Source: a virus. Taken from it: a DNA stretch of 64,000 nucleotides. A model generated the notes under the pieces. That model was given only the letters and a program-made list of their open reading frames with translations. It ran no database searches and was not told the origin of the DNA. The stretch's first letter is position 1; each line of letters starts with the position of its first letter. The stretch covers positions 26,726-90,725 of the IMG/VR virus record IMGVR_UViG_3300032220_001356; one strand, written 5' to 3'. Shown here piece after piece: positions 1 through 64,000 of this stretch. The position numbers and the translations under genes are program-made.

Positions 1-2
1 TT

Positions 3-563
3 TCTATTGTTGGTAAGGCTGGTTGTGGAAAGACGATGCTTGCAATAGCAGCGGGTCTGGAGCAAACGATTGGATTAGACAACAAATACTCACGTTTAAT
101 TGTTTCGCGTCCTGTACAGCCAATGGGTAAGGATATTGGCTTCCTTCCCGGCACATTAGAAGAGAAAATGTCTCCTTGGCTTCGTCCAATTCAAGACAAC
201 TTACAATTCTTGATGGGTAACGACAAAATAACTCTTGATATGTATATGCAAAAAGGAGTTATTGAGATTGAAGCTATCACATATATCCGTGGTCGTTCAA
301 TTTCTAATGCGTACATCATAATCGATGAAGCACAAAATCTTTCAATGCACGAAATTAAGACCATTATTACCAGAGTTGGTGAAAATTCAAAAGTTGTTTT
401 AACTGGTGACATTGAACAAATTGATAATGTCTATGTTGACGAAACCACAAACGGACTTACATATGTAGCTGAAAAGTTTAAACCATATGATTTGGCAGGA
501 CACGTAACGTTAATGAACGGCGAACGCTCAAAAGTTGCCACACTTGCTTCTCGTATTCTCTAG
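3..563 (+). CDS. phoH: PhoH-family ATPase (5'-truncated by the window edge)
   Basis: Frame open from position 3: SIVGKAGCGKTML (Walker A); IGFLPGTLEEKM, YIRGRS, IIIDEAQN, TRVGENSKVVLTGDIEQID are PhoH signatures. Confidence 0.95.
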   Translation, partial: SIVGKAGCGKTMLAIAAGLEQTIGLDNKYSRLIVSRPVQPMGKDIGFLPGTLEEKMSPWLRPIQDNLQFLMGNDKITLDMYMQKGVIEIEAITYIRGRSISNAYIIIDEAQNLSMHEIKTIITRVGENSKVVLTGDIEQIDNVYVDETTNGLTYVAEKFKPYDLAGHVTLMNGERSKVATLASRIL

Positions 564-645
564 AGTAAAAAATAAGTTAATTTTATTTAAAGATGGGCAT
601 TATTTTTTTGATGAAAAAATTAATAATTTGTTAAAGATACTATAA

Positions 646-1329
646 ATGAAAACAATAATTGAATCAATGAAAGACAAAAATGATAAAATAATTAAAAAGC
701 TAAAAGACAGAAGACTTTTTAACAGAATCTATGTTTGGGAAAAAGATCCTGTTTCTCCAGAAGTAGACATAGATTTGGGATTACAAAAAATAATCAAGCT
801 TTTACCTAAAAATTATTTTAACAATATTGATAGTATTTTTATTGGTCAATTCCCAGAATTAAACAAAAGAAATTTAAATGCACTTTATCAAGATAATGCA
901 ATTTATATTTCTAATAATATTTTTAGTACACAAGAACTTATGAAAAATTTAGTTCATGAATTAGCACATGCTGTTCATGATGAATATTGTGATGCAATAG
1001 ATGAAAACGATGCAGTCATAGATGAATTTTTCATTAAAAGAAGACAATTGAAAAAAATATTACACTTAAATGGCTACAAGACAGAACAACAAAATTTTGA
1101 AAACGTTGAATATGACCCAAATTTTGATACTTATTTGTATCAAGAAATTGGTTATCCTATTATGCATACGCTAACAACAAATTTGTTTGTCTCTCCATAT
1201 GCCGCAACATCATATAAAGAATATTTTGCTAATGGTTTTGAGCATTATTATTTAAACGATTTTACATCCGTTAAACAAATAAGTCCAAAACTTTACAAAT
1301 TAATAAATGTTTTAGAAAGTTTAGAATAA
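646..1329 (+). CDS. Putative zincin-type metallopeptidase
   Basis: HELAH (HExxH) plus downstream YAATSYKEYFANGF, resembling the YAxT..E.FAE third-ligand segment. Confidence 0.55.
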   Translation: MKTIIESMKDKNDKIIKKLKDRRLFNRIYVWEKDPVSPEVDIDLGLQKIIKLLPKNYFNNIDSIFIGQFPELNKRNLNALYQDNAIYISNNIFSTQELMKNLVHELAHAVHDEYCDAIDENDAVIDEFFIKRRQLKKILHLNGYKTEQQNFENVEYDPNFDTYLYQEIGYPIMHTLTTNLFVSPYAATSYKEYFANGFEHYYLNDFTSVKQISPKLYKLINVLESLE

Positions 1330-1338
1330 GGAAATAAA

Positions 1339-1599
1339 ATGGAAAAAAGCGAATCTTTAATGCAAGAAGTAAAAGCCGAAAACCCAATGAAAGAGTGGTT
1401 AGTTAATTATGTCGGCAATAAACTAAAACCAGAAGATGGAAGAGTTTCAGTAGAAATGATAATTACTGCAATGGCAGACGAATTTCCAGATTTTGTGCTT
1501 GCTTTAGCAGAAGAAAACTTTATTCGTGGCTATCAGCAGGCATTGTATGACGTAGATTACAATCCACCACAAGAAAAACAAGAAAACGTTGAATCTTAA
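1339..1599 (+). CDS. Hypothetical phage protein
   Basis: 86-aa ORF with AAGGA RBS, in operon context. Confidence 0.7.
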   Translation: MEKSESLMQEVKAENPMKEWLVNYVGNKLKPEDGRVSVEMIITAMADEFPDFVLALAEENFIRGYQQALYDVDYNPPQEKQENVES

Positions 1600-1636
1600 A
1601 CACCTGTATGTTATAATTTAAAAACATACAGGTGTT
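1589..1636 (+). promoter_or_regulatory. Sigma70-type promoter whose -10 lies in a 14-bp perfect inverted repeat that also covers the RBS
   Basis: TTGAAT(1589-94)-17 bp-TATAAT(1612-17) with TGn extension; arms AACACCTGTATGTT(1599-1612) and AACATACAGGTGTT(1623-36); AGGTG lies in the 3' arm before the TTG start at 1640. Confidence 0.75.
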
Positions 1637-1639
1637 GTT

Positions 1640-2404
1640 TTGCCACACATTTCCTTTTCGGAATTAAAAACTTGGTCTGAGTGTCCTTATAAACGTAAAC
1701 TTGTTTATGAAGATAAAATAAAAGTATTTACTGCAAATGAATACACAATTTTTGGAACATCTGTTCACGAAACTTGTGAAAAGTCTCTACTTAAGGAAAT
1801 AAGGGAGGAAGATTGTGGCAATTATTTTGAAACCAACTTTAAAAATGCGGTGGAAGAGGCAAAAGTACAAGCTTCATTTGACGAAAACCTTGTCGCAGAT
1901 ATGGTTTTGCAAGGTAAAGCAATCTTCAACGATCTTTTTCCAGCAATTGTGGAATATCTGGGTGAATACGAAGTCGTTTCATCAGAAGAAGACCTATTAG
2001 AGCTTATTAAAGAAGATTACAACTTTAAGGGTTTTATCGATTTGGTACTCAAAACACCAGATGGTAAGTATCATATTGTCGATTTTAAGACTTGTTCATG
2101 GGGTTGGGATATGAAAAAGAAATCCGACCCTATGGTTACATACCAATTGACATATTACAAGGAATTCTTTGCTAAAAAGCATAATATTCCACTTGATAAC
2201 ATTGAAACTCATTTTTGTCTTTTGAAGCGAACTACAAAAAAGAGTAGAGTTGAGTTTTTCCGTGTTTCAAGTGGAAAAAAGAAGATGGAAAATGCAAATA
2301 ATCTATTGACAAAAGCAATTTCTAGTATTATTAGTAAAAAACATATTAAAAATCGTCTTTCTTGTAATGGATGCGAGTTTTATAAAACAGAATTTTGTAA
2401 GTAA
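1640..2404 (+). CDS. PD-(D/E)XK RecB/Cas4-like exonuclease (TTG start)
   Basis: ISFSEL..W.ECP, FGTSVHE, GFIDL, IVDFKT, QLTYY; N-terminal Cys plus C-terminal CNGC..C. Confidence 0.85.
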   Translation: MPHISFSELKTWSECPYKRKLVYEDKIKVFTANEYTIFGTSVHETCEKSLLKEIREEDCGNYFETNFKNAVEEAKVQASFDENLVADMVLQGKAIFNDLFPAIVEYLGEYEVVSSEEDLLELIKEDYNFKGFIDLVLKTPDGKYHIVDFKTCSWGWDMKKKSDPMVTYQLTYYKEFFAKKHNIPLDNIETHFCLLKRTTKKSRVEFFRVSSGKKKMENANNLLTKAISSIISKKHIKNRLSCNGCEFYKTEFCK

Positions 2405-2409
2405 TAGTA

Positions 2410-2453
2410 GTTTGAGTTCCAACACTACTATTTACTAGTGTAGGAACTCAAAC
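2410..2453 (+). promoter_or_regulatory. Stem-loop with the putative late-promoter motif in its loop and the RBS in its stem, upstream of the HNH gene
   Basis: GTTTGAGTTCC/GGAACTCAAAC (11 bp) plus ACACTA/TAGTGT (6 bp); loop CTATTTAC (2428-35); AGGA in the 3' arm. Confidence 0.75.
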
Positions 2454-2461
2454 GTAAACGA

Positions 2462-3082
2462 ATGAATAAAGTTTGTATTATATGTAACAAGGAGTATGAA
2501 GCCAAGAATTGGGCTTCAAAAACTTGTTCTAATGAATGTAGGTTACAGCATAATAATAATAGAAAAAAGAAAACTATTCAAAATCATTTAGAAACATTTA
2601 ATTGTAAGTTTTGTAATAAAGAAGTTATTCGTTATAGAATAAGAAATGGTTTTTGTTCCCGTTCTTGTGCATCAAAAATGTATATACAAAATGGTACATA
2701 TAAAAATTGGATAAAATTTATACCAAAAAAAAGAACAGAAGAACAAAAAATAAATCACAAACTAAGAAAAAATGTTTCTAAAATAATTAGATTTTATTTA
2801 TTTAAGCAATTGATTCCAAAAAGTTCTTCTACATGGAAAAAGTTACCATACACACCAGAAGAACTTAGAAAACATCTTGAAAAACAATTTGATGAAAATA
2901 TGAATTGGGAAAATTATGGAATTTATTGGCATATTGACCATATTTATCCACAATCAAAATTGTTGTTTCAAAGTTTTGATGATGAAAATTTTATAAAATG
3001 TTGGTCATTAGATAATTTAAGGCCATTAGAAAAGATTGAAAATATAAAAAAAAGTAACAGGATAATAGATGAAAAAAATTAA
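2462..3082 (+). CDS. Free-standing HNH homing endonuclease with two N-terminal Zn-finger repeats
   Basis: CIIC..TCSNEC and CKFC..FCSRSC repeats; WHIDHIYP..CWSLDNLRPL...NIKKSN HNH core; very AT-rich. Confidence 0.85.
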   Translation: MNKVCIICNKEYEAKNWASKTCSNECRLQHNNNRKKKTIQNHLETFNCKFCNKEVIRYRIRNGFCSRSCASKMYIQNGTYKNWIKFIPKKRTEEQKINHKLRKNVSKIIRFYLFKQLIPKSSSTWKKLPYTPEELRKHLEKQFDENMNWENYGIYWHIDHIYPQSKLLFQSFDDENFIKCWSLDNLRPLEKIENIKKSNRIIDEKN

Positions 3083-4316
3083 AATTCTTACTCTGAGCGA
3101 CCACCCTTTCTCTCCTTCTGGCGTTGCTCATATGTCCAAAAATATTATTGAAGGTATGTTGGCTACCGGAAAGTATCAATTTATATCTTTTGGTGGTGCT
3201 ATCAAACATCAAGACTATCGACCACAAAAAACCGAACAATGGAAAGATGATTGGGTTATTTTTCCAGTTGATGGATATGGTTCGCAAGAGATGATTCGTT
3301 CTGTTCTGAGAACAGAACGTCCAGATATTATATGGTTTATGACTGACCCTCGTTTTTGGGGATGGTTATGGCAAATGGAAAACGAAATTAGACCAAATGT
3401 ACCTATGGTGTACTACCATGTTTGGGATAATTATCCATATCCAACATTTAATAGAAAGTTTTATCTTTCAAATGACCATATTGCAACCATTTCAAAACTT
3501 TCAGATGATATTGTTGCAAATGTAGCACCAGAAGTTGAAAGAACTTATGTTCCACACGCTGTTGACACAAATATCTTCAAAAGACTTTCGGAACAAGAAA
3601 TAGAAAAGTTTAAAAAAGAAACTCTCAATATTCAAGACGATAGATTTATTTTCTTCTGGAACAATAGAAACGCAAGACGCAAACAATCTGGTTCTGTTAT
3701 GTGGTGGTTTGCTGAATTTTTGAAGAAAACAAATAAAAAAGCAACTCTTATTATGCATACCGAAGTTAAAGATCAAAACGGACAAGATTTGGTTGCTATT
3801 ATGAACGAATTAGGGCTTACAAATAGAGAAATTCTTTTTTCTCAACAAAAGATGCCACCACAAAATCTAGCTTACTTTTATAATTTAGCAGATGCAACAA
3901 TTAACATCTCAGACGCAGAAGGCTTTGGACTTGCAACTCTTGAATCTCTTGCTTGTGAAACACCAATCATTGTTACAAAAACTGGTGGACTACAAGACCA
4001 AATTAGAAATGAAAAAGGAATTTTTGGAATTGAAATAGAACCATCATCAAGAGCAGTAATTGGTTCACAAGATGTACCATTTATTTATGAAGACAGAATC
4101 AGCCAAGAACAATTTGTTAGTGCTTTAGATACTTTTACAAATATTCCTAAAGAACAAAGAAAAACAATTGGACAACTTGGTAGAGAACACGTTATGAGTA
4201 ATTTTAACTTCGCTGATTTTATTAAGCGTTGGGATAATATATTTACTGACATTTATACCAATAAGGGCTCTTGGCCCAACAAATCATACAAAGCTTGGGA
4301 ATTGAAGGAAATCTAA
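3069..4316 (+). CDS. GT4-family glycosyltransferase
   Basis: SDHPFSPSG N-terminus, VPHAVD, NRNARRK, EGFGLATLESLACETPII. Confidence 0.9.
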   Translation: MKKIKILTLSDHPFSPSGVAHMSKNIIEGMLATGKYQFISFGGAIKHQDYRPQKTEQWKDDWVIFPVDGYGSQEMIRSVLRTERPDIIWFMTDPRFWGWLWQMENEIRPNVPMVYYHVWDNYPYPTFNRKFYLSNDHIATISKLSDDIVANVAPEVERTYVPHAVDTNIFKRLSEQEIEKFKKETLNIQDDRFIFFWNNRNARRKQSGSVMWWFAEFLKKTNKKATLIMHTEVKDQNGQDLVAIMNELGLTNREILFSQQKMPPQNLAYFYNLADATINISDAEGFGLATLESLACETPIIVTKTGGLQDQIRNEKGIFGIEIEPSSRAVIGSQDVPFIYEDRISQEQFVSALDTFTNIPKEQRKTIGQLGREHVMSNFNFADFIKRWDNIFTDIYTNKGSWPNKSYKAWELKEI

Positions 4317-6280
4317 TGAAAAAGAAAATATTAGTAACAGGTCCAGCACTTACTGCCTCTGGATATGGCGAACAATCTAGATTTGCATTGAGAGCACTAC
4401 GTTCAAGAGAAGATTTATTCGATATTTATCTTGCTGCTACTCCTTGGGGACAATGTGGCTGGATTCATGAAGATAACGAAGAAAGAGCATGGTTAGATAG
4501 TTTAATTATTAAAAATGCTCAGTACAATCAAGCTTCTAATGGACAACCACAATATGATATGTCGTTGCAAATTTCAATTCCCAACGAATGGAAAAAGCTA
4601 GCACCAATTAATATTGGATATACAGCAGGTATTGAAACTAATAAGATTTCTCCTCATTGGATTCAACCATCCAATCAAATGGATAAAATTATTGTTGTAT
4701 CTAACTTTGCAAAGAAAGGATTTGAAAACGGAGTCTATACTGCCACAGATCAAAGAACAGGTCAACAAATCCAAAACTTTAGATGCAATGCACCAATAGA
4801 GGTAGTTAATTACCCTGTTCGTCGCTTTGAATCAAGTGAGTTAGAACTAAATCTAACAACAGATTTTAATTTCCTTGTCGTCGCTCAAGGAGGACCAAGA
4901 AAGAATCTAGCAAATACACTCAAATGGTTTGTGGAAGAATTTAAAAACGATGAAAACGTTGGTTTAATTTGCAAGACTCATACTGCTGGTTCTTCTCAAA
5001 TTGATCGAGAAATGACAACGAATGCAATCAAGAATATCCTTGCAGAGCACACAGATAAGAAATGCAAAGTATACGTCCTCCACGGCGATATGAGCGAAGC
5101 AGAAATGGCAGGGCTCTATACCCATCCAAAAGTAAAAGCGTTGCTCTCGTTGTCTCACGGAGAGGGTTTTGGGCTTCCAATATTTGAGGCAGCATACTAC
5201 GGACTTCCAGTTATCACGACTGAGTGGTCTGGTCCTATGGACTTTATGTATTGTCCAAATAAAGAAGGTAAAGTTAAACCACACTTTGCAAGAGTTGATT
5301 TTACGCTTGGACCAATCCAACAAGAAGCAGTTTGGCAAGGTGTATTAGAAAAAGATACAATGTGGGCTTTCCCAAATCATCTTTCTGCCAAAGAAGCAAT
5401 GAGAGAAGTTTATAAGAATCACGATAGATTCCGTGGTCAAGCAAAACGTCTTGCTGCTCATGTTGAAAAACAATTTTCAAATGACAAAATGAACGAATTA
5501 TTTGTTCAACAAGTATATGGTAAAAAAGTAGAAAAATTTGATATCAATAGTCTACCAAAAATTTCATTAATTTCTTCTGTTTATAATTCAGATGAATATA
5601 TCGAACAGTTTATGGAAGATATTACAAGACAATCAATCTTTAAAGATAAATGTGAGTGGATTATTATCAATGCAAATTCTCCCGGCAATGAAGAAGAAGT
5701 TATTATGCGTTATGTTAACAAATATCCAAACATAATATACAAGCGTCTTGATTCGGACCCCGGTATTTATGCTACTTGGAATATGGCAATTAAAATGTCT
5801 ACAGGAGAGTTTATAACAAACGCAAATACTGACGATAGAAAATCACCAAACTCTTTGCTAGAACATGCAAAAACGCTTTTCCTAAATAAAGAAATCGACT
5901 TGGCATATTCCGATAGTTATATCACTCACGAAGCCAACAAAAGATGGGAAGATATAGATAAAAATAACTGTCAACGCTATAACTTTGAACAATTTTCACC
6001 CAAAGCAATGTTGAGAGGAAATTTGCCACATAACAATCCAATGTGGAGAAGAAGTTTGCACGAAAAATTTGGTTTTTTCAATGAAAACTATCGTTCTGCA
6101 TCAGATTGGGAATTTTGGCTAACTTGTGCTGCTGGTGGCTCCAAATTTATAAAGTGTGATATTCCATTAGGTATTTATTACTTCAATCCAAAAGGAATTT
6201 CAACAAATTTTGAAAACTTTTCTTGGAAACAAAAAGAAGAAGAGGAAATTTATACAAAATTTAGTAAGTTGATTAAATAA
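4316..6280 (+). CDS. GT4-GT2 fusion glycosyltransferase
   Basis: ATG overlaps the upstream TAA; SGYG, RKN and HGEGFGLPIFEAAYYGLPVI (GT4); then PKISLISSVYN, GIYATWN, NTDD, SASDWEFW (GT2). Confidence 0.9.
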   Translation: MKKKILVTGPALTASGYGEQSRFALRALRSREDLFDIYLAATPWGQCGWIHEDNEERAWLDSLIIKNAQYNQASNGQPQYDMSLQISIPNEWKKLAPINIGYTAGIETNKISPHWIQPSNQMDKIIVVSNFAKKGFENGVYTATDQRTGQQIQNFRCNAPIEVVNYPVRRFESSELELNLTTDFNFLVVAQGGPRKNLANTLKWFVEEFKNDENVGLICKTHTAGSSQIDREMTTNAIKNILAEHTDKKCKVYVLHGDMSEAEMAGLYTHPKVKALLSLSHGEGFGLPIFEAAYYGLPVITTEWSGPMDFMYCPNKEGKVKPHFARVDFTLGPIQQEAVWQGVLEKDTMWAFPNHLSAKEAMREVYKNHDRFRGQAKRLAAHVEKQFSNDKMNELFVQQVYGKKVEKFDINSLPKISLISSVYNSDEYIEQFMEDITRQSIFKDKCEWIIINANSPGNEEEVIMRYVNKYPNIIYKRLDSDPGIYATWNMAIKMSTGEFITNANTDDRKSPNSLLEHAKTLFLNKEIDLAYSDSYITHEANKRWEDIDKNNCQRYNFEQFSPKAMLRGNLPHNNPMWRRSLHEKFGFFNENYRSASDWEFWLTCAAGGSKFIKCDIPLGIYYFNPKGISTNFENFSWKQKEEEEIYTKFSKLIK

Positions 6281-7128
6281 TGAAAGTTATTTCGTATTCT
6301 TTATTTGAACCAAAACAACTACCTTTACATAGAGAGTGGGACAAGTGGAAAACAGAAAATCAAAGATATTGGTTTAATATACCAACAGTTATTTTATTAA
6401 ATAAAATTATATATCCAGATTATGTTTCAAAATTTTATTTGTCTCCAAATGTTTTTGAAAATCCTTTAAGTGAAATTTTTAATATTTTTGAAGTTGAATA
6501 TGAAGTAATCCAAAGAGAGTACAATTTTACCGAACCTGCTATCTGGAGAATGATGCCTCTTTGGGAAAGAGGCGTTGAAATATTCCATTCTAGAGATATT
6601 GATTCGTTAACCTCAGAAAATGAATATAGATATATAAAATCATTTGAAAATTCTGAATGTTGCGTTGGTACAATAAGAAGTCACGAAAATCATTATAATT
6701 TACCTTGTCGTATGCTTGCTGGTCTTTCTAGTTTTAAGCCAAACAAAATTCCTTTTTCTATAAAAGGTATTAATTTTGATATGTATTATTCTATGAAAGA
6801 CAGCAATTATGGTTCCGACCAAAACTTGTTAATTAAAACATTTACGTTCAACGAGGAATTTACAAAATCTAATTTTTTAGATTGTAAAATAGATAGACAA
6901 TTTAATAAGCAAGATTTTAATTGCTTAGAGGCAAACTTAAACAGCATAGAAATTAATAAAAAAATTGATACTATTTTCAAAAAAATAAAACAAACTACCA
7001 ACACTACTTGGCTTGGAGAACCCTGCGATTCTAGAGGAGAATTGTTAAATTATTTGCTTAATGAAAGAAATGATATTAGATTAAAAATTGCAAATAATAA
7101 AAATTTGTCACTATTTTACAAGGTTTAA
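6280..7128 (+). CDS. Uncharacterised glycosyltransferase-like protein
   Basis: MKVISYSLF, WRMMPL, SRDIDS (DxD), YGSDQ; embedded among GT genes. Confidence 0.5.
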   Translation: MKVISYSLFEPKQLPLHREWDKWKTENQRYWFNIPTVILLNKIIYPDYVSKFYLSPNVFENPLSEIFNIFEVEYEVIQREYNFTEPAIWRMMPLWERGVEIFHSRDIDSLTSENEYRYIKSFENSECCVGTIRSHENHYNLPCRMLAGLSSFKPNKIPFSIKGINFDMYYSMKDSNYGSDQNLLIKTFTFNEEFTKSNFLDCKIDRQFNKQDFNCLEANLNSIEINKKIDTIFKKIKQTTNTTWLGEPCDSRGELLNYLLNERNDIRLKIANNKNLSLFYKV

Positions 7129-7130
7129 CA

Positions 7131-7916
7131 ATGAGAATTTTTGTCGGCAAACAAACACCAGAACACAAGAGAGACACATCCAGAGAATTAATGGATATCT
7201 GGAAAGAAATGGGATTGTGTGAAATTATCGAAGGTGAAGTCGAGGATTATTTTATTTGGGCCAATGAGCCAAATGGAACTTTACTATACGAATATGACCG
7301 ATGGGATGTATTTCCTTTATTGCCACCTATATGGAAAAAAGGTTTATTTGCAGGTATGCAACATCCAAATGGAATGCCTTGGATATATTGGGGAAGAAGA
7401 CCAAAAATGTTGCATTCTAAAATAGAAAGCGGTTTAAAGTCATACGACACCAGACAAATTGAATCCATTTTTCTTGGAAAAGTAGAAAACGGCATTCAAT
7501 TAAACAATAGAACCACCCATGATTGGTCTAAATCAATAGAATTGTTTAGTATGCCAATTAAGATGGGAGATAGTTTTAATTGGCCTTTTACACAAGAAGA
7601 ATATTTAAACAAAGTCGCTGACTCTAAGTTTGGTCTTTGTCTTGCTGGATATGGTCCAAAATGCAATAGAGAAATAGAGTATTTAGGTCTTGGTGTTGTT
7701 CCAATTATTACTGAAAATGTATGTGTAAAATACCACGACCCACTTATTGAAGGTATGCATTACTTCAAAGTTTCAAACTCAGACCAAATAGATAAAACAA
7801 TCAAAGAATGTTCGAAAGATAGATGGGAATATATGTCTTATAATTGTAAAAAATGGTACAATAAAAACTGTTCCCCTCTTGGGTCTTTTGAAACAACATA
7901 CAATATATTAAAATAA
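7131..7916 (+). CDS. Exostosin/GT47-like glycosyltransferase
   Basis: EYLNKVADSKFGLCLAGYGPKCNREIEYLGLGVVPI C-terminal motif. Confidence 0.65.
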   Translation: MRIFVGKQTPEHKRDTSRELMDIWKEMGLCEIIEGEVEDYFIWANEPNGTLLYEYDRWDVFPLLPPIWKKGLFAGMQHPNGMPWIYWGRRPKMLHSKIESGLKSYDTRQIESIFLGKVENGIQLNNRTTHDWSKSIELFSMPIKMGDSFNWPFTQEEYLNKVADSKFGLCLAGYGPKCNREIEYLGLGVVPIITENVCVKYHDPLIEGMHYFKVSNSDQIDKTIKECSKDRWEYMSYNCKKWYNKNCSPLGSFETTYNILK

Positions 7917-8842
7917 TGAAAAATTTAAAAGTTAATTTTGTTGATTTTTGGGATAATTTTGATAAAGTTGATAACTATTTTTTTCATTTGTTATCAAACA
8001 ACTATAATGTAGAAATTTCCGAAAATCCAGATGTTTTGTTCTTTTCAGTCGATTATGCAAAAAGAAAAGAAAGAGACAAATATGTTAATCATAATTGTAA
8101 AAAAGTCTTTTTTACTGGAGAGAACATAAGACCCAACTTTTTTGTTCCCGGTTCTGTAGAATATCCCAGATATAGCATAGGTAAATGCGATTTTTCTTTT
8201 TCTTTTGATAATATGAATTTTTATAAAAACTATAGATTACCATTATGGATTTTGTACATAAATTGGTTTAATGTTCCGCACAACGATAACAGGGACCAAT
8301 CTTATTTAATACCATTAGATAATATATTAAATAAACAATTTTTTAATCCAAATAAGTTTTGTAATTTTGTTTTTTCTAATAATCAAGGTAAAAGATTAGA
8401 CATTCTTAATCATCTTAAAAAATACAAAAACATTGATTGTGCTGGAAGATTAGAAAATAATGTAAACTTTTCTATTCTTGGTAGAGGTGACCAAAAATAT
8501 AAAATTGATTTTATAAAAAACTATAAGTTTACAATTGCAGCAGAAAACTCTAAAACCGATGGTTACACAACTGAAAAAATAATTCATCCTTTATCGGTTG
8601 GTAGTATACCAATTTACTGGGGTTCATCAACAGTAAATAATGATTTTAATAAACAATGCTTTATTAACGTTGATAGTTTTTCAAACCTTGATGAATTGGT
8701 AGAGTATGTTATATATGTTGATAATTCAAAACAAGAATATGAAAAAATAATCAATGCTCCAATTTTTCCAAATAATAAAATACCAGAACAATTCATGCCC
8801 GATTCAATATTAAAATACTTTGAGGATTACATACTATGCTAA
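7916..8842 (+). CDS. GT10 alpha-1,3/4-fucosyltransferase
   Basis: FFTGEN, KFCNFVFSN, YKFTIAAENS..GYTTEKI..GSIPIYWG. Confidence 0.88.
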   Translation: MKNLKVNFVDFWDNFDKVDNYFFHLLSNNYNVEISENPDVLFFSVDYAKRKERDKYVNHNCKKVFFTGENIRPNFFVPGSVEYPRYSIGKCDFSFSFDNMNFYKNYRLPLWILYINWFNVPHNDNRDQSYLIPLDNILNKQFFNPNKFCNFVFSNNQGKRLDILNHLKKYKNIDCAGRLENNVNFSILGRGDQKYKIDFIKNYKFTIAAENSKTDGYTTEKIIHPLSVGSIPIYWGSSTVNNDFNKQCFINVDSFSNLDELVEYVIYVDNSKQEYEKIINAPIFPNNKIPEQFMPDSILKYFEDYILC

Positions 8843-9516
8843 ATGTAGAAAAAGTTTATATTGCTCATTACACAAAACTTATTGAAAGAAAACAAAGATT
8901 AGATGGTATCTTAAGAGAAAATGGAATAAAAGCAGAATATGTTTTTGATTTTGATAAAGACGTATTGACTGATGACATAATAAAAGAATATTATGTTTGT
9001 GATGAACAAAGTTATAATAATACTATTTCAAAAATTTATAAAAATGGCTCATTTAGAAAACTTAACTTGGCAGAAATTTCACTAACTATTAAGCATTGTT
9101 ATATAATGAAAAAAATAAGTAATGAATGTAAGGATTATGCTTTGGTCTTAGAAGATGATGTAGTTTTTGAAGATAGTTTTGTTGATAAATTCAACGATTA
9201 TCTTTCTAAAACTCCAAACGATTGGGATGTTATTTTTTTGGGCAATTGCTGTGGTCTAAGAATTCCAAAAGAACAGATTGTCGAAGGAAAAGTTGCTTAT
9301 GTAAAACAACATCCAGCGTCTAAATGTACTGACTCATTTTTAATTAAGAAGGAATTGGCAGAAAAGTTATCAAAAACAATGAAGCCATTTAATACTATTT
9401 GCGATTGGGAATATTCGTATCAATTTTATTTACACAACGCAAAAGTTTATTGGTGGGAGCCTACATTGGTTACACAAGGTTCTGAAAATGGTCTTTATAA
9501 ATCGGTATTGCGATGA
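8836..9516 (+). CDS. GT25-family glycosyltransferase
   Basis: ERKQRL, EISLTIKH, ALVLEDD, WDVIFLG, P.LVTQ. Confidence 0.8.
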   Translation: MLNVEKVYIAHYTKLIERKQRLDGILRENGIKAEYVFDFDKDVLTDDIIKEYYVCDEQSYNNTISKIYKNGSFRKLNLAEISLTIKHCYIMKKISNECKDYALVLEDDVVFEDSFVDKFNDYLSKTPNDWDVIFLGNCCGLRIPKEQIVEGKVAYVKQHPASKCTDSFLIKKELAEKLSKTMKPFNTICDWEYSYQFYLHNAKVYWWEPTLVTQGSENGLYKSVLR

Positions 9517-10634
9517 AAAAAATAAAAATTGCCTTTATTAAATTCGGCGGTTTATCTGCTGGTGGAACTGAAAAATACCTACAAACACTTGCTGCTAATT
9601 TACCAAAACAACAATTTGAGGTTGACTATTATTATACTGACGGCGTACCATTAGTTGGTAATAATTGGAAGCACCCAAATACTGACAAAGATAGAGTTGA
9701 ATATATGCTCTCTAATAACATAAATATTATTCATGTTAATTGTGAAGCAAGGGATGATAGATTTGGCCCACCATATGTTTGGATAAATTCAAATTTTTTT
9801 GAATTATTTAACTCAAAAAAATACGACATAATCCAAACAGGTCGTTCTGGGTATCAAGAATATCCTTTTTGTTCCATGAATAATGAAATATTCGTTGATA
9901 GTATACATGGCTATGGAGCACAGGGTATTGAAAAAAGAGATAACATTATTAAGACTGTTTTGCTTTCAAACACGCAAATAAAAAATTGGATTAGTAATGG
10001 TGGTGAAGAAAATAAAATTGTTTGTATTCCCCCTTTAATAGAGTTTCCAAAAAAACCTTTTATTTCACTAAGAAAGCAACTTAATATTAATGAAGATGTG
10101 TTTATTTATGGAATGCATCAAGGCAATAGAGAAGATATTTTCTCTGACATTCCACTTCAAGCATACAAACAAATAGAAAATGAAAAAACTTTGTTTTTAA
10201 TGTTAGGTGGAGCACAAAAATATAGAAATCAAGCGCAACAATTGAATATAAAAAATATAAAATTTTTAGATTTCAATGGTGATTCAAAATACATTAATGA
10301 TTTTGTTTATACACTAGATGTTTTTTCACACGGTAGGTTTGATGGTGAAGTATGCTCTGCGGCAATTATTGAAGCGTTATATCATGGCAAGCCAATTATT
10401 AGCCACCCAGCAATTAATAATGGTCATTTTGAGCAAATTGATGGTTGTGGTTTTATAGCACATTCTATTGATGAATATTCTAAAAAAATGCAACTTCTTT
10501 TTGACAACAAACAGATATATGATATATTGACAATGAACTGTTTATTAAAATATAATAATGTTTATAGTTTTGAAAAAAGTATAGACAAATACATCTCTTT
10601 ATACAAGGAAATTGTTTATGAAAGAAACATATAG
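9513..10634 (+). CDS. GT4-like glycosyltransferase
   Basis: AGGTEK N-terminal loop; LDVFSHGRFDGEVCSAAIIEALYHGKPII. Confidence 0.8.
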   Translation: MKKIKIAFIKFGGLSAGGTEKYLQTLAANLPKQQFEVDYYYTDGVPLVGNNWKHPNTDKDRVEYMLSNNINIIHVNCEARDDRFGPPYVWINSNFFELFNSKKYDIIQTGRSGYQEYPFCSMNNEIFVDSIHGYGAQGIEKRDNIIKTVLLSNTQIKNWISNGGEENKIVCIPPLIEFPKKPFISLRKQLNINEDVFIYGMHQGNREDIFSDIPLQAYKQIENEKTLFLMLGGAQKYRNQAQQLNIKNIKFLDFNGDSKYINDFVYTLDVFSHGRFDGEVCSAAIIEALYHGKPIISHPAINNGHFEQIDGCGFIAHSIDEYSKKMQLLFDNKQIYDILTMNCLLKYNNVYSFEKSIDKYISLYKEIVYERNI

Positions 10635-11199
10635 TCAATATATCTCAAATTATTTGGAAGAAGTTGTTCTAATTGCTAACAAAATTTCAAAAGATAATCT
10701 TTTGGGTTTTGTAAATGAAATAAAAAATCTTAAAAATTCACAAGGAAGATTGTTTATTTTTGGTGTTGGTGGTAGTGCTGCCAATGCTTCACACGCTGTT
10801 AATGATTTTAGAAAAATTTTAAATATTGAAACTTATTCTCCATTAGATAATGTTTCTGAATTAACAGCAAGAATAAACGACGAAAGTTGGGATGTAAGTC
10901 TGGTAAATTGGCTAAAAGTATCAAAACTCAATAAATCAGATGCAATTTTAATTTTTTCTGTTGGTGGTGGCTCTGATACTACATCTAAAAACTTAGTTAA
11001 AGTTATGGAATATGCAAAACTTAATAATTGCAAAATTCTTTCCGTTGTTAGTAGAGATGGTGGATATGCCAAACAATTATCTGATGTATGTGTTATGATA
11101 CCTGTGTTTGCTGACAACAGAATCACGCCACACGCTGAAGAATGGCAAGCAGTAGTGTGGCATATGATAGTTAGTTGCATTTCTAATGTTGAAGGATAA
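10618..11199 (+). CDS. SIS-domain phosphosugar isomerase (GmhA-like)
   Basis: RLFIFGVGGSAANASH, TARIND, FSVGGG..S.NL, RDGG, HAEEWQAVVWH. Confidence 0.85.
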   Translation: MKETYSQYISNYLEEVVLIANKISKDNLLGFVNEIKNLKNSQGRLFIFGVGGSAANASHAVNDFRKILNIETYSPLDNVSELTARINDESWDVSLVNWLKVSKLNKSDAILIFSVGGGSDTTSKNLVKVMEYAKLNNCKILSVVSRDGGYAKQLSDVCVMIPVFADNRITPHAEEWQAVVWHMIVSCISNVEG

Positions 11200-11203
11200 T
11201 AAA

Positions 11204-11905
11204 ATGAAAATCAAGATTTACTCAGATGGTGCCAATATCAACGAAATGATTGAGGCATATAACAACAAAACAGTTCAAGGATTTACAACTAACCCAACTC
11301 TCATGAGTAAGGCTGGTATTAAGGATTATAAAGGGTTTGCTATAGATGTTTTAAATAATATTAAAGATATGCCAATTTCATTTGAAGTATTTTCTGATAC
11401 TTTTGATGAAATGTATAAACAAGCAAAAATTTTAAATTCTCTTGGCGATAATGTATACGTTAAAATTCCAATTATGAACACAAAAGGGAAGCCTTCATAT
11501 AAACTCATAAATAAACTAGATTCTGAAAAAGTAAAATTAAATATTACTGCTGTTTTCACAACGAATCAAGTTTCTCGTATTCTAAAAAACGTCGATGGAA
11601 CTACTGCTCATATTATATCCATTTTTGCAGGTAGAATAGCAGATACAGGTATCGACCCAACTCCCATTATGAAAAAGAGTCTAAAGAAAATAAAATCACA
11701 TAGTCAATTATTACAACTTTTATGGGCTAGTCCAAGAGAGGTGCTAAATATTTATCAAGCCGATAAAATTGGATGCGATATTATTACAGTAACTCCTTCT
11801 ACATTAGACAAACTTTCGTTATCTAATAAAGACTTGAATGAATTTTCTAGAGAAACAGTTGAAATGTTTTACAATGACGCTTTAAAGTCGGGATTTTCTC
11901 TATGA
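11204..11905 (+). CDS. tal: Transaldolase (short TalC/MipB-type)
   Basis: GFTTNPTL, ISFEV, YVKIP (Schiff-base Lys), NITAVF, SIFAGRIAD, LWASPRE. Confidence 0.92.
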   Translation: MKIKIYSDGANINEMIEAYNNKTVQGFTTNPTLMSKAGIKDYKGFAIDVLNNIKDMPISFEVFSDTFDEMYKQAKILNSLGDNVYVKIPIMNTKGKPSYKLINKLDSEKVKLNITAVFTTNQVSRILKNVDGTTAHIISIFAGRIADTGIDPTPIMKKSLKKIKSHSQLLQLLWASPREVLNIYQADKIGCDIITVTPSTLDKLSLSNKDLNEFSRETVEMFYNDALKSGFSL

Positions 11906-12879
11906 TTATTGCTAAAGCACCACTTAGAATAACTCTTGCCGGAGGAGGTACTGATTTACCAGATTTTTATACAAAGTTTGGCGGCTCCGTTACAAGTATG
12001 GCAATTGACAAACATATTTTTGTTAGTTTTAAGAGAAATATATTAGATAATTTGGTTAGGCTTCGTTATTTAAAAACTGAAGAAGTAGAAACTATTAACA
12101 AACTAAGCAATGAAAGAGCGAGAGAATCATTGAAACATTTTAAAATTTTTGACCAATGTGAAATTACTAGTATTGGAGATTTACCTGCAAGCACAGGCTT
12201 GGGTTCATCTGGTAGTTATATTGTTTCATTAATTACTGCTATTCAACAATATAAAAAACTAAATATGTCCAAACATGACATTGCTGAATTGGCTTGTAAA
12301 ATTGAAATGGAAGAATTAAATGAACCAGTTGGTAAACAAGACCAGTTTATTGCTTCTTATGGTGGTATAAAAACATTTAATATCGATACCAACGGTAATG
12401 TAGAAGTTGAAAATTTTGATTTTAGTTCTGATGATTTAAAACATTTCATACAAAATAATAGAATTTACTATACTGGAATTCAAAGAAGTGCTTCTGAAGT
12501 TTTAAAATCTCAAAAAACAAATCAAACAAACTTTGAAGATAAAATGAAAAAAATAAGTGATTTAAGTTTAAAGTTTGTTACTGCATTAAAACAAAAAAAT
12601 TATGATTATTATGGTCAATTGTTAAATGAACATTGGATGCAAAAAAAAGCACTTTCTCCTTGTATGACAACCAATAATGTTGAACAAATTTATTATGATT
12701 TGATGAATAATAATAAAATATTTGGTGGCAAAATTATTGGTGCAGGCGGTGGAGGATTTTTGTTGGTATATTGTAATAAAGACCATTCATATGTAGATAA
12801 TTATATGCAATCAAAGGGTATGCTTAGATTGGACTATAATGTTGATTTTGATGGTGCAAATATTGTTTATGAGTCATAA
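11902..12879 (+). CDS. GHMP-family sugar-phosphate 1-kinase (HddA-like)
   Basis: APLRITLAGGGTD, PASTGLGSSG, GKQDQF, GGKIIGAGGGG. Confidence 0.9.
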   Translation: MIIAKAPLRITLAGGGTDLPDFYTKFGGSVTSMAIDKHIFVSFKRNILDNLVRLRYLKTEEVETINKLSNERARESLKHFKIFDQCEITSIGDLPASTGLGSSGSYIVSLITAIQQYKKLNMSKHDIAELACKIEMEELNEPVGKQDQFIASYGGIKTFNIDTNGNVEVENFDFSSDDLKHFIQNNRIYYTGIQRSASEVLKSQKTNQTNFEDKMKKISDLSLKFVTALKQKNYDYYGQLLNEHWMQKKALSPCMTTNNVEQIYYDLMNNNKIFGGKIIGAGGGGFLLVYCNKDHSYVDNYMQSKGMLRLDYNVDFDGANIVYES

Positions 12880-13582
12880 CATGGTTTATTGCTTCGATAT
12901 AGATAACACCATTTGTATTACCAATGGAAATGATTATAAAAATGCTGTTCCAATCAAAAAGGCAGTAGACGAAATCAACAAGTTATATCAAGATAATAAT
13001 ATAATCAAACTCTTTACAGCCAGAGGTACAACATCTAAAATTGATTGGACAGAGTTTACTATAAATCAACTTTCACAATGGGGTTTAAAATATCATGAAC
13101 TAATCATGAATATTAAGCCTAGTTTTGATTTGTTAATTGATGATAGAGCAATTAATGCAAATGATTGGCTAAAAACAATTGATAAAAAAGTAGGTTTTTT
13201 GGCTGGTTCCTTTGACTTAATACATCCGGGCTATATTTTAATGTTTCAAGATGCCAAAAAGTATTGTAATCATCTAATAGTCGGATTACAGACTGACCCA
13301 ACTATGGATAGACCAACTAAAAATAAACCAGTTCAAACAATAGAAGAGAGAAAAATCATTCTTTCTTCAATTAAATATATTGATGAAATTATTATATATG
13401 AAACTGAAAAAGATTTATATAATTTGTTGAAAAATAACAAAATTGATATTAGAATATTAGGTAGCGATTATGAAGATAAGATATACAATGGTTATGATTT
13501 AAATATACCTGTTTATTTTCATAAAAGAAATCACGATTGGTCTACAACTAATTTAAAAAATAAAATAAGGAATTCATTATGA
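12869..13582 (+). CDS. HAD phosphatase fused to a class-I (HxGH-type) nucleotidyltransferase
   Basis: FDIDNT, FTARG, KP, IDD (HAD); GSFDLIHPGY, IVGLQTDP, KP...EER, LGSDY, STT (TagD/HldC-like); start at 12869 or 12881. Confidence 0.85.
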   Translation: MSHNMVYCFDIDNTICITNGNDYKNAVPIKKAVDEINKLYQDNNIIKLFTARGTTSKIDWTEFTINQLSQWGLKYHELIMNIKPSFDLLIDDRAINANDWLKTIDKKVGFLAGSFDLIHPGYILMFQDAKKYCNHLIVGLQTDPTMDRPTKNKPVQTIEERKIILSSIKYIDEIIIYETEKDLYNLLKNNKIDIRILGSDYEDKIYNGYDLNIPVYFHKRNHDWSTTNLKNKIRNSL

Positions 13583-14484
13583 AAAAAGCAATTGTTACAG
13601 GCGGTAATGGTTTTATTGGTAGTAACTTAGTTGATAATTTGGTAGATTTAGGAATCGAAACTATTGTTATCGATAATAATTCTGCTGAATGTAACGAAAG
13701 ATTCTATTTCAATGAAAAAGCAAAAAATTACAAATATGACATTTGTGATTATGATAAAATTCTTCCCTTATTTAAGGGCGTTGATGTTGTATTTCATTTA
13801 GCAGCAGAATCCAGAATTCAACCATCAATTCTTAATCCAACATATGCAACAAAAGTAAATGTTTTAGGAACTTGTAATATTTTACAAGCCGCAAGAGAAA
13901 ATAACGTAGACAGAGTTATTTATTCTTCAACGTCTGCTGGTTATGGCTTGAAAAATTCGCCCCCTCTCAGAGAAGATATGCCAAAAGATTGTCTAAATCC
14001 ATATTCTGTTACCAAGTGTGCTGGCGAAGAACTTTGTGTTATGTACAATAACTTGTTTGGTCTTAAAACTATCTCACTCAGATATTTTAACGTATATGGT
14101 AATAGAGAACCAGTTAAGGGGCAATATGCGCCAGTAGTTGGTTTGTTTTTGAGACAATTTAGAAACAACGAAGCAATGACCGTTGTTGGTGATGGACTAC
14201 AAAGAAGAGATTTTACAAATGTGCAAGATGTAGTTCAAGCAAATATTCTTGCCGGTACTACTACAAATTTACAAGCATTTGGAGAAGTTTATAATGTAGG
14301 TACTGGTATTAACCATTCTGTACTGGAATTGGCACAATTTATTGGTGGTAAATACGAATTTATTGATTCACGAATTGGTGAAGCACGAAACACATTAGCA
14401 GATAATAGTAAAATTAAAAATTATCTAAATTGGCAACCAAAAGTTGATTTTCTTGATTATCTTAAAAAGGAACTTAATAAATGA
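13579..14484 (+). CDS. NAD-dependent nucleotide-sugar epimerase/dehydratase (SDR)
   Basis: TGGNGFIG, FHLAA, YSSTS, PYSVTK, LRYFNVYG, GDGLQRRDF. Confidence 0.92.
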   Translation: MKKAIVTGGNGFIGSNLVDNLVDLGIETIVIDNNSAECNERFYFNEKAKNYKYDICDYDKILPLFKGVDVVFHLAAESRIQPSILNPTYATKVNVLGTCNILQAARENNVDRVIYSSTSAGYGLKNSPPLREDMPKDCLNPYSVTKCAGEELCVMYNNLFGLKTISLRYFNVYGNREPVKGQYAPVVGLFLRQFRNNEAMTVVGDGLQRRDFTNVQDVVQANILAGTTTNLQAFGEVYNVGTGINHSVLELAQFIGGKYEFIDSRIGEARNTLADNSKIKNYLNWQPKVDFLDYLKKELNK

Positions 14485-15245
14485 TTTCAGATGATAATAT
14501 AGTTTTTAATGAAAATTATAAATGTAATTTTTGTACTGATGGTCGTGCATATCAAACGGTTGAAAATTATGCAAGATATAGTTTTCCATATTTTTCAAAT
14601 AAAAAAGATGATGAAGTAAAAACTATTTTAGTTATTGGAGCGTATGAAGGGCAAGAAATAACTTATTATTTGCATAAATACAAAAATGCAACAATTTACG
14701 CTTTTGAACCAATTGAGAGCGTGTTCAATAGATTAGTTAATACTTTTGGAAGCATTGAGAGAGTTAAACTTTACAATTTTGCAGTTGCAGATTTTACAGG
14801 AGAAAGTAATTTTTATATTTTATCTAGTAATTTAAATAATACTGCCGATGGTAGCAGTAGTTTGCTGGAATTCCACGCAGATAAATTGGGGCACAACTAT
14901 AAAATTGGCAATATTGTAAAAGTAAAAACAATTAAATTAGATGATATTGAAGAGTTGAGCAACAAAGACATAGATTATATGCAAGTTGATGTTCAAGGTG
15001 CCGAACTTTTAGTGCTAAAAGGTTCAACTAAAATTTTAAAAAATGTAAAAACATTAATGTTAGAAGTTAAAACCGAAGAATACACCGAAGCATGGGACGC
15101 ACCAGACTTTCAAATGTACAAAGGTATGTGTTATCTACAAGATTTAATTGACTTTCTTAAATATTTTAATATTAAACCATATTTAGTTGGCGTAGATAAC
15201 GAAAGTAAAAACGGACAAGGAAATTCATTTTGGATTAGGAGTTAA
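14481..15245 (+). CDS. FkbM-family methyltransferase
   Basis: IGAYEG, YAFEP, SSSLL, IKLDD, VDVQGAELLVLKG. Confidence 0.85.
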   Translation: MISDDNIVFNENYKCNFCTDGRAYQTVENYARYSFPYFSNKKDDEVKTILVIGAYEGQEITYYLHKYKNATIYAFEPIESVFNRLVNTFGSIERVKLYNFAVADFTGESNFYILSSNLNNTADGSSSLLEFHADKLGHNYKIGNIVKVKTIKLDDIEELSNKDIDYMQVDVQGAELLVLKGSTKILKNVKTLMLEVKTEEYTEAWDAPDFQMYKGMCYLQDLIDFLKYFNIKPYLVGVDNESKNGQGNSFWIRS

Positions 15246-15246
15246 A

Positions 15247-15933
15247 ATGAACGTAGAAGAAATGATAGACAAAATTTTGTTTGATACAAAAAATAAAGCA
15301 AAAAGAATTGCTAAATGGGATTATCATCGTGAATATCTTACTGCTTGTTGTAGTGAAGTAACTATTGACGGTTTGTGGATGGAGTTTGGTGTATATAGAG
15401 GTAGAACAATTTCAACTATTGCCGAACAAACAACTAGCGATGTTTATGGGTTTGATTGTTTTGAGGGATTGCCAGAATTTTGGGATAATGAAAATCCAAA
15501 AGGTGTATATAGCGTTGGAGGAGAAATCCCATTAGGCGCTATCGATGGGCCAGCAGATATAAATCCCGGCATGTACGAACCAGTACCAACAAGAGTTATG
15601 AAGCCTTGGGCTAAAAATATTAAACTTGTAAAAGGTCTTTTTGAAGATAGTTTACCAATATTTTTACAACAGCATACCGAACAAGCAGCATTTATCAATA
15701 TTGATAGTGACTTGTATAGTTCTGCTAAAACTGTTCTTACACATTTAAAAGATAGAATTAAGCATGGCACTATTATAACGTTTGACGAACTTGTAGATTA
15801 TCCTACTTTCAGAGAGCATGAAATAAAAGCATTTGCAGAATTTTTGATTGATACTGGATTTTCTTATGAAGCATTATACCATCAATCGTTGGCTAATTAT
15901 AGTCAAGCTTGTTTTAGAATAATTAAGGAGTAA
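15247..15933 (+). CDS. TylF/MycF-like sugar O-methyltransferase
   Basis: EFGVYRG, GFDCFEGLPE, VKGLFEDSL, IDSDLYSS, FDE. Confidence 0.8.
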   Translation: MNVEEMIDKILFDTKNKAKRIAKWDYHREYLTACCSEVTIDGLWMEFGVYRGRTISTIAEQTTSDVYGFDCFEGLPEFWDNENPKGVYSVGGEIPLGAIDGPADINPGMYEPVPTRVMKPWAKNIKLVKGLFEDSLPIFLQQHTEQAAFINIDSDLYSSAKTVLTHLKDRIKHGTIITFDELVDYPTFREHEIKAFAEFLIDTGFSYEALYHQSLANYSQACFRIIKE

Positions 15934-15936
15934 TTT

Positions 15937-16584
15937 ATGTTTGAAAGACAACAAGGTTCAAAAACAAAAACCAAAAACCAAGAAACACATATTTTAGTTT
16001 ACGATAGACATTTGGGTGGTTGTTCACTTACTGGCGATGGTGCTACATATTATCCAAGAATGTGGACATATATGGTTAATAAATTTAGCTTTAAATCTGC
16101 TATTGATATTGGATGTGGTGCAGGACATTCTACAGAATATTTTCAACATTTAGGATTAGAAATACATGGTGTAGAAGGCTGTAAGGAAGCAGCAGAAAAT
16201 TGTCTAATTGATAAAAAATTTATTAAAATACATGATTACGAAAATGATGGTGCTTATGTACCGCATAAAGATTATGATTTAGGGTGGTCATGTGAATTTG
16301 TTGAACACGTTGAAAAAAATTGTATGCAAAACTTTTTTGAAACATTTAAAAAATGTAAATATTTAGCTATTACTTATGCTTATCCCGGTCAAGGTGGGCA
16401 CCATCACGTTAATGAACAGCCAGAACAATTTTGGTTAAATGAAATATCAAAAATTGGATTTACATATGATGCCGAAACAACCGCAGAATTAAGAGAAATA
16501 GCTAGACAAGATTGCGAAGTTCACTCTCCTTTTTACACTTCACATTTTATTAATAGAGGCTTGTTTTTTAAAAGAAATTATTAG
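15937..16584 (+). CDS. Class I SAM-dependent methyltransferase
   Basis: IDIGCGAG, GVEG, CEFVEHV, PGQGGHHHVNEQ. Confidence 0.82.
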   Translation: MFERQQGSKTKTKNQETHILVYDRHLGGCSLTGDGATYYPRMWTYMVNKFSFKSAIDIGCGAGHSTEYFQHLGLEIHGVEGCKEAAENCLIDKKFIKIHDYENDGAYVPHKDYDLGWSCEFVEHVEKNCMQNFFETFKKCKYLAITYAYPGQGGHHHVNEQPEQFWLNEISKIGFTYDAETTAELREIARQDCEVHSPFYTSHFINRGLFFKRNY

Positions 16585-16640
16585 AAATTTTTTTCATAAT
16601 AATATATGATATTATAAAAAAAATAACAAAGAGAAAATAA

Positions 16641-17561
16641 ATGATTTTAGTTACTGGTGGCTCTGGAATGGTTGGAAAAGCTTTAATGCAATCTATTCCA
16701 GATGCTTTTTATATATCTTCTGACAATTGTAATTTAACAAGCGAAAACGACACCAAATATATGTTTAAGCACTTAAAGCCAACGAAGGTAATCCATCTTG
16801 CTGCAAAAGTCGGTGGTGTAAAAGCAAACATGGAACAACTTGGTGAATTTTATACAGATAACATAAGAATTAATACAAACGTTTTACACTATTCTATGGT
16901 TTATAAAGTTGAAAAAGTTCTTTCCCTATTAAGTACCTGTATATACCCAGATAATGTCACATATCCTCTTACAGAAGAACAAATACATAATGGGCCACCA
17001 CACGAATCTAATTTTGCTTATGCATATGCAAAAAGAATGATTGATATTCAATCAAGAGCATATAGAAAGCAATATGGCTGCAATTTTATTACTGCTGTGC
17101 CAAACAATTTATTTGGAGAGGATGATAATTTTGATTTAAATAACTCTCATGTTATTCCTGCAATTATTAGAAAAATGTATGAAGCAAAACAAAAAAATGA
17201 AGATGTTGTTTTGTGGGGGGATGGAACTCCGTTGCGTGAATTTACATATTCAAAAGATTTGGCACAAACATTGATGTTTCTTCTTGATAACTATGATGGT
17301 GAAAATCCAATTAATGTTGGAAACACTAACAATTACTCAATTAAGCAAATTGCAGAATTAATAGCATTAAAATTAAAATATAAAGGAAATATTATTTGGG
17401 ACACTTCCAAGCCAAGTGGGCAGTTTAAAAAACCTTCTGATAATTCAAAATTAATTGAACTTGGATTTGATAAAAATGGTTATACTAATATAGATATTGC
17501 CTTGACAAATACTTGTAATTGGTTTACATTAAATTATCCAAATATTAGAGGAATTAAATGA
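16641..17561 (+). CDS. fcl: GDP-L-fucose synthase
   Basis: TGGSGMVG, HLAAKVGG, LSTCIYP, YAYAK, SHVIPA, WGDGTPLREF. Confidence 0.93.
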   Translation: MILVTGGSGMVGKALMQSIPDAFYISSDNCNLTSENDTKYMFKHLKPTKVIHLAAKVGGVKANMEQLGEFYTDNIRINTNVLHYSMVYKVEKVLSLLSTCIYPDNVTYPLTEEQIHNGPPHESNFAYAYAKRMIDIQSRAYRKQYGCNFITAVPNNLFGEDDNFDLNNSHVIPAIIRKMYEAKQKNEDVVLWGDGTPLREFTYSKDLAQTLMFLLDNYDGENPINVGNTNNYSIKQIAELIALKLKYKGNIIWDTSKPSGQFKKPSDNSKLIELGFDKNGYTNIDIALTNTCNWFTLNYPNIRGIK

Positions 17562-18538
17562 AAACTGCGCTAATAACAGGCGTAACGGGACAAGATGGTT
17601 CCTATTTAGCAGAATTATTATTATCTAAAAACTACAAAGTTATTGGTCTTAAAAGAAGAACATCTTTGTTGTGTACAGATAGAATTGATAAATTTTACAA
17701 TCATCCAAATTTTGTACTTGAATATTTTGAATTAGATGACCCATCTTGCATGTATAGAATTTTAAGCAAATATAAACCCGATGAAGTTTATAATCTTGCT
17801 GCTCAATCGCACGTTAGAGTATCGTTTGATATTCCACAAAGTACGATTAATACAATTGTGATGGGCACTTTAAATCTTGTTGAAGCAGTACGAAATGTAT
17901 GTCCACATGCAAAATTTTATCAAGCATCTTCATCTGAAATGTTTGGAGACAATCCAAATTTTCCCTATACTGAAGAAAGTAAGTTAACGCCAGCATCACC
18001 ATATGCAAATGCAAAAGTATTTGCTCATAATTTAATGCGTAATTATAGAATGTCTTACAATATGTTCGCTTGTTCTGGTATTTTATTTAATCACGAATCT
18101 CCAAGGAGAGGCGAAACATTTGTAACAAGAAAAATTACTTTAGCAGCAGCAAAAATTAAATTTGGGCTACAAGATAAATTGTATTTAGGAAACTTAGATG
18201 CTGTAAGAGATTGGGGATTTGCTGGCGATTATGTCGAAGCAATGTGGCTTATGTTACAACAAGAAAAAGCCGACGACTACGTAATCGCAACTGGCAAAGC
18301 ATATTCGGTTAGAGAGTTTTTAAACTTAGTTTTTGAGCACGCCGAATTGACAGTACAAAAATATGTCGAAACTGATACAAGGTTGTTTAGACCACATGAA
18401 GTTCCATTTCTTTTGGGTGATTCTACAAAAGCACAAAATTTACTAAACTGGAAACCAAAAACAGATTTAAAAACATTAGCTACCATGATGTATGAAGAAG
18501 ACTTTAATAATATAAAAAAACAAATGGATAAAAAATGA
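17558..18538 (+). CDS. gmd: GDP-mannose 4,6-dehydratase
   Basis: TGVTGQDGSYLAE, NLAAQSHV, QASSSE, SPYANAK, GILFNHESPRRGETFVTRKI. Confidence 0.97.
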   Translation: MKTALITGVTGQDGSYLAELLLSKNYKVIGLKRRTSLLCTDRIDKFYNHPNFVLEYFELDDPSCMYRILSKYKPDEVYNLAAQSHVRVSFDIPQSTINTIVMGTLNLVEAVRNVCPHAKFYQASSSEMFGDNPNFPYTEESKLTPASPYANAKVFAHNLMRNYRMSYNMFACSGILFNHESPRRGETFVTRKITLAAAKIKFGLQDKLYLGNLDAVRDWGFAGDYVEAMWLMLQQEKADDYVIATGKAYSVREFLNLVFEHAELTVQKYVETDTRLFRPHEVPFLLGDSTKAQNLLNWKPKTDLKTLATMMYEEDFNNIKKQMDKK

Positions 18539-19368
18539 AAAAAATTGGTATAGTTGGTAATGGTTTTGTGGGTAATGCAATATATCAAAATTTAAAAAAT
18601 TCTTGTAATGTTAAAGTATACGATATTGATAAAAATAGATGCTTTAATCAATTAGATGAAATTTATAAATGTGAAATCATATTTGTATGCTTACCAACGC
18701 CTATGATTAGTAGCGAAGGTGGAAAATGTAATTTAAGTATAATAAACAATTTCTTTCAAAATGTACCTAAATTTTGTAAATCTTTATTTGTTATAAAATC
18801 AACCGTACCTATTGGCACTACTAAACAAATAAAAGAAACAAGAAAAGATTTGATTATTTGCCATAATCCAGAGTTTTTAACCGCAATAAATGCAGTAGAA
18901 GATTTTAAAAATTCAGATAGGAATATAATAGGCGGTGACGAAAACGAAGTTAAACCACTTTATGATTTGTTTATTGATATGTTTCCAAATTCAAAAATTT
19001 TAGTCGTTAGTTCAAATGAATCAGAAACTATAAAATATTTTTCTAACACATTTTTAGCAACAAAAGTTGCATTTTTTAACATTATGCACGATATTAGTGT
19101 AAAATATGATATGAATTATCTTTCTCTAGTTGAAGGTGTTTGTAGCGATAATAGGATAGGGCACTCACATTCAAGAGTCCCCGGACCAGATGGAGATAAG
19201 GGTTTTGGTGGTTCTTGTTTTCCAAAAGATATAAACTCATTAATATATATTTTGAAAGAAAATAATGTTAATTATCAAATATTTAATGATATTTGGAATT
19301 ATAATAAAAGTATAAGAAAAAATTGGGATTGGTCAAACAATCCTTCTGCCGTTAATAATAAGGAGTAA
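18535..19368 (+). CDS. UDP-glucose/GDP-mannose dehydrogenase family protein (short form lacking the C-terminal domain)
   Basis: GNGFVG, CLPTP, IKSTVP, NPEFL, E.IKYFSN, GFGGSCFPKD; only 277 aa. Confidence 0.88.
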   Translation: MKKIGIVGNGFVGNAIYQNLKNSCNVKVYDIDKNRCFNQLDEIYKCEIIFVCLPTPMISSEGGKCNLSIINNFFQNVPKFCKSLFVIKSTVPIGTTKQIKETRKDLIICHNPEFLTAINAVEDFKNSDRNIIGGDENEVKPLYDLFIDMFPNSKILVVSSNESETIKYFSNTFLATKVAFFNIMHDISVKYDMNYLSLVEGVCSDNRIGHSHSRVPGPDGDKGFGGSCFPKDINSLIYILKENNVNYQIFNDIWNYNKSIRKNWDWSNNPSAVNNKE

Positions 19369-19370
19369 AA

Positions 19371-19547
19371 ATGCAACTTTCAAATCAAGCAGTAGGTGCC
19401 CTCATGTTGGCACTTCAAAAGTCACTTATGGAACAAGCAGATATCGTTCCAATGTTAAAAGATTTTGTGTTCATAACATCAGAAGATGGTCTTGTCGTTA
19501 CCAACCCACCAGTTGTACAATTTGAACAACCATCAGTAGATGAATAA
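19371..19547 (+). CDS. Small hypothetical protein (58 aa; below the ORF-track cut-off)
   Basis: AAGGAG RBS; MQLSNQAVGALMLALQKSLMEQADIVPMLKDFVFITSEDGLVVTNPPVVQFEQPSVDE; TAATG overlap with the next gene. Confidence 0.8.
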   Translation: MQLSNQAVGALMLALQKSLMEQADIVPMLKDFVFITSEDGLVVTNPPVVQFEQPSVDE

Positions 19548-19807
19548 TGCCAAGATATTCTTACATTTGTCAGCAATGTGAGAATCAAGTAGAAGCCTTT
19601 CATCCAAGCGATGAAAGGCTTTCTTTTTGTGACAAATGCGAAACCGATTCTCTTAAAAAAGTTCTCTCAATCCCAACAATTATTAAAAATAATAGTGTTA
19701 ATCCCTCGACAAATCGCAAAACAGGGGATATAGTAAAAGAGAAAATAGAAGAATTTAGACAAAATCTAAAAGAACAAAAACAGGAATTGTTGGATAAGAA
19801 GATATGA
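19547..19807 (+). CDS. FmdB-type zinc-ribbon protein
   Basis: MPRYSYICQQC...CDKC...LKKVLS. Confidence 0.8.
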   Translation: MPRYSYICQQCENQVEAFHPSDERLSFCDKCETDSLKKVLSIPTIIKNNSVNPSTNRKTGDIVKEKIEEFRQNLKEQKQELLDKKI

Positions 19808-20127
19808 CATTAGTAGCAATATTTTTTATAACGTTATTTGTAACATCCAATGCAATTTTAGTTTGGTATATTAAGAGATTATTAAACATCATTAACGATA
19901 CTACTGAAGGTATAGAAGATATGAAGTTAGCTATTGCTAATTTCTCAGAACACTTGCAAAGCATTTATAAGCAAGAAACTTATTATGGTGAACCAACAAT
20001 AGAAAGATTGATTGCTCACTCAAAGATGCTAGTTAAAGAAATGGACCAGTTCGTTAAGGTATTTTTAGTCTCTGATCCAAAAGTAGAACAAATGGAAACA
20101 GAGAATAATGAAGAAGAAACAAAATAA
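19804..20127 (+). CDS. Hypothetical protein with N-terminal transmembrane helix
   Basis: Hydrophobic residues 3-22 followed by a coiled coil; ATGA overlap. Confidence 0.7.
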   Translation: MTLVAIFFITLFVTSNAILVWYIKRLLNIINDTTEGIEDMKLAIANFSEHLQSIYKQETYYGEPTIERLIAHSKMLVKEMDQFVKVFLVSDPKVEQMETENNEEETK

Positions 20128-20791
20128 TAGTAACTATTTTACTAAAGAACACGAACAAGCAATGATTGATTATGTCAACAATAGTGACAAAAAGATCAGA
20201 ACACAATTATACATAGATTTTATCGAACCAGCATTTAACGAAATGGTTGATAAAATTGTCTTCACATACAAGTTTACTACTCTACCTAATATTGATAATT
20301 TAAGACAAGAGTGCAAAATTTGGTTAATTACAATATTAGATAAGTATGATCCAACTTCTGGATCTAAAGCATTTTCTTATTTTTCCGTTATCACAAAAAA
20401 TTGGTTTATTCACAAAGTTAAAAAGACCACAGAGCAAACCAAGAGAGAAGTTGATTTTGAAGAAATAATAAAGTCTTGCAATCACGACTCATTAGTTGTT
20501 GAAAATCCCTATCTTTCAAACAGAGAAAATGAAGAATTTTGGCTTCATTTGTGGGACGAGATAGAAAGATGGGATGAACTAGAACTTAAACCAAACGAAA
20601 AGAAAGTAATTGAAGCAATAAAAATACTTCTTAAAGAACCAGATATTATTGAAATATTTAATAAAAAAGCAATCTATTTATATTTAAGAGAAATAACTGG
20701 TTTAAATACCAAACAAATAGTCAACAATCTTAATCGTATCAGAATAAGATATAAAGACTTTAAAAACGATTGGGATAAAGGTGTCTATTAA
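20108..20791 (+). CDS. Phage RNA polymerase sigma factor (late, gp55-like)
   Basis: NYFT N-terminus; region-2-like LDKYDPTSGSKAFSYFSVITKNWFI; C-terminal YLREITGLNTKQI helix-turn-helix. Confidence 0.72.
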   Translation: MKKKQNNSNYFTKEHEQAMIDYVNNSDKKIRTQLYIDFIEPAFNEMVDKIVFTYKFTTLPNIDNLRQECKIWLITILDKYDPTSGSKAFSYFSVITKNWFIHKVKKTTEQTKREVDFEEIIKSCNHDSLVVENPYLSNRENEEFWLHLWDEIERWDELELKPNEKKVIEAIKILLKEPDIIEIFNKKAIYLYLREITGLNTKQIVNNLNRIRIRYKDFKNDWDKGVY

Positions 20792-20793
20792 TA

Positions 20794-22203
20794 ATGCCGC
20801 AAGATAAAACTATTATTAAAGTTCCTTCTATTGCTTACACACAAGTTGTTCCAAATATCGCAAACAATGTAAGCGAACTTTTGTACAACGAAGGAATCTA
20901 TATTAATAGACAATCTTTGTCTGCTTTATATCCCAAGTCTGTTGTAAGAATATATAAAAATGTAAATAATCCAAAAAAGATTTATCTTTTATCAAAAGAC
21001 ACTTCATTAATGGATGCAATTTCAAATGCCACAAAGTCTGGAACTAGATCCACAGAAAATGAAATCATAGCCAATCCTTCATATCAGCAATATGTTTCTA
21101 CTGATGAAGAACAATTGGTAAAATATTCTAAGTTTACTCAACCATCAAATATTACAACATTAGATTTTACTAATTCTTCACTAAATGGAAAGCAAGTAAA
21201 CTTTTATGTGTTGTCCGCAGAATCTTACGTTTCGCTATATCAAACGTTGTCTGGAGAAGTTGTAAGACAAGTTCTTGAAGATTCTGGAGAGTATAGAACA
21301 TTAAATGGTCTTTTAAGAAATTCAGATGTTCCATTGAATCAATTGGTGAACTATGATGAAACAACATACAGCTATTTGCTTAAATCAAAATCGATTGTAA
21401 CTGATTTTAGTGAAAACAGCAGTAGCGCACAAAGTAAGCTTGCATCTGTATTTAATGCATCATTGTATGCATACTGGCAAGAGTCTGGTTCATTTAGCAA
21501 ACTTAAGCCATTAACAGAATATGAAATTTCACTTTACAAAACTAAAAATATCACTTCTGCAAGGGCAATTGATTTTTCTCAATATGTAGATAAAAAGTAT
21601 GATAGCATATGGACACAGAAAGTAGATAATGAAATAGCCTATGCAGGACCAAATTCCGTAAATGATTCGTATGTAATATCTGCATACGATACGTATGCTG
21701 AGTCTTGGTTCACATTTAGATATAATCCAACGTTTGTGACTTTCCCAGATTCTAACTCAATTGAATACTTGTATGGTAAAAATTTGTTTTTCTTAAAACA
21801 AGATTCTATTATTGGAGAAAGCTCTAATAATAGACAACTATTCAAGATGTTTGGCGATGAAAGCACAATTAGTTTTGATAGATATTATCGTTCCGGTGAT
21901 ACAACTGAAGTGTATGGTGCATTTAGACAGAACACATATGAAATTTTTGATTCTTCCTATATACTAGACTTAACTTCTTCCTCTACTACAGACATTTACA
22001 AATACGCAAATAGCATAAGAAATACACAAATTTCTAATTTAAGAAACAGCGATTTATCTACAATATATGTTTTGAAAAATACGTATGATTATACCCAATT
22101 TGGGTTTGTTCCAGACAATCCAGAACAAGTTGTTTACGAAATAGAACTTGATGAAGAATTGGAAATACAAAATGGTGCTTTTGCTGTTGTAGAAATATTA
22201 TAA
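20794..22203 (+). CDS. Hypothetical protein
   Basis: 469-aa ORF, no recognisable motif. Confidence 0.65.
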   Translation: MPQDKTIIKVPSIAYTQVVPNIANNVSELLYNEGIYINRQSLSALYPKSVVRIYKNVNNPKKIYLLSKDTSLMDAISNATKSGTRSTENEIIANPSYQQYVSTDEEQLVKYSKFTQPSNITTLDFTNSSLNGKQVNFYVLSAESYVSLYQTLSGEVVRQVLEDSGEYRTLNGLLRNSDVPLNQLVNYDETTYSYLLKSKSIVTDFSENSSSAQSKLASVFNASLYAYWQESGSFSKLKPLTEYEISLYKTKNITSARAIDFSQYVDKKYDSIWTQKVDNEIAYAGPNSVNDSYVISAYDTYAESWFTFRYNPTFVTFPDSNSIEYLYGKNLFFLKQDSIIGESSNNRQLFKMFGDESTISFDRYYRSGDTTEVYGAFRQNTYEIFDSSYILDLTSSSTTDIYKYANSIRNTQISNLRNSDLSTIYVLKNTYDYTQFGFVPDNPEQVVYEIELDEELEIQNGAFAVVEIL

Positions 22204-22207
22204 ATAT

Positions 22208-22215
22208 CTATTTAC
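22208..22215 (+). promoter_or_regulatory. Putative late-promoter motif CTATTTAC, 4 nt before ATG
   Basis: Recurrent intergenic motif; no SD before the ATG at 22220. Confidence 0.55.
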
Positions 22216-22219
22216 TTAT

Positions 22220-22513
22220 ATGAACAAGACAGAAAAATATATTTCAAAAGCAATTTCAAATATTGAAAAAGACAGAGAAGTTACAACAGAATTGTTGAAC
22301 GATGTTATGTCTTATATTGGCTCTGATCGTTCAAAACATGCAGAAGTTGGACACGTAACTGCCAAATATATTGAATCTTTGCAACGCTCAAACGAACAAC
22401 TAGTAAAGTTAGTTACTATTATGGCAAAAAAAGAAGATTCAATATATGGTGATTTAAGCGATGACGATAAAACAAGCATTTATGATAAGTTGAATAACAA
22501 AGAGGAATACTAA
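22220..22513 (+). CDS. Hypothetical coiled-coil protein
   Basis: 97-aa ORF; TAATG overlap with the next gene. Confidence 0.7.
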   Translation: MNKTEKYISKAISNIEKDREVTTELLNDVMSYIGSDRSKHAEVGHVTAKYIESLQRSNEQLVKLVTIMAKKEDSIYGDLSDDDKTSIYDKLNNKEEY

Positions 22514-23835
22514 TGGCTAATATTCCTCTTACGCTTAATTATGTTGTGGATCAGACCGCACCAGAATTAGAAGATCCGTTATTAAGAACGGAAACTAGAA
22601 AACAATTATCTAAAGCTGCAATTAGAGTTAATAATCAAAGAAACTTTTTAGATAAAAAAACATATAATGCAGTTGTAGTGCAAGTCTTCGACGCAGGCTT
22701 ACCAGCAGAACAAGGCACTACATTAAGAAACATATTTGAAAAAGTGGCCGCTTTTTTCCCACCAAATGGAAATATATCAGACAATCCTATTCAATGTAGA
22801 GCAATTGTACCAGACTTACATGATTCCGTAGTACCAATTCCAGATATAATTGACCTTCCCAGTATATCAGTTTCTGGTCCATATCAAAAGTTTTTGAATT
22901 TAGTTCCTATTTTTTATGCTCCTGCCAATTCTTTTAATATTGTCGATTTAAACGTTGGTAGTATAATTGAAGTTGAGTTTAATGATAACAATTATAATGA
23001 AGGAAGAATAATAAAAGTTTTAAAATCGGCAGTTGTTAATCCCCCAACTCCTATTCCTTCTACACCTCCATCTCCTGTACCGGGTTCTGGTGGTTCGACC
23101 GGCGGCGGACCATCTTTACCCGGAACCCCAGCGCCATATAGCGGTACTCCACAAGCAACCAACTGCAATGAAGCTATACAAGAATTGTTTGATTTAATCG
23201 CTTCTCATGAATCTGGCGGTAGTTATGATGCGATGAATAGAGGTGCTTGTAAAGATTGTTCTGGTACTGGCGGTGCTCCTAGATGGTTAGTTAAAGGTGG
23301 TTCAAATAATGCAGGATCGGGACCGGGAAATCAAACAGGGCCACTTTCTACAAGAACAATACAAAATATAAGATATTGGCAAAGTCTTCCTCTCCCTTCT
23401 GAAACAATATTACATGCAACTACGCATAGACTTTTTGCTGCCGGTAAATATCAAATCATTATAGGTACAATGGGCCAATTTTTAAAATATTTGAAAGTTC
23501 CAGAAGACAGCCAACAAATATTTGATCCTACTTTTCAAGAGCAATTTAAAGATTTTATTTTAAAATCTGCTAGACCATCCGTTGGCAATTATGTGTTTAG
23601 TAGAAATAACGATTTAATAAAAGCAGCTTTAGAATTAGCTAAAGAGTTTGCTTCGATTGGCGTTCCAACAAACACACAAAGAAAAGCAAAAATTAATGGA
23701 AAATCTGTTATAATAAATCTTACAAAAGGCGATTCTTACTACAAAGGAGTAGGAAATAATAAAGCAGCTACGTCACCAGACGAAATAATGGCACTTTTAC
23801 AAAACGCCAGAAATCGATGCGCCCCTAATCCATAA
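22513..23835 (+). CDS. Baseplate hub-like protein with Pro/Gly linker and C-terminal lysozyme/transglycosylase domain
   Basis: IASHESGGSYDAMN...AAGKYQII...ELAKEFAS (lambda-lysozyme/SLT-like); PPTPIPSTPPSPVPG linker; N-terminal gp5-OB-like position. Confidence 0.72.
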   Translation: MANIPLTLNYVVDQTAPELEDPLLRTETRKQLSKAAIRVNNQRNFLDKKTYNAVVVQVFDAGLPAEQGTTLRNIFEKVAAFFPPNGNISDNPIQCRAIVPDLHDSVVPIPDIIDLPSISVSGPYQKFLNLVPIFYAPANSFNIVDLNVGSIIEVEFNDNNYNEGRIIKVLKSAVVNPPTPIPSTPPSPVPGSGGSTGGGPSLPGTPAPYSGTPQATNCNEAIQELFDLIASHESGGSYDAMNRGACKDCSGTGGAPRWLVKGGSNNAGSGPGNQTGPLSTRTIQNIRYWQSLPLPSETILHATTHRLFAAGKYQIIIGTMGQFLKYLKVPEDSQQIFDPTFQEQFKDFILKSARPSVGNYVFSRNNDLIKAALELAKEFASIGVPTNTQRKAKINGKSVIINLTKGDSYYKGVGNNKAATSPDEIMALLQNARNRCAPNP

Positions 23836-23851
23836 CCTTAATAATTAAATC

Positions 23852-24787
23852 ATGAGTACAAACGACAGCAACAATCCATTTAAGCCAAGTATCATAAAAA
23901 GCAAACTATATGGTCAATTAGAACCAAATATAAAAGCTTCTGATTCTGGTGTTGGAAATAAACCACAGCAAGAATCAAAGTTTATTTACTCTCGCGCAGG
24001 TAATGAATCTGTATTGGGTGGTGGAGATAGAAACGCTTATATAGTTTTTGGTTCCGATAGACCAGATAGTACAATAAGTGGTTATGGTGGCGAAGGTGGG
24101 ACACAATGCAACACGATAGATATTGTTGTTGGTAGAGGTTCGGCAGTAGCGCCAGCACTAGACCCAGCAGATAATATACCTCCATTATATATCTCAAATA
24201 ACTTTGTTTTAGATGCAGCAAGAGTGTATATAAGTCAAAAAACAGACGTAGATACAAATTTTGGTTTGGTTGATGGTAAAGTTGGAAATTCAAAAGCTAA
24301 ATCTGCAATCGCACTAAAAGCAGATGGTTTAAGATTTATTGCAAGAGATGGTATCAAGTTTGTTACAAAAACAGACCTTAAAAATTCAGCAGGAAAAGAT
24401 GTTGATAATCATTATGGAATTGATTTAATCGCAAACAACGACGATTCGAACTTGCAACAAATGGTTCTTGGAAATAGTCTCGCTTCTTGTTTAGAAGAAT
24501 TGATTACAGAAATCGATAAGCTTCAAAATAGAGTTGGTGAATTTATTGATCAACAACAAATATTTAATGACAAAATTGCAAATCACACACATTATAGTCT
24601 AGGACTTGTCGAAGAAACTACAATAAGCCCTCAATTAGCTGTTCAAAATGGCCTGTTAAAAGTAAAGAAGTTTTTAAGTTTTGATGTTGGATACTATCTT
24701 CAAAAAACAAACTTTATTTATTTAATCAACAAATATTTGCAAAACGGCAAATCTTCCATTTTAAGCAAATACAACAGAGTTAACTAA
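23852..24787 (+). CDS. Baseplate central spike (gp5/VgrG C-terminal-like)
   Basis: Beta-rich repeats (IALKADGLRFIARDGIKF), MVLG..L, HTH metal-binding tip; follows the hub gene. Confidence 0.55.
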   Translation: MSTNDSNNPFKPSIIKSKLYGQLEPNIKASDSGVGNKPQQESKFIYSRAGNESVLGGGDRNAYIVFGSDRPDSTISGYGGEGGTQCNTIDIVVGRGSAVAPALDPADNIPPLYISNNFVLDAARVYISQKTDVDTNFGLVDGKVGNSKAKSAIALKADGLRFIARDGIKFVTKTDLKNSAGKDVDNHYGIDLIANNDDSNLQQMVLGNSLASCLEELITEIDKLQNRVGEFIDQQQIFNDKIANHTHYSLGLVEETTISPQLAVQNGLLKVKKFLSFDVGYYLQKTNFIYLINKYLQNGKSSILSKYNRVN

Positions 24788-24794
24788 TTAAAAT

Positions 24795-26855
24795 ATGGCT
24801 TCCCATTATGTTTCATCGTCTATATCGCCAACAATTGCGTTATATGGCAATAAATCAACAACTTCTAGAATTATTGAAACATTAACATCTAGTGCGGAAA
24901 TTGTTGTTTTAAAAGAAAACGAAGGGCAAAATTGCGAATTTCATTTTGTTTCAAGTTCAACAAATCAAGGATATATATTAAAAGAATTCATCTATAGATT
25001 ACCAGACACACCAGAGTCTGCTCCGTTTGTTTGTTATGTTGGAACCGAAAACACTTCTTATGTACCCCCAGAGTGGTACCTGTTGGCAGAAGATCGACCA
25101 TATATTGATCAAGCTACATTAGAATATTGCACTTGTGTTACCTACAACTCTTTAAGTTTAAGAGGAATAAGTGAACAAGAAATAATTAAGCAGGGTATAA
25201 AACAATTATGTAAATTTTATAACAAAGCTTATAGTGACGATGCAATTGAAACTTATATGAGCTATTATCTTTTTGCTAGAATTGCTGACACTTATATTCC
25301 TTTTAGGAAGTTTATGAGAGTCAAGTATCTTGTTTCAATTCCTAGAAAATACTTTGATGCTTTACCAGATGCTCTTGAAAATCAATTAATTGCTCCATTG
25401 CAAAGAGACTTAACAAAAGCAAACTTTATTTTAAAAATTAACTTAAAAGAGAAAACAAATTTATTTAAAAATTTAATTAATTTGCTTAGTTTATATCAAA
25501 CAGATATATTTTTTAGCAATTCTACACTTGTGTTTAACCAAGAAACAATCATTGGTGAAGATGAATTATTACAAAACTCAATTGTAAAAAAAGTTGATTT
25601 TAAACAAAAAAGACAAAATGTAATTAATTTTGAACAAAGATTGGACGAATTGTTAAGCTTAAATGGTTTTCCAATAAGTTTGGATAACAATGATCTGGCA
25701 AATATAGAGATTCACTTATTGTTAAACGAAGATTGTAATATTCTTTATGATGTTGCTGTTTCTAGAAACGGAAGTTGTTTAAAACTAAGAAAGGGTATAG
25801 AATTCTTTTTAAAAACAGAACCTGTTTCCGATCCAACAACAATCAATTTTGTTAGAAATATTTATGCAATAAATTCAATACAAAAATGCAAAGTTCCTTG
25901 GTATGAATTTACAGAAATTTATTTCTATCCTTCTATATCAGTTCTACAACCAGTTGAAGATTCAAACTTGACTTCAAAAGAAGTGTTTGACAATCTTTAT
26001 TCTTTTTTCCAATCTCAAAGAGAATTGGCAAAAAACAGACCAATTTTAACACTTGAAGAAACAATAGAGTTGACCAAAACTATTAATGAATTTAGGAATC
26101 CAAAAAACTTTTTAAACACAACAATTCCATTTTATACATTGATAGATCAAGGAAGCACAACATCCCCCAGAGATTTAGAAAAAACTCTAGAAGATTTAGA
26201 TAAATCAATTGACGAATCACCACTTGCAAAAGAAGACATTTATTTAGTAAATATGGTTGGGCCAATAGTAAGTGATATAAACGGCTATTATTATGTTAGC
26301 AAAATTGGAAACATTTGGAGACTAGGTAAACAATATCTTGGAAATACAGAGATAATTAAATTAGATACTGAAAATACAAGAGTTGAAATTATTGTTGAAG
26401 GTTATCCAAAAGAAATACATACTCTTTTTAAAGTTAACAAAGCAGATTATGCTAAAAGTCAAATAGATAAAGGAATATTGTTTAAAGTTTATGAATTTTT
26501 GAATAAAATTGGATTCTGTAAACTAACAAATGTCGGTCTTGGATGTTTAATGTCGTTAGCTAGAACAATTTTGTCTCCAATTGAAATAAAGACAATTTTA
26601 GAAATTACAGAACTTACAAATTTTGATTATGAAAAAATGATAAATGATATTATTCCATATTTACCAAAAGAACAACAACAACTTGTATATGAACAGCTTT
26701 TAATTGAAATTGGTTGCTTAAACGAAGATGCACTAAGATATATACTTAAAATGAATTTAACATTAGACGAATATCGTTCTTTGGAGTTGCAATCAGCAAG
26801 TTACGATCAAATAGTTAAAGAAGTAGCAAAAAAAATGTCAATGAGTGTAAATTAA
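24795..26855 (+). CDS. Hypothetical virion-associated protein
   Basis: 686-aa ORF in the baseplate cluster. Confidence 0.6.
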   Translation: MASHYVSSSISPTIALYGNKSTTSRIIETLTSSAEIVVLKENEGQNCEFHFVSSSTNQGYILKEFIYRLPDTPESAPFVCYVGTENTSYVPPEWYLLAEDRPYIDQATLEYCTCVTYNSLSLRGISEQEIIKQGIKQLCKFYNKAYSDDAIETYMSYYLFARIADTYIPFRKFMRVKYLVSIPRKYFDALPDALENQLIAPLQRDLTKANFILKINLKEKTNLFKNLINLLSLYQTDIFFSNSTLVFNQETIIGEDELLQNSIVKKVDFKQKRQNVINFEQRLDELLSLNGFPISLDNNDLANIEIHLLLNEDCNILYDVAVSRNGSCLKLRKGIEFFLKTEPVSDPTTINFVRNIYAINSIQKCKVPWYEFTEIYFYPSISVLQPVEDSNLTSKEVFDNLYSFFQSQRELAKNRPILTLEETIELTKTINEFRNPKNFLNTTIPFYTLIDQGSTTSPRDLEKTLEDLDKSIDESPLAKEDIYLVNMVGPIVSDINGYYYVSKIGNIWRLGKQYLGNTEIIKLDTENTRVEIIVEGYPKEIHTLFKVNKADYAKSQIDKGILFKVYEFLNKIGFCKLTNVGLGCLMSLARTILSPIEIKTILEITELTNFDYEKMINDIIPYLPKEQQQLVYEQLLIEIGCLNEDALRYILKMNLTLDEYRSLELQSASYDQIVKEVAKKMSMSVN

Positions 26856-26856
26856 A

Positions 26857-28725
26857 ATGGCAGAAACAAACGAATATTGCTTTGATTTAGAACAATTTTC
26901 TAACAACGCATTAGCAATTAAGATAAAAAACGATCTAATTGATAAATTACTTGCTTGTTCATCAAAACAAGAAGTTGAAGACACATTAAATAAAGTAATT
27001 AGCGAAAATTATGACAATTTAGATATTGAAAAAGTAAGACAAGGTAATGCCGTTGTTAATGCTGCGCTTGATAATTTTGTTGCTTGCTCGTTAGAAGAAA
27101 CTGCAAATGGTTTGTCAAATATACAAATTGAAATTGGACAATTATTAAAAAATGCTGTTGATTTAGTTTGTAATCCTCCTAATTTTGAAATTCCTGCACC
27201 ATATCCAATATTCGATATTAGCTCTGACTTTTTAAAAAGATTGCTTAATTCATTATTAAAATTAATTATTAAATTTATAATTTCAATTCTTAAAAAATTA
27301 TTACAGATAATAGCTGAATTTTGTTCTAGTGGTTTGAGTTTACAAAACCTATATGGTGGACAAGATATAGTCTCGGCAATACAAGGTTCATTTACGGAAG
27401 TAGCACAAAATGCAATAGAAGATGCACAACAAATTACAGAAAAATTTGTTAATGGTGCATTTTTGTTGTTTGGAATTGATCAATATGGTGTTCCATCTAC
27501 AGAATTGATGATGGGCGAAAGTTGTGAAGAAAAAGTACCATTTGATAATTCTAATGTAAAATCTGGTATGGATTTTCTTGACGATTTATCTTCAATCTTA
27601 ACACCACTTGAAATTTGTGATTTATTTGAAGGTTCTCCAAGCGAACAAACGCTACAAATCATTGAAGAGCTTATAAAATTTGAATACTCAAATAACATGG
27701 GTCTTGCGTTAAATACCAGAACAAGAATAAAAGATTTATTTGTTCTTTTGGGCTCAAAAGTAGATCCAGTTTTTTGTTCCACTATTAGAGATAGTGCCGA
27801 AGAACTTTATACAAGACCAGACCTATGCTTTACCGAAGATGGTTCTTCTGTTAGAAGAAGGTTTTTGGGTGATAAAGGTTTACCAGACGAAGAAATAGAA
27901 GAAGCAATTAGAAGAGAAAGAGAAAGAACAAGAGAAAGTCTTGAAAGATTGACGGAACTTGCTGCAACACTAAGAAATAATCCAGACAGAATATTTGGAC
28001 AAAATCAAGAAGTATTTTGTAGAAACGGACAACAAGGAATAGTAACAGCAGATGATATGCCACATTTGGCTGACAATCTTTCTTCTACTCTTGATTATAC
28101 GTATAATATTTTTTATAACACATACGTAAAAGAAGTAGATACTTTTGCCTCTACTTTACTCACACAAGATAAAAAACTAAACGAAGAAGAACCTGTAATT
28201 CCAAAGTTTACAACTCTTTCATTTGTGGATAGCGAGGGAAATACTCAAACTATTAATAATGGATTAAACCCAACATTTTTACAAAAGACTTCATTTGGTT
28301 CTTTCACAATATGTGACGAAAATGCTAACACCGATATTGTGTCATTAGATAGACAATATCCAAAAGCTGTTGATGATGATGGTAATATAGATACACAAAA
28401 GATTATATCTGTAACTTCTAAAAAAGAAGCAAGAGAACTTTTAGGTTCAAATAATGTTTATATCTTAAATTATATAAATACTGAAAAAATAGCTTCTGAT
28501 CTTTATGACAACAAGTATGGCTTTTATTCTTCAAGTTCTTTTTATATTGGCGGTACAAGAGTAAAAAGAATTAAAGACTTTATTTCTTATGATATAAGTA
28601 ATATGTCTGTAACTATCAACATACCAAACAAGTTCGTTCCATTTGGACAGGAACAAACAATTCCAGATTTCGACTCAATACCTTCGCTTGACAATATAGT
28701 AGTTAACATTACAGGAGCGGTATAA
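26857..28725 (+). CDS. Hypothetical virion-associated protein (helical, Cys-containing)
   Basis: 622-aa ORF with an amphipathic LKRLLNSLLKLIIKFIISILKKLL helix. Confidence 0.6.
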   Translation: MAETNEYCFDLEQFSNNALAIKIKNDLIDKLLACSSKQEVEDTLNKVISENYDNLDIEKVRQGNAVVNAALDNFVACSLEETANGLSNIQIEIGQLLKNAVDLVCNPPNFEIPAPYPIFDISSDFLKRLLNSLLKLIIKFIISILKKLLQIIAEFCSSGLSLQNLYGGQDIVSAIQGSFTEVAQNAIEDAQQITEKFVNGAFLLFGIDQYGVPSTELMMGESCEEKVPFDNSNVKSGMDFLDDLSSILTPLEICDLFEGSPSEQTLQIIEELIKFEYSNNMGLALNTRTRIKDLFVLLGSKVDPVFCSTIRDSAEELYTRPDLCFTEDGSSVRRRFLGDKGLPDEEIEEAIRRERERTRESLERLTELAATLRNNPDRIFGQNQEVFCRNGQQGIVTADDMPHLADNLSSTLDYTYNIFYNTYVKEVDTFASTLLTQDKKLNEEEPVIPKFTTLSFVDSEGNTQTINNGLNPTFLQKTSFGSFTICDENANTDIVSLDRQYPKAVDDDGNIDTQKIISVTSKKEARELLGSNNVYILNYINTEKIASDLYDNKYGFYSSSSFYIGGTRVKRIKDFISYDISNMSVTINIPNKFVPFGQEQTIPDFDSIPSLDNIVVNITGAV

Positions 28726-28726
28726 A

Positions 28727-30652
28727 ATGCCAAGCCCCATAGAAATACAAAATTTTAGTTATTATGTACAAAATAATAGTTTATTTGATGAAATAATACT
28801 AGAAAATACATACGAAATTTCTTCTTCATTACCAGAACCTTATCCAAACGTTACTGAAGATCCGTTCTCTGTATTTGCTAACGATTTTATTAAAAGACAA
28901 TTAATAAATGACTTTTCCTCTCGTTTATTTACCGAAGTTGAATATAATACTATCTCTTCTCAATTAACTGACAATAAAATAAAAGACCTATATTTATCCA
29001 CATATTCACAACTAATAGATATTTTTAGTTATTCTGGAAATAAAAGTGCATTTTTTAGAGAAACATTACTTACTGGAAGTAGTACGGGATTAGGTGAATT
29101 TACTGGATTAGATTTTTATAAAAATGCAAATTATGTTGAAATTTTAGATTTACAACAAATCAAATCATCAACAATAGCGGAAGTTATATCCAATCCTTGT
29201 TTCCTTATAAATGCAAGCCAAGATGAAGTTATTGAACCATTAAAACTTGTAATGTTAAAAGTGAATTTTAAAATTTTATGTAGATTATTAATAATGTATG
29301 TAAAATTACAAAATTTATTTATTTCATCTGTTTTTGACAATAACGAATTTTATAAATCTGAAAACTACAAAGATAGTACATTTGTTGATTATTGTTACAA
29401 CATCTTTGTTCAAAGAATTAACACAAAAATACCAACATACAAAAATAGTATTTATGTGTTTTTAAACGAAGAGTTAAAGAAAAAGCTTTCTGATGGTGAA
29501 GAATTTTATGATCCAATAAGCAATCAAAAGATAGAATTTGACATACCATTAACGGATGAAAATTTAGATTCAAATGTAGACAAGTATGTCAAATATTTGT
29601 TTTTACAAGAATTTTTATTTATAAGTGATAAATTTAATCAATTCTTTACTCAAGAAGGATTCGATAATGGATATAGTTTTTCAGTTGCACCATTAACAAG
29701 CTTCGGTACAAAGCTTTATTCAGCAAAAGAATATTTGCTTGATTCTATTCCAGTAACTGGATTGGATGGTCGTGCGGCTCCAGTAGGTTCTGGTATTTCG
29801 TTAGATGAATATAACAATATTGTTAACTCTATAGATTCAGATTTGCCAAATTCGTCCAGATTGTATTTGGAAATGTTATCGCAAGAAACTTCTACTGGCT
29901 ATGATTTGACATTAAAATTGAATATTATTGTCTTAACAGATTTTTACAAAGTTTCTCTACAATTATCTAGCGTTTCTGCTTCTTATAATCGTGCTCCATT
30001 AACAAACGAGCAATTATTGAGATTTATGACAAACAGATTACCAGAATTAAAGACAGCAATGCTGGATGAAAGTAATTTCACTTTATTTTCAAACTATGTT
30101 TTTCCATTAAACAAAATTTTAAATATTGCAAGTATTGCACACATAAATATGTTATTAAAAACTTATGAAAATGCCAACTCTGCCGTTGATGGTTCAACAA
30201 ATTCTGTTACAAGCATACATGATATTATATTAGGTAATCAAGAAAAACTTGATTGTGAAAGACCTACTAACTTATTTGAAGACGTATCACTTGGAATAAA
30301 CTTACAAATAGCAAAAGCTTTAATTACTGCACCCGTTCAAGTATTGAAAGGTTTGGAAGAAACATACGATCCAAATATTGCTATTGCTACAAAGATTAGA
30401 AAAGTTGCAGAATCTTTGGGTGCTCCAAAGTTGCCAATTGTTCCATATTCTCTTGGTCTATTACCAGTATTTACAATTCCACCACCAGTTGGTGTTGGAC
30501 CACCACTTATTCCACCTTGGGGTTACATATATTGGGGTGTGGATGCGGCAGAAGTAATAACTCAATATGCCAAAAATGGATTTAAAACAAATACTAAATT
30601 TGATTTTGGCTTCAAGGGTACTTCTGAAGATCCAACAAAATCTAATTGTTGA
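28727..30652 (+). CDS. Hypothetical virion-associated protein with hydrophobic Pro-rich C-terminus
   Basis: 641-aa ORF directly upstream of the gp25-like gene. Confidence 0.6.
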   Translation: MPSPIEIQNFSYYVQNNSLFDEIILENTYEISSSLPEPYPNVTEDPFSVFANDFIKRQLINDFSSRLFTEVEYNTISSQLTDNKIKDLYLSTYSQLIDIFSYSGNKSAFFRETLLTGSSTGLGEFTGLDFYKNANYVEILDLQQIKSSTIAEVISNPCFLINASQDEVIEPLKLVMLKVNFKILCRLLIMYVKLQNLFISSVFDNNEFYKSENYKDSTFVDYCYNIFVQRINTKIPTYKNSIYVFLNEELKKKLSDGEEFYDPISNQKIEFDIPLTDENLDSNVDKYVKYLFLQEFLFISDKFNQFFTQEGFDNGYSFSVAPLTSFGTKLYSAKEYLLDSIPVTGLDGRAAPVGSGISLDEYNNIVNSIDSDLPNSSRLYLEMLSQETSTGYDLTLKLNIIVLTDFYKVSLQLSSVSASYNRAPLTNEQLLRFMTNRLPELKTAMLDESNFTLFSNYVFPLNKILNIASIAHINMLLKTYENANSAVDGSTNSVTSIHDIILGNQEKLDCERPTNLFEDVSLGINLQIAKALITAPVQVLKGLEETYDPNIAIATKIRKVAESLGAPKLPIVPYSLGLLPVFTIPPPVGVGPPLIPPWGYIYWGVDAAEVITQYAKNGFKTNTKFDFGFKGTSEDPTKSNC

Positions 30653-30653
30653 T

Positions 30654-30661
30654 CTATTTAT
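30654..30661 (+). promoter_or_regulatory. Putative late-promoter motif CTATTTAT, 4 nt before ATG
   Basis: Intergenic; no SD before the ATG at 30666. Confidence 0.55.
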
Positions 30662-30665
30662 AACA

Positions 30666-31061
30666 ATGGCTGGTTATTCTCCTAAATATCCATTGATGTT
30701 AGATCCAAATGATGGATATGCATTGCTACAAACTCTTCAAGATGTAGCTGTACAAAATGTTAGGATGGTTTTGTATACCGAACCCGGTGAAAGAGTGTGG
30801 GATATTAACTTTGGGGTTGGTATAAAAAAATATTTATTTGAACCAAACCTTTCTTTTACAAGAGATCAGATAAGATCAAGAATAGTAAATCAATTAAGAA
30901 CATATTTACCTTATGTGAACATAATAAATTTAGAAATTTATGCTGTTAATGAAAATAACGAAATATCAAATGATGGAGATACGAACTTTTTAAAGATCAT
31001 TTTACGCTTTAGTGTAACTGGCGTTGGTGAAATAACATTGCAAGAAACTATTAGTAGATAA
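30666..31061 (+). CDS. Baseplate wedge protein, gp25/GPW family
   Basis: QNVRMVLYTEPGERVWDINFGVGIKKYLFEP, YLPYVNI. Confidence 0.9.
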   Translation: MAGYSPKYPLMLDPNDGYALLQTLQDVAVQNVRMVLYTEPGERVWDINFGVGIKKYLFEPNLSFTRDQIRSRIVNQLRTYLPYVNIINLEIYAVNENNEISNDGDTNFLKIILRFSVTGVGEITLQETISR

Positions 31062-31072
31062 GGGATTAATAA

Positions 31073-32869
31073 ATGACCAACAAAAGAATACCAATTATAA
31101 AATATACATCAAGAGATTTTAATTCTATTAAAAGTGACCTTGTTGAGTATGCTAAAAGATATTATCCAAATACCTATAGCGACTTTAACGAGGCATCATT
31201 TGGCTCCTTAACCCTTGATTCTGTTAGTTATATTGGTGACGTTTTATCATTTTATCTTGATTATCAGTTTAATGAAAGTTTTTTAAATACTGCGACAGAA
31301 TTTGACAATGTTTTAAAAATTGCAAATCAACTTGGTTATAAATATACCACACGAAGCACAGCATTTGGAGAAGTAACTTTTTATATATCAGTTCCAGCAA
31401 GTACAGACGGACTTTCGCCAGATCCAGCTTATATACCAATACTCAAAAAAGATTCAACAATTTCTTCAACTGGTGGTCAATATTTTACATTAATGCAAGA
31501 TATAAATTTTGCTGACACAAGCAATGAAGTGGTTGTCGCAAACGTAAATACCACCACAGGTGTTCCAACAAAATATGCCATTAAAGCTTCTGGTCTAGCG
31601 CAATCTGGATTTTTTACACAAGTACAAATAGATGTTGGAGAATTTGAAAGATTTAGAAAAGTAGACCTAAACGATCCAGATGTTTTGGAGATTGTTTCAG
31701 TAGTAGATTCTGATGGAAATCAATATTATGAAGTAGACCATTTATCTCAAGACGTAATATTCAGAGAAATTCCAAACTTTAATTTCCAAAGTGACGGAGT
31801 ACCTTCTATATTAAAACCATTTCCGGTTCCAAGAAGATTTGTTGTCAATAAATCTAGAATTACAACAATCTTACAATTTGGCTATGGTTCAGAAAATGAA
31901 CTAAACACAAGCTCCGTTGTAGACCCAGCACAAGTAGTAATTCAAATGCACGCTAAAGACTACTTTACCGAAAGCGCATTTGACCCAACAAACTTAATAA
32001 AATCCGACAAATTTGGTGTTGCCCCAGCAAGTACAACTTTGACGATTACTTATAGAAAAGCAAATGCAGCATTTTCCAACGTTGCAGCTAATACAATAAA
32101 TAAAATTGTAACACCAAACTTTGTATTTCCATTTCTTACTGAAACTTTGGGAGACATAAGACAACAAGTTATTGCAAGTGTTGAAGTTACAAATAATGTT
32201 CCATTTATTGGCGAAGTAAGATTAGATCAAACTGAAGAATTAAGAGTTAACACTCTTGATTATTATGCAGCACAAAAAAGAGCAGTTTCTGCAATTGATT
32301 ATCAAACATTAGCTTATTCTATGCCTTCAAATTATGGTAAAATTAAAAGATGTACGTTGTCGCAAGACAATGATTCTTTTAAGAGAAATATTAATTTTTA
32401 TGTTGTTTCTGAAAACAATAATAATAATTTAATTCTTGCCAATAGAGTATTAAAAGAAAACTTAAAAACTTGGCTTGTTCAACACAAAATGATCAATGAT
32501 ACAATTGACATTTTAGATGCAGTAATTGTAAACGTTGCAATTGATTTTGATGTAATTTCAAACGTAAACTACGACAAAGTAGAAACATTAAATGTTGCAT
32601 TGACAAGTCTGCAAACAGCATTTATAGACAAAATGGATATTGGCGAATCATTTTCAATTGCAAAAATCTATAATATCTTAAATAAGTTGCCACAAGTTCT
32701 AGACACAACAAGTGTAAGAGTGACACCAAAAATTGGTGGTGTTTATTCTAATTCTTATTTAAATTTAGATAAACTATTGACATATGACGGAAAGTATATT
32801 AAAGCACCAAAGAACGTCATATATGAAGTGAAATTTCCATTTCTTGATATCAAAGGAGTCGTTTCCTAA
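31073..32869 (+). CDS. Baseplate wedge protein, gp6/baseplate J-like
   Basis: YTSRDFNSIK.DL, DFNEASFG, SYIGDVLSFY, LGYK, LQFG.G, QKRAVSAIDY. Confidence 0.9.
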   Translation: MTNKRIPIIKYTSRDFNSIKSDLVEYAKRYYPNTYSDFNEASFGSLTLDSVSYIGDVLSFYLDYQFNESFLNTATEFDNVLKIANQLGYKYTTRSTAFGEVTFYISVPASTDGLSPDPAYIPILKKDSTISSTGGQYFTLMQDINFADTSNEVVVANVNTTTGVPTKYAIKASGLAQSGFFTQVQIDVGEFERFRKVDLNDPDVLEIVSVVDSDGNQYYEVDHLSQDVIFREIPNFNFQSDGVPSILKPFPVPRRFVVNKSRITTILQFGYGSENELNTSSVVDPAQVVIQMHAKDYFTESAFDPTNLIKSDKFGVAPASTTLTITYRKANAAFSNVAANTINKIVTPNFVFPFLTETLGDIRQQVIASVEVTNNVPFIGEVRLDQTEELRVNTLDYYAAQKRAVSAIDYQTLAYSMPSNYGKIKRCTLSQDNDSFKRNINFYVVSENNNNNLILANRVLKENLKTWLVQHKMINDTIDILDAVIVNVAIDFDVISNVNYDKVETLNVALTSLQTAFIDKMDIGESFSIAKIYNILNKLPQVLDTTSVRVTPKIGGVYSNSYLNLDKLLTYDGKYIKAPKNVIYEVKFPFLDIKGVVS

Positions 32870-34305
32870 TGGCAATAAAAAGATATTTTGCTAATGCCGA
32901 TACAACAATTACAAACGCATTTAAGGCCAATCTTGTATCAAGAGGTGTAAGTGGCAACATGGGTTTGTCCGACATACTTGAAGTTTTTAGTATTTATGGG
33001 CAATCAAACCCATCTTCTTCAGAACTATCCAGAGTTCTCGTACAATTTCCAACAAGTGATATTTCCTTAGATAGAGCCGCAGGATTAATACCAGCTTCCG
33101 GTTCTGTAAGTTGGTATTTAAAATTATATAATGCTAAACACTCTTCTACAACACCAAAAGATTTTACATTAGTTGTCAATCAAGTCTCCTCCTCTTGGGA
33201 CGAAGGTGAGGGATTGGATATGGAAGAATATTCAGATATTGGAACTGCAAATTGGATAAATGCCGCATCCTCTAGTTCTGGAACATCTAGTTGGGCTTCA
33301 CAGGGTGGTGATTATCACACAAGTCCAACAGCTACACAAGCATTTGATACTGGTGTTGAAAACTTGGTAGTAGATGTTTCTTCAATGGTTGAACAATGGT
33401 TGGCAGGAACAAAGCAAAATTATGGATTTGGAGTTAGATTATCTTCAAGTTTGGAACAACAAGCGAAATCTTTTTATACGAAGAAGTTTTTTGCTAGAGG
33501 ATCGGAGTTCTTCTTTTATCGTCCCGTTTTGGAAGCAAGATGGAATTCTATACGTCGTGACAATAGAGGAACCTTTTACGCCAGCAGTTCTTTGGCATCA
33601 GCAGCAGATAACTTAAATACTATATATCTTTATAATGTCGTTAGAGGCCAATTGAAAAATATCCCCTCTATTGGAACTGGACAAATTTATGTAAAGATTT
33701 ATACTGATTCTTCTGGAAGCGAAAGCATAGCAGCAACTCCAAATAATCCTGTAACTGGTGGTTGGTATTCTACTGGTATTTACACAGCTTCTTTTGCTTT
33801 GAATACAACAGCATCACAAGTGTTTGATAGATGGTTTAATTCAAGTTTAACTACTTGTTTTTATACAGGTTCTATCGATATAATAGATTTAGAAGCACAA
33901 GATTATAATCCAACAAACAATTATGTTGTTTCTTTATTAAATGGAAAACCAATTTATGACTCTACAGAACAAGCAAGATTCCGTTTCTTTATTCGTAGAA
34001 AAGATTGGAACCCTACTATTTACAATGTAGCAACAAGTGAAATTCAATCGGAGATTATCGAAAGCGCATCATACAAAATTGTAAGAGTGTCGGATAATTT
34101 AGAAGTTATACCATACGACACAGGAAGCATACAATCAACAGGTTTATCATATGATATTTCTGGTAGTTACTTTGACCTAGATATGAATATGTTAGAACCA
34201 GATTATATGTATCAAATAAAGCTTATGTTTTATGATGCAGCAACGACCCGTTGGAAAGAACAAGTTCAAACATTTAAATTTAGAGTAGAAAGTAATGAGT
34301 CTTAA
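32869..34305 (+). CDS. Baseplate/tail structural protein (DNRLRE/CBM-like N-terminal domain)
   Basis: ADTTI, SRVLVQF, LKLY, WDEG.G, NYGF, P.LEARW pattern; follows gp6. Confidence 0.6.
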   Translation: MAIKRYFANADTTITNAFKANLVSRGVSGNMGLSDILEVFSIYGQSNPSSSELSRVLVQFPTSDISLDRAAGLIPASGSVSWYLKLYNAKHSSTTPKDFTLVVNQVSSSWDEGEGLDMEEYSDIGTANWINAASSSSGTSSWASQGGDYHTSPTATQAFDTGVENLVVDVSSMVEQWLAGTKQNYGFGVRLSSSLEQQAKSFYTKKFFARGSEFFFYRPVLEARWNSIRRDNRGTFYASSSLASAADNLNTIYLYNVVRGQLKNIPSIGTGQIYVKIYTDSSGSESIAATPNNPVTGGWYSTGIYTASFALNTTASQVFDRWFNSSLTTCFYTGSIDIIDLEAQDYNPTNNYVVSLLNGKPIYDSTEQARFRFFIRRKDWNPTIYNVATSEIQSEIIESASYKIVRVSDNLEVIPYDTGSIQSTGLSYDISGSYFDLDMNMLEPDYMYQIKLMFYDAATTRWKEQVQTFKFRVESNES

Positions 34306-37300
34306 AGATTTATTTAATGTTACGAAAGTATTACCACCTATAAGCAACGAACAAATAGCAGAAGATGTTGAATCTGTACAACTTTTAGACTCATATACTT
34401 ATGAAAAGAATAGAATTGAATTTGCTGTTGATTATTCAACAGCATCTAATTTTGCTATTTATGGTTCTGCAAAACAATATTACCAAGACGCATTTGCCAG
34501 AATATACGAACAATTCCCATACGATGGTTCAAAGAAAGAAAAGATTGATTGGGAAAATTCATCTTCTTTATTAGATATTTGGATTTATGAAAACGTTTAT
34601 CCAAGAACTACTGGTTATGCTACGTTTTCTCCAAATGGTTGGAGTGCTAGAATTGGAAGTCTTGTAAGTGGTTATGGTGAACCAACAACCAAAGAATATA
34701 TTTCAATTAAAGGTGGACCAAACACAAATTCTGGTAATACTTTAATTGAAAAGTTCAAAGACGCAAGCAATCAATCTCCAAAATCTAACGTTCTTAATTT
34801 AGCCGTCCAAAGAGGAAACAATCTAGAATTTAATTTATCTGGCGGTGTTTCAACTGAATTTTGGCTTAAAAAACAATCCTTCATAAACTCCAGCACATCA
34901 AAAGAAGTTATTTTTGACTTATGGAATAATGAAACATCATCAAGTGCAACTTATGGTCGTTTAACACTTGAACTATCTGGAACTACTACTGGTTCACCAT
35001 TTTACCTTACAATTTTGTCTGGTACTACCGGATTTTCTTCTCTTAATATTGGAAGTAATATCACAACTGCTTCTGTGGCTAATAACGCTTGGAATCATTA
35101 TGCAGTAGTCGCTCAAAACTCTGGTAGCACAATAAATGTTAAGTTTTATGTTAATGGCGAATTAAATCAAACTATTGCTAGTGGAATAAACATTGGCGAA
35201 GTTACTGGTTCAATGTTGGCTAACATTGGCGCATTAAGAACAGCAGTATCTGGCACAGCAACTGATATTGGTTGGGGTAAACTATCTGGCTCTATTGATG
35301 AATTTAGATATTGGAAAACCGCAAGAACTTCTAAAGATATTGGAAGATATTGGTGGACAAATATTCATGGTGGCGCAAATACAGACGAAGCAAATACAGA
35401 CTTGGGTGTATACTACAAGTTTAACGAAGGCATTACATTAACAAGTTCTGTAGATTCCATCGTTTTAGATTATTCTGGAAGAATTACAAATGGTGCTTGG
35501 ACAGGATATACAACCAATTCAAGAAATACTGGTTCTGCTATTGACTCGTATGCAGTTGAATTAAGTCCAGAAGAGCGTGACCCAATCATCTACTCAACTC
35601 ACCCAGATGTTGTTTCTGCGCTAACTCTCTACACAACACTTGGCGAAGATCATGATTATATAAATCCAAACTCTCTTTATCGTTCTTTCCCAGATTGGAT
35701 GGTCAATACCGATACTGGAGAGTTGCTAAAACTTACACAAATTGTGTCAAGTTATTTAGATTCTTTATATTTACAAATTAAAAACTTTACCAACATTAAA
35801 GAACATTATTCTAATGTTCAAATTGATGAAAAACCATTTCCATTTTCTAAAATGTTGGGTGAATCACTCGGACTTATAACACCAGATATTTTCATTGATG
35901 CTACTTTGTTTGAGCAAGTAATGTCAAGAGATGAAGACAGAACATATGAAGATAAACTTAACGAAGTTAAAAATATAATTTATGAAAACATCTACAGCAA
36001 TCTTCAAGGAATTTACAAGTCTAAAGGTACAGAAAAGTCGTTCCGTAATTTATTAAGATGTTTTGGCATTGATGAATCAATCGTCAAAATGAACATTTAT
36101 GCAAATAATGATTCTAAAATCGTAAGAGACGACTTAACAAACATATCATTAAAGAAAAAGTCACTCAACTTTAACGATCCAGACAGATTTGGTTCAACTA
36201 TATATCAATTCTCTACATCTTCTTATGGTGCATCAAATTCATACATTTTAGGTTCTTCATCATACGATTATTTACCACTTACTTTTGAAATTGATACTAT
36301 ATTCCCAAAGAAGATTAAAAAGACACAAAATAACTTTTTCCCAACTACATTTTTAACATCTTCAATATTTGGTGTACACTCTGCTGTTTCAACCAGCACA
36401 GATTTAACTTGGGCAGCAAATGATTATTTTAATTTCCAAGTATTTGCTGTAAGACCAGAATACGAGTCTGAGCACGCAACCTTTTATTTATCTTCTTCAA
36501 ATCCATCAATTCCCGTTCTTTCATCATCTTATAATCTTTATGTTTACGATAATGAAAAATGGAATTTTGCTGTTAGATTCTTACCAACTGCACTTGGTAA
36601 TGCAGATTTGGTTGGCGGAACAACCTCTGGAAGTTATACATTAGAGTTTTATGGCGTTAGCACTATTGGCGATACCATAATACGTGAATTTAGTTCTAGT
36701 GCGGTTATTCCTTATGCATCTGGCTCAAATATGGCTAGAGCCAATAAGAGAGTTTATGTTGGTGCAGAAAGAACAAACTTTACTGGCTCTTTGGTAAAAG
36801 AAAGCGACATTAAAGTTTTAGATTTAAAAGTTTGGTCTTCTTATCTCGACAATGAAGAGATTAAGTCACACGCAAGAGATTCAGATAATTATGGTTCTAA
36901 ACTAGCAGGTAGATCATATTATTTAACCGATGGTAACTTAAACAACTTTTGGATTCCAAAACTAGACACTCTTTTACTTCATTGGGACTTTAATTTAGTT
37001 ACAGGTTCAGATGGTGGTTCTGGAGTTCTCAATGTATCTGACGGCAAATTCATTGTTAACGATCTAACATCCGGCTCACTAACATACGATAGATATGGAA
37101 GTGTTTTCAACAACATCAAAAAGTATGATTATATTGGTCGTGGTGATTATTTCTTGCAAAACGATAACACCATAACTGATACTCAATATTTGTTTTCTTC
37201 CAGAATAAATGAATTTGAAAATATCCAAAATTCAAATCTTGTCTATGTTTTGACAACTGACGAACAAAATCAAACAAGAATTAGAGACACAAGACCTATA

Positions 37301-40300
37301 AACTATTTCTTCTCTTTTGAAAAGAGTATGTATCGCACAATTAGCGATGAAATGCTAAAAATGTTTAGCACAATCGTTAATTTCAATAATTTAGTTGGTG
37401 ATCCGGTAAACAAATATAGAAAAGAGTATAAAGATTTACGTTACTTACGCACACTTTTCTTCCAAGAAGTTCAAAATGAACCAGAACTTGATAAATACTT
37501 AGATTTCTATAAGTGGATCGATTCATCACTTGGTAAATTGTTGTTGCAACTTGTTCCAGCATCAGCAGAAACATCACATGGTCTTTTAAATGTTGTTGAA
37601 AATCATGCATTTACAAGAAACAAACATCAATATAAGTTCCCAACTTTAGAATTTACAGACCCAGTTTTAGAAGCTGGTATGAATACAATCAATATACATT
37701 TGTATAATTGGAAGTTTGGACATAGACCAATAAGCAATTTAGAAGATGAAAATTGTTTATATTGGAACGCAAAAGCTGAACGTAATGTTGCTCCAATTTC
37801 ATCCTCAGTTTCTTCTGTCAATACAACAAGACAACAAATACTTTCTGTAACATTACAAGCTTTAAATCGTTCTTTTACAACTGCTCAAAGATATAAAGTT
37901 GATTTTTCTGACGAATATAAAGGTGGACCAAATTTCCACAAGAATAAGAAAATTGATTTTATGAAAATTGCCACGGCTCCACACGGACCAATGGATGCTG
38001 ATGACGTAATAAATGTACCAGCAAATTATCTTTTCATCGGCGTTGAAAATACAAGCTCAGTTATAAAAGATTGTAACGATATTTACAACCCATCTAAAAA
38101 AGTAAAATATAGTTTTGATGTTGTTCATGGTCGCGATTATCTTTCTTCCTCCTTGGGATATGGAGAAGTATTAAAATCTGATTTAGCAATCCCAGCAAAC
38201 TTTGTAAGTGGTAATGTCACAACCGGCTATAATGCTGAAGTTGTTGATAGATTTATGAGTGGGGTAATTATCACAAACTTGCACAATGATTCGTATGGTG
38301 ATCAAAAAGAAATCCCCGCACAAGGTCCATTTACCAATCAATGGATGGGTGGTTTACAATCTAGACACATTGAACTTAATCAAGGAACAGATGATTACAC
38401 AACACGCCCAGAAGGATGGAAACTATTAATTGGACAACTTGGAACTTCTTCTTACCAAGCAACTCTTGGATTTGTAGGTGCTGATTATCCATATCCAGAA
38501 GGAAATCCAGACGAACCATCATATCCAGTTAGAGTACACAAGAGAGCAACATATTACAGAGATTTTACCGCTAAATCTCCATACAATATTAAAAACATAG
38601 GCTCTACTCGTCCTGCTGTTCTTGCTCGTCCTTCTTCGCCACCAACTGGTACTCTTTCAATTGGTAATTTCTATCACAGATATGAATATTTCCATACATT
38701 TGGAAAAACCAATAATAATAAACTTTTAGTTGATAATGCAACTTCTAGCTTGTCACAAACAGAGCTATTCGGTATTTTACGTACAGATATTGTTGATGGT
38801 AGAGTAAACTTTACCTTACCAACACAACTTCGTTCTGAAACAATAATAGGAAACAAGTTTTCCTCTCCCGGCGATTATAGAACAATGTCGAGAGGTTATT
38901 TGAATCTTTATGCAGAAGAATTATCACCATATAACGTTCAACCATTTAAGAATAGAAAGATCATTGGTGATGGTAGAAGAGTCAATCCTGTTTTAACAAA
39001 TGATTCAATACTTTACATACCAGAAATAATTTCTGGCTCAAACAAAGAATTAAATCCATTGACAGCAATTCCATCTTTTGCTGGTTATCAAAGTGGCTCT
39101 ACTACAATTGCTTCTTTACACAAAGTTCCAAGAAATGGCGGTTGGCAGACACAATATTCTGGTACTTCTGTTGTCACAACACAAAAATATGATAACGGAT
39201 TCTATCGTTATGAAATTCCAAAAACAGATGCTCAATATTCTTGGATTAAGTATTCTGTTTCCTCTACTAATAAAGATTTATTAGAATACCAAGGACACCT
39301 TCCAGAATCACTACCAACTGGTTCTATTTCTTATGTTCCAATTTTGACTCTTTTAACACAAAGTTTGGTTGGTGTTAGTGGAGCCAGTAACCTATATGGT
39401 CTTGAAAACCCAACAATACCAGTTGATTTTGCACATATGAACACGATTATTAATGATGTGGTTATAACAGGAAGCAATACACTTGGTACAACAACTGAGA
39501 CTAATTATATAACTGATTTTGCAACCATAAATATTGCTAGAATACCAAGAATTTTAAATGGCGTTAATTTAAACAGAAATGGTCCTTATGGCTATTCTTC
39601 TTTTAAACAAGTAAGAGCAAAAAATAAGATAATTACTGCACTTGATAAAAATGCAAAGTTTTCTTTTGTTGATAGCAGAGGAAAGCTTAACAACTACGAA
39701 GAACCATCTGTTTATTTCAATGAAACATTGAAATATCAATTATTGAATACTTACGATTCATCAAGCTATGAAATTGAAACTACATTTAGAAATAACTTAC
39801 AAAAATATGAAAGTCCAAGAATAAAGAATAAAATCGTTGTTCCATCATCTGGATTGTCTAGCTATTCATTGTTGCTAACAAATTTGTTCATCAATCCAAA
39901 TTTGCGATTGTTGGACTTAACATACGAAGTGCAAATATATCCACAATTTGAATTCTCTACTATCAACAGACTTCGTAGAAGAACAACATATACATTTGAC
40001 ACTTGGCGTGATTCAAGAGCAAACAGACAAGACACATCCGTCATTGATCCAGCAACATCTAGAACAATTCCAACACAAAGTGCGTGGCCTTTAGATAGTA
40101 GAATTGATTTGTCAACACCATATTTAAGCAATTCATCTGGTGGTGATGGTGTGTTGCAAAATGCCTATTCTTCTATTCACAATGGAGTTACAAGTAGCAT
40201 TACAGCAAGTGTTCTATACTCTTTCAAGCATATGCTTGGCTCTAATAATAGCTGGGCTTCACCTAGTGTTAAGACCGGATATGATTCAAGTACACAATAT

Positions 40301-43078
40301 TTGAACACAACAAATGGATTGTTCGACGGAACAGCAAAATGGCAAGTCCCAGAAACCAGCGAATATAATAAGCCATACTACGATTCTTACAATGATTGGT
40401 TTGGTATGATCAAGTACAAAGGCAAAAATTATCAAATTATGCCAGAGTACAGAATTTCCAATACAGATAGAAACATGGTATTGGCAGTAAATAATCTTTT
40501 ACTGGAAGATGAACAATTAAATACAATGGTATTGCCCGGTTCACCAGCAGATCCACCAGATAGACCACAAGAATTTAAAGTAACATACTTTGAAAGCAAC
40601 ACAATTGAGTTAGCAGAACAAGTTATGACAGATATGTCATCAATCACAAAGACTGCAAGCTTGACATTAATTTGCGATGCAATAGTTAAATTAAATCCAG
40701 AAGATTCTTTCTATCCAGTTAACAGAACATTAGATTTAGCAGAGTATTTTTACAGAACAATAGTAACAAGTAGTCTATTCTGGACAAGTAGCGCAATTCC
40801 AGAAAATGAATATACAAATACAAATGTTGCAACTAGAAACTTTATGACTCCTATGTTTGCACCCGGTATTATGTATAACACCATAAAATCTGGTATTGCT
40901 GTTGATTTTCCAGTTTTAACTTCAAGTATATTAGTAACTTCAAGTTATGTTGATGCTACTGCATCTGCATCTGGCGCTATTGATTATAAAATCAATAATC
41001 CTACATTTGATGCTAGATTACCATTTGAAACGCTATATGATCCAGATAGTTACTTAAAACGTAAATCAATTATTGATCTTTACCCACATCCATCTGCATC
41101 TTTAAACATAACTGGTTCTTGGACAGGCACATCATATACAGAATTGTATAAGTATGCAATACACAATTTCTTGTCTGAAATAGTAGACTTTTATTTACCA
41201 GAAGGTAAATTAACTTCACTAATCTCAAAGCCAGAAATAAATTTCCAAATCGTTCAACCCAACAAACAATATCGTGCGTTAATTAAGCTTTATAAGAGTA
41301 AAGCAAGTCCAGTATTGAACGTGGAAACTCCCGGTCCTTTGGTCACAAATTATACAAGACCACAATTCTTGCCAAAAGAAAGAGAAAGCATTTTAATGTA
41401 CAATAGAGCTAGTGCTTTCGGCCCTCCAGTTAATGGTGGTTTAGTTTCCGGTTCTGTGTCTGATATAGATTCATCAAATGGATATTATTCTCCATTTACT
41501 CCTCCATATTATGATGGTGAAGCTTGGGTATTGTTGACCTACAATCCAACTGGTTCTGTTCCATATAGACCAAGTTTGGATGAAATTATTAACAATATAA
41601 CAGCCTCTTATTTAAGATACGAATTTAATTCTGGAACCTTATCTGACGATTCTGCACCTCTTGCATATGGCAAACTTAATTTGAACTCAATGCAAGCAAG
41701 TGCATCGTTGAACTTATTTAATGTTATCAATATTGACCAAACAACTTTAAATAATATTTCAAATAACTCAACTACCGTAGAAGGTTCAAAAGTTTGGGCA
41801 ATACAAACTAAATTTGAAACTCCAATTTTAGATTATGCGTCCACAATCACGATTGACTCTGGTAGCCAAGCCAACGAAACTGCTGGTGTTTGGCACCAAC
41901 TTGGCTCAATAATAGAAGGTGTTGGAAGAACGGCAGATGGTATTTTCTTACAAGTTACTGATATACCAAATGATTATATACTATATGGCGCTGAAGCTGA
42001 CGAAAAAAGAGCAGAACCAACAGGAAGAAGTCTTGCAGCAACAGGTTCTTTGGCTGACGTTGTAGGATTCTCCAAAGAACCAGTAAGACTTGGACAACTT
42101 GCTAAAAGCAAGAATATCAAAGAAGCAGTTGTTGCGATACCATATTTACTGGAAGAAACAGGTGGTACACCATTAAGAGTGTTCTTCTCTTACAATACAA
42201 CTAACAAAAACTATGTTTCTTTCTTAAAATCACCAGCTTCTGCAACTACCACTTTTGCCGATGATGCATTAGTACCAGAGTCCATTAAACGTCAAATTTC
42301 ATTGATGCAAGAATATGTTATACCACCCGGTATGGATTTCATGAAAAACGATGGAGTTGTTCCATTTAGTATGTATATTTTTGAATTTGAATATAATTTG
42401 ACTCAACAAGATTTGGCAAATATTTGGCAAGGAATAATGCCAAGTATTTCATATAATTTTGCAGAACAAAGCAAATCTATTACTCACGAATTAACTTTTG
42501 ATGATTCCGAATTGCTAGATGCAAACGAAATAACTGATAAAATTAGATGGCTTGTATTTAAAGTTAAGAAGAAAGCAAAAAATAATTATAACAATAAATT
42601 ATTCCAATCATTAAAAACTAATTCTTTCGTAAATACAATCAACAAAATTCAATCAATCGGAAGACCAGATACAGATAGATTTGCTGGTACAGAAGAATTA
42701 GATTTTTCTTTCAATTGGCCTTATGATAATTTCTCTTTAGTAGAAATGGCTAAAATAAATGCAAAATTAAAATTCTTCTCAACTCCTGTTGGAATAAGAG
42801 CAGACATTGGTGATATTCCAGTATTAGATGCCAACAATCTTTCAAATGCTTCTAATTCAAATATACCAGATTTAAGCTCTACAGCATTTGCAAATGCAGC
42901 AGAACTACGTGAAAGAATAAGAAATATTGAAATTGCTGATCAAATTGGCATCCCAAGCGTAAGTGTAACTACCGACGCCATTACCACTCCAATATTTGTT
43001 GAGGATTTAAGTAGTGCTGATACTGGAAGTGCAAGTGAGAGAATAATTGAACCACCAGTTAAAACAACGCTTCGATAA
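34295..43078 (+). CDS. Giant virion protein with LamG/concanavalin-like domains and a baseplate-wedge segment
   Basis: STEFWLK, WNHYAV, FYVNG, GSIDEFRYW, YYKFNEG (LamG); IYKSKGTEKSFRNLLRCFG (wedge/gp7-like motif); 2927 aa. Confidence 0.75.
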   Translation: MSLKDLFNVTKVLPPISNEQIAEDVESVQLLDSYTYEKNRIEFAVDYSTASNFAIYGSAKQYYQDAFARIYEQFPYDGSKKEKIDWENSSSLLDIWIYENVYPRTTGYATFSPNGWSARIGSLVSGYGEPTTKEYISIKGGPNTNSGNTLIEKFKDASNQSPKSNVLNLAVQRGNNLEFNLSGGVSTEFWLKKQSFINSSTSKEVIFDLWNNETSSSATYGRLTLELSGTTTGSPFYLTILSGTTGFSSLNIGSNITTASVANNAWNHYAVVAQNSGSTINVKFYVNGELNQTIASGINIGEVTGSMLANIGALRTAVSGTATDIGWGKLSGSIDEFRYWKTARTSKDIGRYWWTNIHGGANTDEANTDLGVYYKFNEGITLTSSVDSIVLDYSGRITNGAWTGYTTNSRNTGSAIDSYAVELSPEERDPIIYSTHPDVVSALTLYTTLGEDHDYINPNSLYRSFPDWMVNTDTGELLKLTQIVSSYLDSLYLQIKNFTNIKEHYSNVQIDEKPFPFSKMLGESLGLITPDIFIDATLFEQVMSRDEDRTYEDKLNEVKNIIYENIYSNLQGIYKSKGTEKSFRNLLRCFGIDESIVKMNIYANNDSKIVRDDLTNISLKKKSLNFNDPDRFGSTIYQFSTSSYGASNSYILGSSSYDYLPLTFEIDTIFPKKIKKTQNNFFPTTFLTSSIFGVHSAVSTSTDLTWAANDYFNFQVFAVRPEYESEHATFYLSSSNPSIPVLSSSYNLYVYDNEKWNFAVRFLPTALGNADLVGGTTSGSYTLEFYGVSTIGDTIIREFSSSAVIPYASGSNMARANKRVYVGAERTNFTGSLVKESDIKVLDLKVWSSYLDNEEIKSHARDSDNYGSKLAGRSYYLTDGNLNNFWIPKLDTLLLHWDFNLVTGSDGGSGVLNVSDGKFIVNDLTSGSLTYDRYGSVFNNIKKYDYIGRGDYFLQNDNTITDTQYLFSSRINEFENIQNSNLVYVLTTDEQNQTRIRDTRPINYFFSFEKSMYRTISDEMLKMFSTIVNFNNLVGDPVNKYRKEYKDLRYLRTLFFQEVQNEPELDKYLDFYKWIDSSLGKLLLQLVPASAETSHGLLNVVENHAFTRNKHQYKFPTLEFTDPVLEAGMNTINIHLYNWKFGHRPISNLEDENCLYWNAKAERNVAPISSSVSSVNTTRQQILSVTLQALNRSFTTAQRYKVDFSDEYKGGPNFHKNKKIDFMKIATAPHGPMDADDVINVPANYLFIGVENTSSVIKDCNDIYNPSKKVKYSFDVVHGRDYLSSSLGYGEVLKSDLAIPANFVSGNVTTGYNAEVVDRFMSGVIITNLHNDSYGDQKEIPAQGPFTNQWMGGLQSRHIELNQGTDDYTTRPEGWKLLIGQLGTSSYQATLGFVGADYPYPEGNPDEPSYPVRVHKRATYYRDFTAKSPYNIKNIGSTRPAVLARPSSPPTGTLSIGNFYHRYEYFHTFGKTNNNKLLVDNATSSLSQTELFGILRTDIVDGRVNFTLPTQLRSETIIGNKFSSPGDYRTMSRGYLNLYAEELSPYNVQPFKNRKIIGDGRRVNPVLTNDSILYIPEIISGSNKELNPLTAIPSFAGYQSGSTTIASLHKVPRNGGWQTQYSGTSVVTTQKYDNGFYRYEIPKTDAQYSWIKYSVSSTNKDLLEYQGHLPESLPTGSISYVPILTLLTQSLVGVSGASNLYGLENPTIPVDFAHMNTIINDVVITGSNTLGTTTETNYITDFATINIARIPRILNGVNLNRNGPYGYSSFKQVRAKNKIITALDKNAKFSFVDSRGKLNNYEEPSVYFNETLKYQLLNTYDSSSYEIETTFRNNLQKYESPRIKNKIVVPSSGLSSYSLLLTNLFINPNLRLLDLTYEVQIYPQFEFSTINRLRRRTTYTFDTWRDSRANRQDTSVIDPATSRTIPTQSAWPLDSRIDLSTPYLSNSSGGDGVLQNAYSSIHNGVTSSITASVLYSFKHMLGSNNSWASPSVKTGYDSSTQYLNTTNGLFDGTAKWQVPETSEYNKPYYDSYNDWFGMIKYKGKNYQIMPEYRISNTDRNMVLAVNNLLLEDEQLNTMVLPGSPADPPDRPQEFKVTYFESNTIELAEQVMTDMSSITKTASLTLICDAIVKLNPEDSFYPVNRTLDLAEYFYRTIVTSSLFWTSSAIPENEYTNTNVATRNFMTPMFAPGIMYNTIKSGIAVDFPVLTSSILVTSSYVDATASASGAIDYKINNPTFDARLPFETLYDPDSYLKRKSIIDLYPHPSASLNITGSWTGTSYTELYKYAIHNFLSEIVDFYLPEGKLTSLISKPEINFQIVQPNKQYRALIKLYKSKASPVLNVETPGPLVTNYTRPQFLPKERESILMYNRASAFGPPVNGGLVSGSVSDIDSSNGYYSPFTPPYYDGEAWVLLTYNPTGSVPYRPSLDEIINNITASYLRYEFNSGTLSDDSAPLAYGKLNLNSMQASASLNLFNVINIDQTTLNNISNNSTTVEGSKVWAIQTKFETPILDYASTITIDSGSQANETAGVWHQLGSIIEGVGRTADGIFLQVTDIPNDYILYGAEADEKRAEPTGRSLAATGSLADVVGFSKEPVRLGQLAKSKNIKEAVVAIPYLLEETGGTPLRVFFSYNTTNKNYVSFLKSPASATTTFADDALVPESIKRQISLMQEYVIPPGMDFMKNDGVVPFSMYIFEFEYNLTQQDLANIWQGIMPSISYNFAEQSKSITHELTFDDSELLDANEITDKIRWLVFKVKKKAKNNYNNKLFQSLKTNSFVNTINKIQSIGRPDTDRFAGTEELDFSFNWPYDNFSLVEMAKINAKLKFFSTPVGIRADIGDIPVLDANNLSNASNSNIPDLSSTAFANAAELRERIRNIEIADQIGIPSVSVTTDAITTPIFVEDLSSADTGSASERIIEPPVKTTLR

Positions 43079-43104
43079 AAAACAATTTTCCGGATATTTA
43101 TAAT

Positions 43105-44082
43105 ATGGCATTTTTTAATTCCAAAGAAGAAGTATATGATATTGAACTAACGCAATATGGTAAACTTTTGTTGTCAAGAGGTTTGTTAAAACCTGCATAT
43201 TATTCTTTGCACGATGATGATGTACTATACGATTCGGACTATGCAGGAGTTGAAGAAAATACAAACTACGCAGAAGTGCGTATTCAAGATGAAACACCGG
43301 TTCATAAAACTTTTTATGATTTTAAAGAATTAAGACCAATTATAAATTTTGATTTAAATCAGCAACTTTTTAGAATTCAAAAGTCTAATCACGCTATAAG
43401 AAAACCAATTGTTGCATATAATAGTTTATCAAATTCAACAATATCAAACCATTATATTCCTGCTTGGGAAATAAATAACTTATCAACTAATTTTACATCT
43501 AGCTCTCGCACATTTACTAATCTAAATGTCATTAGCGCATCAATACCACAATTTAATGTTGAAGTTGATACATTATTCATCAAGGCAGATGCAGACGTTT
43601 TAGAAACAAATCGTTCGCTAAGAGTCTTATCAGAACTTGAAGAAACCACCGATAATTTAGATGAATTTACATACATCTGTGTAAATAAACCAATTTTGTT
43701 CCAAATTATTGAACATAATTGTGATTTCAAACATGACGCTTTTGAATACGAAGTCTATAAAGTATCAGAAGAAGATGGAAAAGAAATCTATACACAACTA
43801 AAACTCTCAAAAGAAATAACTAATTACGACGAGCAGACCGATTTATACGTGCAAAATTCAAATATGTTTTTAGAAGAATTAAATCAAACATATGCAGATT
43901 ACTTCTTCAATATTTCTGTTGATAGAGAAATTGGCGTTTTAGATGCTTGTAGATACATTTTGCGTGATCAAGATAATATCGATTTAATATTTGATGATAT
44001 TTCTATATGTGATGATATAAGAGAAAGTATAAGAACTAGTGGCTTATACGACGGATTGCCACCAGATGGAGAATCTTGTTAA
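43105..44082 (+). CDS. Tail/baseplate structural protein (N-terminus paralogous to 49541-50491)
   Basis: MAFFNSKEEVYDIELTQYGKLLLSRG..DDDVLY resembles MAFLDNSGDIILDAVLTDTGRYRLAKG..DDEINY. Confidence 0.6.
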   Translation: MAFFNSKEEVYDIELTQYGKLLLSRGLLKPAYYSLHDDDVLYDSDYAGVEENTNYAEVRIQDETPVHKTFYDFKELRPIINFDLNQQLFRIQKSNHAIRKPIVAYNSLSNSTISNHYIPAWEINNLSTNFTSSSRTFTNLNVISASIPQFNVEVDTLFIKADADVLETNRSLRVLSELEETTDNLDEFTYICVNKPILFQIIEHNCDFKHDAFEYEVYKVSEEDGKEIYTQLKLSKEITNYDEQTDLYVQNSNMFLEELNQTYADYFFNISVDREIGVLDACRYILRDQDNIDLIFDDISICDDIRESIRTSGLYDGLPPDGESC

Positions 44083-46358
44083 TGAAAGTTTTTGAAAGAA
44101 TAGGTAGCGATCCTTTTACACCTTCGATATCGCTCAATAGTATTGTCCTTAATAATGTTTTTACACAAGTTTCTTCTATTCCCGGCTCTACACAATCTAG
44201 CGAAATTACATCAAATAACATAAATATATTTTTTGAATTATCAAATATAAAAAACAATTTATTACCTATAATAAACGATCCTAACTTTTTAAACTATACA
44301 AATATAGATTTTATCGTTTTTGGTCAACAACAACAATATGATAAGTTTTATCAATCAATAAATCAAAAACAATATTCATCTAATTCCATATCTGAACTTG
44401 CAAAATCTATTGATAAAAGCGTAATTGTTCAAACTTTGAAATTATCAAATATTCCAAGTGTTGCCCAAGCCAACCAAATGCCGCAAACATTGGCTCAAGC
44501 AAATCAAATGCCAAACATTGGTTCAAATGTATTTATTGACAATATTGATCCAAAACAAGATATAATTTTGGTTATTATTGCTTCATTGGATTTCAAAGCT
44601 TATTATCAAAAAAACGATTTAACAGGTACACAACAGGATTTATATGATTCAATAAAAGAAATTTACAATATTGAATTAATAAAATACAATGTTTTGGTAA
44701 AAAACCAAATCGTAATTGATCAAATACCAGAAAACAACATTGTAAGTGACGTTAGACAAATTAACGAATTAAACAATATTTATTTAGATTTAACTAACAA
44801 CATTACAATCAATACCACTTTTGAAGAAAAACCATCTTATATATCAGATATCTTCACTTCATATGATTATAAAAATAACATTATAAGAAGCTATTTCTTC
44901 TTTAATATCAAAAAGTTTATTACCAATAGCTGCTTATTTGGCAATGTTTATAATGCTCACACAATACAAGAAATTGAGAGTGTTTTAGCAAACAATAATT
45001 GTATAAATATTGAAGTAATTAAAAACAATCTTGATTCTAAAGAGCAAGTGTGTTCTTTTTCTACTTCCTATCAAACAATAAAAAGTGCAAACAAAAACGT
45101 TACATTAATTAACGAGCTTACAACAGACGAAAATATATGTTTTTCATTTTTTGAAGAAATGCCTCAAAGTATAAAACAGCAATTTAATTATACAATTAGT
45201 GTTAATTACTATGAAGTATTTTTCACTCAATATTACAACCCTTCACCATATCAAAATAGTGGAGTTTATTTTGATACACTTGGTTATTTAGAGGATGTTA
45301 GAAAATATATTACAAATACACAAAATGTTTCTAATTCTGGAACTTTTATAAATCTTCGTAATGCACCTCAAAAATCGTTAGATTTATTAATTGATAATTT
45401 GTTTTTGTTATTTAATTTATTTTCTAATACAAATATTGATAATGCTATAAAACAAAAAATTAGAAACTCTTTAAACTTTAAAACATCAACTAAAGCTGCA
45501 CATGAACAATTTATAAAGTTTGCAGACAATTCATTAAACAAGATTGTGAGTATTTTTACAAGTTTTAGATTCAAATATGTGACTTATTCAAAAAACGGAA
45601 ATATGAATAAATTTGCAAATAACAAATTTTATTTTCTTATTGATTCTTTTACCGATTCTCCAAGTAATCCAAAGACAACTATTGAAGCTGTACAAAATAG
45701 CAAAGCAAAATACTTTGTTGAGAAAAACAACAATTTATTAACTTCATACATGATAGAACCATCTCAAATAAATGAAGCAAATCCAATAACATATAAAATA
45801 ATCAATTCTTCACTAAGTCTAAAAAATGAACAAATTTCATATTCATCAGATTACTCTAATATATCTTTCATTTTTGATAGTTTTGGTTCAACAATTAAAA
45901 AAACAAGTGTAAATTCTATTTCAACTTTAGGTAATTCCGCTTCAACAAAAAGTAGAATTCTTCAAAATTCATCTGTAACAATTGATTCACTTGAGGTATC
46001 TGGCGAACGACCAACTGACTCAACAAAAGAAACAAAAAGCTTAATTGATGATGACAAAAATTCTAAAATAACCAATATTATTTCTAATATTGAATTGACA
46101 AATAAAATAAACACATTAAATAATACTATATTTTCTTTTGCATACTTATCTAATATGAACGAACAATTTTTAGTTCCACAATATACAATACAAATTTATG
46201 ATTTTGTTGCCAGACAATGGAAACAATTAGAAATTTCTAACAACACAAAATCGAAGAGTTATCTTGCAAGAACTATTTATACTGAAGGCGGCAATATTTA
46301 CAAATCCAACAATGTTGTGCCACCATTTGCAAATGAATATTTTATTGTAGATTTATAA
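44082..46358 (+). CDS. Hypothetical protein, Asn/Ile-rich
   Basis: TAATG overlap; long ORF in the tail cluster. Confidence 0.6.
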   Translation: MKVFERIGSDPFTPSISLNSIVLNNVFTQVSSIPGSTQSSEITSNNINIFFELSNIKNNLLPIINDPNFLNYTNIDFIVFGQQQQYDKFYQSINQKQYSSNSISELAKSIDKSVIVQTLKLSNIPSVAQANQMPQTLAQANQMPNIGSNVFIDNIDPKQDIILVIIASLDFKAYYQKNDLTGTQQDLYDSIKEIYNIELIKYNVLVKNQIVIDQIPENNIVSDVRQINELNNIYLDLTNNITINTTFEEKPSYISDIFTSYDYKNNIIRSYFFFNIKKFITNSCLFGNVYNAHTIQEIESVLANNNCINIEVIKNNLDSKEQVCSFSTSYQTIKSANKNVTLINELTTDENICFSFFEEMPQSIKQQFNYTISVNYYEVFFTQYYNPSPYQNSGVYFDTLGYLEDVRKYITNTQNVSNSGTFINLRNAPQKSLDLLIDNLFLLFNLFSNTNIDNAIKQKIRNSLNFKTSTKAAHEQFIKFADNSLNKIVSIFTSFRFKYVTYSKNGNMNKFANNKFYFLIDSFTDSPSNPKTTIEAVQNSKAKYFVEKNNNLLTSYMIEPSQINEANPITYKIINSSLSLKNEQISYSSDYSNISFIFDSFGSTIKKTSVNSISTLGNSASTKSRILQNSSVTIDSLEVSGERPTDSTKETKSLIDDDKNSKITNIISNIELTNKINTLNNTIFSFAYLSNMNEQFLVPQYTIQIYDFVARQWKQLEISNNTKSKSYLARTIYTEGGNIYKSNNVVPPFANEYFIVDL
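44461..44522 (+). repeat. Imperfect in-frame tandem duplication (AQANQMP twice)
   Basis: GCCCAAGCCAACCAAATGCC..AAACATTGG and GCTCAAGCAAATCAAATGCCAAACATTGG. Confidence 0.7.
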
Positions 46359-49300
46359 TGAAAAAAACTTATTATCCACCAAATCTTGTTTCCAATTTAT
46401 CAAACAGAGAACTAAAATTAAAGTTTCACGAAATTGGATACAGATTAAATAGAGAATTTTATTTTCCAACAACAACTGACGATAGTGCGATAATAAGCAT
46501 TATTAAAGAATTTTATACTGCATCCGGTATAGAAGACCCAATACTATCAGTATATCCAAATTATTTTGTAAAAACTCCAAATGGAATAGAAAACTTACAA
46601 AGAGAGACACATCCGTTTTATGGATTGTTTAATGTAGTAATTGGACCAAGATATTATGATCCATTGTATGGATATAGAAATAGTTTTGAAATTACAATAA
46701 ATAAAGAAATTTTAAAAGGTTTTATAGCTGTTTTTATAGTTGATGATATTTCTCTTATAGAAACTGATTATTTAGATGACTATTACAGCACTTTGTTTGT
46801 TATTGCACTAGAAGACTTAATAACAAATCTCACCACTACCATTACCCCATCTCCTTTATCTCCTTCCCTATCAATTCCAAAAAAGTTATTTTATTCTCGA
46901 TATTCTGTTAATAAACATACCGAACAAAGTGTGACTACATATACAGAAAATCCATTTTATTACAAGTTTGAATCACAATATAATTTCTACAATAGAAAAT
47001 ATGAAAATGTTTTTTCATCGGGCTCAACACTACCAGATTCAATAATACCAAATCTTTATGCATGTAATTCATACATTTATTTTGATGAACCAGAAAGAAT
47101 TAGAAAAGTTGTTTCTCTTGATGGTAGAGTACCAATTACTGAAGAATCGTTGTTAAATGAAAAATATTACACAGATTATGCTTCTGCTGTTGAGGCAATT
47201 ACTGATCCTGCGGAATTCAGCACTATTACAAAAACAAAGAATTATGTTTTAGATCCTGCCAACTCCAATATTTCATCCGTTCCACTTTCGTCAGAAAACT
47301 TTCCATATTGCGTAAAGATGAAGTTATCAAACTATTATTCTGATCCTGTTGAAACGTTTATGACGGAAAAGAAATTAAACACATATGTTGTTAATAATTC
47401 ACATTATTTGTTTAACAATGAAATATCAAAACCAACATCAATTTCTATAACTGGCAGCAATTTTTATGTAATAGAAGACGAAGTATTTTTGGTACCAAAT
47501 GAAGCAGGTTCATATGTTGGAGGAGATGGTAGAACATATGATGTAATAACTTCTGTAATTCAAAGTACACAAAGTGTAGACAATACAGATTATACAAATC
47601 TGTTTAACTACGACTCAGCATCGGCAGGATTTGTTGTTTATCCATATAGTGAATACAAGTTTTACTCAACTGAAAATAGAAATTACTTATCTTATTTATC
47701 AAGACCTTTGAGTGTTTTTACTTACTTAAACTTTAATTCTTTCCAAAAGACACTTTCAAGTCTTGTACAAGATTATTCAAGTGTTTTGAATTTAACAGAA
47801 TTGAGTGCTTATAATTTAAATTTTCAAGTAGAAAAAAGTGTTAGCGGTAGTGTAGTTAATAATTTTTCATTTTCAAGAAATGAAGATATTGAATTTTCAG
47901 TAGACGATACACAGGTTGTTTATGGTAAAACGTATGATTATCGTTTTTATGGAATTAATTACGTAAATTCATTTTCTTATGTGTTGAGCGACGTTTACAT
48001 AGGGTACAGCGGAACTATTGCACCAACAAGCTCGGGTACTTTAACACCACCAGAAATTTCAACGAGAGAACGTATAGAAGTTTTACCATACGGCTCAGAT
48101 GGATTGACATTTCCTGCTTCCAGTATCGAACTTGCTGGGGAAATTTTAAGTACGTCAGAAGGTTTACCAACACCAGATGTTTCTGTAACACCAAGTATCA
48201 TACCATCTACCGGTTTACCTTCTCCGATTACATCTAGAACTATACTTTCAGCTACGGAAATTGCAGATACTGCTCGCAGAGCATTATTATCTACTACCGA
48301 AAGAAGAAGACCAGCTTCTATTACATCTAGAAATGCTCCACCATTTTCTCTTGAAACAAGACCATTTCCAAATAAACCAGATATTAATTTCCCAACAATT
48401 CCTACACCATTACCAGAAAAAAGTCCAACCCCTCCAGCAATTATTGGAACAATAACTTTTGAGGATGATACAAAAATATATAAAAACTTTTTGTTCGATA
48501 AATCTTTTGCAGTTTTTGATAATCCTCCTCCACTTGTTGGCATACAAATATTGCCATTATTGAATTCGCCAAACAATCTTCTATTTTTATTAAATTCGTC
48601 AAACTTTTCTTATTTAGAAGAGCCAAGAATTATATATCCTAGTGATTTTGACTATTTTAGAAAATTAAGAATAATTCAAGATTTAGGAACAAAAAAGATA
48701 TTATTTGAAGGTGCTGATGATTTGGTGTCCGTTGATGTTTTTAGAACTACCACACCACCTAAGCGATATAGTGATTTTGCAGACTATTTCTATCGTTCTA
48801 TAGAATTTCAATTAGATGATTATGGTAGAACATCAGCAACAGATTTTATTGATTCTTTAGAGTTTAATACCAAATATTATTATACATTTAGAGGTATTGA
48901 TGTACACAACAATATTTCTAATGCAACCGAAGTTTATGAAGTCGAAATTGTTAACAACGATGGAGCTATTTATTCAATTGTTAAAAATTACGATTTAAGA
49001 GAAACAGGATTAGAATATCAATACACTAAACCATTTAAGAAATATATTTCTATTAATCCATCAATTTTTTATACTTCAATTCAACAAAATGAAGAAGGAA
49101 GAATAATTATTGGCGACAACAATAGTGGTATGTGGGGAGAGAAATTCAAAATCCGAGTTAGAAGTAAAGAAAGTGGTAAATGTTTTGATATTAATTTTAC
49201 ATTTAACAAAAAAACATACAACGCAATTGATGGTACTTCAGAATTAAACGATTTTGAACCAGAAGTGTTTGAACCCTCTTTAGATATTCCGGGTCCAACA

Positions 49301-49477
49301 ACAACTTCACCAACTGCCCCAAGTGCAATCATACCATATGTTCCTGTTGTACCACCGCCTCCAAAACCACCCATTGGAATAGGGGCACCAGTATCACCAA
49401 CAATTCCTTCTATTTCTACAAGCCCAGCAAGACCATTTTCTTCTGTACCTGTCGGAGAAGACAGAATAATAAGATAA
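46358..49477 (+). CDS. Virion structural protein with FN3-like segments and Pro/Ser/Thr-rich inserts
   Basis: DTQVVYGKTYDY and FIDSLEFNTKYYYTFR.ID..NNIS (FN3-like); low-complexity PTS tracts. Confidence 0.6.
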   Translation: MKKTYYPPNLVSNLSNRELKLKFHEIGYRLNREFYFPTTTDDSAIISIIKEFYTASGIEDPILSVYPNYFVKTPNGIENLQRETHPFYGLFNVVIGPRYYDPLYGYRNSFEITINKEILKGFIAVFIVDDISLIETDYLDDYYSTLFVIALEDLITNLTTTITPSPLSPSLSIPKKLFYSRYSVNKHTEQSVTTYTENPFYYKFESQYNFYNRKYENVFSSGSTLPDSIIPNLYACNSYIYFDEPERIRKVVSLDGRVPITEESLLNEKYYTDYASAVEAITDPAEFSTITKTKNYVLDPANSNISSVPLSSENFPYCVKMKLSNYYSDPVETFMTEKKLNTYVVNNSHYLFNNEISKPTSISITGSNFYVIEDEVFLVPNEAGSYVGGDGRTYDVITSVIQSTQSVDNTDYTNLFNYDSASAGFVVYPYSEYKFYSTENRNYLSYLSRPLSVFTYLNFNSFQKTLSSLVQDYSSVLNLTELSAYNLNFQVEKSVSGSVVNNFSFSRNEDIEFSVDDTQVVYGKTYDYRFYGINYVNSFSYVLSDVYIGYSGTIAPTSSGTLTPPEISTRERIEVLPYGSDGLTFPASSIELAGEILSTSEGLPTPDVSVTPSIIPSTGLPSPITSRTILSATEIADTARRALLSTTERRRPASITSRNAPPFSLETRPFPNKPDINFPTIPTPLPEKSPTPPAIIGTITFEDDTKIYKNFLFDKSFAVFDNPPPLVGIQILPLLNSPNNLLFLLNSSNFSYLEEPRIIYPSDFDYFRKLRIIQDLGTKKILFEGADDLVSVDVFRTTTPPKRYSDFADYFYRSIEFQLDDYGRTSATDFIDSLEFNTKYYYTFRGIDVHNNISNATEVYEVEIVNNDGAIYSIVKNYDLRETGLEYQYTKPFKKYISINPSIFYTSIQQNEEGRIIIGDNNSGMWGEKFKIRVRSKESGKCFDINFTFNKKTYNAIDGTSELNDFEPEVFEPSLDIPGPTTTSPTAPSAIIPYVPVVPPPPKPPIGIGAPVSPTIPSISTSPARPFSSVPVGEDRIIR

Positions 49478-49516
49478 TTTAAAAATAAAAAAAAACAAAC
49501 TAATTATTTTTACACA

Positions 49517-49532
49517 CTATTTAAATAGAGGT
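49517..49532 (+). promoter_or_regulatory. Putative late-promoter motif (palindrome CTATTTAAATAG) followed by a GAGGT RBS
   Basis: In a 63-bp intergenic region before the tail gene at 49541. Confidence 0.55.
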
Positions 49533-49540
49533 TATACAAT

Positions 49541-50491
49541 ATGGCATTTTTAGATAACAGCGGCGATATCATCCTTGATGCAGTTTTAACTGATACAGGT
49601 AGATATAGATTAGCTAAAGGCGATGGTTCTTTTAAAATAACACAATTTGTTTTGGCAGATGATGAAATAAATTATAATTTATATGATAAAAACCATCCTT
49701 CTGGTTCTGCATATTTTGATCTAGAAATATTACAAACACCAGTTTTTGAAGCTTTTACAAACAACACTTCTGTAGTTAAACATCCATTATTAAGCATAAC
49801 AGCTACAAATCTTTTATATCTTCCTGTTATGAACTTAAATACCAACAATGCCCGTACTGGAACTACCACATTGCAAGGAACTCCATTAGTTTCAGCATAT
49901 GATACTTATTTTGTCACTTGTGACGCTACCACCAACACAGAACTTGTGCCTTCAAGTGTTGATGGAGCATTTGATGGTTATAGTCTTACCATAACTGGTC
50001 ACGGATTCCGTATTGATCAAGGGTTGGATACTACAGAAATCGCACCAGATACTTTAATTTCTCGCGATCTTTTAGAAACACAATATGTTGTACAAATTGA
50101 CAATAGATTGGCAAGAATAGTATCAAGTGACTCTTCACCTGTTACAGCCGTTCCATCATTTATAGATGATGACAATATCGCAAGCTATGCCTTTACTGAT
50201 GCATTAGTACGATTTGTCCAAAAAATTAGCCTTGATACCTCCTCTCCTCCAACATCATACAACAATAATCAAGTTATTCTTGGACCAAAAGGAACTTGTT
50301 TGGGCTTTTCTCTACAAGTAACACCAGATTTAGTAACAAGTACGTTTTTATTTACTACACTAGGTTCCACTTTTAGTTATGGTGGAAAAACTTATTACTA
50401 CATTGATTCAAACATTGTAGTTCGCGGAGTTACAACTGGTTCGATAATAACAATCCCTGTTAGATTTATTAAATATAAATCAACACCATAA
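49541..50491 (+). CDS. Tail/baseplate structural protein
   Basis: MAFLDNSGDIILDAVLT..G, DDEINY, ILQTPVFEAF; sits in the tail/baseplate cluster. Confidence 0.65.
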   Translation: MAFLDNSGDIILDAVLTDTGRYRLAKGDGSFKITQFVLADDEINYNLYDKNHPSGSAYFDLEILQTPVFEAFTNNTSVVKHPLLSITATNLLYLPVMNLNTNNARTGTTTLQGTPLVSAYDTYFVTCDATTNTELVPSSVDGAFDGYSLTITGHGFRIDQGLDTTEIAPDTLISRDLLETQYVVQIDNRLARIVSSDSSPVTAVPSFIDDDNIASYAFTDALVRFVQKISLDTSSPPTSYNNNQVILGPKGTCLGFSLQVTPDLVTSTFLFTTLGSTFSYGGKTYYYIDSNIVVRGVTTGSIITIPVRFIKYKSTP

Positions 50492-50508
50492 TTTTAAGGT
50501 AATATAAA

Positions 50509-51543
50509 ATGGCATCAACATACAAAGTTTTAAATCCAACAAGCGACATTGTTTCAACTACCACATTGTTGCATGAAGCAATACCTATAACTGGAACAAT
50601 CGTTTCTGGAACATATAGCGATAATAATATTCAAAATTATACCCACCAAATGTTCCAATCTGTATATGATTATCCATATTTAAGCTCTTCTGCCAATCAT
50701 ATATTCGATATTGCTGTTGGGTTTTCATCAGATTCGCCATTATCATCTTCTTCTGGCAACCAAAACGCAAAGAAGATAAATATATACAATCAAATGGCAC
50801 AAATTTTGGTTGGACACGATATAACTGGTTCAATTATGAAGTTTGATAAAAATGGAGACTTTACTACAACTGGCGATAAAATAAAAGAAGCAATCTTCTT
50901 GCCATTTGCAAGATTGCTTGTAAAAGACCAAATTAAAAAAGGTTCATTTGAAATCAAATTACTAACTGGCTCCGCAAACACAAGTCCAGCCAACACTTTG
51001 ACAATTGGTGATTATGGCGCAGCCACAGACTATAGAACAAATTCACCAGCAGGAGAATATGGAATTCTTTATACCTCTTCTGCTGCCGCAGCAGATACCG
51101 GTGTTGGTCTTATCTACTATCAAGCTGGTGTTGTTGTTTTAACCGCATCTGTTTTCAATGGTAACTTTGGTCCTAGAGCAGATACTTCCACATATACATC
51201 TTCAATTGGTGCTTATTTAACAAGTGGAAGCATCACAGGTTCTTGCAATGGATTTAGAAATAGATTATACAATGTTCAATTTAATAACACAACAGAATTA
51301 AATTCTACGGTTTATTTCTGCCGTGCAAATTCAAATGAATTTAATTATTCTTCTAATCCAACATATGTATCCGAAAGCAAGATCATAGTTAAAAATGTTT
51401 CTACCGATGCTCCTGTTTCTTATATTACTACGGTAGGTTTGTATTCAGCAGATAACGAATTATTAGCTGTAGCAAAAGTATCTGAACCATTAAGAAAAAC
51501 AATTGATTCTGAGCTTACATTAAGAGTTAGATTAGATTACTAA
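50509..51543 (+). CDS. Tail/baseplate structural protein (paralog of 51553-52725)
   Basis: IKKGSF, G.IYY..G..VL, EFNYSSNPTY, YITTVGLY..DNELLAVAK.S.P.RK. Confidence 0.65.
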   Translation: MASTYKVLNPTSDIVSTTTLLHEAIPITGTIVSGTYSDNNIQNYTHQMFQSVYDYPYLSSSANHIFDIAVGFSSDSPLSSSSGNQNAKKINIYNQMAQILVGHDITGSIMKFDKNGDFTTTGDKIKEAIFLPFARLLVKDQIKKGSFEIKLLTGSANTSPANTLTIGDYGAATDYRTNSPAGEYGILYTSSAAAADTGVGLIYYQAGVVVLTASVFNGNFGPRADTSTYTSSIGAYLTSGSITGSCNGFRNRLYNVQFNNTTELNSTVYFCRANSNEFNYSSNPTYVSESKIIVKNVSTDAPVSYITTVGLYSADNELLAVAKVSEPLRKTIDSELTLRVRLDY

Positions 51544-51552
51544 TTTGATGTT

Positions 51553-52725
51553 ATGTTTATTCCAATAAAGCAAAACGAAATTTTCATTAATCAATACGAA
51601 TTTAATCCAAATGTTAATTTCTATGTATTTGATGGAAAACAATATTTAAACAATAAAGGTCAAATATCTGGCGCTTTTGCTTCAAATGTTGGTAATGTTC
51701 CAATTGGTCATATCAATCTTTACGAACTGAACGTTGATAGATTATCTGGATCAAACAATTTTATCTATCCATTTATAACAAAAGATGGAAGTTTGTTGAC
51801 CTTCAAAACAATATCAACATCTTCTTTTAATACAGATTTTATGTATGGCGACATTATGACAGGTTCTTATCCATTAAGTGCCTCGATTAGTAGAGAGTTT
51901 TATCAACTTGGAGAAACCAGAAGAAGAGTCGATACATTAAGAAATACAATAAATTATTATTCTTATTTAAGTAAGCATTATGCTTATTCATCGTCTCTTG
52001 GAAATAAAGCTTCACAATCTCTTAATTTAATCAGCATACCATCTATATTTTACGGAAGTTCAATTAAAAAAGGTTCTATTGATTTATCTTTTTATATTTC
52101 TGGCACTTTAATTGGACAGCTAAAAGACGTAAATAAAAACGGAGAACTAATACAAGTAGCACCATCTGGTTCTAATGGTTCTGGCTCTGTAGCGGGAATA
52201 GCTTTATATACAGAGGGTTTTTTGATTCTAACAGGTTCTTGGGGTTTAGAAACTGGAGTTGCTAGAAATTATTTAGATGATATTTCTAATCAAGTTACAT
52301 CTTCATGGTTGTATTTTGGTGCTGGCTTGATGGGAACAGAAAATTATACTTCTGGAAGCTTGCCTTCTTCAAGTTTTGGTATTACCTTTGAAGGTACAAG
52401 TAAAGTACCAGTTATGACCATGTTAGTTCATGCTCAACGTGGAAAATTTAACAACTCTCTAAATCCAACGTATGTTGAGAAAACACAAAGAGTTGTTCCA
52501 ACAACAAGTTCAACAACATTTTATGAGAATAGATTTGTTGAAGCTGCAAATGTTGTATCCAGCTCATATAATGATCCACAAGAATATATGCAAAAAACAA
52601 CATTTATTACAAAAATTAATTTATATGATGATGAACAAAATCTAATTGGTATTGCAAAAATTTCTAAACCTGTCAAAAAAACACAAGATAGAGATTTAAC
52701 ATTTAAATTAAAATTGGATTTGTAG
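51553..52725 (+). CDS. Tail/baseplate structural protein (paralog of 50509-51543)
   Basis: IKKGSI, G.ALY..G..IL, KFNNSLNPTY, FITKINLYDD..NLIGIAK.S.P.KK. Confidence 0.65.
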   Translation: MFIPIKQNEIFINQYEFNPNVNFYVFDGKQYLNNKGQISGAFASNVGNVPIGHINLYELNVDRLSGSNNFIYPFITKDGSLLTFKTISTSSFNTDFMYGDIMTGSYPLSASISREFYQLGETRRRVDTLRNTINYYSYLSKHYAYSSSLGNKASQSLNLISIPSIFYGSSIKKGSIDLSFYISGTLIGQLKDVNKNGELIQVAPSGSNGSGSVAGIALYTEGFLILTGSWGLETGVARNYLDDISNQVTSSWLYFGAGLMGTENYTSGSLPSSSFGITFEGTSKVPVMTMLVHAQRGKFNNSLNPTYVEKTQRVVPTTSSTTFYENRFVEAANVVSSSYNDPQEYMQKTTFITKINLYDDEQNLIGIAKISKPVKKTQDRDLTFKLKLDL

Positions 52726-52730
52726 AATAA

Positions 52731-53264
52731 ATGAATAATACCCCAATGATTTTGGGACTTGATGTAAGTTCCTCGAAAATCGGCATTGCCGTTTTAGATT
52801 TAGACAAAAAAATAGTATCTACAGACTTGTTGAAGTTCAAGCCAGAAACTCCGCTTGAAGAAAGAGCAAAGCTGTTTGAGAACAAAATATCAAAATTAAA
52901 AAAGTTTTATCTTATAACTGATGTTTTTGTCGAAGAACCTTTTATTGCTTTTGGGGGTGGTAAAACAACTGCTCACACAATGGCAAAGCTTCAAAGATTT
53001 AATGGCATGTGCTGTTATTCAATTTATAGTGTTTTTGAATCGTTACCTGTTATGGTAAACGTGAGGACAGCAAGAAATAAACTTGGTATCAAAATTCCAA
53101 AAGGAACAAAACAAAATGATACTAAAAAATTCATTATTGAATACGTTGAAAGAAATCATACAGAATTTACTTACAACAAAACAGCCCAAGGTAATCCTGT
53201 GCCCGGTACGGACGACAAAGCAGACGCAATAGTAATTGCTTTGTATGGTTTACAAACTATTTAA
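52731..53264 (+). CDS. ruvC: RuvC-like Holliday junction resolvase
   Basis: ILGLDVSSSKIG, VFVEE, LQRFNG, DDKADAIVIA. Confidence 0.85.
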   Translation: MNNTPMILGLDVSSSKIGIAVLDLDKKIVSTDLLKFKPETPLEERAKLFENKISKLKKFYLITDVFVEEPFIAFGGGKTTAHTMAKLQRFNGMCCYSIYSVFESLPVMVNVRTARNKLGIKIPKGTKQNDTKKFIIEYVERNHTEFTYNKTAQGNPVPGTDDKADAIVIALYGLQTI

Positions 53265-53267
53265 TTT

Positions 53268-53939
53268 ATGACCAGTCTTGTTCGTAAGTACAAGAAACTA
53301 TTTCTTGAATTAAAGTATTTGTATGCCGAACTGGAATATTACGAAGAAGAATTGCAAGAAGCACAAGCTAGTTTTAAGGAAGCTTTTTACAATAAATGTG
53401 AAGAATTAAATCTGAACGTAAAAAGACCAGAACAAGCAAAAGAAGAAAATAATAGCACAGAAATATCGACTTCTACTAATTCTAATCCCGAAGAGGAGCA
53501 AGAAAAGGAAGAACAAGAAAATAATAGCGAACAACAAGAAAACAATACTCATATTAAAGAAGAAGAAGTTTCCGAACAACCAAAAACCGAAGATGAAGAA
53601 ATTTCCAAGTTATATAAGAAAATAGCATTTTTAACACATCCAGACTCTATTCCAACAAACGAAAAACAGCAATTAAAGCAAAAAAGAATAAAACAATTTC
53701 TTCAAGCACAAGAAGCATACAGAAACAAAAATTGGTTTTTAATTTGCGAAATTGCAATGGAATTAGGCATCGATTTACCAGAACCAAACAAAAAGCAATT
53801 AAAGTGGATTGAAGAAGAAACTTCTAAAGTAAAACAGAAAATTTCTCATATTAAAAGCTTATATGCTTGGGTTTGGCACACCAGCGAAGATAATAAAGAC
53901 GGCATCATGGAACGTTATGTGAAATCAGTTGTGAAGTAA
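53268..53939 (+). CDS. J-domain (DnaJ-like) protein with acidic linker
   Basis: ISKLYKKIAFLTHPD...F.QAQEAY (helix II-HPD-helix III); Glu/Gln/Asn-rich tract. Confidence 0.72.
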   Translation: MTSLVRKYKKLFLELKYLYAELEYYEEELQEAQASFKEAFYNKCEELNLNVKRPEQAKEENNSTEISTSTNSNPEEEQEKEEQENNSEQQENNTHIKEEEVSEQPKTEDEEISKLYKKIAFLTHPDSIPTNEKQQLKQKRIKQFLQAQEAYRNKNWFLICEIAMELGIDLPEPNKKQLKWIEEETSKVKQKISHIKSLYAWVWHTSEDNKDGIMERYVKSVVK

Positions 53940-53957
53940 AAGCCGATATGGTATAGT
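53929..53957 (+). promoter_or_regulatory. Sigma70-type promoter predicted to initiate at the primase ATG
   Basis: TTGTGA(53929-34)-17 bp-TATAGT(53952-57) with TGn extension; ATG at 53964; no SD. Confidence 0.6.
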
Positions 53958-53963
53958 ATCAAC

Positions 53964-54893
53964 ATGGCAACCAAAACCTCCCTTCTTGCATCTGCCCTTG
54001 GCGAATATCATAGGTCTGGTGAAGAAGTTTTATTCTCATGTCCCTTCTGCAAGCATCATAAGCGCAAGTTAAGTGTTAACCTGCGCTCAAATAATTATAA
54101 GTGCTGGGTTTGCGACGTTCGTGGAAAGAACGTCCGCAGACTTCTTAAAACAAGACTTTCATATTCCCAACTTTTAGATTGGGATAAACTCAATAATGTC
54201 GTTGACCTAACTCAATTAAATTCAGATTTATTTGATGTTCAACAACAGCGTATTAAAGAAATTATTGATTTACCAAATGAGTTTATATCTTTGGCTAACA
54301 AAAACTTACCAGTAACAACAAGATTTGCAACTAAGTATCTGCTTGATCGTGGTCTTACAAAGCAAGATATTATCATGTGGAAAATCGGTGTTTGTTTATC
54401 TGGCGAGTATGCTGGTCGTGTAGTTGTTCCATCTTTTGATGTTGATGGTAATTGCGATTATTTTGTAGCACGTTCTTATGGTCGTGAATTTCCAAAGTAT
54501 ATGAACCCTAACGTATCAAAAGATATTGTATTTAATGAGCTTTTTATTGATTGGAACAAAGATGTTGTACTTGTTGAGGGTGTTTTTGATGCTATGAAAG
54601 CAGAGAATTCTATTCCATTGCTTGGTTCTACTCTTAATGAAAAGACAACTTTGTTTAATAAAATTGTTCAGTATGATCCAACTATCTATATTGCTCTTGA
54701 TCCAGATGCAGAAGCAAAATCAAACGATATCATTAACAAATTAATCCATTACGATATTGAAATTTATAAAGTAGATATTTCTGGCTATGAAGACGTTGGA
54801 ACAATGACCAAACAACAATTTGTTCAACGAAAAGAAAAAGCAAGACTAATTACTGATAATTGGCTATTAGAAAATCAAATAATGGCAATTTAA
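53964..54893 (+). CDS. DNA primase (Zn-finger plus TOPRIM)
   Basis: CPFC..H...CWVC, YLLDRG, RVVVP, KYMNP, LVEGVFD, ALDPDA, DVG. Confidence 0.92.
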   Translation: MATKTSLLASALGEYHRSGEEVLFSCPFCKHHKRKLSVNLRSNNYKCWVCDVRGKNVRRLLKTRLSYSQLLDWDKLNNVVDLTQLNSDLFDVQQQRIKEIIDLPNEFISLANKNLPVTTRFATKYLLDRGLTKQDIIMWKIGVCLSGEYAGRVVVPSFDVDGNCDYFVARSYGREFPKYMNPNVSKDIVFNELFIDWNKDVVLVEGVFDAMKAENSIPLLGSTLNEKTTLFNKIVQYDPTIYIALDPDAEAKSNDIINKLIHYDIEIYKVDISGYEDVGTMTKQQFVQRKEKARLITDNWLLENQIMAI

Positions 54894-54901
54894 GGACCAA
54901 A

Positions 54902-55126
54902 ATGAAACTTTCTGAATCTCAACTTCGTTCAATTATTCGTCAAGAACTTCAAGAAATGATGACACCAGAATTTGGCGAAGATACACAACAAACTTCTAAA
55001 ATAGGTCAAGCAATTGAGCTTGCTACAAGTTTGCAAACACATCTTTCTGCTGACAAAATTGGTAGCCAAAAACTTGGTAATTTGGTAGCTATGCTACATG
55101 AAATAGACGAAGAAATGGGAAGCTAA
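54902..55126 (+). CDS. Small protein with MKLSESQLRSIIRQEL N-terminal motif
   Basis: AAGGA RBS before the ATG at 54902; motif shared with 60804-61178. Confidence 0.7.
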   Translation: MKLSESQLRSIIRQELQEMMTPEFGEDTQQTSKIGQAIELATSLQTHLSADKIGSQKLGNLVAMLHEIDEEMGS

Positions 55127-55135
55127 CAAATATCG

Positions 55136-55177
55136 TTGACTCTATCCAGACCCTGTGTTAATATAATGGATAGAGGT
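55136..55177 (+). promoter_or_regulatory. Sigma70-type promoter inside a 9-bp inverted repeat that covers the RBS
   Basis: TTGACT(55136-41)-17 bp-TAATAT with TGn; arms CTCTATCCA(55140-48) and TGGATAGAG(55167-75); GAGGT RBS overlaps the 3' arm. Confidence 0.65.
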
Positions 55178-55181
55178 ACAA

Positions 55182-58100
55182 ATGAAGATTGTTCATGTAA
55201 GCGATATTCACGTTAAAAATTTCAAGTTTCACAAACAATACAACGAAATTTTTGCAGACTTATATGAAAAAGTAAGAGATATCAAGCCAGATATTATTAT
55301 CAATACTGGAGATACTGCTCATACCAAACTTGACCTATCTCCTGCTTATTTTGAGATGACAGCCAAGTTGTTTGAGAACTTGGCGTCTATTGCTCCTTTG
55401 CATGTAATTCTTGGTAATCATGACCTTAATCTATCTAACAAAGATAGACAAGATGCCGTTACACCAATTGTCGAAGCATTAAAGAATCCTAATATTATCC
55501 TTCACAAATATTCAAAGAAGTTTAATATTGGAGATTTTAATTTTCATGTTCTCTCAATTGTGGATGAAGAAAATTGGGACTTGAACGTTGATGAATCCAA
55601 AGTAAATATTGCTTTGTTTCATGGTTCTGTTGAGGGTTCTCAAACAGATATGAATTTCACCATGACTCATGGTGATATTGGATTTGATGTTCTTGAAAAG
55701 TTTGATTATGCTTTGCTTGGAGATATCCACAAAACAAATCAATCCCTTGACTTTGCAGGACGTTGCCGTTATCCCGGCTCCCTTATTCAACAAAACCACG
55801 GAGAAACCAACGATAAAGGTTTCTTAGTTTGGAATATTGAAAGCAAAGAAAACTTCTTTGTTGAGCATGTACAACTTAATAACCCATATCCATTTTGTAC
55901 TATTGAACTTACAGAAGATGGAAAAATTCCATCCAACGTTCATGTTCCACAAAATGCAAGACTTCGTTTGCTTTCCAGAACAAACCTGCCAGCAGAGTTA
56001 ATGAAGAAAGCATCTGATGTTGCAAAGGAAAAGTTTAAGCCAGAATCTATTTCATTCCTTGCAAAAAATGCTAATAAGTCAGAAACTATTATGAACGGGA
56101 AGGTTATTGCAAGAGAAGACTTGCGTAATCCAAAGGTTCAAGAGAGACTTATTTCAGACTATCTTGCGGACTATAAAGTTCCAGAAGAAGTGTTGAAGCA
56201 AGTATATGAAATTAACTCACGCTATAACTCTCAGATTCAAGCAACAGAAGAAGTTTGTCGTAATGTTAATTGGAAATTAAAGCATGTTGAGTGGGACAAC
56301 CTTTTTAATTATGGCGAAGGTAACTCTATTGATTTCTCCAAACTAAATGGAGTTGTAGGTATCTTTGGCAAGAATTATAGCGGTAAGTCTAGCATTATTG
56401 ACTCTATCCTTTATTCAATCTTCAATACCACTTCTAAGAACGAACGTAAGACAACAAACGTAATTAACCAAACCAAGTCTTTTGGCAAGGGTAAAGCAGT
56501 TATTGAAATTGATGATTTTGATTATTACATTGACAGAAAGGCAGAAAAATATACCAAAAAACTAAAAGGTGAAGTTTCCGAAGAAGCAAAAACTGAACTT
56601 ACTCTAAATTGTTTTGATGCTCACTCTGGTCAATGGGAGCAAATGAATCAACTTACCAGAACAGACACAGACAAATATATTCGTAAAATGTTCGGTACTA
56701 TTGACGACTTTATGCTTACATCTTTTTCTTCACAACTTGATTCCATGACTTTTATTCGTGAGGGTTCTACAAGAAGAAAGGAAATTCTTGCTCGCTTTTT
56801 GGATTTGGATATCTTTGATGCTAAATTTAAAATGGCAAAAGAAGAATCTTCAAATCTTAAAGGACTCTTGAAAAAGTTGGAAGGCAAAGAGTTTGATTCC
56901 GATATTGTCAAGAGTGAAACTCTTCTTGACCAACTTAACCAAACTATCAACGACAATGCTATTTTAATTAATGAAGTAAAGTCAAAACAAGCAGATATCC
57001 AAGCAACTATTCAAGATTTGAATAACCAAATCAGCGAGTGTGGTGTTGAATCTATCGATATCGATATTGTACTGAAGCAAAAGAATAAACTTGTACAACA
57101 ACTTGATACTATCAGCACAACACTATCTGATAAGAACAAGGAACTTGAAGAAGCACAAGTATTGTTTAAGAAAATCAATGATTTCGTTGATGGGTTTGAT
57201 ATTAAACAATTAAAAGAACAAAAGGACTTTATTTCTAAGAAGCAACAAGAACTTAAAGACTTGCACGTTGAACTTTCTTCCAGCAATAAAAATATTGATA
57301 GACTAAAAGAAAAAGTAAAGTTACTTCAAGAAGTTCCTTGTGGAACACAATTTGTATATTGTAAGTTTATTAAAGATGCGTACAATGCAAAAATGTCTAT
57401 TCCATTGCACGAAGATTCACTAGAAAACGATAAGTTACAATACGATAAACTTGCAAAGGAAGTATCTGAATTTGATATTACACAAGTAAATAATCAAATT
57501 TCCAAATATGACCAAATCCTTGTCAAGAAGAACGAAACCGAAAAGAAAGTTTTAAAACTTGAAGTTGAAATTAATAAACTTGAAAATGACGCAAAAGCAG
57601 TTGAAAACAATATTGTAGAAATTGAAAAGCAAATTGAAACTTACAAAAAGAACAATGAACTTTTTGAAAAACTTGATTCACTTAATCAACAACTTGTTGA
57701 AGCAAAAAGTGAAGCAAGCAAAGTAAATAAACAATTCGCAAAATTGGATGAAGAACTTATTGATACCTATATTAAAGTAGGTTCAACCAAGAACAAGATT
57801 GAGACTCTAAAAAATGAAAAAACAGAACTGGACAACCTCAGAAATGAGTTTGCTGCTTATGATTACTATATGCGCTGTATGCATCCTAACGGAATCTCTT
57901 ATGAGATTATCAAAAAGAAACTTCCAGTTATCAATGCAGAAATTGCAAAAGTTCTTTCAAACATTGTAGAGTTTGAAGTATTTTTTGAAGACGACGGAAC
58001 AAAACTAAATGTATTTATCAAACACCCCAAATATGATGCTAGACCTATTGAAATGGGTTCTGGTGCAGAAAAAACAATTGCTGCAATGGCTATTCGTTTG

Positions 58101-58328
58101 GCTTTACTTGAAGTCTCCAATCTTCCTAAGTGCGACACATTATTCTTGGATGAACCTGCTACTGCTTTGGATGACGAACATTTAAATAATTTTTCTAAAA
58201 TTCTTGATACTTTTAAAATGTTTTATAATAGAATAATTCTTATAACCCACATTGATTCGCTTAAAGATTATTGTGACCAAATTATTACTATTGAAAAAAT
58301 AAATGGATATGCCAAGGTAAATATATAA
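55182..58328 (+). CDS. Fused Mre11/SbcD-Rad50/SbcC (gp47-gp46-like) recombination nuclease/ATPase
   Basis: DIH, GD, GNHD, HG, GDIH, YPGS phosphoesterase motifs; GKNYSGKSS Walker A, coiled coil, GSGAE signature, LDEP Walker B, ITH H-loop. Confidence 0.93.
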   Translation: MKIVHVSDIHVKNFKFHKQYNEIFADLYEKVRDIKPDIIINTGDTAHTKLDLSPAYFEMTAKLFENLASIAPLHVILGNHDLNLSNKDRQDAVTPIVEALKNPNIILHKYSKKFNIGDFNFHVLSIVDEENWDLNVDESKVNIALFHGSVEGSQTDMNFTMTHGDIGFDVLEKFDYALLGDIHKTNQSLDFAGRCRYPGSLIQQNHGETNDKGFLVWNIESKENFFVEHVQLNNPYPFCTIELTEDGKIPSNVHVPQNARLRLLSRTNLPAELMKKASDVAKEKFKPESISFLAKNANKSETIMNGKVIAREDLRNPKVQERLISDYLADYKVPEEVLKQVYEINSRYNSQIQATEEVCRNVNWKLKHVEWDNLFNYGEGNSIDFSKLNGVVGIFGKNYSGKSSIIDSILYSIFNTTSKNERKTTNVINQTKSFGKGKAVIEIDDFDYYIDRKAEKYTKKLKGEVSEEAKTELTLNCFDAHSGQWEQMNQLTRTDTDKYIRKMFGTIDDFMLTSFSSQLDSMTFIREGSTRRKEILARFLDLDIFDAKFKMAKEESSNLKGLLKKLEGKEFDSDIVKSETLLDQLNQTINDNAILINEVKSKQADIQATIQDLNNQISECGVESIDIDIVLKQKNKLVQQLDTISTTLSDKNKELEEAQVLFKKINDFVDGFDIKQLKEQKDFISKKQQELKDLHVELSSSNKNIDRLKEKVKLLQEVPCGTQFVYCKFIKDAYNAKMSIPLHEDSLENDKLQYDKLAKEVSEFDITQVNNQISKYDQILVKKNETEKKVLKLEVEINKLENDAKAVENNIVEIEKQIETYKKNNELFEKLDSLNQQLVEAKSEASKVNKQFAKLDEELIDTYIKVGSTKNKIETLKNEKTELDNLRNEFAAYDYYMRCMHPNGISYEIIKKKLPVINAEIAKVLSNIVEFEVFFEDDGTKLNVFIKHPKYDARPIEMGSGAEKTIAAMAIRLALLEVSNLPKCDTLFLDEPATALDDEHLNNFSKILDTFKMFYNRIILITHIDSLKDYCDQIITIEKINGYAKVNI

Positions 58329-58356
58329 CTAATATTATTCGTTTTAGATGACCCTA

Positions 58357-58364
58357 CTATTTAT
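58357..58364 (+). promoter_or_regulatory. Putative late-promoter motif CTATTTAT upstream of the GIY-YIG gene
   Basis: Intergenic; followed by a GAGGA RBS. Confidence 0.55.
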
Positions 58365-58381
58365 TCTGTGAGGAAAAACAA

Positions 58382-59110
58382 ATGAAGTGCGGGGTTTATA
58401 AAATAATAAATAAAATTGATAATAAATTTTATATTGGAAGTAGTATCGATATTGAACAACGATGGTATAAACATAAAAGTTTATTACGCAACAACAAACA
58501 TCCAAACAAACATCTACAAAACGCTTGGAATAAATATGGTGAAATTTGTTTTGAATTTCAAATTATTTGCTTAACAGAAAAAGAAAAACTTTTATTAATC
58601 GAACAAAAATTTATTATACAAACAAATTGTTGTAATAATAAAATAGGATATAATATTTCATATAATACGATTAGTCCAAACCTTGGTAAAAAACTATCTT
58701 TACAAGAAAAGCAAAAAATTAGCGATTCTATGAAAGGCAAAAAACACTCACAAGAAACAAAGGATAAAATTGGTCGTGCTAATAAAAATAAGAAAAGAAC
58801 ACAAGAACAAAAAGATTGTTTGAGCAAAATTAAAAAGCACAATCCTAGCGGTGCAGCAGTTAAAGGTCATAAAAAAACAGAAGAGCACAAAAACAAAATA
58901 AAGAATTTTGCTAAAACTAGAATTGGTACAAAAAATGCAAATTCTAAACTTACTTCTGAGCAAATCCAACAAATTCTTACAGACTTTAATGATAAAGAAA
59001 TTAGTTTAACACAAATAGCAAAAAAATATAATGTTTCTCTTTCTACTATTAAAAGAATAAAATATAATATTAGTGGATATACAAAGGAAAATATTAATGA
59101 ACCAGTTTAA
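58382..59110 (+). CDS. Free-standing GIY-YIG homing endonuclease with NUMOD3 repeats and a C-terminal HTH
   Basis: GVYKI...FYIGSS...R...H, LQNAWNKYG, GYN; HSQETKDKI-type repeats; IAKKYNVSLSTI. Confidence 0.9.
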   Translation: MKCGVYKIINKIDNKFYIGSSIDIEQRWYKHKSLLRNNKHPNKHLQNAWNKYGEICFEFQIICLTEKEKLLLIEQKFIIQTNCCNNKIGYNISYNTISPNLGKKLSLQEKQKISDSMKGKKHSQETKDKIGRANKNKKRTQEQKDCLSKIKKHNPSGAAVKGHKKTEEHKNKIKNFAKTRIGTKNANSKLTSEQIQQILTDFNDKEISLTQIAKKYNVSLSTIKRIKYNISGYTKENINEPV

Positions 59111-59300
59111 TCTTAAAGTAATTGATGTTGTAGATAAGCAAGATGGTACCGCTCTTGTTGCGATTGATATTGATGAACAAACAAGAAACTTCATAAAAAA
59201 CCTATATGGTTGGAAAAGATGGAGTTCTAAGAAGTTTCAGCAGGTACTTTTGCAAGCAATAGATAATTATATTAGTACAACACAAAAAGTGAGGGACTAA
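59097..59300 (+). CDS. Small hypothetical protein
   Basis: AAGGA RBS before the ATG at 59097. Confidence 0.6.
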   Translation: MNQFNLKVIDVVDKQDGTALVAIDIDEQTRNFIKNLYGWKRWSSKKFQQVLLQAIDNYISTTQKVRD

Positions 59301-59498
59301 ATGATGGCTATGTTTAAGCATGGAATAGATAAATTTTTAGATAAAGTAGTATCAAGAAAGTTGCTTGTTTGGCTTACTGCTACTGGATTGCTTGCCTTTT
59401 CTGATCTAGAATCATCAGATTGGGTTTTGATTTCTGCTATTTATATCGGAGGACAATCGGTTGTCGATATAGTCTCAAAGTTTAAGGGTAATGGCTAA
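59301..59498 (+). CDS. Putative holin (two transmembrane helices)
   Basis: SRKLLVW..; two hydrophobic segments; YIGGQSVVD; GAGGG RBS. Confidence 0.6.
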   Translation: MMAMFKHGIDKFLDKVVSRKLLVWLTATGLLAFSDLESSDWVLISAIYIGGQSVVDIVSKFKGNG

Positions 59499-59856
59499 TT
59501 TTATTAAACAAAATTGGAAATTTCTATTGGCAATAGCTTATGCTATATTTGTCCCCTTGTATTTTCATCAATCTGCTAAATCTATCCAAAATTCATTAGA
59601 TATTTCAAGAAATTCCTCAGAAAAACAAATTAATATTTTGCAAAACTCTTTTGATGAACAAGCTAAATATTACGATATGCTTTTACAAGAATATCAAGAT
59701 AAGATGGATGCAGAAGAAGTAAGATATAATCAAGAAATAAATAATATAAAGCTGACACATGAGCAGCAATACAAAGAATTGTCGAAAAGATTTAAAAACG
59801 ATTTATCAACAATTACAGAAGAATTAAAAAAAAGGTATCGTTTAAATGATAAATAA
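59491..59856 (+). CDS. Putative i-spanin-like protein
   Basis: N-terminal TM helix followed by a long coiled coil; overlaps the holin-like gene. Confidence 0.5.
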   Translation: MANFIKQNWKFLLAIAYAIFVPLYFHQSAKSIQNSLDISRNSSEKQINILQNSFDEQAKYYDMLLQEYQDKMDAEEVRYNQEINNIKLTHEQQYKELSKRFKNDLSTITEELKKRYRLNDK

Positions 59857-60256
59857 TTTATTATTACTTGTTGCATTTGCAAACGCACAAGATTTTGTTC
59901 AACTTCAGAAAGGCCAAACAGCGCCATTTTCTGGTACATTGTTTACACCAGAAGCAGTCGCTACAATTATTACTAAACACGATTCTGATGTTGCTATGTG
60001 TCTCGCTGAATCCGAGCATAAATTACAAGAACAAGAAATAAAATGCGAACTTCAAGTACAAAAAATTCAATATGATTTTTCTTCTTACAAAATGACAGCA
60101 GATGCACTTATTGATGAAAAAGACAAAGAACTTGATAAAGCATATGAAATTATAAAAAAACAAACAAAAAACCAAACACCACTTTGGCTTGGAGTTGGTT
60201 TTGCTGCTGGTTTCGCTGCTTCAATAGGAGCGATATATGTCTACAACAATATATGA
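59846..60256 (+). CDS. Exported coiled-coil protein with C-terminal membrane anchor (spanin-partner candidate)
   Basis: Signal peptide ending ANA/Q with no lipobox; Gly/Ala-rich C-terminal TM LWLGVGFAAGFAASIGAIYV. Confidence 0.5.
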   Translation: MINNLLLLVAFANAQDFVQLQKGQTAPFSGTLFTPEAVATIITKHDSDVAMCLAESEHKLQEQEIKCELQVQKIQYDFSSYKMTADALIDEKDKELDKAYEIIKKQTKNQTPLWLGVGFAAGFAASIGAIYVYNNI

Positions 60257-60464
60257 ATTAACAAATAGAGTTGAAGTTAAAACGCCAAAAGGCAAAGGTA
60301 TAATCTGGTTAGTTACAGATTATGGGCATGAAACAGATACAATTTACACAATCATCCAAAATAGTGGTGAATTGTGGCAATGGACACACAAAGATATTAT
60401 AGTAGAACAGAATATTACATTTGGAAGAAAAAATGAAAGACTTGAACCAAATAGTAAAGGTTGA
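60237..60464 (+). CDS. Hypothetical protein
   Basis: AGGAG RBS; 75 aa, beta-rich. Confidence 0.55.
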   Translation: MSTTIYELTNRVEVKTPKGKGIIWLVTDYGHETDTIYTIIQNSGELWQWTHKDIIVEQNITFGRKNERLEPNSKG

Positions 60465-60807
60465 AAAAGCAATCGCACAGAAATATGGCGAAGATGCAAT
60501 TGCTAATCCAAAACATTATTGGAACGAAGAAAAAGAGAAAGCATACATTGAACAACTAAAAGAACTTTCTCAAATTGAAAAAAGAAACGATAAAGACCAA
60601 AAAATTGAAGTAGATGGTATTTTTATTTCTAAAAAACTACTTACTAAAGACACCAATAGGACTTGTCCAATTTGCTCTGTCTATTCTTTTGACTTAAAAG
60701 ATGATTTGTACATGAATCGTTTTGAGTGTTGCCAAAAGTGCTACGTTCAATGGGTCGAAGGAAGAGAAGAAAGATGGAAGACAGGTTGGAGGCCAAATAA
60801 AAAATGA
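60433..60807 (+). CDS. Hypothetical Zn-binding protein
   Basis: CPIC...CCQKC; WVEGREERW..GWRP. Confidence 0.7.
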   Translation: MKDLNQIVKVEKAIAQKYGEDAIANPKHYWNEEKEKAYIEQLKELSQIEKRNDKDQKIEVDGIFISKKLLTKDTNRTCPICSVYSFDLKDDLYMNRFECCQKCYVQWVEGREERWKTGWRPNKK

Positions 60808-61178
60808 AAATTTCTAAATCAAGACTTAAAGAAATAATCCAAGAAGAATTGGATATGTTTCAGTTAGAAGGTCCAGTTGAGGAACCAGAAGAACTTTCTG
60901 GTGATCCAGAATATGAACAAGAAGGCTATATGTCAAAAGCACAATTGTATAAGATTAGCAATTATGCAATGAAACTTCACGATATGATTGAAGGTGACGA
61001 TGACCTTCCAGAGTGGATGCAATACAAAATCTCTGTTATGTCCCAAATGATTGGGGATGTTTTCCACGCACTTGATTACGATATGCAATCTGGATATTTT
61101 GATCAACAACAAGATGAATTACACGGCGAAGAACCAGAATATGATTCTATCGATATGAGCCAAGAAGGATACGAATAA
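60804..61178 (+). CDS. Acidic protein with MKISKSRLKEIIQEEL N-terminal motif
   Basis: ATGA overlap; EGYMSKAQL..DDLPEWMQYKI core. Confidence 0.7.
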   Translation: MKISKSRLKEIIQEELDMFQLEGPVEEPEELSGDPEYEQEGYMSKAQLYKISNYAMKLHDMIEGDDDLPEWMQYKISVMSQMIGDVFHALDYDMQSGYFDQQQDELHGEEPEYDSIDMSQEGYE

Positions 61179-61180
61179 TT

Positions 61181-61732
61181 ATGGCAACCACTTACGAAAT
61201 TATCCAAGGAATTCATCAAGCAGCAGCAAATGCATATGATGGTTCACACGTTGAGAAATATGCATCCGATAGCAAGCAACGCTCTATTGGTCTTAAAAGA
61301 GAAGAAGGCGATCCTATTCTTGATTCAAGAGTTATCGATGGATTCAAGGTAAAGACAAGTGGCAACATGCTTACCATCGTCTACACATCCGATATTAGAT
61401 TGAAAGATGTTTATATGATGAAGGATTTTGAGGGCGAAATGGACGCAACAATCGAAAAGATTGTTTCTTTCTTGAAAAAAGAATACAAAGACATAACAAA
61501 ATCCACACTTTCATTGCAAGCCGTTGGAGATGTAAAAGTTCTTGTACAACCAATATCAAGACAAAGAACATCCGTTGAAGCCAAAAAGCACTACAAAATT
61601 ACAAGCCTTAAGGATGTTGAACCAGTTTCTCCACCTTCCGAGGATATTACAAGAGATATCACAAGAAAGTTTTTAGAATTAGGAAGAGACAAAGCAAAGA
61701 AGCCTACAAACGTAAAGTTTAAAAACGACTAA
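61181..61732 (+). CDS. Hypothetical protein upstream of terminase
   Basis: 183-aa ORF. Confidence 0.7.
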   Translation: MATTYEIIQGIHQAAANAYDGSHVEKYASDSKQRSIGLKREEGDPILDSRVIDGFKVKTSGNMLTIVYTSDIRLKDVYMMKDFEGEMDATIEKIVSFLKKEYKDITKSTLSLQAVGDVKVLVQPISRQRTSVEAKKHYKITSLKDVEPVSPPSEDITRDITRKFLELGRDKAKKPTNVKFKND

Positions 61733-61738
61733 TATGTT

Positions 61739-63325
61739 ATGTATAAACTTACCAAACAACAAGTTCAAGACGAAATATTAAAGTGTGGTAAGAATCCAGT
61801 ATATTTCATAAACACATATTGTAAGATTTCTCACCCCCAACGTGGTCCTATTCCTTTTAGGATGTATCCGTTTCAAGAGGAGGTCGTAAAAGACTTTCAA
61901 GACCACAGATTTAGTGTTATTCTGAAAGCCCGACAACTTGGTTTATCTACCGTAGTTGCGGGCTATATTGCTTGGTTGATGTTGTTTCATCGTGACAAGA
62001 ACGTTTTGGTATTAGCAACCAAACTTTTGTCAGCATCAAACTTAGTTAAGAAAGTTAAATATATTATCAAATCTGTCCCATCGTGGCTTATGATTGCTAC
62101 GGTAACAATTGACAACAGAAATTCATTTGAACTTTCAAATGGTTCCCAAATCAAGTCTTCTGCTACTTCTGGCGATGCTGGTCGTTCCGAAGCCTTGTCC
62201 TTGCTTGTACTGGACGAAGCAGCATTTATTGAAGGTATGCAAGAGCTTTGGACAGGTCTTTATCCTACAATGGCTACTGGTGGTCGTTGTATTGCTATTT
62301 CAACTCCAAATGGTGTAGGTAATTGGTTCCATCAAACTTATATCGATGCTGAATCTTCCGCAAATGAATTTCATCCTATCCGACTACATTGGTCAGTCCA
62401 TCCAGACCGCGACCAAAATTGGTTTGAAAAAGAAACCAAAAACATGGGTAAAAGAGAAATTGCACAAGAATATGAGTGTTCGTTCAATGCGTCTGGTGAA
62501 ACCGTATTAGCAGCAGAAGATTTAGAATATTTATCAACGGCATATGAGGAACCAAAATTAAGAATTGGTTTAGATAGAAACTTGTGGATTTGGAAAGCTC
62601 ATTATGAAAAATGCAAGTATCTTCTAGTTGCAGACGTTGCGAGAGGAGATGGTAAGGACTTTTCAGTATTCCACGTATTAAATCTCGATACAATGGAACA
62701 AGTCGCTGAATATCAAGGTAAGTTGAATATTGACGATTTTGCAATTCTTTTGACCAACACAGGCAGACAATATGGTAACGCTATGATTGTTGTTGAAAAT
62801 AACAATCTTGGATATGCAGTATTGGAAAAGATAATTTCAATTGGATATACGAACATATATTATTCTACCAAAGGATCAACAGAGTTTGTTGAGCAATACG
62901 TAGCACAAGGTATGTCGAATTCAGTTCCCGGTTTTACTACCTCGCACAAATCAAGACCACTAATTATCGCAAAGATGGAAGAATTTATTAGATCCAAAGC
63001 AATAAAAATAAATTCTATTCGTTCGTATAACGAATTGTCAACCTTTATTTGGCATCATGGTAGACCACAAGCAATGGTTGGTTACAATGACGATTTAGTT
63101 TTATCGTTGTCAATTGCTTGTTGGGTTAAAGATACGGTATTCCAAAATGCCACAAAAGATGTTGAATATCAAAAAGCGTTATTGACAGGCATAACAAAAT
63201 CGAATAAGATACTAGATACTAGTATATCTGGTATGATAAGTTACAATCAAAACAACAAATTAGCAGATAAAGTCACGCAACAAAGACAACTACAAAAAGA
63301 CTTTATTTGGATATTTAAAGGATAG
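61739..63325 (+). CDS. terL: Terminase large subunit (T4 gp17-like)
   Basis: YPFQ, KARQLGLST, LVLDEAAF, ISTPNG, QEYEC, ADVARG..DFS, VENN, DDLV. Confidence 0.96.
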   Translation: MYKLTKQQVQDEILKCGKNPVYFINTYCKISHPQRGPIPFRMYPFQEEVVKDFQDHRFSVILKARQLGLSTVVAGYIAWLMLFHRDKNVLVLATKLLSASNLVKKVKYIIKSVPSWLMIATVTIDNRNSFELSNGSQIKSSATSGDAGRSEALSLLVLDEAAFIEGMQELWTGLYPTMATGGRCIAISTPNGVGNWFHQTYIDAESSANEFHPIRLHWSVHPDRDQNWFEKETKNMGKREIAQEYECSFNASGETVLAAEDLEYLSTAYEEPKLRIGLDRNLWIWKAHYEKCKYLLVADVARGDGKDFSVFHVLNLDTMEQVAEYQGKLNIDDFAILLTNTGRQYGNAMIVVENNNLGYAVLEKIISIGYTNIYYSTKGSTEFVEQYVAQGMSNSVPGFTTSHKSRPLIIAKMEEFIRSKAIKINSIRSYNELSTFIWHHGRPQAMVGYNDDLVLSLSIACWVKDTVFQNATKDVEYQKALLTGITKSNKILDTSISGMISYNQNNKLADKVTQQRQLQKDFIWIFKG

Positions 63326-63327
63326 AA

Positions 63328-64000
63328 ATGGCTGATAATAGAAGAAACAAGAACACAAGAAATGAAGAATCGCTACTCTTTAAACAATTGACAAAATTGT
63401 TTTCTGGTCCTCTTGCAAATTATGATCAGCAAACTCAAAGCAGATACAGAAGAACACAGCTTGATAAATTCAAGTTTCAATCTGCTCAAGGATTATCTTT
63501 TAAGAAAGCAGAATATCTTGCTTACGAAAATATATCTACTAAAACTATGCAAGCACAAAATCGTGCTGATAGATATATTGACTTTGACCAAATGGAGTAT
63601 ATGCCAGAGATAGCATCTGCTCTTGATATCTATGCCGATGAAATGACAACAAATAACGAATTAACAGCAATGTTAAAAGTTAAATGTGCAAACGAAGAAA
63701 TTAAGTCTATATTAGAAACTCTTTACTTTAAAACTCTTAACCTTGAATCTAACTTGTTTAGTTGGTCAAGAAATATGTGTAAGTATGGAGATTTCTTCCT
63801 TTATCTTGATATTGATGACAAACTTGGTATTACAAGTGGTATTGGACTTCCAGCAAATCAAGTTGAAAGGATGGAGGGCAAAGACAAAACTAATTCTAAT
63901 TATGTTCAATTCCAATGGAATTCTGGTGGTTTAACATTTGAAAACTGGCAAATTGCACATTTTAGAATTCTTGGAAATGACAAACACTCACCATACGGAA
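63328..64000 (+). CDS. Portal protein (T4 gp20-like), 3'-truncated; absent from the ORF track
   Basis: Translates MADNRRN...DQMEYMPEIASALDIYADE...WSRNMCKYGDFF...IAHFR...PYG; open to the window end. Confidence 0.9.
   Translation, partial: MADNRRNKNTRNEESLLFKQLTKLFSGPLANYDQQTQSRYRRTQLDKFKFQSAQGLSFKKAEYLAYENISTKTMQAQNRADRYIDFDQMEYMPEIASALDIYADEMTTNNELTAMLKVKCANEEIKSILETLYFKTLNLESNLFSWSRNMCKYGDFFLYLDIDDKLGITSGIGLPANQVERMEGKDKTNSNYVQFQWNSGGLTFENWQIAHFRILGNDKHSPYG

Follow-up and report, generated by a model that had tools for sequence, protein, structure and literature searches.

A conserved glycosyltransferase pair and a variable sugar-gene cassette in an uncultured marine T4-like phage

Gene content of the island

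The window analysed here is the whole 64,000-nucleotide stretch of IMG/VR record IMGVR_UViG_3300032220_001356 (positions 26,726 to 90,725), the contig of which covers only about 50% of a genome. The source is an uncultured marine T4-like phage and is neither a pelagimyophage nor a cyanomyophage. Its terminase is nearest to those of Flavobacterium phage immuto and Microcystis phage Mel-JY01 (42-43% identity). The open reading frame listing gives 18 frames at 3069-19368, all on the plus strand. Together with the flanking genes, they are as follows:

1640..2404 (+), left flank, Cas4-like PD-(D/E)XK nuclease (Pfam PDDEXK_1, PADLOC Cas4)
3069..4316 (+), GT4a, conserved head glycosyltransferase (GT-B, retaining GT4), 415 aa (Pfam Glycos_transf_1, 50 bits)
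4316..6280 (+), GT4b with a C-terminal GT2 fusion (Pfam Glycos_transf_1 and Glycos_transf_2)
6280..7128 (+), predicted GT-A fold glycosyltransferase, GT8-like, DxD motif (fold matches, invariant DxD)
7131..7916 (+), GT47/exostosin-like GT-B glycosyltransferase (fold, Atlas clusters)
7916..8842 (+), GT10 alpha-1,3-fucosyltransferase-like (Pfam Glyco_transf_10, 75.5 bits; FucT_N, 74.5 bits)
8836..9516 (+), GT25, LOS/LPS-type galactosyltransferase family (Pfam Glyco_transf_25, 36.6 bits, cut-off 24)
9513..10634 (+), third GT4, in the variable cassette (Pfam Glycos_transf_1, 29.7 bits)
10612..11199 (+), SIS-domain isomerase, GmhA-like, sedoheptulose-7-P isomerase (TIGR00441 gmhA, 51 bits; Pfam SIS_2)
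11186..11905 (+), transaldolase, sedoheptulose-7-P supply (TIGR02134, 314 bits, above the cut-off of 282)
11902..12879 (+), GHMP sugar kinase, HddA-like, heptose-7-P 1-kinase (NF049969, 132 bits; Pfam GHMP_kinases_N/C)
12839..13582 (+), fusion of a capsule-type phosphatase (N) and a cytidylyl/adenylyl-transferase (C, RfaE domain II-like) (TIGR01689, TIGR02199, CTP_transf_like)
13579..14484 (+), SDR nucleotide-sugar epimerase/dehydratase (Pfam Epimerase, 190 bits)
14481..15245 (+), FkbM-family methyltransferase (Pfam Methyltransf_21, 62.5 bits)
15247..15933 (+), TylF-type sugar O-methyltransferase (Pfam TylF, 45.8 bits)
15937..16584 (+), class I SAM methyltransferase (Pfam Methyltransf_11, 28.3 bits)
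16641..17561 (+), GDP-L-fucose synthase (Fcl)-like SDR (NF047922 best match, 250 bits, cut-off 500)
17558..18538 (+), GDP-mannose 4,6-dehydratase, Gmd (TIGR01472, 432 bits, above the cut-off of 415)
18535..19368 (+), shortened nucleotide-sugar 6-dehydrogenase, Ugd-like, 277 aa (profile positions 73-298 of 413)
19547..20791 (+), right flank: Zn-ribbon protein, small TM protein and gp55-like late sigma candidate (20108-20791)

Neighbouring genes overlap or lie within 3 nt of each other at 16 of the 17 junctions, which bears out the preliminary description of 18 contiguous, coupled genes; the one larger gap (56 nt) is at 16584-16641. Promoter-like motifs showed no enrichment. An HNH endonuclease is encoded at 2462-3082. 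The preliminary description had counted at least seven glycosyltransferase domains from five families. The richness holds, while the tally becomes eight domains in seven genes and six families: three GT4, GT2, GT10, GT25, a GT47-like protein confirmed by fold and a GT8-like GT-A protein. All three methyltransferases it listed (FkbM, TylF and Methyltransf_11) were found by Pfam.

The product of 6280-7128, previously left without assignment, has no Pfam or NCBIfam match. Foldseek searches with its AlphaFold model (pLDDT 94) retrieved a GT8 protein (3tzt), TarP, LgtC and the UGGT catalytic domain (E about 1e-4, TMq about 0.4); D106 and D108 are invariant across 34 homologues, and the ESM Atlas gave weak leads to viral GT8 clusters. 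The protein is thus modelled as a GT-A fold glycosyltransferase nearest to GT8, LgtC and TarP. The product of 7131-7916 has no Pfam match either. The best PDB matches of its model (pLDDT 94) are EXTL3 and EXT1-EXT2 (E 2e-5, TMq 0.56), then GtfC; the top BFVD match is an exostosin GT47 protein of Synechococcus phage S-SKS1, and the match to chlorovirus A075L (8avq/8asa) is weak (E about 7e-3). The fold and the RXYLT1_C/Exostosin clusters of the ESM Atlas (0.96) agree with the earlier label "GT47-like".

Conserved head and variable body

The comparison set comprised 15 uncultured IMG/VR relatives. The Cas4-like nuclease (42-68% identity) precedes the GT4 pair in all 15, and GT4a is 54-79% identical across the same 15. 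The GT4 half of GT4b, residues 1 to about 420 from the ATG at 4316 (to about 5570; an alternative TTG lies at 4271), is 45-78% identical in every relative reaching that far. The GT2 half of 4316..6280 is present only in this phage and in relative L004. Phage immuto has the same order of nuclease, two GT4 genes and variable sugar genes; in Mel-JY01 the order is the same, but one gene stands between the nuclease and the pair. GT4a is about 33% identical in immuto, Mel-JY01 and Rhodothermus phage RM378, and its relatives in metagenomes form more than 7,700 90%-identity clusters.

In GT4a, the EX7E motif (E284...E292) and the R/K motif show almost no variation. The EX7E motif of GT4b (E298...E306, numbered from 4271) is invariant, and the R/K motifs are kept in both proteins. 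Identity in the N-domain versus the C-domain is 64 versus 62% in one head protein and 56 versus 55% in the other; by this comparison, the acceptor-side N-domains are conserved equally to the donor-side C-domains. The two genes are core genes of a phage clade whose hosts belong to three phyla (Bacteroidota, Cyanobacteria and Rhodothermota), and this, along with the conserved N-domains, supports a phage-intrinsic acceptor. RM378 carries the pair alone, without the cassette. Taken with the three host phyla, this suggests that the pair works cassette-free and argues for a phage-intrinsic or universal acceptor.

In the modelled complex of GT4a and GT4b, ipSAE is 0.87 (three runs) versus 0.59 for the best control; of the solved complexes, 58 of 80 came up to that mark, compared with 2 of 110 mismatched pairs. 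The runs share at least 98% of contacts, with a partner pLDDT of 91, and the interface involves the invariant GSW tail and the conserved WLWQMENEIRP segment of GT4a. The two proteins probably form a heterodimer; the docking of a GT-B pair may also stem from resemblance to GT-B dimers of solved structure.

The rest of the island, from the GT4 pair up to the gp55-like gene, is replaced in each relative and has no counterpart there, the third GT4 (9513..10634) included. Between the same flanks, the relatives carry 7-15 kb with epimerases, DegT, RmlC, CMP-sugar synthetases, methyltransferases, GT2 and GT7. At the right flank, 20108-20791 is 56-62% identical in four relatives (G001, G002, G004, G005) and matches the late sigma family phrog_234 over its full length, if weakly (E 5e-4). 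The putative fibre genes adjoining the island (24795-30652) are hypervariable and not conserved in the relatives.

Sugar donors and the acceptor

The GmhA-like SIS isomerase, HddA-like GHMP kinase, phosphatase-nucleotidyltransferase fusion and SDR cover all steps to NDP-heptose, a complete five-step route accompanied by the transaldolase, with every heptose-pathway match under its curated cut-off (including gmhA and HddA). In the fusion, TIGR01689 covers residues 19-110, TIGR02199 and CTP_transf_like cover residues 111-244, and the annotated start probably over-extends. The GalE, LegB and heptose-epimerase models all score under their cut-offs on 13579..14484. Gmd exceeds its equivalog cut-off, and Fcl is the best match of 16641..17561. 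The enzymes for GDP-fucose and a higher-carbon sugar named in the preliminary description were recovered. Its uronic-acid donor is doubtful, because the C-terminal UDP-binding domain is missing altogether from the Ugd-like protein, which does retain GxGxxG and the catalytic Cys; the 179-nt gap after the gene has no space for this domain. To call the island self-contained was an overstatement, as the host has to provide GDP-mannose, UDP-sugars, sedoheptulose-7-P and SAM.

No transmembrane segments were found in the island proteins at the Kyte-Doolittle threshold, one probably over-extended start being set aside. Searches with positive controls for Bac_transf, Glycos_transf_4 and Polysacc_synt gave neither a priming transferase nor a Wzx flippase in five lineage records, one of them 92% complete; in the latter, no frame has four or more transmembrane segments. 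The absence of membrane anchors, priming transferase and flippase, as first described, is thus confirmed within this scope. A soluble acceptor, once deduced from the missing flippase, Wzy and priming enzyme, is not implied by their absence alone. Glycosyltransferases of the LOS/LPS-core type (GT4, GT25, GT10, heptose) are likewise peripheral and extend the host lipid A-core or host-primed lipid carriers, the glycans being exported by host MsbA or Wzx. Since such enzymes need no membrane anchor, the absence of export genes is compatible with a host-surface target.

Remodelling of the host envelope is a somewhat unlikely alternative. Working at the inner membrane face, the enzymes would add sugars to a lipid-linked acceptor of the host, either lipid A-core or a host-primed undecaprenyl-PP-sugar, and host MsbA/Wzx and a ligase would export the altered glycan, changing the surface of the infected cell, for example by blocking superinfection or preventing re-adsorption of progeny. 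GT25, GT10, GT4, the NDP-heptose route and the Ugd-like gene are the classic LOS/LPS-core toolkit, which speaks against virion proteins; LOS-type assembly works without a phage flippase or priming enzyme, and cassette turnover by strain would fit host O-antigen diversity. The island also lies beside hypervariable putative fibre genes, like the pelagimyophage "host recognition cluster" (PMC7029224). However, the GT4 pair, acceptor-side domain included, is kept in phages of three host phyla, which makes a shared host-specific glycan acceptor unlikely, and RM378 keeps it without any cassette. The products of 6280-7128 and 7131-7916 belong to protein clusters in which viruses predominate, unlike recent host captures, and Gmd, which gives no host clue, is just 55-63% identical to any of diverse bacteria.

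The best PDB sequence matches of GT4a are BshA, MshA and sucrose-phosphate synthase-like enzymes, all small-molecule GT4s, and the protein exceeds the Pfam "GT4-conflict" cut-off (31 bits versus 26). Chlorovirus glycosyltransferase B736L (3oy2) is a weak match (E 7e-8). The pair adjoins the Cas4-like nuclease and PhoH, outside the structural operon. These features would suit another soluble acceptor, an improbable reading in which a non-structural phage protein, a host cytoplasmic protein, a free oligosaccharide or a small molecule, as for BshA, MshA and sucrose-phosphate synthase, is glycosylated for counter-defence or metabolism. The PDB and GT4-conflict matches nevertheless lie mainly in the generic half that binds the donor, with scores lower than that of Glycos_transf_1, and no glycosyltransferase matches any PADLOC family. 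A strain-specific, methylated, multi-branch glycan is hard to square with an intracellular small molecule, and the hypervariability of the cassette suggests an exposed product.

Glycosylation of a modified base, as in T4, in the arabinosyl-5hoC of RB69/DLP3 or by methyltransferase, 5mYOX and glycosyltransferase clusters, is very improbable here. The published routes cited here depend either on a thymidylate-synthase homologue (5hmC, 5hmU, 5hoC) or on a 5mYOX dioxygenase, which a C5-methyltransferase may accompany (bioRxiv 10.1101/2023.12.21.572611; PMC13326640). PF00303 (thymidylate-synthase homologue) and PF00145 (C5-methyltransferase) are absent from four lineage records, the 92%-complete one included, in searches with positive controls, and for this reason DNA is an unlikely acceptor. 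Phage GT-A/GT-B enzymes related to LPS synthesis do assemble chains of one to three sugars on 5hmC, heptose among them (bioRxiv 10.1101/2023.12.21.572611), and a nuclease and the HNH endonuclease neighbour the pair; eight glycosyltransferase domains and three methyltransferases are nonetheless far above any known DNA glycan. Tet_JBP gave no match, its positive control being equally silent.

Four baseplate-region proteins (window 32869, 34295, 50509, 51553) are enriched in [ST][GAS][ST] (z 4.5-9.8), and the enrichment is retained in their G001 orthologues. None was seen in the enzymes or in T4 gp34-37, which have similar Ser+Thr content and are the only four proteins of the negative control. 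This enrichment is the single link between the glycosyltransferases and virion proteins, and it could be a consequence of fibre or beta-helix structure.

We tentatively propose (probability about 0.45) that glycosylation takes place in the cytoplasm on a conserved acceptor encoded by the phage, probably proteins of the baseplate or fibres. This explanation retains from the earlier proposal of a cytoplasmic line acting on virion proteins the soluble enzymes, the lack of export and priming genes and the improbability of DNA, and drops the argument from the missing flippase. The locus is wholly cytoplasmic and has two tiers. In the first, the catalytically intact paralogues GT4a and GT4b, probably heterodimeric, would attach the first sugar or sugars from ordinary host nucleotide sugars to an acceptor common to a deep clade of "Far-T4" myophages. 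The second, the swappable cassette between the pair and the gp55-like gene, contributes in this phage six glycosyltransferase domains (GT2, GT8-like, GT47-like, GT10 fucosyltransferase, GT25, GT4) and two private donors: GDP-fucose, made from GDP-mannose of the host, and an NDP-heptose, made from sedoheptulose-7-P, the supply of which the phage transaldolase raises. It is completed by three methyltransferases. The product would be a strain-specific, branched, methylated, fucosylated, heptose-containing oligosaccharide, most likely on a phage particle protein, the [ST][GAS][ST]-rich baseplate/fibre proteins encoded 13-33 kb downstream being the candidates.

Comparison with known glycosylation systems

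Bacterial LOS outer-core loci (Neisseria and Haemophilus lgt/lic2, Helicobacter pylori FucT, Campylobacter heptose genes) resemble the island in GT25, GT10, GT4, heptose and GDP-fucose synthesis, in soluble or peripheral enzymes and in having no dedicated flippase or polymerase. They modify the lipid A-core of their own cell, whereas the island belongs to a lytic phage and begins with a GT4 pair that is kept over phages of unrelated hosts. GtfA and GtfB of Gram-positive bacteria, adjacent GT-B paralogues acting as a complex, start cytoplasmic O-glycosylation of Ser/Thr-rich proteins, the serine-rich-repeat adhesins, which variable glycosyltransferases extend in a strain-specific manner, as is proposed here. 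Unlike the catalytically inactive GtfB, both phage GT4s keep EX7E; the phage has no accessory Sec system, and its candidate substrates bear short scattered motifs, not long SRR domains.

Chlorovirus PBCV-1, a eukaryotic virus, glycosylates its major capsid protein autonomously (A064R, A075L and others; N-linked). Its soluble glycosyltransferases and methyltransferases likewise furnish a virion protein with a glycan that is branched and methylated and contains fucose, with the virus's own GDP-fucose from Gmd and a GMER/Fcl-type enzyme; the sequence and fold links to this island are the weak matches of B736L and A075L. In mycobacteriophages (Che8 gp108-110, Corndog, Myrna), soluble phage glycosyltransferases and methyltransferases modify the phage's own capsid and tail proteins in the cytoplasm without export machinery (Freeman et al. 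2023, as cited in PMC12363180 and PMC12619734). Those systems of Actinobacteria phages have 2-4 genes and target C-terminal tails of capsid and tail-tube subunits, in contrast to the 18 genes, private donor synthesis, hypervariable cassette and putative glycosylation here.

Islands of such kind are already published for marine T4-like phages: the hypervariable pelagimyophage "host recognition cluster" (Zaragoza-Solas et al. 2020, PMC7029224) and the glycan-gene islands of cyanophages P-SSM2, S-SCSM1 and S-SCSM2R (PMC12801897). The excerpts of both papers contain no description of an invariant head GT4 pair reaching RM378. They do describe non-syntenic islands beside tail-fibre and baseplate genes, with many soluble glycosyltransferases (GT2, GT10, GT25, GT4), rfaE/heptose genes, Ugd and epimerases, and with an acceptor deduced there as here. 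Their authors read the islands as modifying the host O-chain, in pelagimyophages (PMC7029224) and in S-SCSM2R and P-SSM2 (PMC12801897), unlike the phage-encoded acceptor proposed here.

Island gene content and phage backbone

The sugar-gene island comprises 18 contiguous plus-strand genes from 3069 to 19368, and 16 of the 17 junctions overlap or are at most 3 nt apart, in agreement with the coupling noted in the preliminary description. The sole real intergenic gap measures 56 nt (16584-16641). That description counted at least seven glycosyltransferase (GT) domains of five families; all families listed there were confirmed, and the count now stands at eight domains of six families in seven genes.

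Glycosyltransferase genes of the island
3069-4316 (+): GT4 (Pfam), termed GT4a
4316-6280 (+): GT4 fused to GT2 (Pfam), the GT4 half termed GT4b
6280-7128 (+): GT-A fold nearest to GT8-type enzymes (3tzt, LgtC, TarP, UGGT; E ~1e-4, TMq ~0.4)
7131-7916 (+): GT47/exostosin-like GT-B fold (closest solved structures EXTL3 and EXT1/EXT2; E 2e-5, TMq 0.56)
7916-8842 (+): GT10 with FucT N-domain (Pfam)
8836-9516 (+): GT25 (Pfam)
9513-10634 (+): third GT4 (Pfam)

The products of 6280-7128 and 7131-7916 had no family match in the Pfam or NCBIfam profile search; they were folded with 34-sequence alignments, giving a pLDDT of 94 for both. A DxD motif is invariant in the homologues of 6280-7128. The former "GT47-like" call for 7131-7916 is supported by the exostosin-like fold, by its best viral fold match (an exostosin-domain protein of Synechococcus phage S-SKS1) and by the ESM Atlas, which agrees.

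The proposed supply of GDP-fucose holds: Gmd, like the transaldolase, exceeds the NCBIfam equivalog cut-off, Fcl is the best, sub-threshold match for its gene, and GDP-mannose to GDP-fucose is covered. Together with GT10 and FucT_N, this makes a GDP-L-fucose pathway with its fucosyltransferase. Further best NCBIfam assignments, all sub-threshold, are a GmhA-like SIS protein, an HddA-like GHMP kinase, an SDR and a phosphatase fused to an RfaE-domain-II-like nucleotidyltransferase. Every step from sedoheptulose-7-phosphate to an NDP-heptose is covered, in line with the higher-carbon sugar suggested earlier, but the heptose enzymes all fall below the equivalog cut-offs and the exact sugar and nucleotide are therefore not fixed. 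The three methyltransferases belong to FkbM, TylF and Methyltransf_11.

The uronic-acid enzyme calls for a correction. The Ugd-like protein (18535-19368, +) retains the NAD motif and the catalytic cysteine and ends about 40 residues past that cysteine, lacking the whole UDP-binding domain. A frameshift does not account for the truncation, as the 179 nt after the stop could not encode the roughly 130 aa of the missing domain. Since the domain is missing and no coding space follows, the uronic-acid donor is doubtful; the gene may be decaying or may encode an enzyme of changed substrate. One related IMG/VR locus (L015) holds a 32% relative. Calling the island "self-contained" was also too strong, because the host must supply GDP-mannose, UDP-sugars, sedoheptulose-7-phosphate and SAM.

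The source contig is 90.7 kb long and about 50% complete (CheckV), the window being its last 64 kb. G+C content is about 30% across the window, and the island composition is not distinct from the rest. By sequence comparison, the backbone is that of a divergent T4-like myovirus with the baseplate wedge (phrog_219/261), TerL (phrog_2), portal and a weak gp55-like match; an SbcCD-like nuclease and a primase are also carried.

Backbone features flanking the island
36-563: PhoH
20108-20791 (+): candidate gp55-like late sigma factor (phrog_234, E 5e-4, full length, weak; no Pfam match)

The nearest relatives of the terminase are found in Flavobacterium phage vB_FspM_immuto and Microcystis phage Mel-JY01 (42-43% identity), followed by the T4-like cyanophages (~34%). 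No near-identical DNA was found among cultured phages. The Tara Oceans labels on the homologues of two island proteins point to a marine setting. Gmd was uninformative for host assignment, its best bacterial identities of 55-63% being scattered over many phyla. Neither the T4-type promoter TATAAATA (10 matches, 12 expected) nor the (C/A)TA(T/A)TTA motif of the preliminary description (104 matches, 117 expected) is enriched window-wide, and the island is thus not assigned to early or late expression.

Conserved GT4 pair and replaceable cassette

A scan of IMG/VR with GT4a returned 15 related loci at 54-79% identity. The Cas4-like PD-(D/E)XK nuclease, GT4a and a small conserved gene set are present in all 15, PhoH in 14, and the GT4 half of the second gene in every relative locus reaching that far. 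The rest of the island has no counterpart in the 15 loci beyond distant paralogues. On the longer contigs the variable stretch covers 7-15 kb, and its right end is constant, with a Zn-ribbon protein, a small TM protein and the gp55-like gene (56-62% identity). The baseplate genes start about 11 kb downstream of the island, after these right-flank genes.

The DNA that takes its place also encodes sugar chemistry. The 103 downstream ORFs surveyed in the relatives belong most often to SDR epimerases/dehydratases, DegT aminotransferases, RmlC, CMP-sugar synthetases, several methyltransferase families and GT2, and include a GT7. The C-terminal partner of GT4b is swapped at one junction (window 5570-6280; L003:12510-13233): it is GT2 in the window and in locus L004, an unrelated domain of about 250 residues in the 78%-identical protein of locus L003, and missing in most relatives. 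The variable cassette of L003, the closest relative, contains a 224-aa protein with Glyco_transf_7N and 7C (L003:13226-13900); Glyco_transf_7 is the eukaryote-type beta-1,4-galactosyltransferase family.

The pair also occurs in cultured phages. In the immuto annotation the order is nuclease (gp183), GT4 (gp181) and GT4 (gp180), followed by a GT2, two aminotransferases, a methyltransferase, a mannosyltransferase, a "pilin glycosylation protein", an epimerase and a further GT. Mel-JY01 has the same nuclease-GT4-GT4 order with one IMP dehydrogenase/GMP reductase gene between the nuclease and the pair. Rhodothermus phage RM378 has the pair alone (p013, p014), with ribonucleotide reductase directly after it. 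More than 7,700 metagenomic GT4a clusters were obtained at 90% identity, on contigs of at most about 180 kb; the clade is therefore very abundant. Against actinophage GT4s, tblastn of GT4a gave only weak matches (Tetrasphaera phage TJE1, 22%; Rhodococcus phage NiceHouse, E 7e-4).

GT4a and GT4b share 22% pairwise identity and each aligns to phrog_2170 over its full length; judged by these alignments, they are distant paralogues. The EX7E motif and the basic phosphate-binding (R/K) residues are nearly invariant in both across the lineage, immuto and Mel-JY01, and for this reason both enzymes are probably active. In GT-B enzymes the acceptor is bound by the N-domain. N- and C-domains are conserved to equal degrees here (64 and 62% in GT4a, 56 and 55% in GT4b), from which we infer one acceptor and one donor common to the clade.

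Structure modelling supports the binding of GT4a to GT4b. The modelled complex scored an ipSAE of 0.87 in three runs, compared with 0.59 for the best control. That mark was attained in 58 of the 80 solved complexes and in 2 of the 110 pairs that were mismatched. Contacts agreed to at least 98% between the runs, with a pLDDT of 91 for the partners. The predicted interface places the invariant G-S-W C-terminal tail of GT4a and its conserved WLWQMENEIRP segment against a beta-strand in the GT4b C-domain. One control was fairly high, and the model may have docked the two GT-B folds in the likeness of solved GT-B dimers.

Several neighbouring genes deserve mention. The flanking nuclease alone matches PADLOC models (Cas4); no GT was matched, and membership of the GTs in a defence or counter-defence system was rejected. 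Between this nuclease and GT4a lies a 206-aa ORF (2462-3082, +) with CxxC pairs, an H-N-H-like C-terminus and weak matches to phrog_1035 endonuclease VII and GmrSD_C. None of the 15 relatives has it, the distance from the nuclease to GT4a being about 20 nt or less there, and it is preceded by an inverted repeat with an 11-bp stem (hairpin ~2410-2452); it is probably a mobile homing endonuclease. The ORF 646-1329 (+) is kept in all 15 relatives at 33-45% identity. Its sole match is the anthrax lethal factor N/C domain (PF07737; 23 bits, below the cut-off of 27.4), and it may have a metallopeptidase-like fold. A second hypervariable stretch lies beside the island (20794-22203, 22513-23835 and 24795-30652, +), separating the conserved right-flank genes from the baseplate wedge. 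Its five large ORFs have no counterpart in four lineage records (G001, G002, G004 and G005) and are presumably fibres or receptor-binding proteins.

Candidate acceptors of the glycan

The absence of membrane and export components described earlier holds. A Kyte-Doolittle scan revealed no true TM segment among the island proteins. The one that seemed to open 12839-13582 was rejected as an anchor: it lies inside a 41-nt overlap with the preceding gene, and this start is probably over-extended. ORFs with at least four TM segments were found neither in this contig nor in the 185.6-kb, 92%-complete relative G001. In five lineage records, with positive controls, no match was obtained to undecaprenyl-phosphate priming transferases (PF02397 Bac_transf; PF00953 Glycos_transf_4, WecA/MraY) or to the flippase Wzx (PF01943 Polysacc_synt). 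By these searches, the island does not qualify as a Wzx/Wzy- or ABC-dependent O-antigen or capsule locus.

The soluble acceptor previously deduced from this absence does not follow. LOS/LPS-core-type enzymes of these families are peripheral and act on the host's lipid A-core or on carriers that the host has primed, and the products are exported by the host MsbA or Wzx. Since such enzymes rely on host export, a phage without export genes need not use a soluble acceptor. The host envelope as acceptor fits the enzyme families and is the published reading of like islands in pelagimyophages and cyanomyophages (PMC7029224, PMC12801897). It is nevertheless rather unlikely, given that the head pair, including its acceptor domain, is kept in phages of Bacteroidota, Cyanobacteria and Rhodothermota and that RM378 has the pair with no cassette at all.

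Proteins of the phage particle itself may be the acceptor, with a likelihood somewhat short of even. This would fit a conserved acceptor combined with the hypervariability expected of an exposed structure, the location of the island shortly before the late-sigma and baseplate genes, and the virus-dominated kin of the two cassette GTs without Pfam matches. Four proteins in the window have [ST][GAS][ST] motifs at 3-4 times the composition-shuffled expectation (z 4.5-9.8).

Proteins rich in the [ST][GAS][ST] motif
window 32869: 18 observed, 5.9 expected
window 34295: 66 observed, 22 expected
window 50509-51543: 13 observed, 4.4 expected
window 51553-52725: 15 observed, 3.5 expected

No enzyme of the contig has a comparable excess, and the G001 orthologues of all four proteins retain it. 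T4, for which we know of no protein-glycosylation system, provided a small control of four proteins (gp34-37) with similar Ser+Thr content and no such excess. Among cultured phages, the only orthologue was a partial match in Mel-JY01. The excess is suggestive only as an acceptor signal, as such motifs can be structural. In G001 the top excess of the genome belongs to a 550-aa protein (86741-88393; 31 motifs, 9.3 expected, z 7.4) encoded downstream of the terminase and portal, perhaps a sheath or capsid protein; its counterpart lies beyond the window end.

A soluble acceptor other than virion proteins appears improbable, and DNA is a very remote candidate. The published DNA-glycan routes considered here all begin with a thymidylate-synthase homologue (5hmC, 5hmU, new 5hoC) or with a 5mYOX dioxygenase, which a C5-methyltransferase may accompany (bioRxiv 10.1101/2023.12.21.572611; PMC13326640). 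Thymidylate synthase (PF00303) is absent from the lineage records G000-G003, including the 92%-complete one (control positive in 10 genomes), and C5-methyltransferase (PF00145) from four lineage records (control positive). The search for PF12851 (Tet_JBP) gave no match, with the control likewise silent everywhere. As a DNA-hypermodification cluster the island fails at the base-making enzyme, a thymidylate-synthase homologue not having been found. The phage immuto (NC_055915) carries a full 7-deazaguanine DNA-modification set (FolE, QueD, QueE, QueC, QueF, DpdA) at 18607-37015, and its annotated ThyA is unusually long (423 aa); the marine relatives searched had no PF00303 match.

Proposed reading and likeness to known systems

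The gene observations of the preliminary description stand with the corrections given, and its interpretation as soluble virion glycosylation is partly supported. With a probability of about 0.4, a globally abundant "Far-T4" clade, spanning RM378, Immutovirus with Mel-JY01, and this marine lineage, would put variable glycotypes on its own particles by means of a conserved initiator and a hypervariable cassette. The GT4a/GT4b heterodimer would start the O-glycosylation of baseplate and fibre proteins at their Ser/Thr-small-Ser/Thr sites. The cassette would then elaborate a strain-specific glycan, here possibly methylated, fucosylated and heptose-bearing. Such glycotypes could be the phage counterpart of bacterial O-antigen serotypes, selected by adsorption, decoys or grazing.

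Large sugar-gene clusters of marine T4-like phages are usually filed as host-LPS "auxiliary metabolic genes"; to our knowledge, their acceptor has never been identified. Here a two-enzyme head is common to cultured phages of three bacterial phyla while the body turns over in every relative, and the presence of the pair in the culturable immuto and Mel-JY01 makes the acceptor question directly testable. If the virion is the acceptor, complex strain-specific glycosylation would be common among abundant ocean phages. This would have consequences for host recognition, for particle stability and stickiness and for carbon export, and would affect the reading of phage structural proteins in proteomics and cryo-EM. 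Should the host envelope be modified instead, the pair, being conserved, would indicate a universal lipid-linked target rewritten by phages during infection.

In its proposed working the island resembles mycobacteriophage virion glycosylation of capsid or tail proteins, as described in citing papers (PMC12363180, PMC12619734), and chlorovirus capsid glycosylation. The closest in logic is the system of GtfA/GtfB plus variable GTs of serine-rich adhesins, likewise with two adjacent GT-B paralogues, here with a predicted complex. In GtfA/GtfB, however, one subunit has lost its catalytic activity and acts as an acceptor-binding chaperone, whereas EX7E and R/K are kept in both GT4 proteins. Since both subunits look catalytic, the pair is not a member of the GtfA/GtfB family. 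The available portions of the literature compared describe neither an invariant GT4 head, probably a heterodimer, that extends from RM378 to a marine lineage nor a structure of fixed flanks and swapped interior like that of O-antigen loci.

By gene content, the island joins the hypervariable glycan/LPS islands already known from aquatic T4-like phages, of which phage S-SCSM2R alone encodes 13 GTs (PMC12801897). Like other islands of this HRC type, it combines a T4-like backbone with a non-syntenic block rich in GT and LPS genes between conserved flanks, next to tail/fibre genes. The pelagimyophage island sits between VrlC and gp14; here the flanks are the Cas4-like nuclease and the gp55-like gene, and the position thus probably differs.

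Follow-up and report, generated by a model that had tools for sequence, protein, structure and literature searches.

A transaldolase-containing gene cassette of a T4-like phage predicted to make a nucleotide-activated C7 or C8 sugar

Does a transaldolase gene that lies within a row of phage sugar-activation genes serve the pentose-phosphate pathway, raise the supply of a heptose precursor, or begin a route to a longer sugar? The question is raised by a T4-like phage known from a 90.7-kb IMG/VR virus record (~50% complete), whose TerL is 42% identical to that of Flavobacterium phage immuto and which also has baseplate wedge and PhoH genes. In the window, the whole 64,000-nt stretch that was analyzed, a first-pass annotation had described coupled genes for a SIS isomerase, a transaldolase, a GHMP kinase, a HAD/nucleotidyltransferase, and an SDR epimerase. 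All five are indeed present there on the plus strand, and they are predicted to form a complete, tightly coupled, transaldolase-initiated pathway to a nucleotide-activated C7 or, somewhat more probably, C8 sugar.

RESULTS

Gene cassette and surrounding glycan island

The cassette consists of five overlapping plus-strand genes at positions 10612 to 14484. The gene for the SIS isomerase, SIS-A (10612 to 11199, with an ATG at 10618; SIS_2, E 6.3e-06), overlaps by 14 nt the transaldolase gene (11186 to 11905; TAL_FSA, E 1.9e-40), which is joined through an ATGA overlap to the GHMP kinase gene (11902 to 12879; GHMP_kinases_N, E 1.1e-14). The next gene, encoding a HAD-nucleotidyltransferase fusion (12839 to 13582; CTP_transf_like, E 2.7e-11), overlaps the kinase stop, its true start probably being 12869 or 12881, and shares a second ATGA with the SDR gene (13579 to 14484; Epimerase, E 3.9e-56). 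In profile searches, the domain matches of the cassette proteins were far beyond chance. The same gene order is repeated in four other viral contigs (L102 to L105) at 50 to 60% protein identity.

The cassette sits inside a 16-kb island whose genes encode soluble glycosylation proteins; no membrane-spanning segments were found in the island proteins. A GT4-family glycosyltransferase gene (9513 to 10634, plus strand; Glycos_transf_1, E 5.6e-07) overlaps the start of the SIS gene, adjoins the cassette also in L102 to L105 (38 to 39% identity), and is 44% identical to PSSM2_263 of P-SSM2; its enzyme is a candidate transferase for the cassette product. Domain matches on the plus strand upstream (3069 to 9516) identify a GT4 enzyme, a GT4+GT2 fusion, a GT10 fucosyltransferase, and a GT25 enzyme, along with two open reading frames without a family match. 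Those downstream (14481 to 19368, plus strand) identify methyltransferases of the FkbM, TylF, and class I types, GDP-fucose synthase, GDP-mannose 4,6-dehydratase (Gmd, 432 bits, over its cut-off), and a short UGDH-like protein whose gene lies 4 kb from the cassette. In all, at least six glycosyltransferases, three methyltransferases, and GDP-fucose genes surround the cassette. No PF00483 domain (the NTP_transferase of HddC/LmbO type) was found in the island, nor was a Gfo/Idh/MocA gene found in the cassette or the island.

The transaldolase and its isomerase partner

The earlier view that this transaldolase is not a cyanophage-style pentose-phosphate auxiliary gene held up. The protein passes the cut-off of TIGR02134 (314 bits versus 282), whereas on the talC/FSA model TIGR00875 it scores ~90 bits (90.5; cut-off, 245.95), compared to 222 bits for a real phage talC-type gene and 316 bits for a bacterial one. 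Cyanophage talC is likewise a phage gene whose product has the transaldolase/FSA fold and transaldolase-type residues, but it belongs to the other equivalog family, its product is ~30% identical to the window enzyme, and it is unlinked to sugar-activation genes, whereas the window gene travels with one SIS subfamily. The Asp, the Glu, and the Schiff-base Lys align with those of the Thermoplasma acidophilum enzyme, and SIFAGR aligns to its SPFVGR, with Phe, not Tyr, at the Phe132 position. Phe instead of Tyr is a marker of transaldolase as opposed to fructose-6-P aldolase, and its presence here points to the former. In the tree, the phage protein groups in the cassette clade; it is ~58% identical to proteins labelled merely "transaldolase" in Methylopumilus and Bdellovibrionales, and TIGR02134 is NCBI's family for the ordinary staphylococcal transaldolase. 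Its sequence gives no sign of altered function, which would count against a C8 product.

SIS-A scores 51 bits on the gmhA model TIGR00441 (cut-off, 209.45) and 20 to 28 bits against solved GmhA structures. Its His61, Asp65, Glu176, and His184 align to His, Glu, Gln, and His of Burkholderia pseudomallei GmhA, giving Glu-to-Asp and Gln-to-Glu changes at metal/catalytic positions, and the phosphate loop, Ser/Thr-rich in GmhA, is remodelled to SVGGG with an insertion. SIS-A is predicted to be a ketose-phosphate isomerase of the GmhA fold and not a GmhA equivalog. It carries the signature motifs NASHAVND and SELTARIND (cassette pattern NASH[MA]VND and SELTAR[TI]ND).

SIS genes 48 to 60% identical to SIS-A occur in more than 590 genome stretches, and in ~64 of 80 loci, drawn from bacteria and archaea of many phyla, SIS-A and a transaldolase lie within 9 kb of each other. 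A transaldolase is present in every viral locus showing SIS-A (16 of 16, namely 12 of L002 to L016 plus L102 to L105); the other three Tal-seeded loci end just upstream of the transaldolase gene. SIS-A was absent from the cultured phages in the collection searched. The two genes stay side by side across viral copies just 45 to 52% identical, and in one 410-aa protein (P0051) they are fused. Transaldolase and SIS-A thus act as a single evolutionary unit. A few cassettes carry a TalC-like enzyme in place of the TIGR02134 type (25 to 33% identity); therefore, transaldolase activity was recruited more than once. The first two cassette genes represent a bacterial gene pair that is very widespread and unstudied, and the cassette is not confined to phages.

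Kinase, fusion protein, and SDR

The glycine-rich motif of the GHMP kinase is intact. Its top NCBIfam match is HddA (NF049969; 132 bits, cut-off 600), its best solved structures are the heptose-7-P kinases 4n3o and 3k85 (105 bits), and it is 33 to 38% identical to the kinases of the Lawsonia and Rhizobium cassettes. An HddA-like, anomeric sugar-phosphate kinase is suggested. The fusion protein combines a small HAD phosphatase (residues ~15 to 112; motif I DIDNT, intact) with an HxGH-fold nucleotidyltransferase (~113 to 247) that matches the solved structures 1coz and 9iqw; it scores 72 bits on rfaE_dom_II, 63 bits on TagD, and, at its N terminus, 25 bits on the EcbF-BcbF phosphatase. The nucleotidyltransferase motif is HPGY, with Tyr at the fourth HxGH position. 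This HxGY form is shared by 11 related viral fusions and the SynMITS9220M01 protein, whereas stand-alone phage versions have HxGH.

The SDR, with GxxGxxG and YxxxK intact, is a putative nucleotide-sugar epimerase/dehydratase family enzyme that falls below the cut-offs of GalE (153 bits) and HldD (TIGR02197; 121 bits, cut-off 274.6). Its gene follows the fusion gene in viral cassettes with either type of isomerase, mostly at 48 to 59% identity (40% in L106), and is 38 to 39% identical to an SDR of one bacterial cassette type (type II, below). A homologue in P-SSM2 is 53% identical; none of the other four cassette genes occurs within the 14.5 kb examined around it, and the heptose-type genes of that phage are ~34 kb away. 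Because this homologue stands apart from the other four genes, the SDR is less firmly a member of the cassette.

Two known heptose pathways were compared. The cassette does not match that to ADP-heptose (HldE/HldD): the kinase is GHMP rather than PfkB, the rfaE domain II score lies under its cut-off of 181.5, and HldD scores below GalE. The GDP-heptose pathway (HddA/GmhB/HddC) shares the logic of isomerase, anomeric GHMP kinase, phosphatase, and nucleotidyltransferase, with HddA as the top named kinase match. However, no phage protein reaches its equivalog cut-offs, an HddC-type NTP_transferase guanylyltransferase is absent from the island, and a transaldolase is present.

Transaldolase-free phage cassettes as a natural control

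A different, 166-aa isomerase was found in 12 viral loci, with a transaldolase nearby in none of them (one of these contigs has a TalC-type gene 18 kb away); 8 to 10 of the 12 also show the homologous kinase, full HxGY fusion, or SDR. These correspond to the "heptose" cassette of cyanomyoviruses (SynMITS9220M01 genes 204 to 207; also S-CAM1/3, P-TIM68, and P-SSM2/5), a function known from annotation only. Cultured SynMITS9220M01 has the full row of kinase, isomerase, fusion, and SDR. The GHMP kinases of the two cassettes are homologous (26 to 36%), and SynMITS9220M01 has the HxGY fusion (47.5%) with the SDR directly after it. In contrast, the isomerase has a GmhA-like SSSGNS or SSGGES loop, and no transaldolase is linked, talC lying elsewhere; in SynMITS9220M01 it is listed separately from the sugar genes (PMC7378029). 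Since the fusion and SDR of the window are homologous to those of the transaldolase-free cassette (mostly 47 to 59% identity), the intermediates should be at least very similar. The 166-aa isomerase scores 52 to 55 bits on the GmhA model, as distant as SIS-A, and therefore failure to be a GmhA equivalog is not in itself enough to tell C8 from C7. The window cassette may have evolved from a cyanophage-type heptose cassette of kinase, isomerase, fusion, and SDR in which the isomerase was swapped for a bacterial transaldolase and SIS-A.

Bacterial cassettes and the lincosamide pathway

Examples of the bacterial cassette are found on Lawsonia intracellularis plasmid 3 (LI_RS06875 to LI_RS06835) and Rhizobium jaguaris pRCCGE525c (CCGE525), in Lachnospiraceae and Bradyrhizobium, and in a Pelagibacteraceae single-cell genome. 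They share with the phage a SIS-A with the signature motifs (45 to 60% identity), a transaldolase of the same TIGR02134 clade (50 to 58%), and, less closely, the kinase. The activation step differs: bacteria use an NTP_transferase (type I) or a cytidylyltransferase+PfkB fusion (type II) and in most cases also carry UGDH, Gfo/Idh/MocA, and additional SDR genes, whereas the phage pairs its GHMP kinase with the HxGY nucleotidyltransferase. Another intact transaldolase was found in three of the five cassette-bearing genomes checked (one of TIGR00875 type, 316 bits), and transketolase-family genes were found in all five; simple supply of sedoheptulose-7-P (S7P) is thus a weak reason for the gene.

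The bacterial cassettes contain the families of lmbR/N/K/P/O and often also those of lmbM/L/Z (SDR, UGDH-like, and Gfo/Idh/MocA). In the lincosamide GDP-octose route, the transaldolase LmbR, the isomerase LmbN, the kinase LmbP, the phosphatase LmbK, and the guanylyltransferase LmbO act before LmbM/L/Z (PMC12945683, PMC4351081). A parallel with the lincomycin genes had been drawn from the phage sequence, and it stands in part. The order of chemistry matches that of the Streptomyces lincolnensis and S. caelestis sub-pathway, a likeness at the family level only: four of the five steps (transaldolase, SIS isomerase, GHMP-type kinase, and HAD phosphatase) use the same families, encoded together and followed by an SDR. 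It fails at the nucleotidyltransferase, which is of the HxGH fold (HPGY) and not of LmbO/HddC type, and the phosphatase is an EcbF/BcbF-type HAD fused to it. The phage also lacks a Gfo/Idh/MocA enzyme or aminotransferase, and its genes lie in a glycan island, not in an antibiotic cluster.

DISCUSSION

From enzyme families and synteny, we infer a sequence of steps. The transaldolase would transfer a C3 dihydroxyacetone unit from fructose-6-P (or S7P) to an aldose phosphate, most likely ribose-5-P, giving octulose-8-P; transaldolases form this product from fructose-6-P and ribose-5-P (PMC5854111). SIS-A would convert the ketose phosphate to an aldose phosphate, the GHMP kinase would phosphorylate C1, and the small HAD domain would remove the terminal phosphate. 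The fused HxGY nucleotidyltransferase would then form an NDP-sugar, by its fold more probably ADP- or CDP- than GDP-linked, which the SDR may epimerize or otherwise tailor. With the soluble glycosyltransferases and methyltransferases of the island, the phage could then assemble a glycan that is methylated and contains fucose on an acceptor in the cytoplasm, for which virion proteins are the most plausible candidates. That the five genes encode a self-contained pathway to a higher-carbon sugar in nucleotide-activated form, with the transaldolase as its committed first enzyme, is put at about even.

The strongest rival is an NDP-heptose pathway, which we regard as less probable. In it, the transaldolase merely raises the supply of S7P (from fructose-6-P and E4P), SIS-A is a divergent GmhA, and the pathway ends in a variant of glycero-manno-heptose linked to ADP, CDP, or GDP. 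Genes that increase the supply of a precursor are frequent in phages, the transaldolase looks ordinary, the top named matches (gmhA, HddA, rfaE domain II, and HldD, with the heptose-7-P kinase and GmhA structures) are all heptose enzymes, and the downstream enzymes are homologous to those of the cyanophage cassette annotated as heptose genes. However, these matches all lie far under the family cut-offs, E4P is a scarce acceptor, and of the five cassette-bearing genomes checked, three have another intact transaldolase and all have transketolase-family genes. Moreover, none of the 12 loci with the other phage isomerase has the transaldolase nearby, yet it accompanies SIS-A in every viral locus showing the latter. 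To our knowledge, the GmhA-based heptose clusters that have been studied do not require a transaldolase of their own (Kneidinger et al. 2001, cited in PMC7378029).

Two further explanations are much less probable. A hexose or nonose made through a different acceptor, or a sugar donor that serves to hypermodify DNA instead of building a protein glycan, would suit the isomerase-kinase-phosphatase-nucleotidyltransferase logic, which fits any chain length, and in compact phage modules the cassette is accompanied by only one glycosyltransferase and adjoins a T4-type RNase H. We consider it improbable: fructose-6-P needs no dedicated transaldolase, thymidylate-synthase/hydroxymethylase family genes were not found in this record or in four related ones (one 86% complete), and the window cassette has the rich glycan surroundings described above. 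Least probable of all is that the gene assists the pentose-phosphate pathway in general, as cyanophage talC does, and just happens to lie among sugar genes. Transaldolase genes occur widely in T4-like marine phages, with 444 matching phage records, but phage talC genes are located away from sugar genes and belong to the other family, whereas this gene overlaps both neighbors and keeps its position beside SIS-A across diverged viral copies and many bacterial phyla.

The earlier proposal that the transaldolase feeds a C7 or C8 sugar therefore stands insofar as the enzyme, linked to SIS-A and overlapping both neighbors, belongs to the pathway; the preference for octose over heptose survives as a lean. 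The evidence, which is indirect, gives C8 roughly an even chance, and C7 a distinctly lower one. The full scenario, in which the phage makes ADP- or CDP-octose from fructose-6-P and ribose-5-P via an HxGY cytidylyltransferase-fold enzyme and uses it in a methylated, fucosylated virion glycan, falls somewhat short of even. If true, this would be the first octose pathway from a virus, and the compact, soluble phage enzymes would provide a means of identifying the sugar that hundreds of bacterial species make with the same gene pair.

Overlapping cassette genes in the glycan island of a T4-like phage

The IMG/VR record is 90.7 kb long and an estimated ~50% complete, and the window is its 3′ 64 kb. 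GC content is low (~30%), and every long ORF of the window lies on the + strand. The record encodes a T4-type large terminase (42% identity to that of Flavobacterium phage immuto), a baseplate wedge protein, and PhoH, and it was therefore assigned to a T4-like myovirus. Between phoH and a PD-(D/E)XK nuclease gene lies a gene (646-1329) for a 227-aa protein with weak, sub-threshold metallopeptidase-type matches (ATLF, 23 bits; Peptidase_M78, 16 bits).

Family matches delineated a glycan island at 3069-19368 on the + strand. Its glycosyltransferases are a GT4, a GT4+GT2 fusion, a GT10 fucosyltransferase, a GT25, and another GT4, and it also contains the five cassette genes, three methyltransferases, a GDP-fucose synthase, a GDP-mannose 4,6-dehydratase, and a short UGDH-like gene (18535-19368). 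The 277-aa product of the latter retains an N-terminal GxGxxG and the catalytic-Cys motif GGSCFPKD; the C-terminal domain that binds the nucleotide sugar is missing, and the protein is ~26% identical to the UGDH-like proteins of bacterial cassettes. GATC is absent from 5007-20073, a 15-kb stretch coinciding with the island; in all, the 64-kb window contains 79 such sites.

The first-pass annotation had described coupled genes for an SIS isomerase, a transaldolase, a GHMP kinase, a HAD/nucleotidyltransferase, and an SDR, and this was confirmed: the five + strand genes each overlap the next (10612-14484). The SIS protein (10612-11199) has the GmhA fold with candidate metal and catalytic residues, but it scored only 51 bits on the GmhA model (cut-off, 209), and its phosphate loop is remodelled. 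Both this protein (11150-11199) and its counterparts in the viral contigs L102 to L105 end ~10 residues early and miss the HPxLQxNxTKW tail conserved at the family's C terminus, a consequence of the transaldolase gene overlapping the end of the SIS gene. The transaldolase (11186-11905) matched TIGR02134 with 314 bits, above the curated cut-off of 282, compared to 90 bits on the talC/FSA model, which bears out the earlier view that it is not a cyanophage-style talC. An alignment with the Thermoplasma acidophilum enzyme showed that it conserves the Asp, the Glu, and the Schiff-base Lys. Identity as a fructose-6-P aldolase was rejected, the discriminating residue being Phe and not the Tyr typical of those enzymes. 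The GHMP kinase (11902-12879) is nearest to heptose-7-P kinases, scoring 132 bits on HddA, far under the equivalog cut-off, and 105 bits against structures 4n3o and 3k85. The fusion protein (12839-13582) joins a small EcbF/BcbF-type HAD domain with the motif DIDNT to a nucleotidyltransferase of the TagD/HldE-domain-II type, in which the HxGH motif reads HPGY. The SDR (13579-14484) is generic (GalE, 153 bits; HldD, 121 bits).

Two alternative front ends in viral cassettes

Two scans of viral sequences were seeded with the transaldolase and with the fusion protein. The transaldolase scan found 15 loci, 12 of which carry a compact module, often adjoining a T4-type RNase H, in the order nucleotidyltransferase, (TylF methyltransferase), SIS, GmhB-like HAD, transaldolase, GT4, and GHMP kinase; the remaining three end just upstream of the transaldolase gene. 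No glycosyltransferase common to the compact modules and the window was found by BLAST similarity. The fusion-seeded scan recovered the window's own gene order in four contigs (L102 to L105, one of them 159 kb) at 50 to 60% identity.

The same scan found 12 further viral loci with a different front end. All 12 encode a 166-aa isomerase with a GmhA-like phosphate loop (SSSGNS or SSGGES). Most also have a homologous kinase (26 to 36% identity) and an SDR (mostly 48 to 56% identity), and eight have the full fusion with the HxGY form of the motif (47 to 53% identity). None of the 12 loci contains a transaldolase; a TalC-type gene lies 18 kb away on one of these contigs. Conversely, a transaldolase was present in 16 of 16 viral loci with SIS-A, the isomerase subfamily paired with the TIGR02134 transaldolase, and in the window. 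Thus, among viruses, the presence of the transaldolase tracks the isomerase type strictly. The pair occurs in at least 19 viral contigs. Phages provide a natural experiment in which the same downstream enzymes are combined with two alternative front ends.

Cultured cyanomyoviruses carry genes of this second type. In SynMITS9220M01 the complete set stands side by side (genes 204 to 207: kinase, isomerase, HxGY fusion, SDR); its genome announcement lists these genes as heptose-related, with talC listed separately (PMC7378029). Related kinase, isomerase, and nucleotidyltransferase genes were found in S-CAM1/3, P-TIM68, and P-SSM2/5. The glycan cluster of P-SSM2 contains relatives of the window's GT4 (PSSM2_263, 44%) and SDR (PSSM2_270, 53%); the isomerase, kinase, and fusion genes are located outside this cluster, ~34 kb away in the same genome. 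The cultured-phage collection searched had no record with the window's SIS type, and its only TIGR02134-like transaldolases were in two unannotated Staphylococcus phage records. These proteins (OR844993.1, 1795-2496, and MG543995.1) are 49 to 52% identical to that of the window and may derive from host DNA in the assemblies.

The transaldolase-isomerase pair in cellular genomes

A scan of species-representative genomes by two SIS-A motifs gave at least 600 stretches, and 592 of the listed ones were confirmed, so that SIS-A occurs in at least 592 stretches. Among the best 80 of these loci, a cassette-type transaldolase was found no more than 9 kb from SIS-A in ~64. The sources of these loci include Lachnospiraceae, Chloroflexota, Planctomycetota, Bradyrhizobium, Patescibacteria, a Micrarchaeota archaeon, Coxiellaceae, Legionellaceae, and a Pelagibacteraceae single-cell genome. 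The other members recurring in the same 80 loci were HAD (55), GHMP kinase (54), SDR (52), NTP_transferase (at least 36), and Gfo/Idh/MocA (30). Several cellular loci have a TalC-like transaldolase instead (25 to 33% identity). Plasmid searches identified two carriers, plasmid 3 of Lawsonia intracellularis and a megaplasmid of Rhizobium jaguaris, in which SIS, HAD, and transaldolase share one operon with a GHMP kinase, an NTP_transferase, a UGDH-family dehydrogenase, SDRs, and a Gfo/Idh/MocA oxidoreductase; SIS matches on Streptomyces plasmids were set aside as belonging to unrelated glycogen/galT contexts.

In a second layout, seen in Bradyrhizobium, Gallionella, and a SAR11 cell, a cytidylyltransferase+PfkB fusion takes the place of the kinase and NTP_transferase. 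A NUDIX gene sits within this cassette in the Pelagibacteraceae genome (L085) and on contig C2 of Bradyrhizobium manausense (G001). Just past the last cassette gene is a short transketolase-N-like gene (genomic locus G005:C3:6870-7427; L085; G001:C2:186908-187642), a hint that the sugar may be extended by another two carbons or branched.

The two enzymes also occur as a natural SIS_2 + transaldolase fusion, the 410-aa ENA metagenome protein P0051, which is 61% identical to the window transaldolase. In a quick tree, whose SH-aLRT supports are hence provisional, the cassette transaldolases formed one clade (89) that was separate from the housekeeping and talC-type enzymes, and the 10 phage transaldolases clustered together (87). 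A literature search found no published description of the transaldolase and SIS-A pair in bacteria or phages.

A modified nucleotidyltransferase motif

Tyr replaces the second His of HxGH in every HAD-fused phage copy that shows the motif (13190-13220 in the window; viral loci L102 to L111, L116, L118, and L131), and stand-alone phage nucleotidyltransferases retain HxGH. Since the Tyr is shared throughout the fusion subfamily, also in the cultured cyanophage SynMITS9220M01, it is a family trait and not a sequencing error. The phage pairing of an HddA-like GHMP kinase with an HxGH-fold nucleotidyltransferase is found in neither of the studied heptose routes and in neither bacterial layout. It would represent a third activation mode for such sugars, combining a GHMP kinase with a phosphatase-nucleotidyltransferase fusion of the HxGY type. 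Judging from the fold, ATP or CTP would be more likely than GTP as the nucleotide.

Octose or heptose as the product

The first-pass annotation had proposed that the transaldolase feeds a C7 or C8 nucleotide sugar and had raised, as a question, an octose in place of an ordinary heptose. This interpretation was supported in part. Its assignment of a pathway transaldolase that is not of the talC type held up, and an octose-type product has, in our estimate, an even chance of being correct. At the family level, the bacterial cassettes match lincomycin proteins R (transaldolase), N (isomerase), K (phosphatase), P (kinase), O (nucleotidyltransferase), M (epimerase), L (dehydrogenase), and Z (NAD(P) oxidoreductase), whose functions have been described (PMC12945683, PMC4351081); LmbR converts fructose-6-P or sedoheptulose-7-P plus ribose-5-P to octulose-8-P (PMC5854111). 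The transaldolase is probably not merely a supply gene. All five cassette-bearing genomes checked have transketolase-family genes, and sedoheptulose-7-P is therefore available without the cassette transaldolase. Another intact transaldolase was present in three of the five (TIGR00875-type, 316 bits, in the complete genome), and two have a closer GmhA-like gene as well as SIS-A.

A heptose product, with the transaldolase as its feeder, is a less probable but serious reading. The transaldolase looks ordinary, being ~58% identical to Methylopumilus and Bdellovibrionales proteins named only transaldolase. Also, roughly half of the residues in the fusion protein and the SDR match their counterparts in the phage cassette without a transaldolase, so the intermediates must be similar. 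The 166-aa isomerase of that cassette is as distant from the GmhA model as SIS-A is, which weakens the argument that a distinct SIS subfamily means a distinct substrate. As a clue to the acceptor of the transaldolase, linked genes for ribose-5-P or erythrose-4-P supply were sought and none were found; the only recurrent neighbors were GT2 transferases and known tailoring enzymes. Other readings of the product appear unlikely.

Acceptor and significance

No island protein has a membrane-spanning or hydrophobic segment, and no flippase, polymerase, or priming transferase was found in the island; membrane export machinery was therefore rejected. Since the whole island is soluble, the acceptor is probably cytoplasmic, with virion proteins as the most plausible candidates. 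A role in DNA hypermodification found no support, there being no PF00303 (hydroxymethylase-family) gene in this record or in four related viral records. Because the enzymes are small and soluble, the chain length of the sugar is directly testable in vitro. If the product is an octose, C8 sugars would shift from a lincosamide curiosity to a common component of surface glycans, both in bacteria and in the glycans made by phages.

Follow-up and report, generated by a model that had tools for sequence, protein, structure and literature searches.

A 64-kb stretch of DNA from a marine T4-like phage (the window, to which all coordinates refer) encodes a set of glycosyltransferases (GTs) and several tail proteins in which the short motif [ST][GAS][ST] is conspicuously frequent. 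The earlier note on this DNA had suggested that the motif marks acceptor sites for these GTs, which raises the question of whether the enrichment exceeds chance and what role it reflects. The phage belongs to the 'far-T4' lineage. We counted the motif in the open reading frames (ORFs) of the window and compared the counts with the expectation from 500 composition-preserving shuffles.

Motif enrichment in four baseplate proteins

The motif occurs 3-6 times above chance in four outer baseplate proteins (Table 1). Pooled, these proteins contain 112 sites against 35.8 expected (3.1-fold, z 13), and the [ST]GS core is enriched even more strongly (35 versus 5.5 expected, 6.4-fold). The exact counts thus agree with the density that had been estimated by hand, as does the scarcity in enzymes: the shuffle test revealed no excess in the terminase (2 sites, 1.9 expected) or in the Mre11-Rad50-like protein (1 site, 1.8 expected). 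Across non-structural ORFs and enzymes of two genomes, including that of the window, the motif was found at 0.94- to 1.03-fold of the expectation, and no significant avoidance by enzymes was detected. All remaining ORFs of the window had z values below 2.7, with the exception of a 206-aa ORF at 2462, whose z of 4.7 reflects a trivial 2 versus 0.2 sites. The proposal that the motif is a property of virion proteins holds for these four and not for virion proteins in general, since the gp5-, gp6- and gp25-like proteins carry about as many sites as expected, and so do the ORFs at 44076 and 46358; more broadly, the inner baseplate proteins, the portal and several likely fibre proteins show no excess.

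Table 1 Motif-rich proteins, glycosyltransferase genes and sugar cassette of the window
Feature	Coordinates	Strand	Context or database match	[ST][GAS][ST], found/expected (z)	Hydrophobic residue + motif, found/expected
478-aa protein	32869..34305	+	directly after gp6-like wedge gene	18/5.8 (5.2)	5/1.6
2927-aa giant baseplate-module protein	34295..43078	+		66/22.3 (9.9)	27/7.0
344-aa protein	50509..51543	+		13/4.5 (4.4)	10/1.3
390-aa protein	51553..52725	+	paralog of the 344-aa protein	15/3.6 (6.1)	7/1.3
GT4 'a' of the conserved pair	3069..4316	+	Pfam PF00534, E 2e-13		
GT4 'b' fused to GT2	4271..6280	+	Pfam PF00534 + PF00535		
Variable sugar cassette	6280..19368	+	Pfam and NCBIfam matches		

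The four proteins are rich in serine (10.5-13.6%) and also in threonine, as would be expected if the excess arose artificially from the composition or mutation of low-GC, Ser/Thr/Gly-rich genes. However, the excess persisted when shuffling was confined to residues within blocks of 10 to 50 (z 3.7-9.3), showing that it is positional and not a consequence of Ser/Thr/Gly richness alone. The ORFs at 20794, 44076 and 46358 are as serine-rich as the enriched proteins and yet at expectation, the motif content of enzymes from this genome is 0.94-fold, and the excess recurs in a relative with 41% GC. Codon usage at the sites is varied as well, the 112 sites comprising 86 distinct 9-mers with AGY codons at background frequency. 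We therefore regard an artefact as effectively refuted and its probability as negligible.

The motif is directional and can be written as hydrophobic-[ST]-[G>S>A]-S-hydrophobic. The preference for a preceding hydrophobic residue, which had been noticed earlier, was confirmed in all four proteins (Table 1), and a hydrophobic residue directly follows it in 56% of cases compared with a background of 34%. Among the tripeptides, TGS (18 versus 2.5 expected), SGS (17 versus 3.4), TSS (18 versus 4.2) and SSS (21 versus 5.5) are all overrepresented; T-x-S outnumbers S-x-T by 45 to 16, the third position is occupied by Ser in 89 and by Thr in 23 sites, and charged or bulky residues are depleted at the centre. 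No tandem DNA repeats were found in the four genes, in agreement with the earlier description of the sites as dispersed and written in varied codons, and the selection at the protein level proposed there is supported.

Conservation and structural context of the sites

The 478-aa protein is a member of a large metagenomic family with conserved length. Twelve of its 18 sites are retained in at least 90% of 120 homologs (73-93% identity), and its orthologs in Flavobacterium phage immuto, Microcystis phage Mel-JY01 and the relative G004 are enriched in the motif too. The difference between the motif hydroxyls and other Ser/Thr residues was modest (81-92% versus 70-76% conservation). In the giant protein, the motif is densest in residues 201-400 (13 sites), a stretch that overlaps a Laminin_G_3/ConA-like domain (residues 178-349; Pfam PF13385, E 4e-10). 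Only 15 of 62 aligned sites are shared with the G004 ortholog (39% identity), although the latter is itself enriched (62 versus 26 expected), indicating that the density is maintained while the positions turn over.

The 344-aa and 390-aa proteins are related (E 9e-13), so that the claim that the motif occurs in unrelated folds fails for this pair. The 344-aa family is large (3,088 representatives at 50% identity), some members have lectin-type inserts, and 68 diverse members showed a 1.8-fold motif enrichment outside the shared sites. In the 390-aa protein, five sites lie about 22 residues apart (183, 205, 227, 249 and 272); for 10 of the 15 sites, retention among 120 homologs exceeds 75%, and where a site is substituted the change stays within the motif class. 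Some sites of these families, for example L-T-G-S-W and L-S-S-S-A, are invariant across 120 homologs, hydrophobic flanks included. Since many sites thus rank with the best-conserved positions of their families, the conservation fits a structural role equally well.

At the motif centre, G, S and A replace each other within single alignment columns (A72/S48, S102/G12/A5 and G60/S46/A12), which points to a size constraint. As glycine is not obligatory there, a classical Gly-dependent tight β-turn was rejected.

A first structure model of the 390-aa protein was poor (pLDDT 50). The AlphaFold2 model of the 344-aa protein was confident (pLDDT 86, pTM 0.80) and is not a β-helix. In this predicted structure, all 13 sites lie outside strand interiors, in line with the location that had been anticipated, and five of them begin no more than one residue from the C-terminus of a strand.

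The motif in relatives and in T4

The excess recurs in orthologs from immuto and Mel-JY01, both of them in culture, and from a complete genome of the clade, mostly in outward-facing proteins. In Mel-JY01, it was found in the sheath (z 5.2) and a gp13-like neck protein (z 3.5) as well as, with z values of 2.9-5.2, in the giant protein and all but one of the five paralogs, whereas gp6, gp25, portal, protease and terminase of this phage are at expectation. Of the 14 sites of the G004 sheath, 13 are in lineage-specific parts and none is in the inner core, the portion alignable with T4 gp18; the G004 capsid protein had a 1.9-fold content (z 1.7). Towards the fringes of the lineage, two records show that the link between motif and GTs is loose: p128, the member of the family in RM378, has one site against 2.3 expected although GTs are present, and LR756508 has a moderate excess although its second GT4 is not detectable.

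In T4 virion proteins, the wide motif is present at about 1.15-fold and the [ST]GS core is depleted (0.19-fold). No excess was found in gp6, 7, 8, 10, 11, 12 and wac; the sheath protein gp18, gp48 and gp9 are mildly enriched in the wide motif, and we know of no glycosylation of these three proteins.

The glycosyltransferase module and its possible acceptors

The transferase genes of the window (GT4, GT4-GT2, GT10, GT25 and a third GT4) span 3069-10634. GT4 'a' was found in all 10 long clade contigs (48-61% identity) and has orthologs in immuto, Mel-JY01, Rhodothermus phage RM378 and LR756508; clear orthologs in the phage database were limited to seven records, all of which also have the 344-aa family. 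The orthologs of GT4 'b' in immuto and Mel-JY01 are the second GT4 enzymes of these phages (33-36% identity); in relatives, GT4 and GT2 are encoded by separate, neighbouring genes. The GT4 pair is adjacent in immuto and Mel-JY01 and probably in RM378, and the whole GT4-GT4-GT2 module is orthologous and syntenic in the Flavobacterium and Microcystis phages (PD-(D/E)XK nuclease, GT4, GT4, GT2, methyltransferase). This lineage-wide conservation argues for a phage-intrinsic acceptor. Because there is no GT-less relative in the lineage, motif density cannot be used to discriminate by its correlation with the GT4 pair, and the co-occurrence of motif and module within one lineage counts as a single evolutionary event and not as independent evidence.

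The variable cassette that follows the module encodes the GT10 fucosyltransferase, GT25 and the third GT4 together with sugar enzymes (SIS isomerase, transaldolase, GHMP kinase, nucleotidyltransferase, epimerases/dehydratases, a sugar dehydrogenase) and three methyltransferases; the window also encodes a heptose-type sugar pathway, and the gene content of the cassette differs in immuto and Mel-JY01. No ORF of module or cassette has a 19-residue hydrophobic window typical of a membrane span, the highest value (1.69) being at the uncertain N-terminus of the ORF at 12839. A small unannotated ORF at 19804, just past the cassette, reaches 2.27. Among solved structures, those closest to the phage GT4 are BshA and a chlorovirus GT, and not GtfA, and the best curated matches (BshA, MshA and glycolipid synthases) are all far below the cut-offs.

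In T-even phages, GTs glucosylate hydroxymethylcytosine, and the GTs studied here are likewise core to a lytic lineage and located near nuclease genes. Unlike in phage DNA glycosylation, the thymidylate-synthase-family hydroxymethylase (PF00303) is absent from all five complete clade genomes and from Mel-JY01, immuto being the only phage of this set to have it. The DNA of immuto_2-6A was reported to contain only dA, dC, dT and fdPreQ1 and no glycosylated nucleoside by LC-UV-MS/MS (PMC10516641), which excludes this role for a cultured relative. DNA is therefore an unlikely acceptor. Diverse DNA glycans are known in other phages (Pyle et al. 2024, as cited in PMC12619734).

Role of the motif

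We propose that the motif is a short surface-loop tag which selection maintains on the outward-facing tail and baseplate proteins of the lineage, and that its most likely single role would be that of an acceptor or recognition site for O-glycosylation, to which we assign a probability of about 40%. In this scheme, the soluble GT4-GT4-GT2 module would attach a sugar at the motif in the host cytoplasm, and the neighbouring variable cassette would then elaborate the glycan. The motif would be the attachment point of a phage-made sugar coat with a presumed role in shielding or adhesion. Virion O-glycosylation is thus a serious hypothesis, and the 112 sites are candidates predicted from sequence; an action of the GTs on proteins and the use of the motif Ser/Thr as acceptors are both conjectural. 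The reading is favoured by the restriction of the excess to the lineage and to certain, mainly outward-facing proteins, several of which have no detectable mutual similarity, by the position of all sites outside strands in the confident 344-aa model, by the maintenance of density despite turnover, and by the lack of membrane spans in the island proteins. TibC, which modifies serine in a small-residue context, offers a precedent. The assignment to the phage GTs gains from the lineage-wide core module and the lack of the motif signal in T4 virion proteins, and loses from the several virion proteins that are not enriched. Our literature search found no glycan on any protein of the lineage.

Nearly as likely is a purely structural motif, in which the two hydrophobic residues anchor neighbouring β-strands and, between them, three small polar residues make a tight cap or turn at the end of a strand, their hydroxyls bonding to the backbone. 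The motif would then be common because the outer domains are all-β with many short connections, and the GT module would have a different target, for example small molecules, lipids of the host envelope or some other protein; GT4 enzymes do act on lipids and small molecules as well, which also weakens the glycosylation reading. Very high conservation that includes the flanks is usual at structural positions but unusual for most O-glycosylation sites known from bacteria. The interchange of G, S and A together with the depletion of charged and bulky residues fits a size constraint, and the strand-end location of five sites in the 344-aa model, the regular spacing in the 390-aa protein and the only modest extra conservation of the motif hydroxyls point the same way. 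The mild excess in T4 gp18, gp48 and gp9, the loose link between motif and GTs in RM378 and LR756508 and the failure of enzymes to avoid the tag count against glycosylation, too. On the other hand, a structural element is hard to reconcile with the other T4 baseplate and fibre proteins, which lack an excess and are depleted in [ST]GS, with an excess shared by proteins without detectable similarity, with its location in the lineage-specific outer domains of the sheath and not in the conserved core, and with the positional turnover in the giant protein. It is not a classical Gly-dependent turn, and no acceptor would be left for a core GT module that is conserved among phages whose hosts belong to three phyla. 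The restriction to outward-facing proteins, the directionality and the density kept through turnover would also suit another functional surface feature, such as a hydroxyl-rich patch binding host polysaccharides, a tag for an assembly factor or the site of a different modification, and the lectin-type ConA/Laminin-G domains in the giant protein and some family members fit a carbohydrate-contacting periphery. Nevertheless, we consider this improbable, since the GTs are the only candidate reader or modifying enzymes identified and a binding patch does not explain the hydrophobic flanks and the small centre.

Comparison with known systems

Virion O-glycosylation by phage-encoded GTs has been described for mycobacteriophages (Freeman et al. 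2023, as cited in PMC12619734). To the extent that the citing article describes them, the phage studied here resembles them in encoding its own GTs (GT4, GT4-GT2, GT10, GT25 and a third GT4), which as soluble enzymes would decorate its own virion proteins in the host cytoplasm with the proposed glycan coat. In mycobacteriophages, according to the same account, the glycans are at the C-termini of capsid and tail-tube subunits, whereas the candidate sites here are loop motifs scattered over folded proteins of the baseplate and sheath and of fibre type. Furthermore, GT4-GT4-GT2, whose action on virion proteins is putative, is a core gene set of the lineage beside a variable sugar cassette.

GtfA and GtfB are the O-GlcNAc transferase pair of the serine-rich-repeat adhesins of Gram-positive bacteria, GtfB being the non-catalytic partner. 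The phage lineage likewise has two adjacent GT4-family genes that are conserved together, but both retain the catalytic EX7E motif (EGFGLATLE and EGFGLPIFE), and their putative substrates contain single motifs at scattered positions instead of long tandem Ser-rich repeats. The Ser-small-Ser context of the candidate acceptors is shared with GtfA/GtfB and with the SASSAS O-glycosylation signature of Lactobacillaceae S-layer proteins (PMC10221546), as is modification in the cytoplasm before export or assembly, which is proposed for the phage.

The earlier note had drawn an analogy to AAH/TibC, which does not extend to the enzymes: these belong to the BAHT family, whereas the window encodes GT4, GT2, GT10 and GT25, and Pfam scans of the ORFs from 3069 to 19368 revealed no BAHT or GT9-like heptosyltransferase. 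The putative substrates differ as well, being phage baseplate proteins without 19-residue or tandem repeats instead of autotransporter β-helices. AAH/TibC hyper-O-glycosylate AIDA-I/TibA in the cytoplasm at many serines in loops; the substrate is a folded β-rich surface protein, Ser but not Thr is modified, and TibC heptosylates Ser in N-S-G-G and T-S-A-A (PMC4358343). The candidate sites of the window are reminiscent of the TibA sites in their small neighbours and predicted loop position, the heptose-type sugar pathway of the window matches the AAH/TibC setting, and the Ser-only modification has a counterpart in the preference for Ser at the third position of the motif.

A short serine-containing motif is enriched in four virion proteins

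The window is the final 64 kb of a 90.7-kb viral contig with a completeness of only about 50%, has ~31% GC and carries all its genes on the + strand. Its phage is a distant T4-like myovirus. From hand counts, the earlier note had described the tripeptide [ST][GAS][ST] as dense in virion proteins and not in enzymes. Exact counting agreed with these numbers: the four motif-rich proteins contain 18, 66, 13 and 15 sites, the terminase contains two and the Mre11-Rad50-like protein one. The four counts exceed the expectation from composition shuffles (z 4.4-9.9; see table). Since the excess was kept when the proteins were shuffled in blocks of 10-50 residues (z 3.7-9.3), it is not due to local S/T/G richness.

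The motif has a preferred form. TGS (18 observed vs 2.5 expected), SGS (17 vs 3.4), TSS (18 vs 4.2) and SSS (21 vs 5.5) are all overrepresented, T-x-S occurs 45 times and S-x-T only 16 times, and position 3 is Ser in 89 sites and Thr in 23. The centre favours no residues other than G (4.5-fold), S (2.7-fold) and A (2.1-fold), with depletion of D, E, K, R, F and P. The residue before the motif is hydrophobic in 46% and the residue after it in 56% of the sites, compared with a background of 34%. The motif observation is confirmed and sharpened to hydrophobic-[ST]-[G>S>A]-S-hydrophobic. The sites are also dispersed and use varied codons, as had been claimed: the 112 sites correspond to 86 distinct 9-mers, AGY serine codons occur at background frequency, and no tandem DNA repeats were found in the genes of the four proteins.

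Non-structural ORFs were at composition expectation both in the window (0.94-fold, 35 ORFs) and in a complete relative (1.03-fold, 88 ORFs). For T4 gp6, 7, 8, 10, 11, 12 and wac the z values were near 0, and only gp18 (z 2.7), gp48 (2.3) and gp9 (1.7) leaned upward. The core form [ST]GS occurred once vs 5.3 expected in the T4 late set, and 35 times vs 5.5 in the four window proteins. These controls show that the excess does not stem from a bias of the whole genome and is not shared by myovirus tail proteins in general. The proposed division between virion proteins and enzymes held for the enzymes and the four proteins, but not for the virion as a whole, as the gp5-, gp25- and gp6-like proteins and ORFs 44076 and 46358 are unenriched. 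The latter two, which lie in the low-GC stretch of the window, may be exchanged fibre genes.

Features of the window and of related phages (motif counts are observed vs expected from composition shuffles)
Feature	Genome	Coordinates	Strand	Remark
227-aa ORF	window	646-1329	+	adjoins a PhoH-like gene; sub-threshold PF07737 match (anthrax lethal factor N/C-terminal domain; E 6.8e-5, 23 bits vs cut-off 27.4); may have a distant metalloprotease-like fold
Conserved block and cassette	window	1640-19368	+	
Conserved block and cassette	immuto	47964-59944 (locus L011)		
Conserved block and cassette	Mel-JY01	81375-89690 (locus L012)		
Sugar island	window	3069-19368	+	upstream of the baseplate landmarks
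GT4	window	3069-4316	+	orthologous to adjacent immuto and Mel-JY01 genes
GT4 fused to GT2	window	4271-6280	+	orthologous to adjacent immuto and Mel-JY01 genes
Sugar-nucleotide genes	window	10612-13582	+	SIS isomerase, transaldolase, GHMP kinase, two-part protein (capsule-phosphatase-like N-terminus, rfaE-domain-II-like nucleotidyltransferase); all below curated cut-offs
gp5-like hub/lysozyme protein	window	22513	+	landmark
gp25-like protein	window	30567	+	landmark
gp6-like protein	window	31073	+	landmark
478-aa protein	window	32869	+	18 vs 5.8, z 5.2
2927-aa giant protein	window	34295	+	66 vs 22.3, z 9.9
Lowest-GC stretch	window	44001-48000		26.9% GC, about 31-33% around it
Two large Ser-rich ORFs	window	44076-46358; 46358-49477	+	no family matches, no motif excess
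28-bp tandem repeat	window	44466-44526		2.1 copies
344-aa protein	window	50509-51543	+	13 vs 4.5, z 4.4
390-aa protein	window	51553	+	15 vs 3.6, z 6.1
RuvC-like resolvase, primase, Mre11-Rad50-like protein, terminase	window		+	further downstream of the baseplate landmarks
Adjacent 483-aa and 423-aa ORFs	RM378	64825-67547 (locus L115)		z 3.9 and 3.4; [ST]GS 3 vs 0.5 and 5 vs 0.4
Five consecutive 344/390-aa-family members	Mel-JY01	172489-181435 (L001 7715-16661)		357, 352, 954, 718 and 591 aa

Motif carriers across the lineage

In the complete clade genome G004 (190 kb, 41% GC), the ORFs with z above 3 were the four orthologs, a 1025-aa ORF adjoining the sheath gene and a 255-aa epimerase-like ORF (3 vs 0.6). 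Its portal, capsid, gp13-like and sheath proteins pooled gave 1.97-fold enrichment (z 4.2), which is not clearly lineage-specific because the summed T4 equivalents give about 1.6-fold, driven by the sheath. The G004 sheath has 14 sites. The C-terminal core aligning to T4 gp18 contains none of them (about 4 expected under a uniform distribution), and 13 are in lineage-specific parts. In Microcystis phage Mel-JY01, the sheath (z 5.2), the gp13-like protein (z 3.5), the post-gp6 protein, the giant protein, 4 of 5 paralogs and terminal fibre-like ORFs are enriched, and gp6, gp25, portal, protease, terminase and GTs are at expectation. Flavobacterium phage immuto matches this pattern in the syntenic genes. 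Rhodothermus phage RM378 had been taken as a clean counter-example with GTs and no excess; we withdrew it, as [ST]GS is found 47 times vs 17 genome-wide, concentrated in few ORFs, and only p128, its member of the 344-aa family, lacks the excess (1 vs 2.3 sites).

The earlier note had placed the motif in unrelated folds. This does not apply to the 344-aa and 390-aa proteins, which are paralogs (E 9e-13). They belong to a baseplate-periphery family that is modular and expanding and has no solved fold, with two members each in the window and immuto; metagenomic members range from 330 to 590 aa and have inserted domains, some of them ConA/Laminin-G-like. A ConA/Laminin-G-type domain also sits in the motif-densest stretch of the giant protein, and together with the inserts it suggests a peripheral, carbohydrate-facing position.

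Conservation and structural context of the sites

Metagenomic homologs number in the thousands for each of the 478-aa, 344-aa and 390-aa families and hardly vary in length (3,088 representatives at 50% identity for the 344-aa family). Most sites in these small proteins are positionally fixed: 12 of 18 are retained in at least 90% of the homologs of the 478-aa protein, 7 of 13 in more than 93% for the 344-aa protein, and 10 of 15 in more than 75% of 120 homologs of the 390-aa protein. Substitutions remain in class (T/S, G/S/A), the flanks are conserved, and the motif hydroxyls are somewhat more conserved than other Ser/Thr (81-92% vs 70-76%). Homologs at 40-60% identity are still enriched (median z 3.5), and with shared sites masked the rest of the sequence is 1.8-fold enriched (301 vs 170). 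The sites of the giant protein, in contrast, turn over: only 15 of 62 aligned sites are retained in a 39%-identity ortholog, which is itself enriched (62 vs 26), indicating that density is kept despite positional turnover.

An AlphaFold2 model of the 344-aa protein built with a diverse alignment (pLDDT 86, pTM 0.80) places all 13 sites outside strand interiors; five are predicted to start at most one residue from a strand C-terminus, and the others in loops or helix ends. This model had no solved relatives (Foldseek E above 0.01, VIA-align Z 4.7 or below), and its matches in a viral structure library were uncharacterised family members only. A first model of the 390-aa protein from 57 close homologs (pLDDT 50) was left out of the site mapping, and a fold search with the 390-aa model returned only generic beta-sandwich rows (Z 4.3 or below). 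The idea that the pair corresponds to the T4 tube initiators gp48/gp54, and is hence internal, was unsupported (hhalign probability 0.2% for both). For the four motif-rich proteins, the only domain recognised by Pfam or PHROGs was Laminin_G_3 in the giant, and a PDB profile search gave no matches. Aligning the Laminin-G-like stretch of the giant to a solved homolog gave spurious matches only, and no phage-database homologs of the 478-aa or giant protein were detected by tblastn.

A core glycosyltransferase module with a variable sugar cassette

The window, immuto and Mel-JY01 share the gene order PD-(D/E)XK nuclease, GT4, GT4, GT2, methyltransferase, and the GT pair is 32-36% identical to its orthologs (E 1e-47 to 1e-73). 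The genes that follow differ per phage: the window carries a heptose/fucose-type pathway with GT10 and GT25, and the immuto set comprises a mannosyltransferase, aminotransferases and an acetyltransferase-like 'pilin glycosylation protein'. The arrangement resembles an unchanging core to which a diversifying glycan cassette is attached. Judged by their domain matches, the window genes at 10612-13582 are predicted to form a heptose-type or higher-carbon-sugar nucleotide pathway with its own transaldolase.

The first GT4 was present in 10 of 10 long clade contigs from IMG/VR (48-61% identity), where it is conserved at least as well as the 390-aa structural protein, and in RM378 and the 484-kb phage LR756508. 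With immuto and Mel-JY01 also carrying it, no GT-less relatives were found among these genomes. Clear orthologs occurred in only seven of 50,697 phage records, all of which also hold the 344-aa family. A second GT4 was not detectable in LR756508. Both GT4s of the window keep EX7E, and no membrane spans were found in the sugar-island proteins. The hosts of cultured members are Bacteroidota, Cyanobacteria and Rhodothermus; this breadth makes a host-specific lipid-linked acceptor unlikely, and a phage-intrinsic or universal acceptor would be more plausible.

A thymidylate-synthase-family enzyme was absent in five complete clade genomes and Mel-JY01. In immuto DNA, LC-UV-MS/MS detected dA, dC, dT and fdPreQ1 only, all dG being replaced by 7-(formylamino)methyl-7-deazaguanine via DpdA3 and the preQ1 pathway (PMC10516641). 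Therefore, the conserved GT module is very unlikely to glycosylate DNA.

Possible functions of the motif

The earlier interpretation gains partial support, and we consider the motif a candidate O-glycosylation sequon, a testable hypothesis to which we assign a probability of about 0.4. In its favour, the excess is restricted to one lineage and to certain proteins, in outward-facing non-strand positions; several carriers lack detectable mutual sequence similarity, density survives turnover, and position 3 is biased to Ser. The GT module is core, soluble and host-independent, without another obvious acceptor. Precedents for Ser next to small residues are TibC, which acts on Ser in N-S-G-G and T-S-A-A (PMC4358343), and the SASSAS O-glycosylation signature (PMC10221546). 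The earlier reading of the sites as acceptors for the phage GTs is weakened, however, by the many sites that are invariant along with their hydrophobic flanks and by the motif-GT co-occurrence, which amounts to a single lineage-level event. At the lineage edges (RM378 p128, LR756508), motif and GT module are only loosely linked, and T4 sheath and gp48 are mildly enriched without known modification. Among enzymes the tag is not significantly avoided (0.61-fold and 0.83-fold; in G004 it stands at 1.59-fold), and GT4 enzymes frequently use lipids or small molecules.

A purely structural loop motif is a serious alternative, if somewhat short of an even chance: invariant sites with conserved flanks resemble turn or cap positions, and the G/S/A interchange at the centre suggests a size constraint, which also counts against a sequon. 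Even then, the motif would cleanly mark the lineage's outer baseplate proteins, for whose folds no solved relative exists. Some other surface function is improbable, and an artefact highly so.

If the motif is a sequon, the core GT4-GT4-GT2 module would read loops of the form hydrophobic-[ST]-[G/S/A]-S-hydrophobic in baseplate, sheath and fibre proteins that face outward, and the fast-evolving cassette would then diversify the glycan (heptose/fucose in the window phage, amino-dideoxyhexoses in immuto), giving rise to phage 'serotypes'. We tentatively propose, at rather less than even odds, a 'far-T4' lineage, globally abundant in marine and freshwater habitats, that combines sequon-directed cytoplasmic O-glycosylation with a diversifying sugar cassette. 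The question is directly testable, since the motif excess and the GT module occur together in two cultured relatives, immuto and Mel-JY01.

Significance and comparison with known systems

An acceptor role would make this the first short protein sequon for phage glycosylation, allow glycosylated phage proteins to be predicted from sequence alone, and assign a function to the core GT module of an aquatic phage lineage that is very abundant, with thousands of metagenomic members in the three structural families alone. Marine-phage auxiliary genes for 'cell-wall modification' would be recast as virion-coat genes, with a bearing on adsorption, grazing, particle stickiness and immune or defence recognition.

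To our knowledge, mycobacteriophages are the only case in which experiments have shown phage-encoded virion glycosylation, with the glycans at the C-termini of two proteins, and this is the nearest known system to our candidate. As far as the work cited in PMC12619734 describes them, these glycans are at the C-terminal ends of the capsid and tube proteins, and the candidate system of the window lineage differs in site type, proteins involved and GT set. The proposed analogy to the AAH/TibC heptosyltransferases fits the sequence context, but neither the enzymes nor the substrates. The GT4 pair and the Ser-small-Ser context resemble GtfA/GtfB; unlike in that system, both phage GT4s keep EX7E, so that there is no inactive partner, and the sites are not in tandem repeats.
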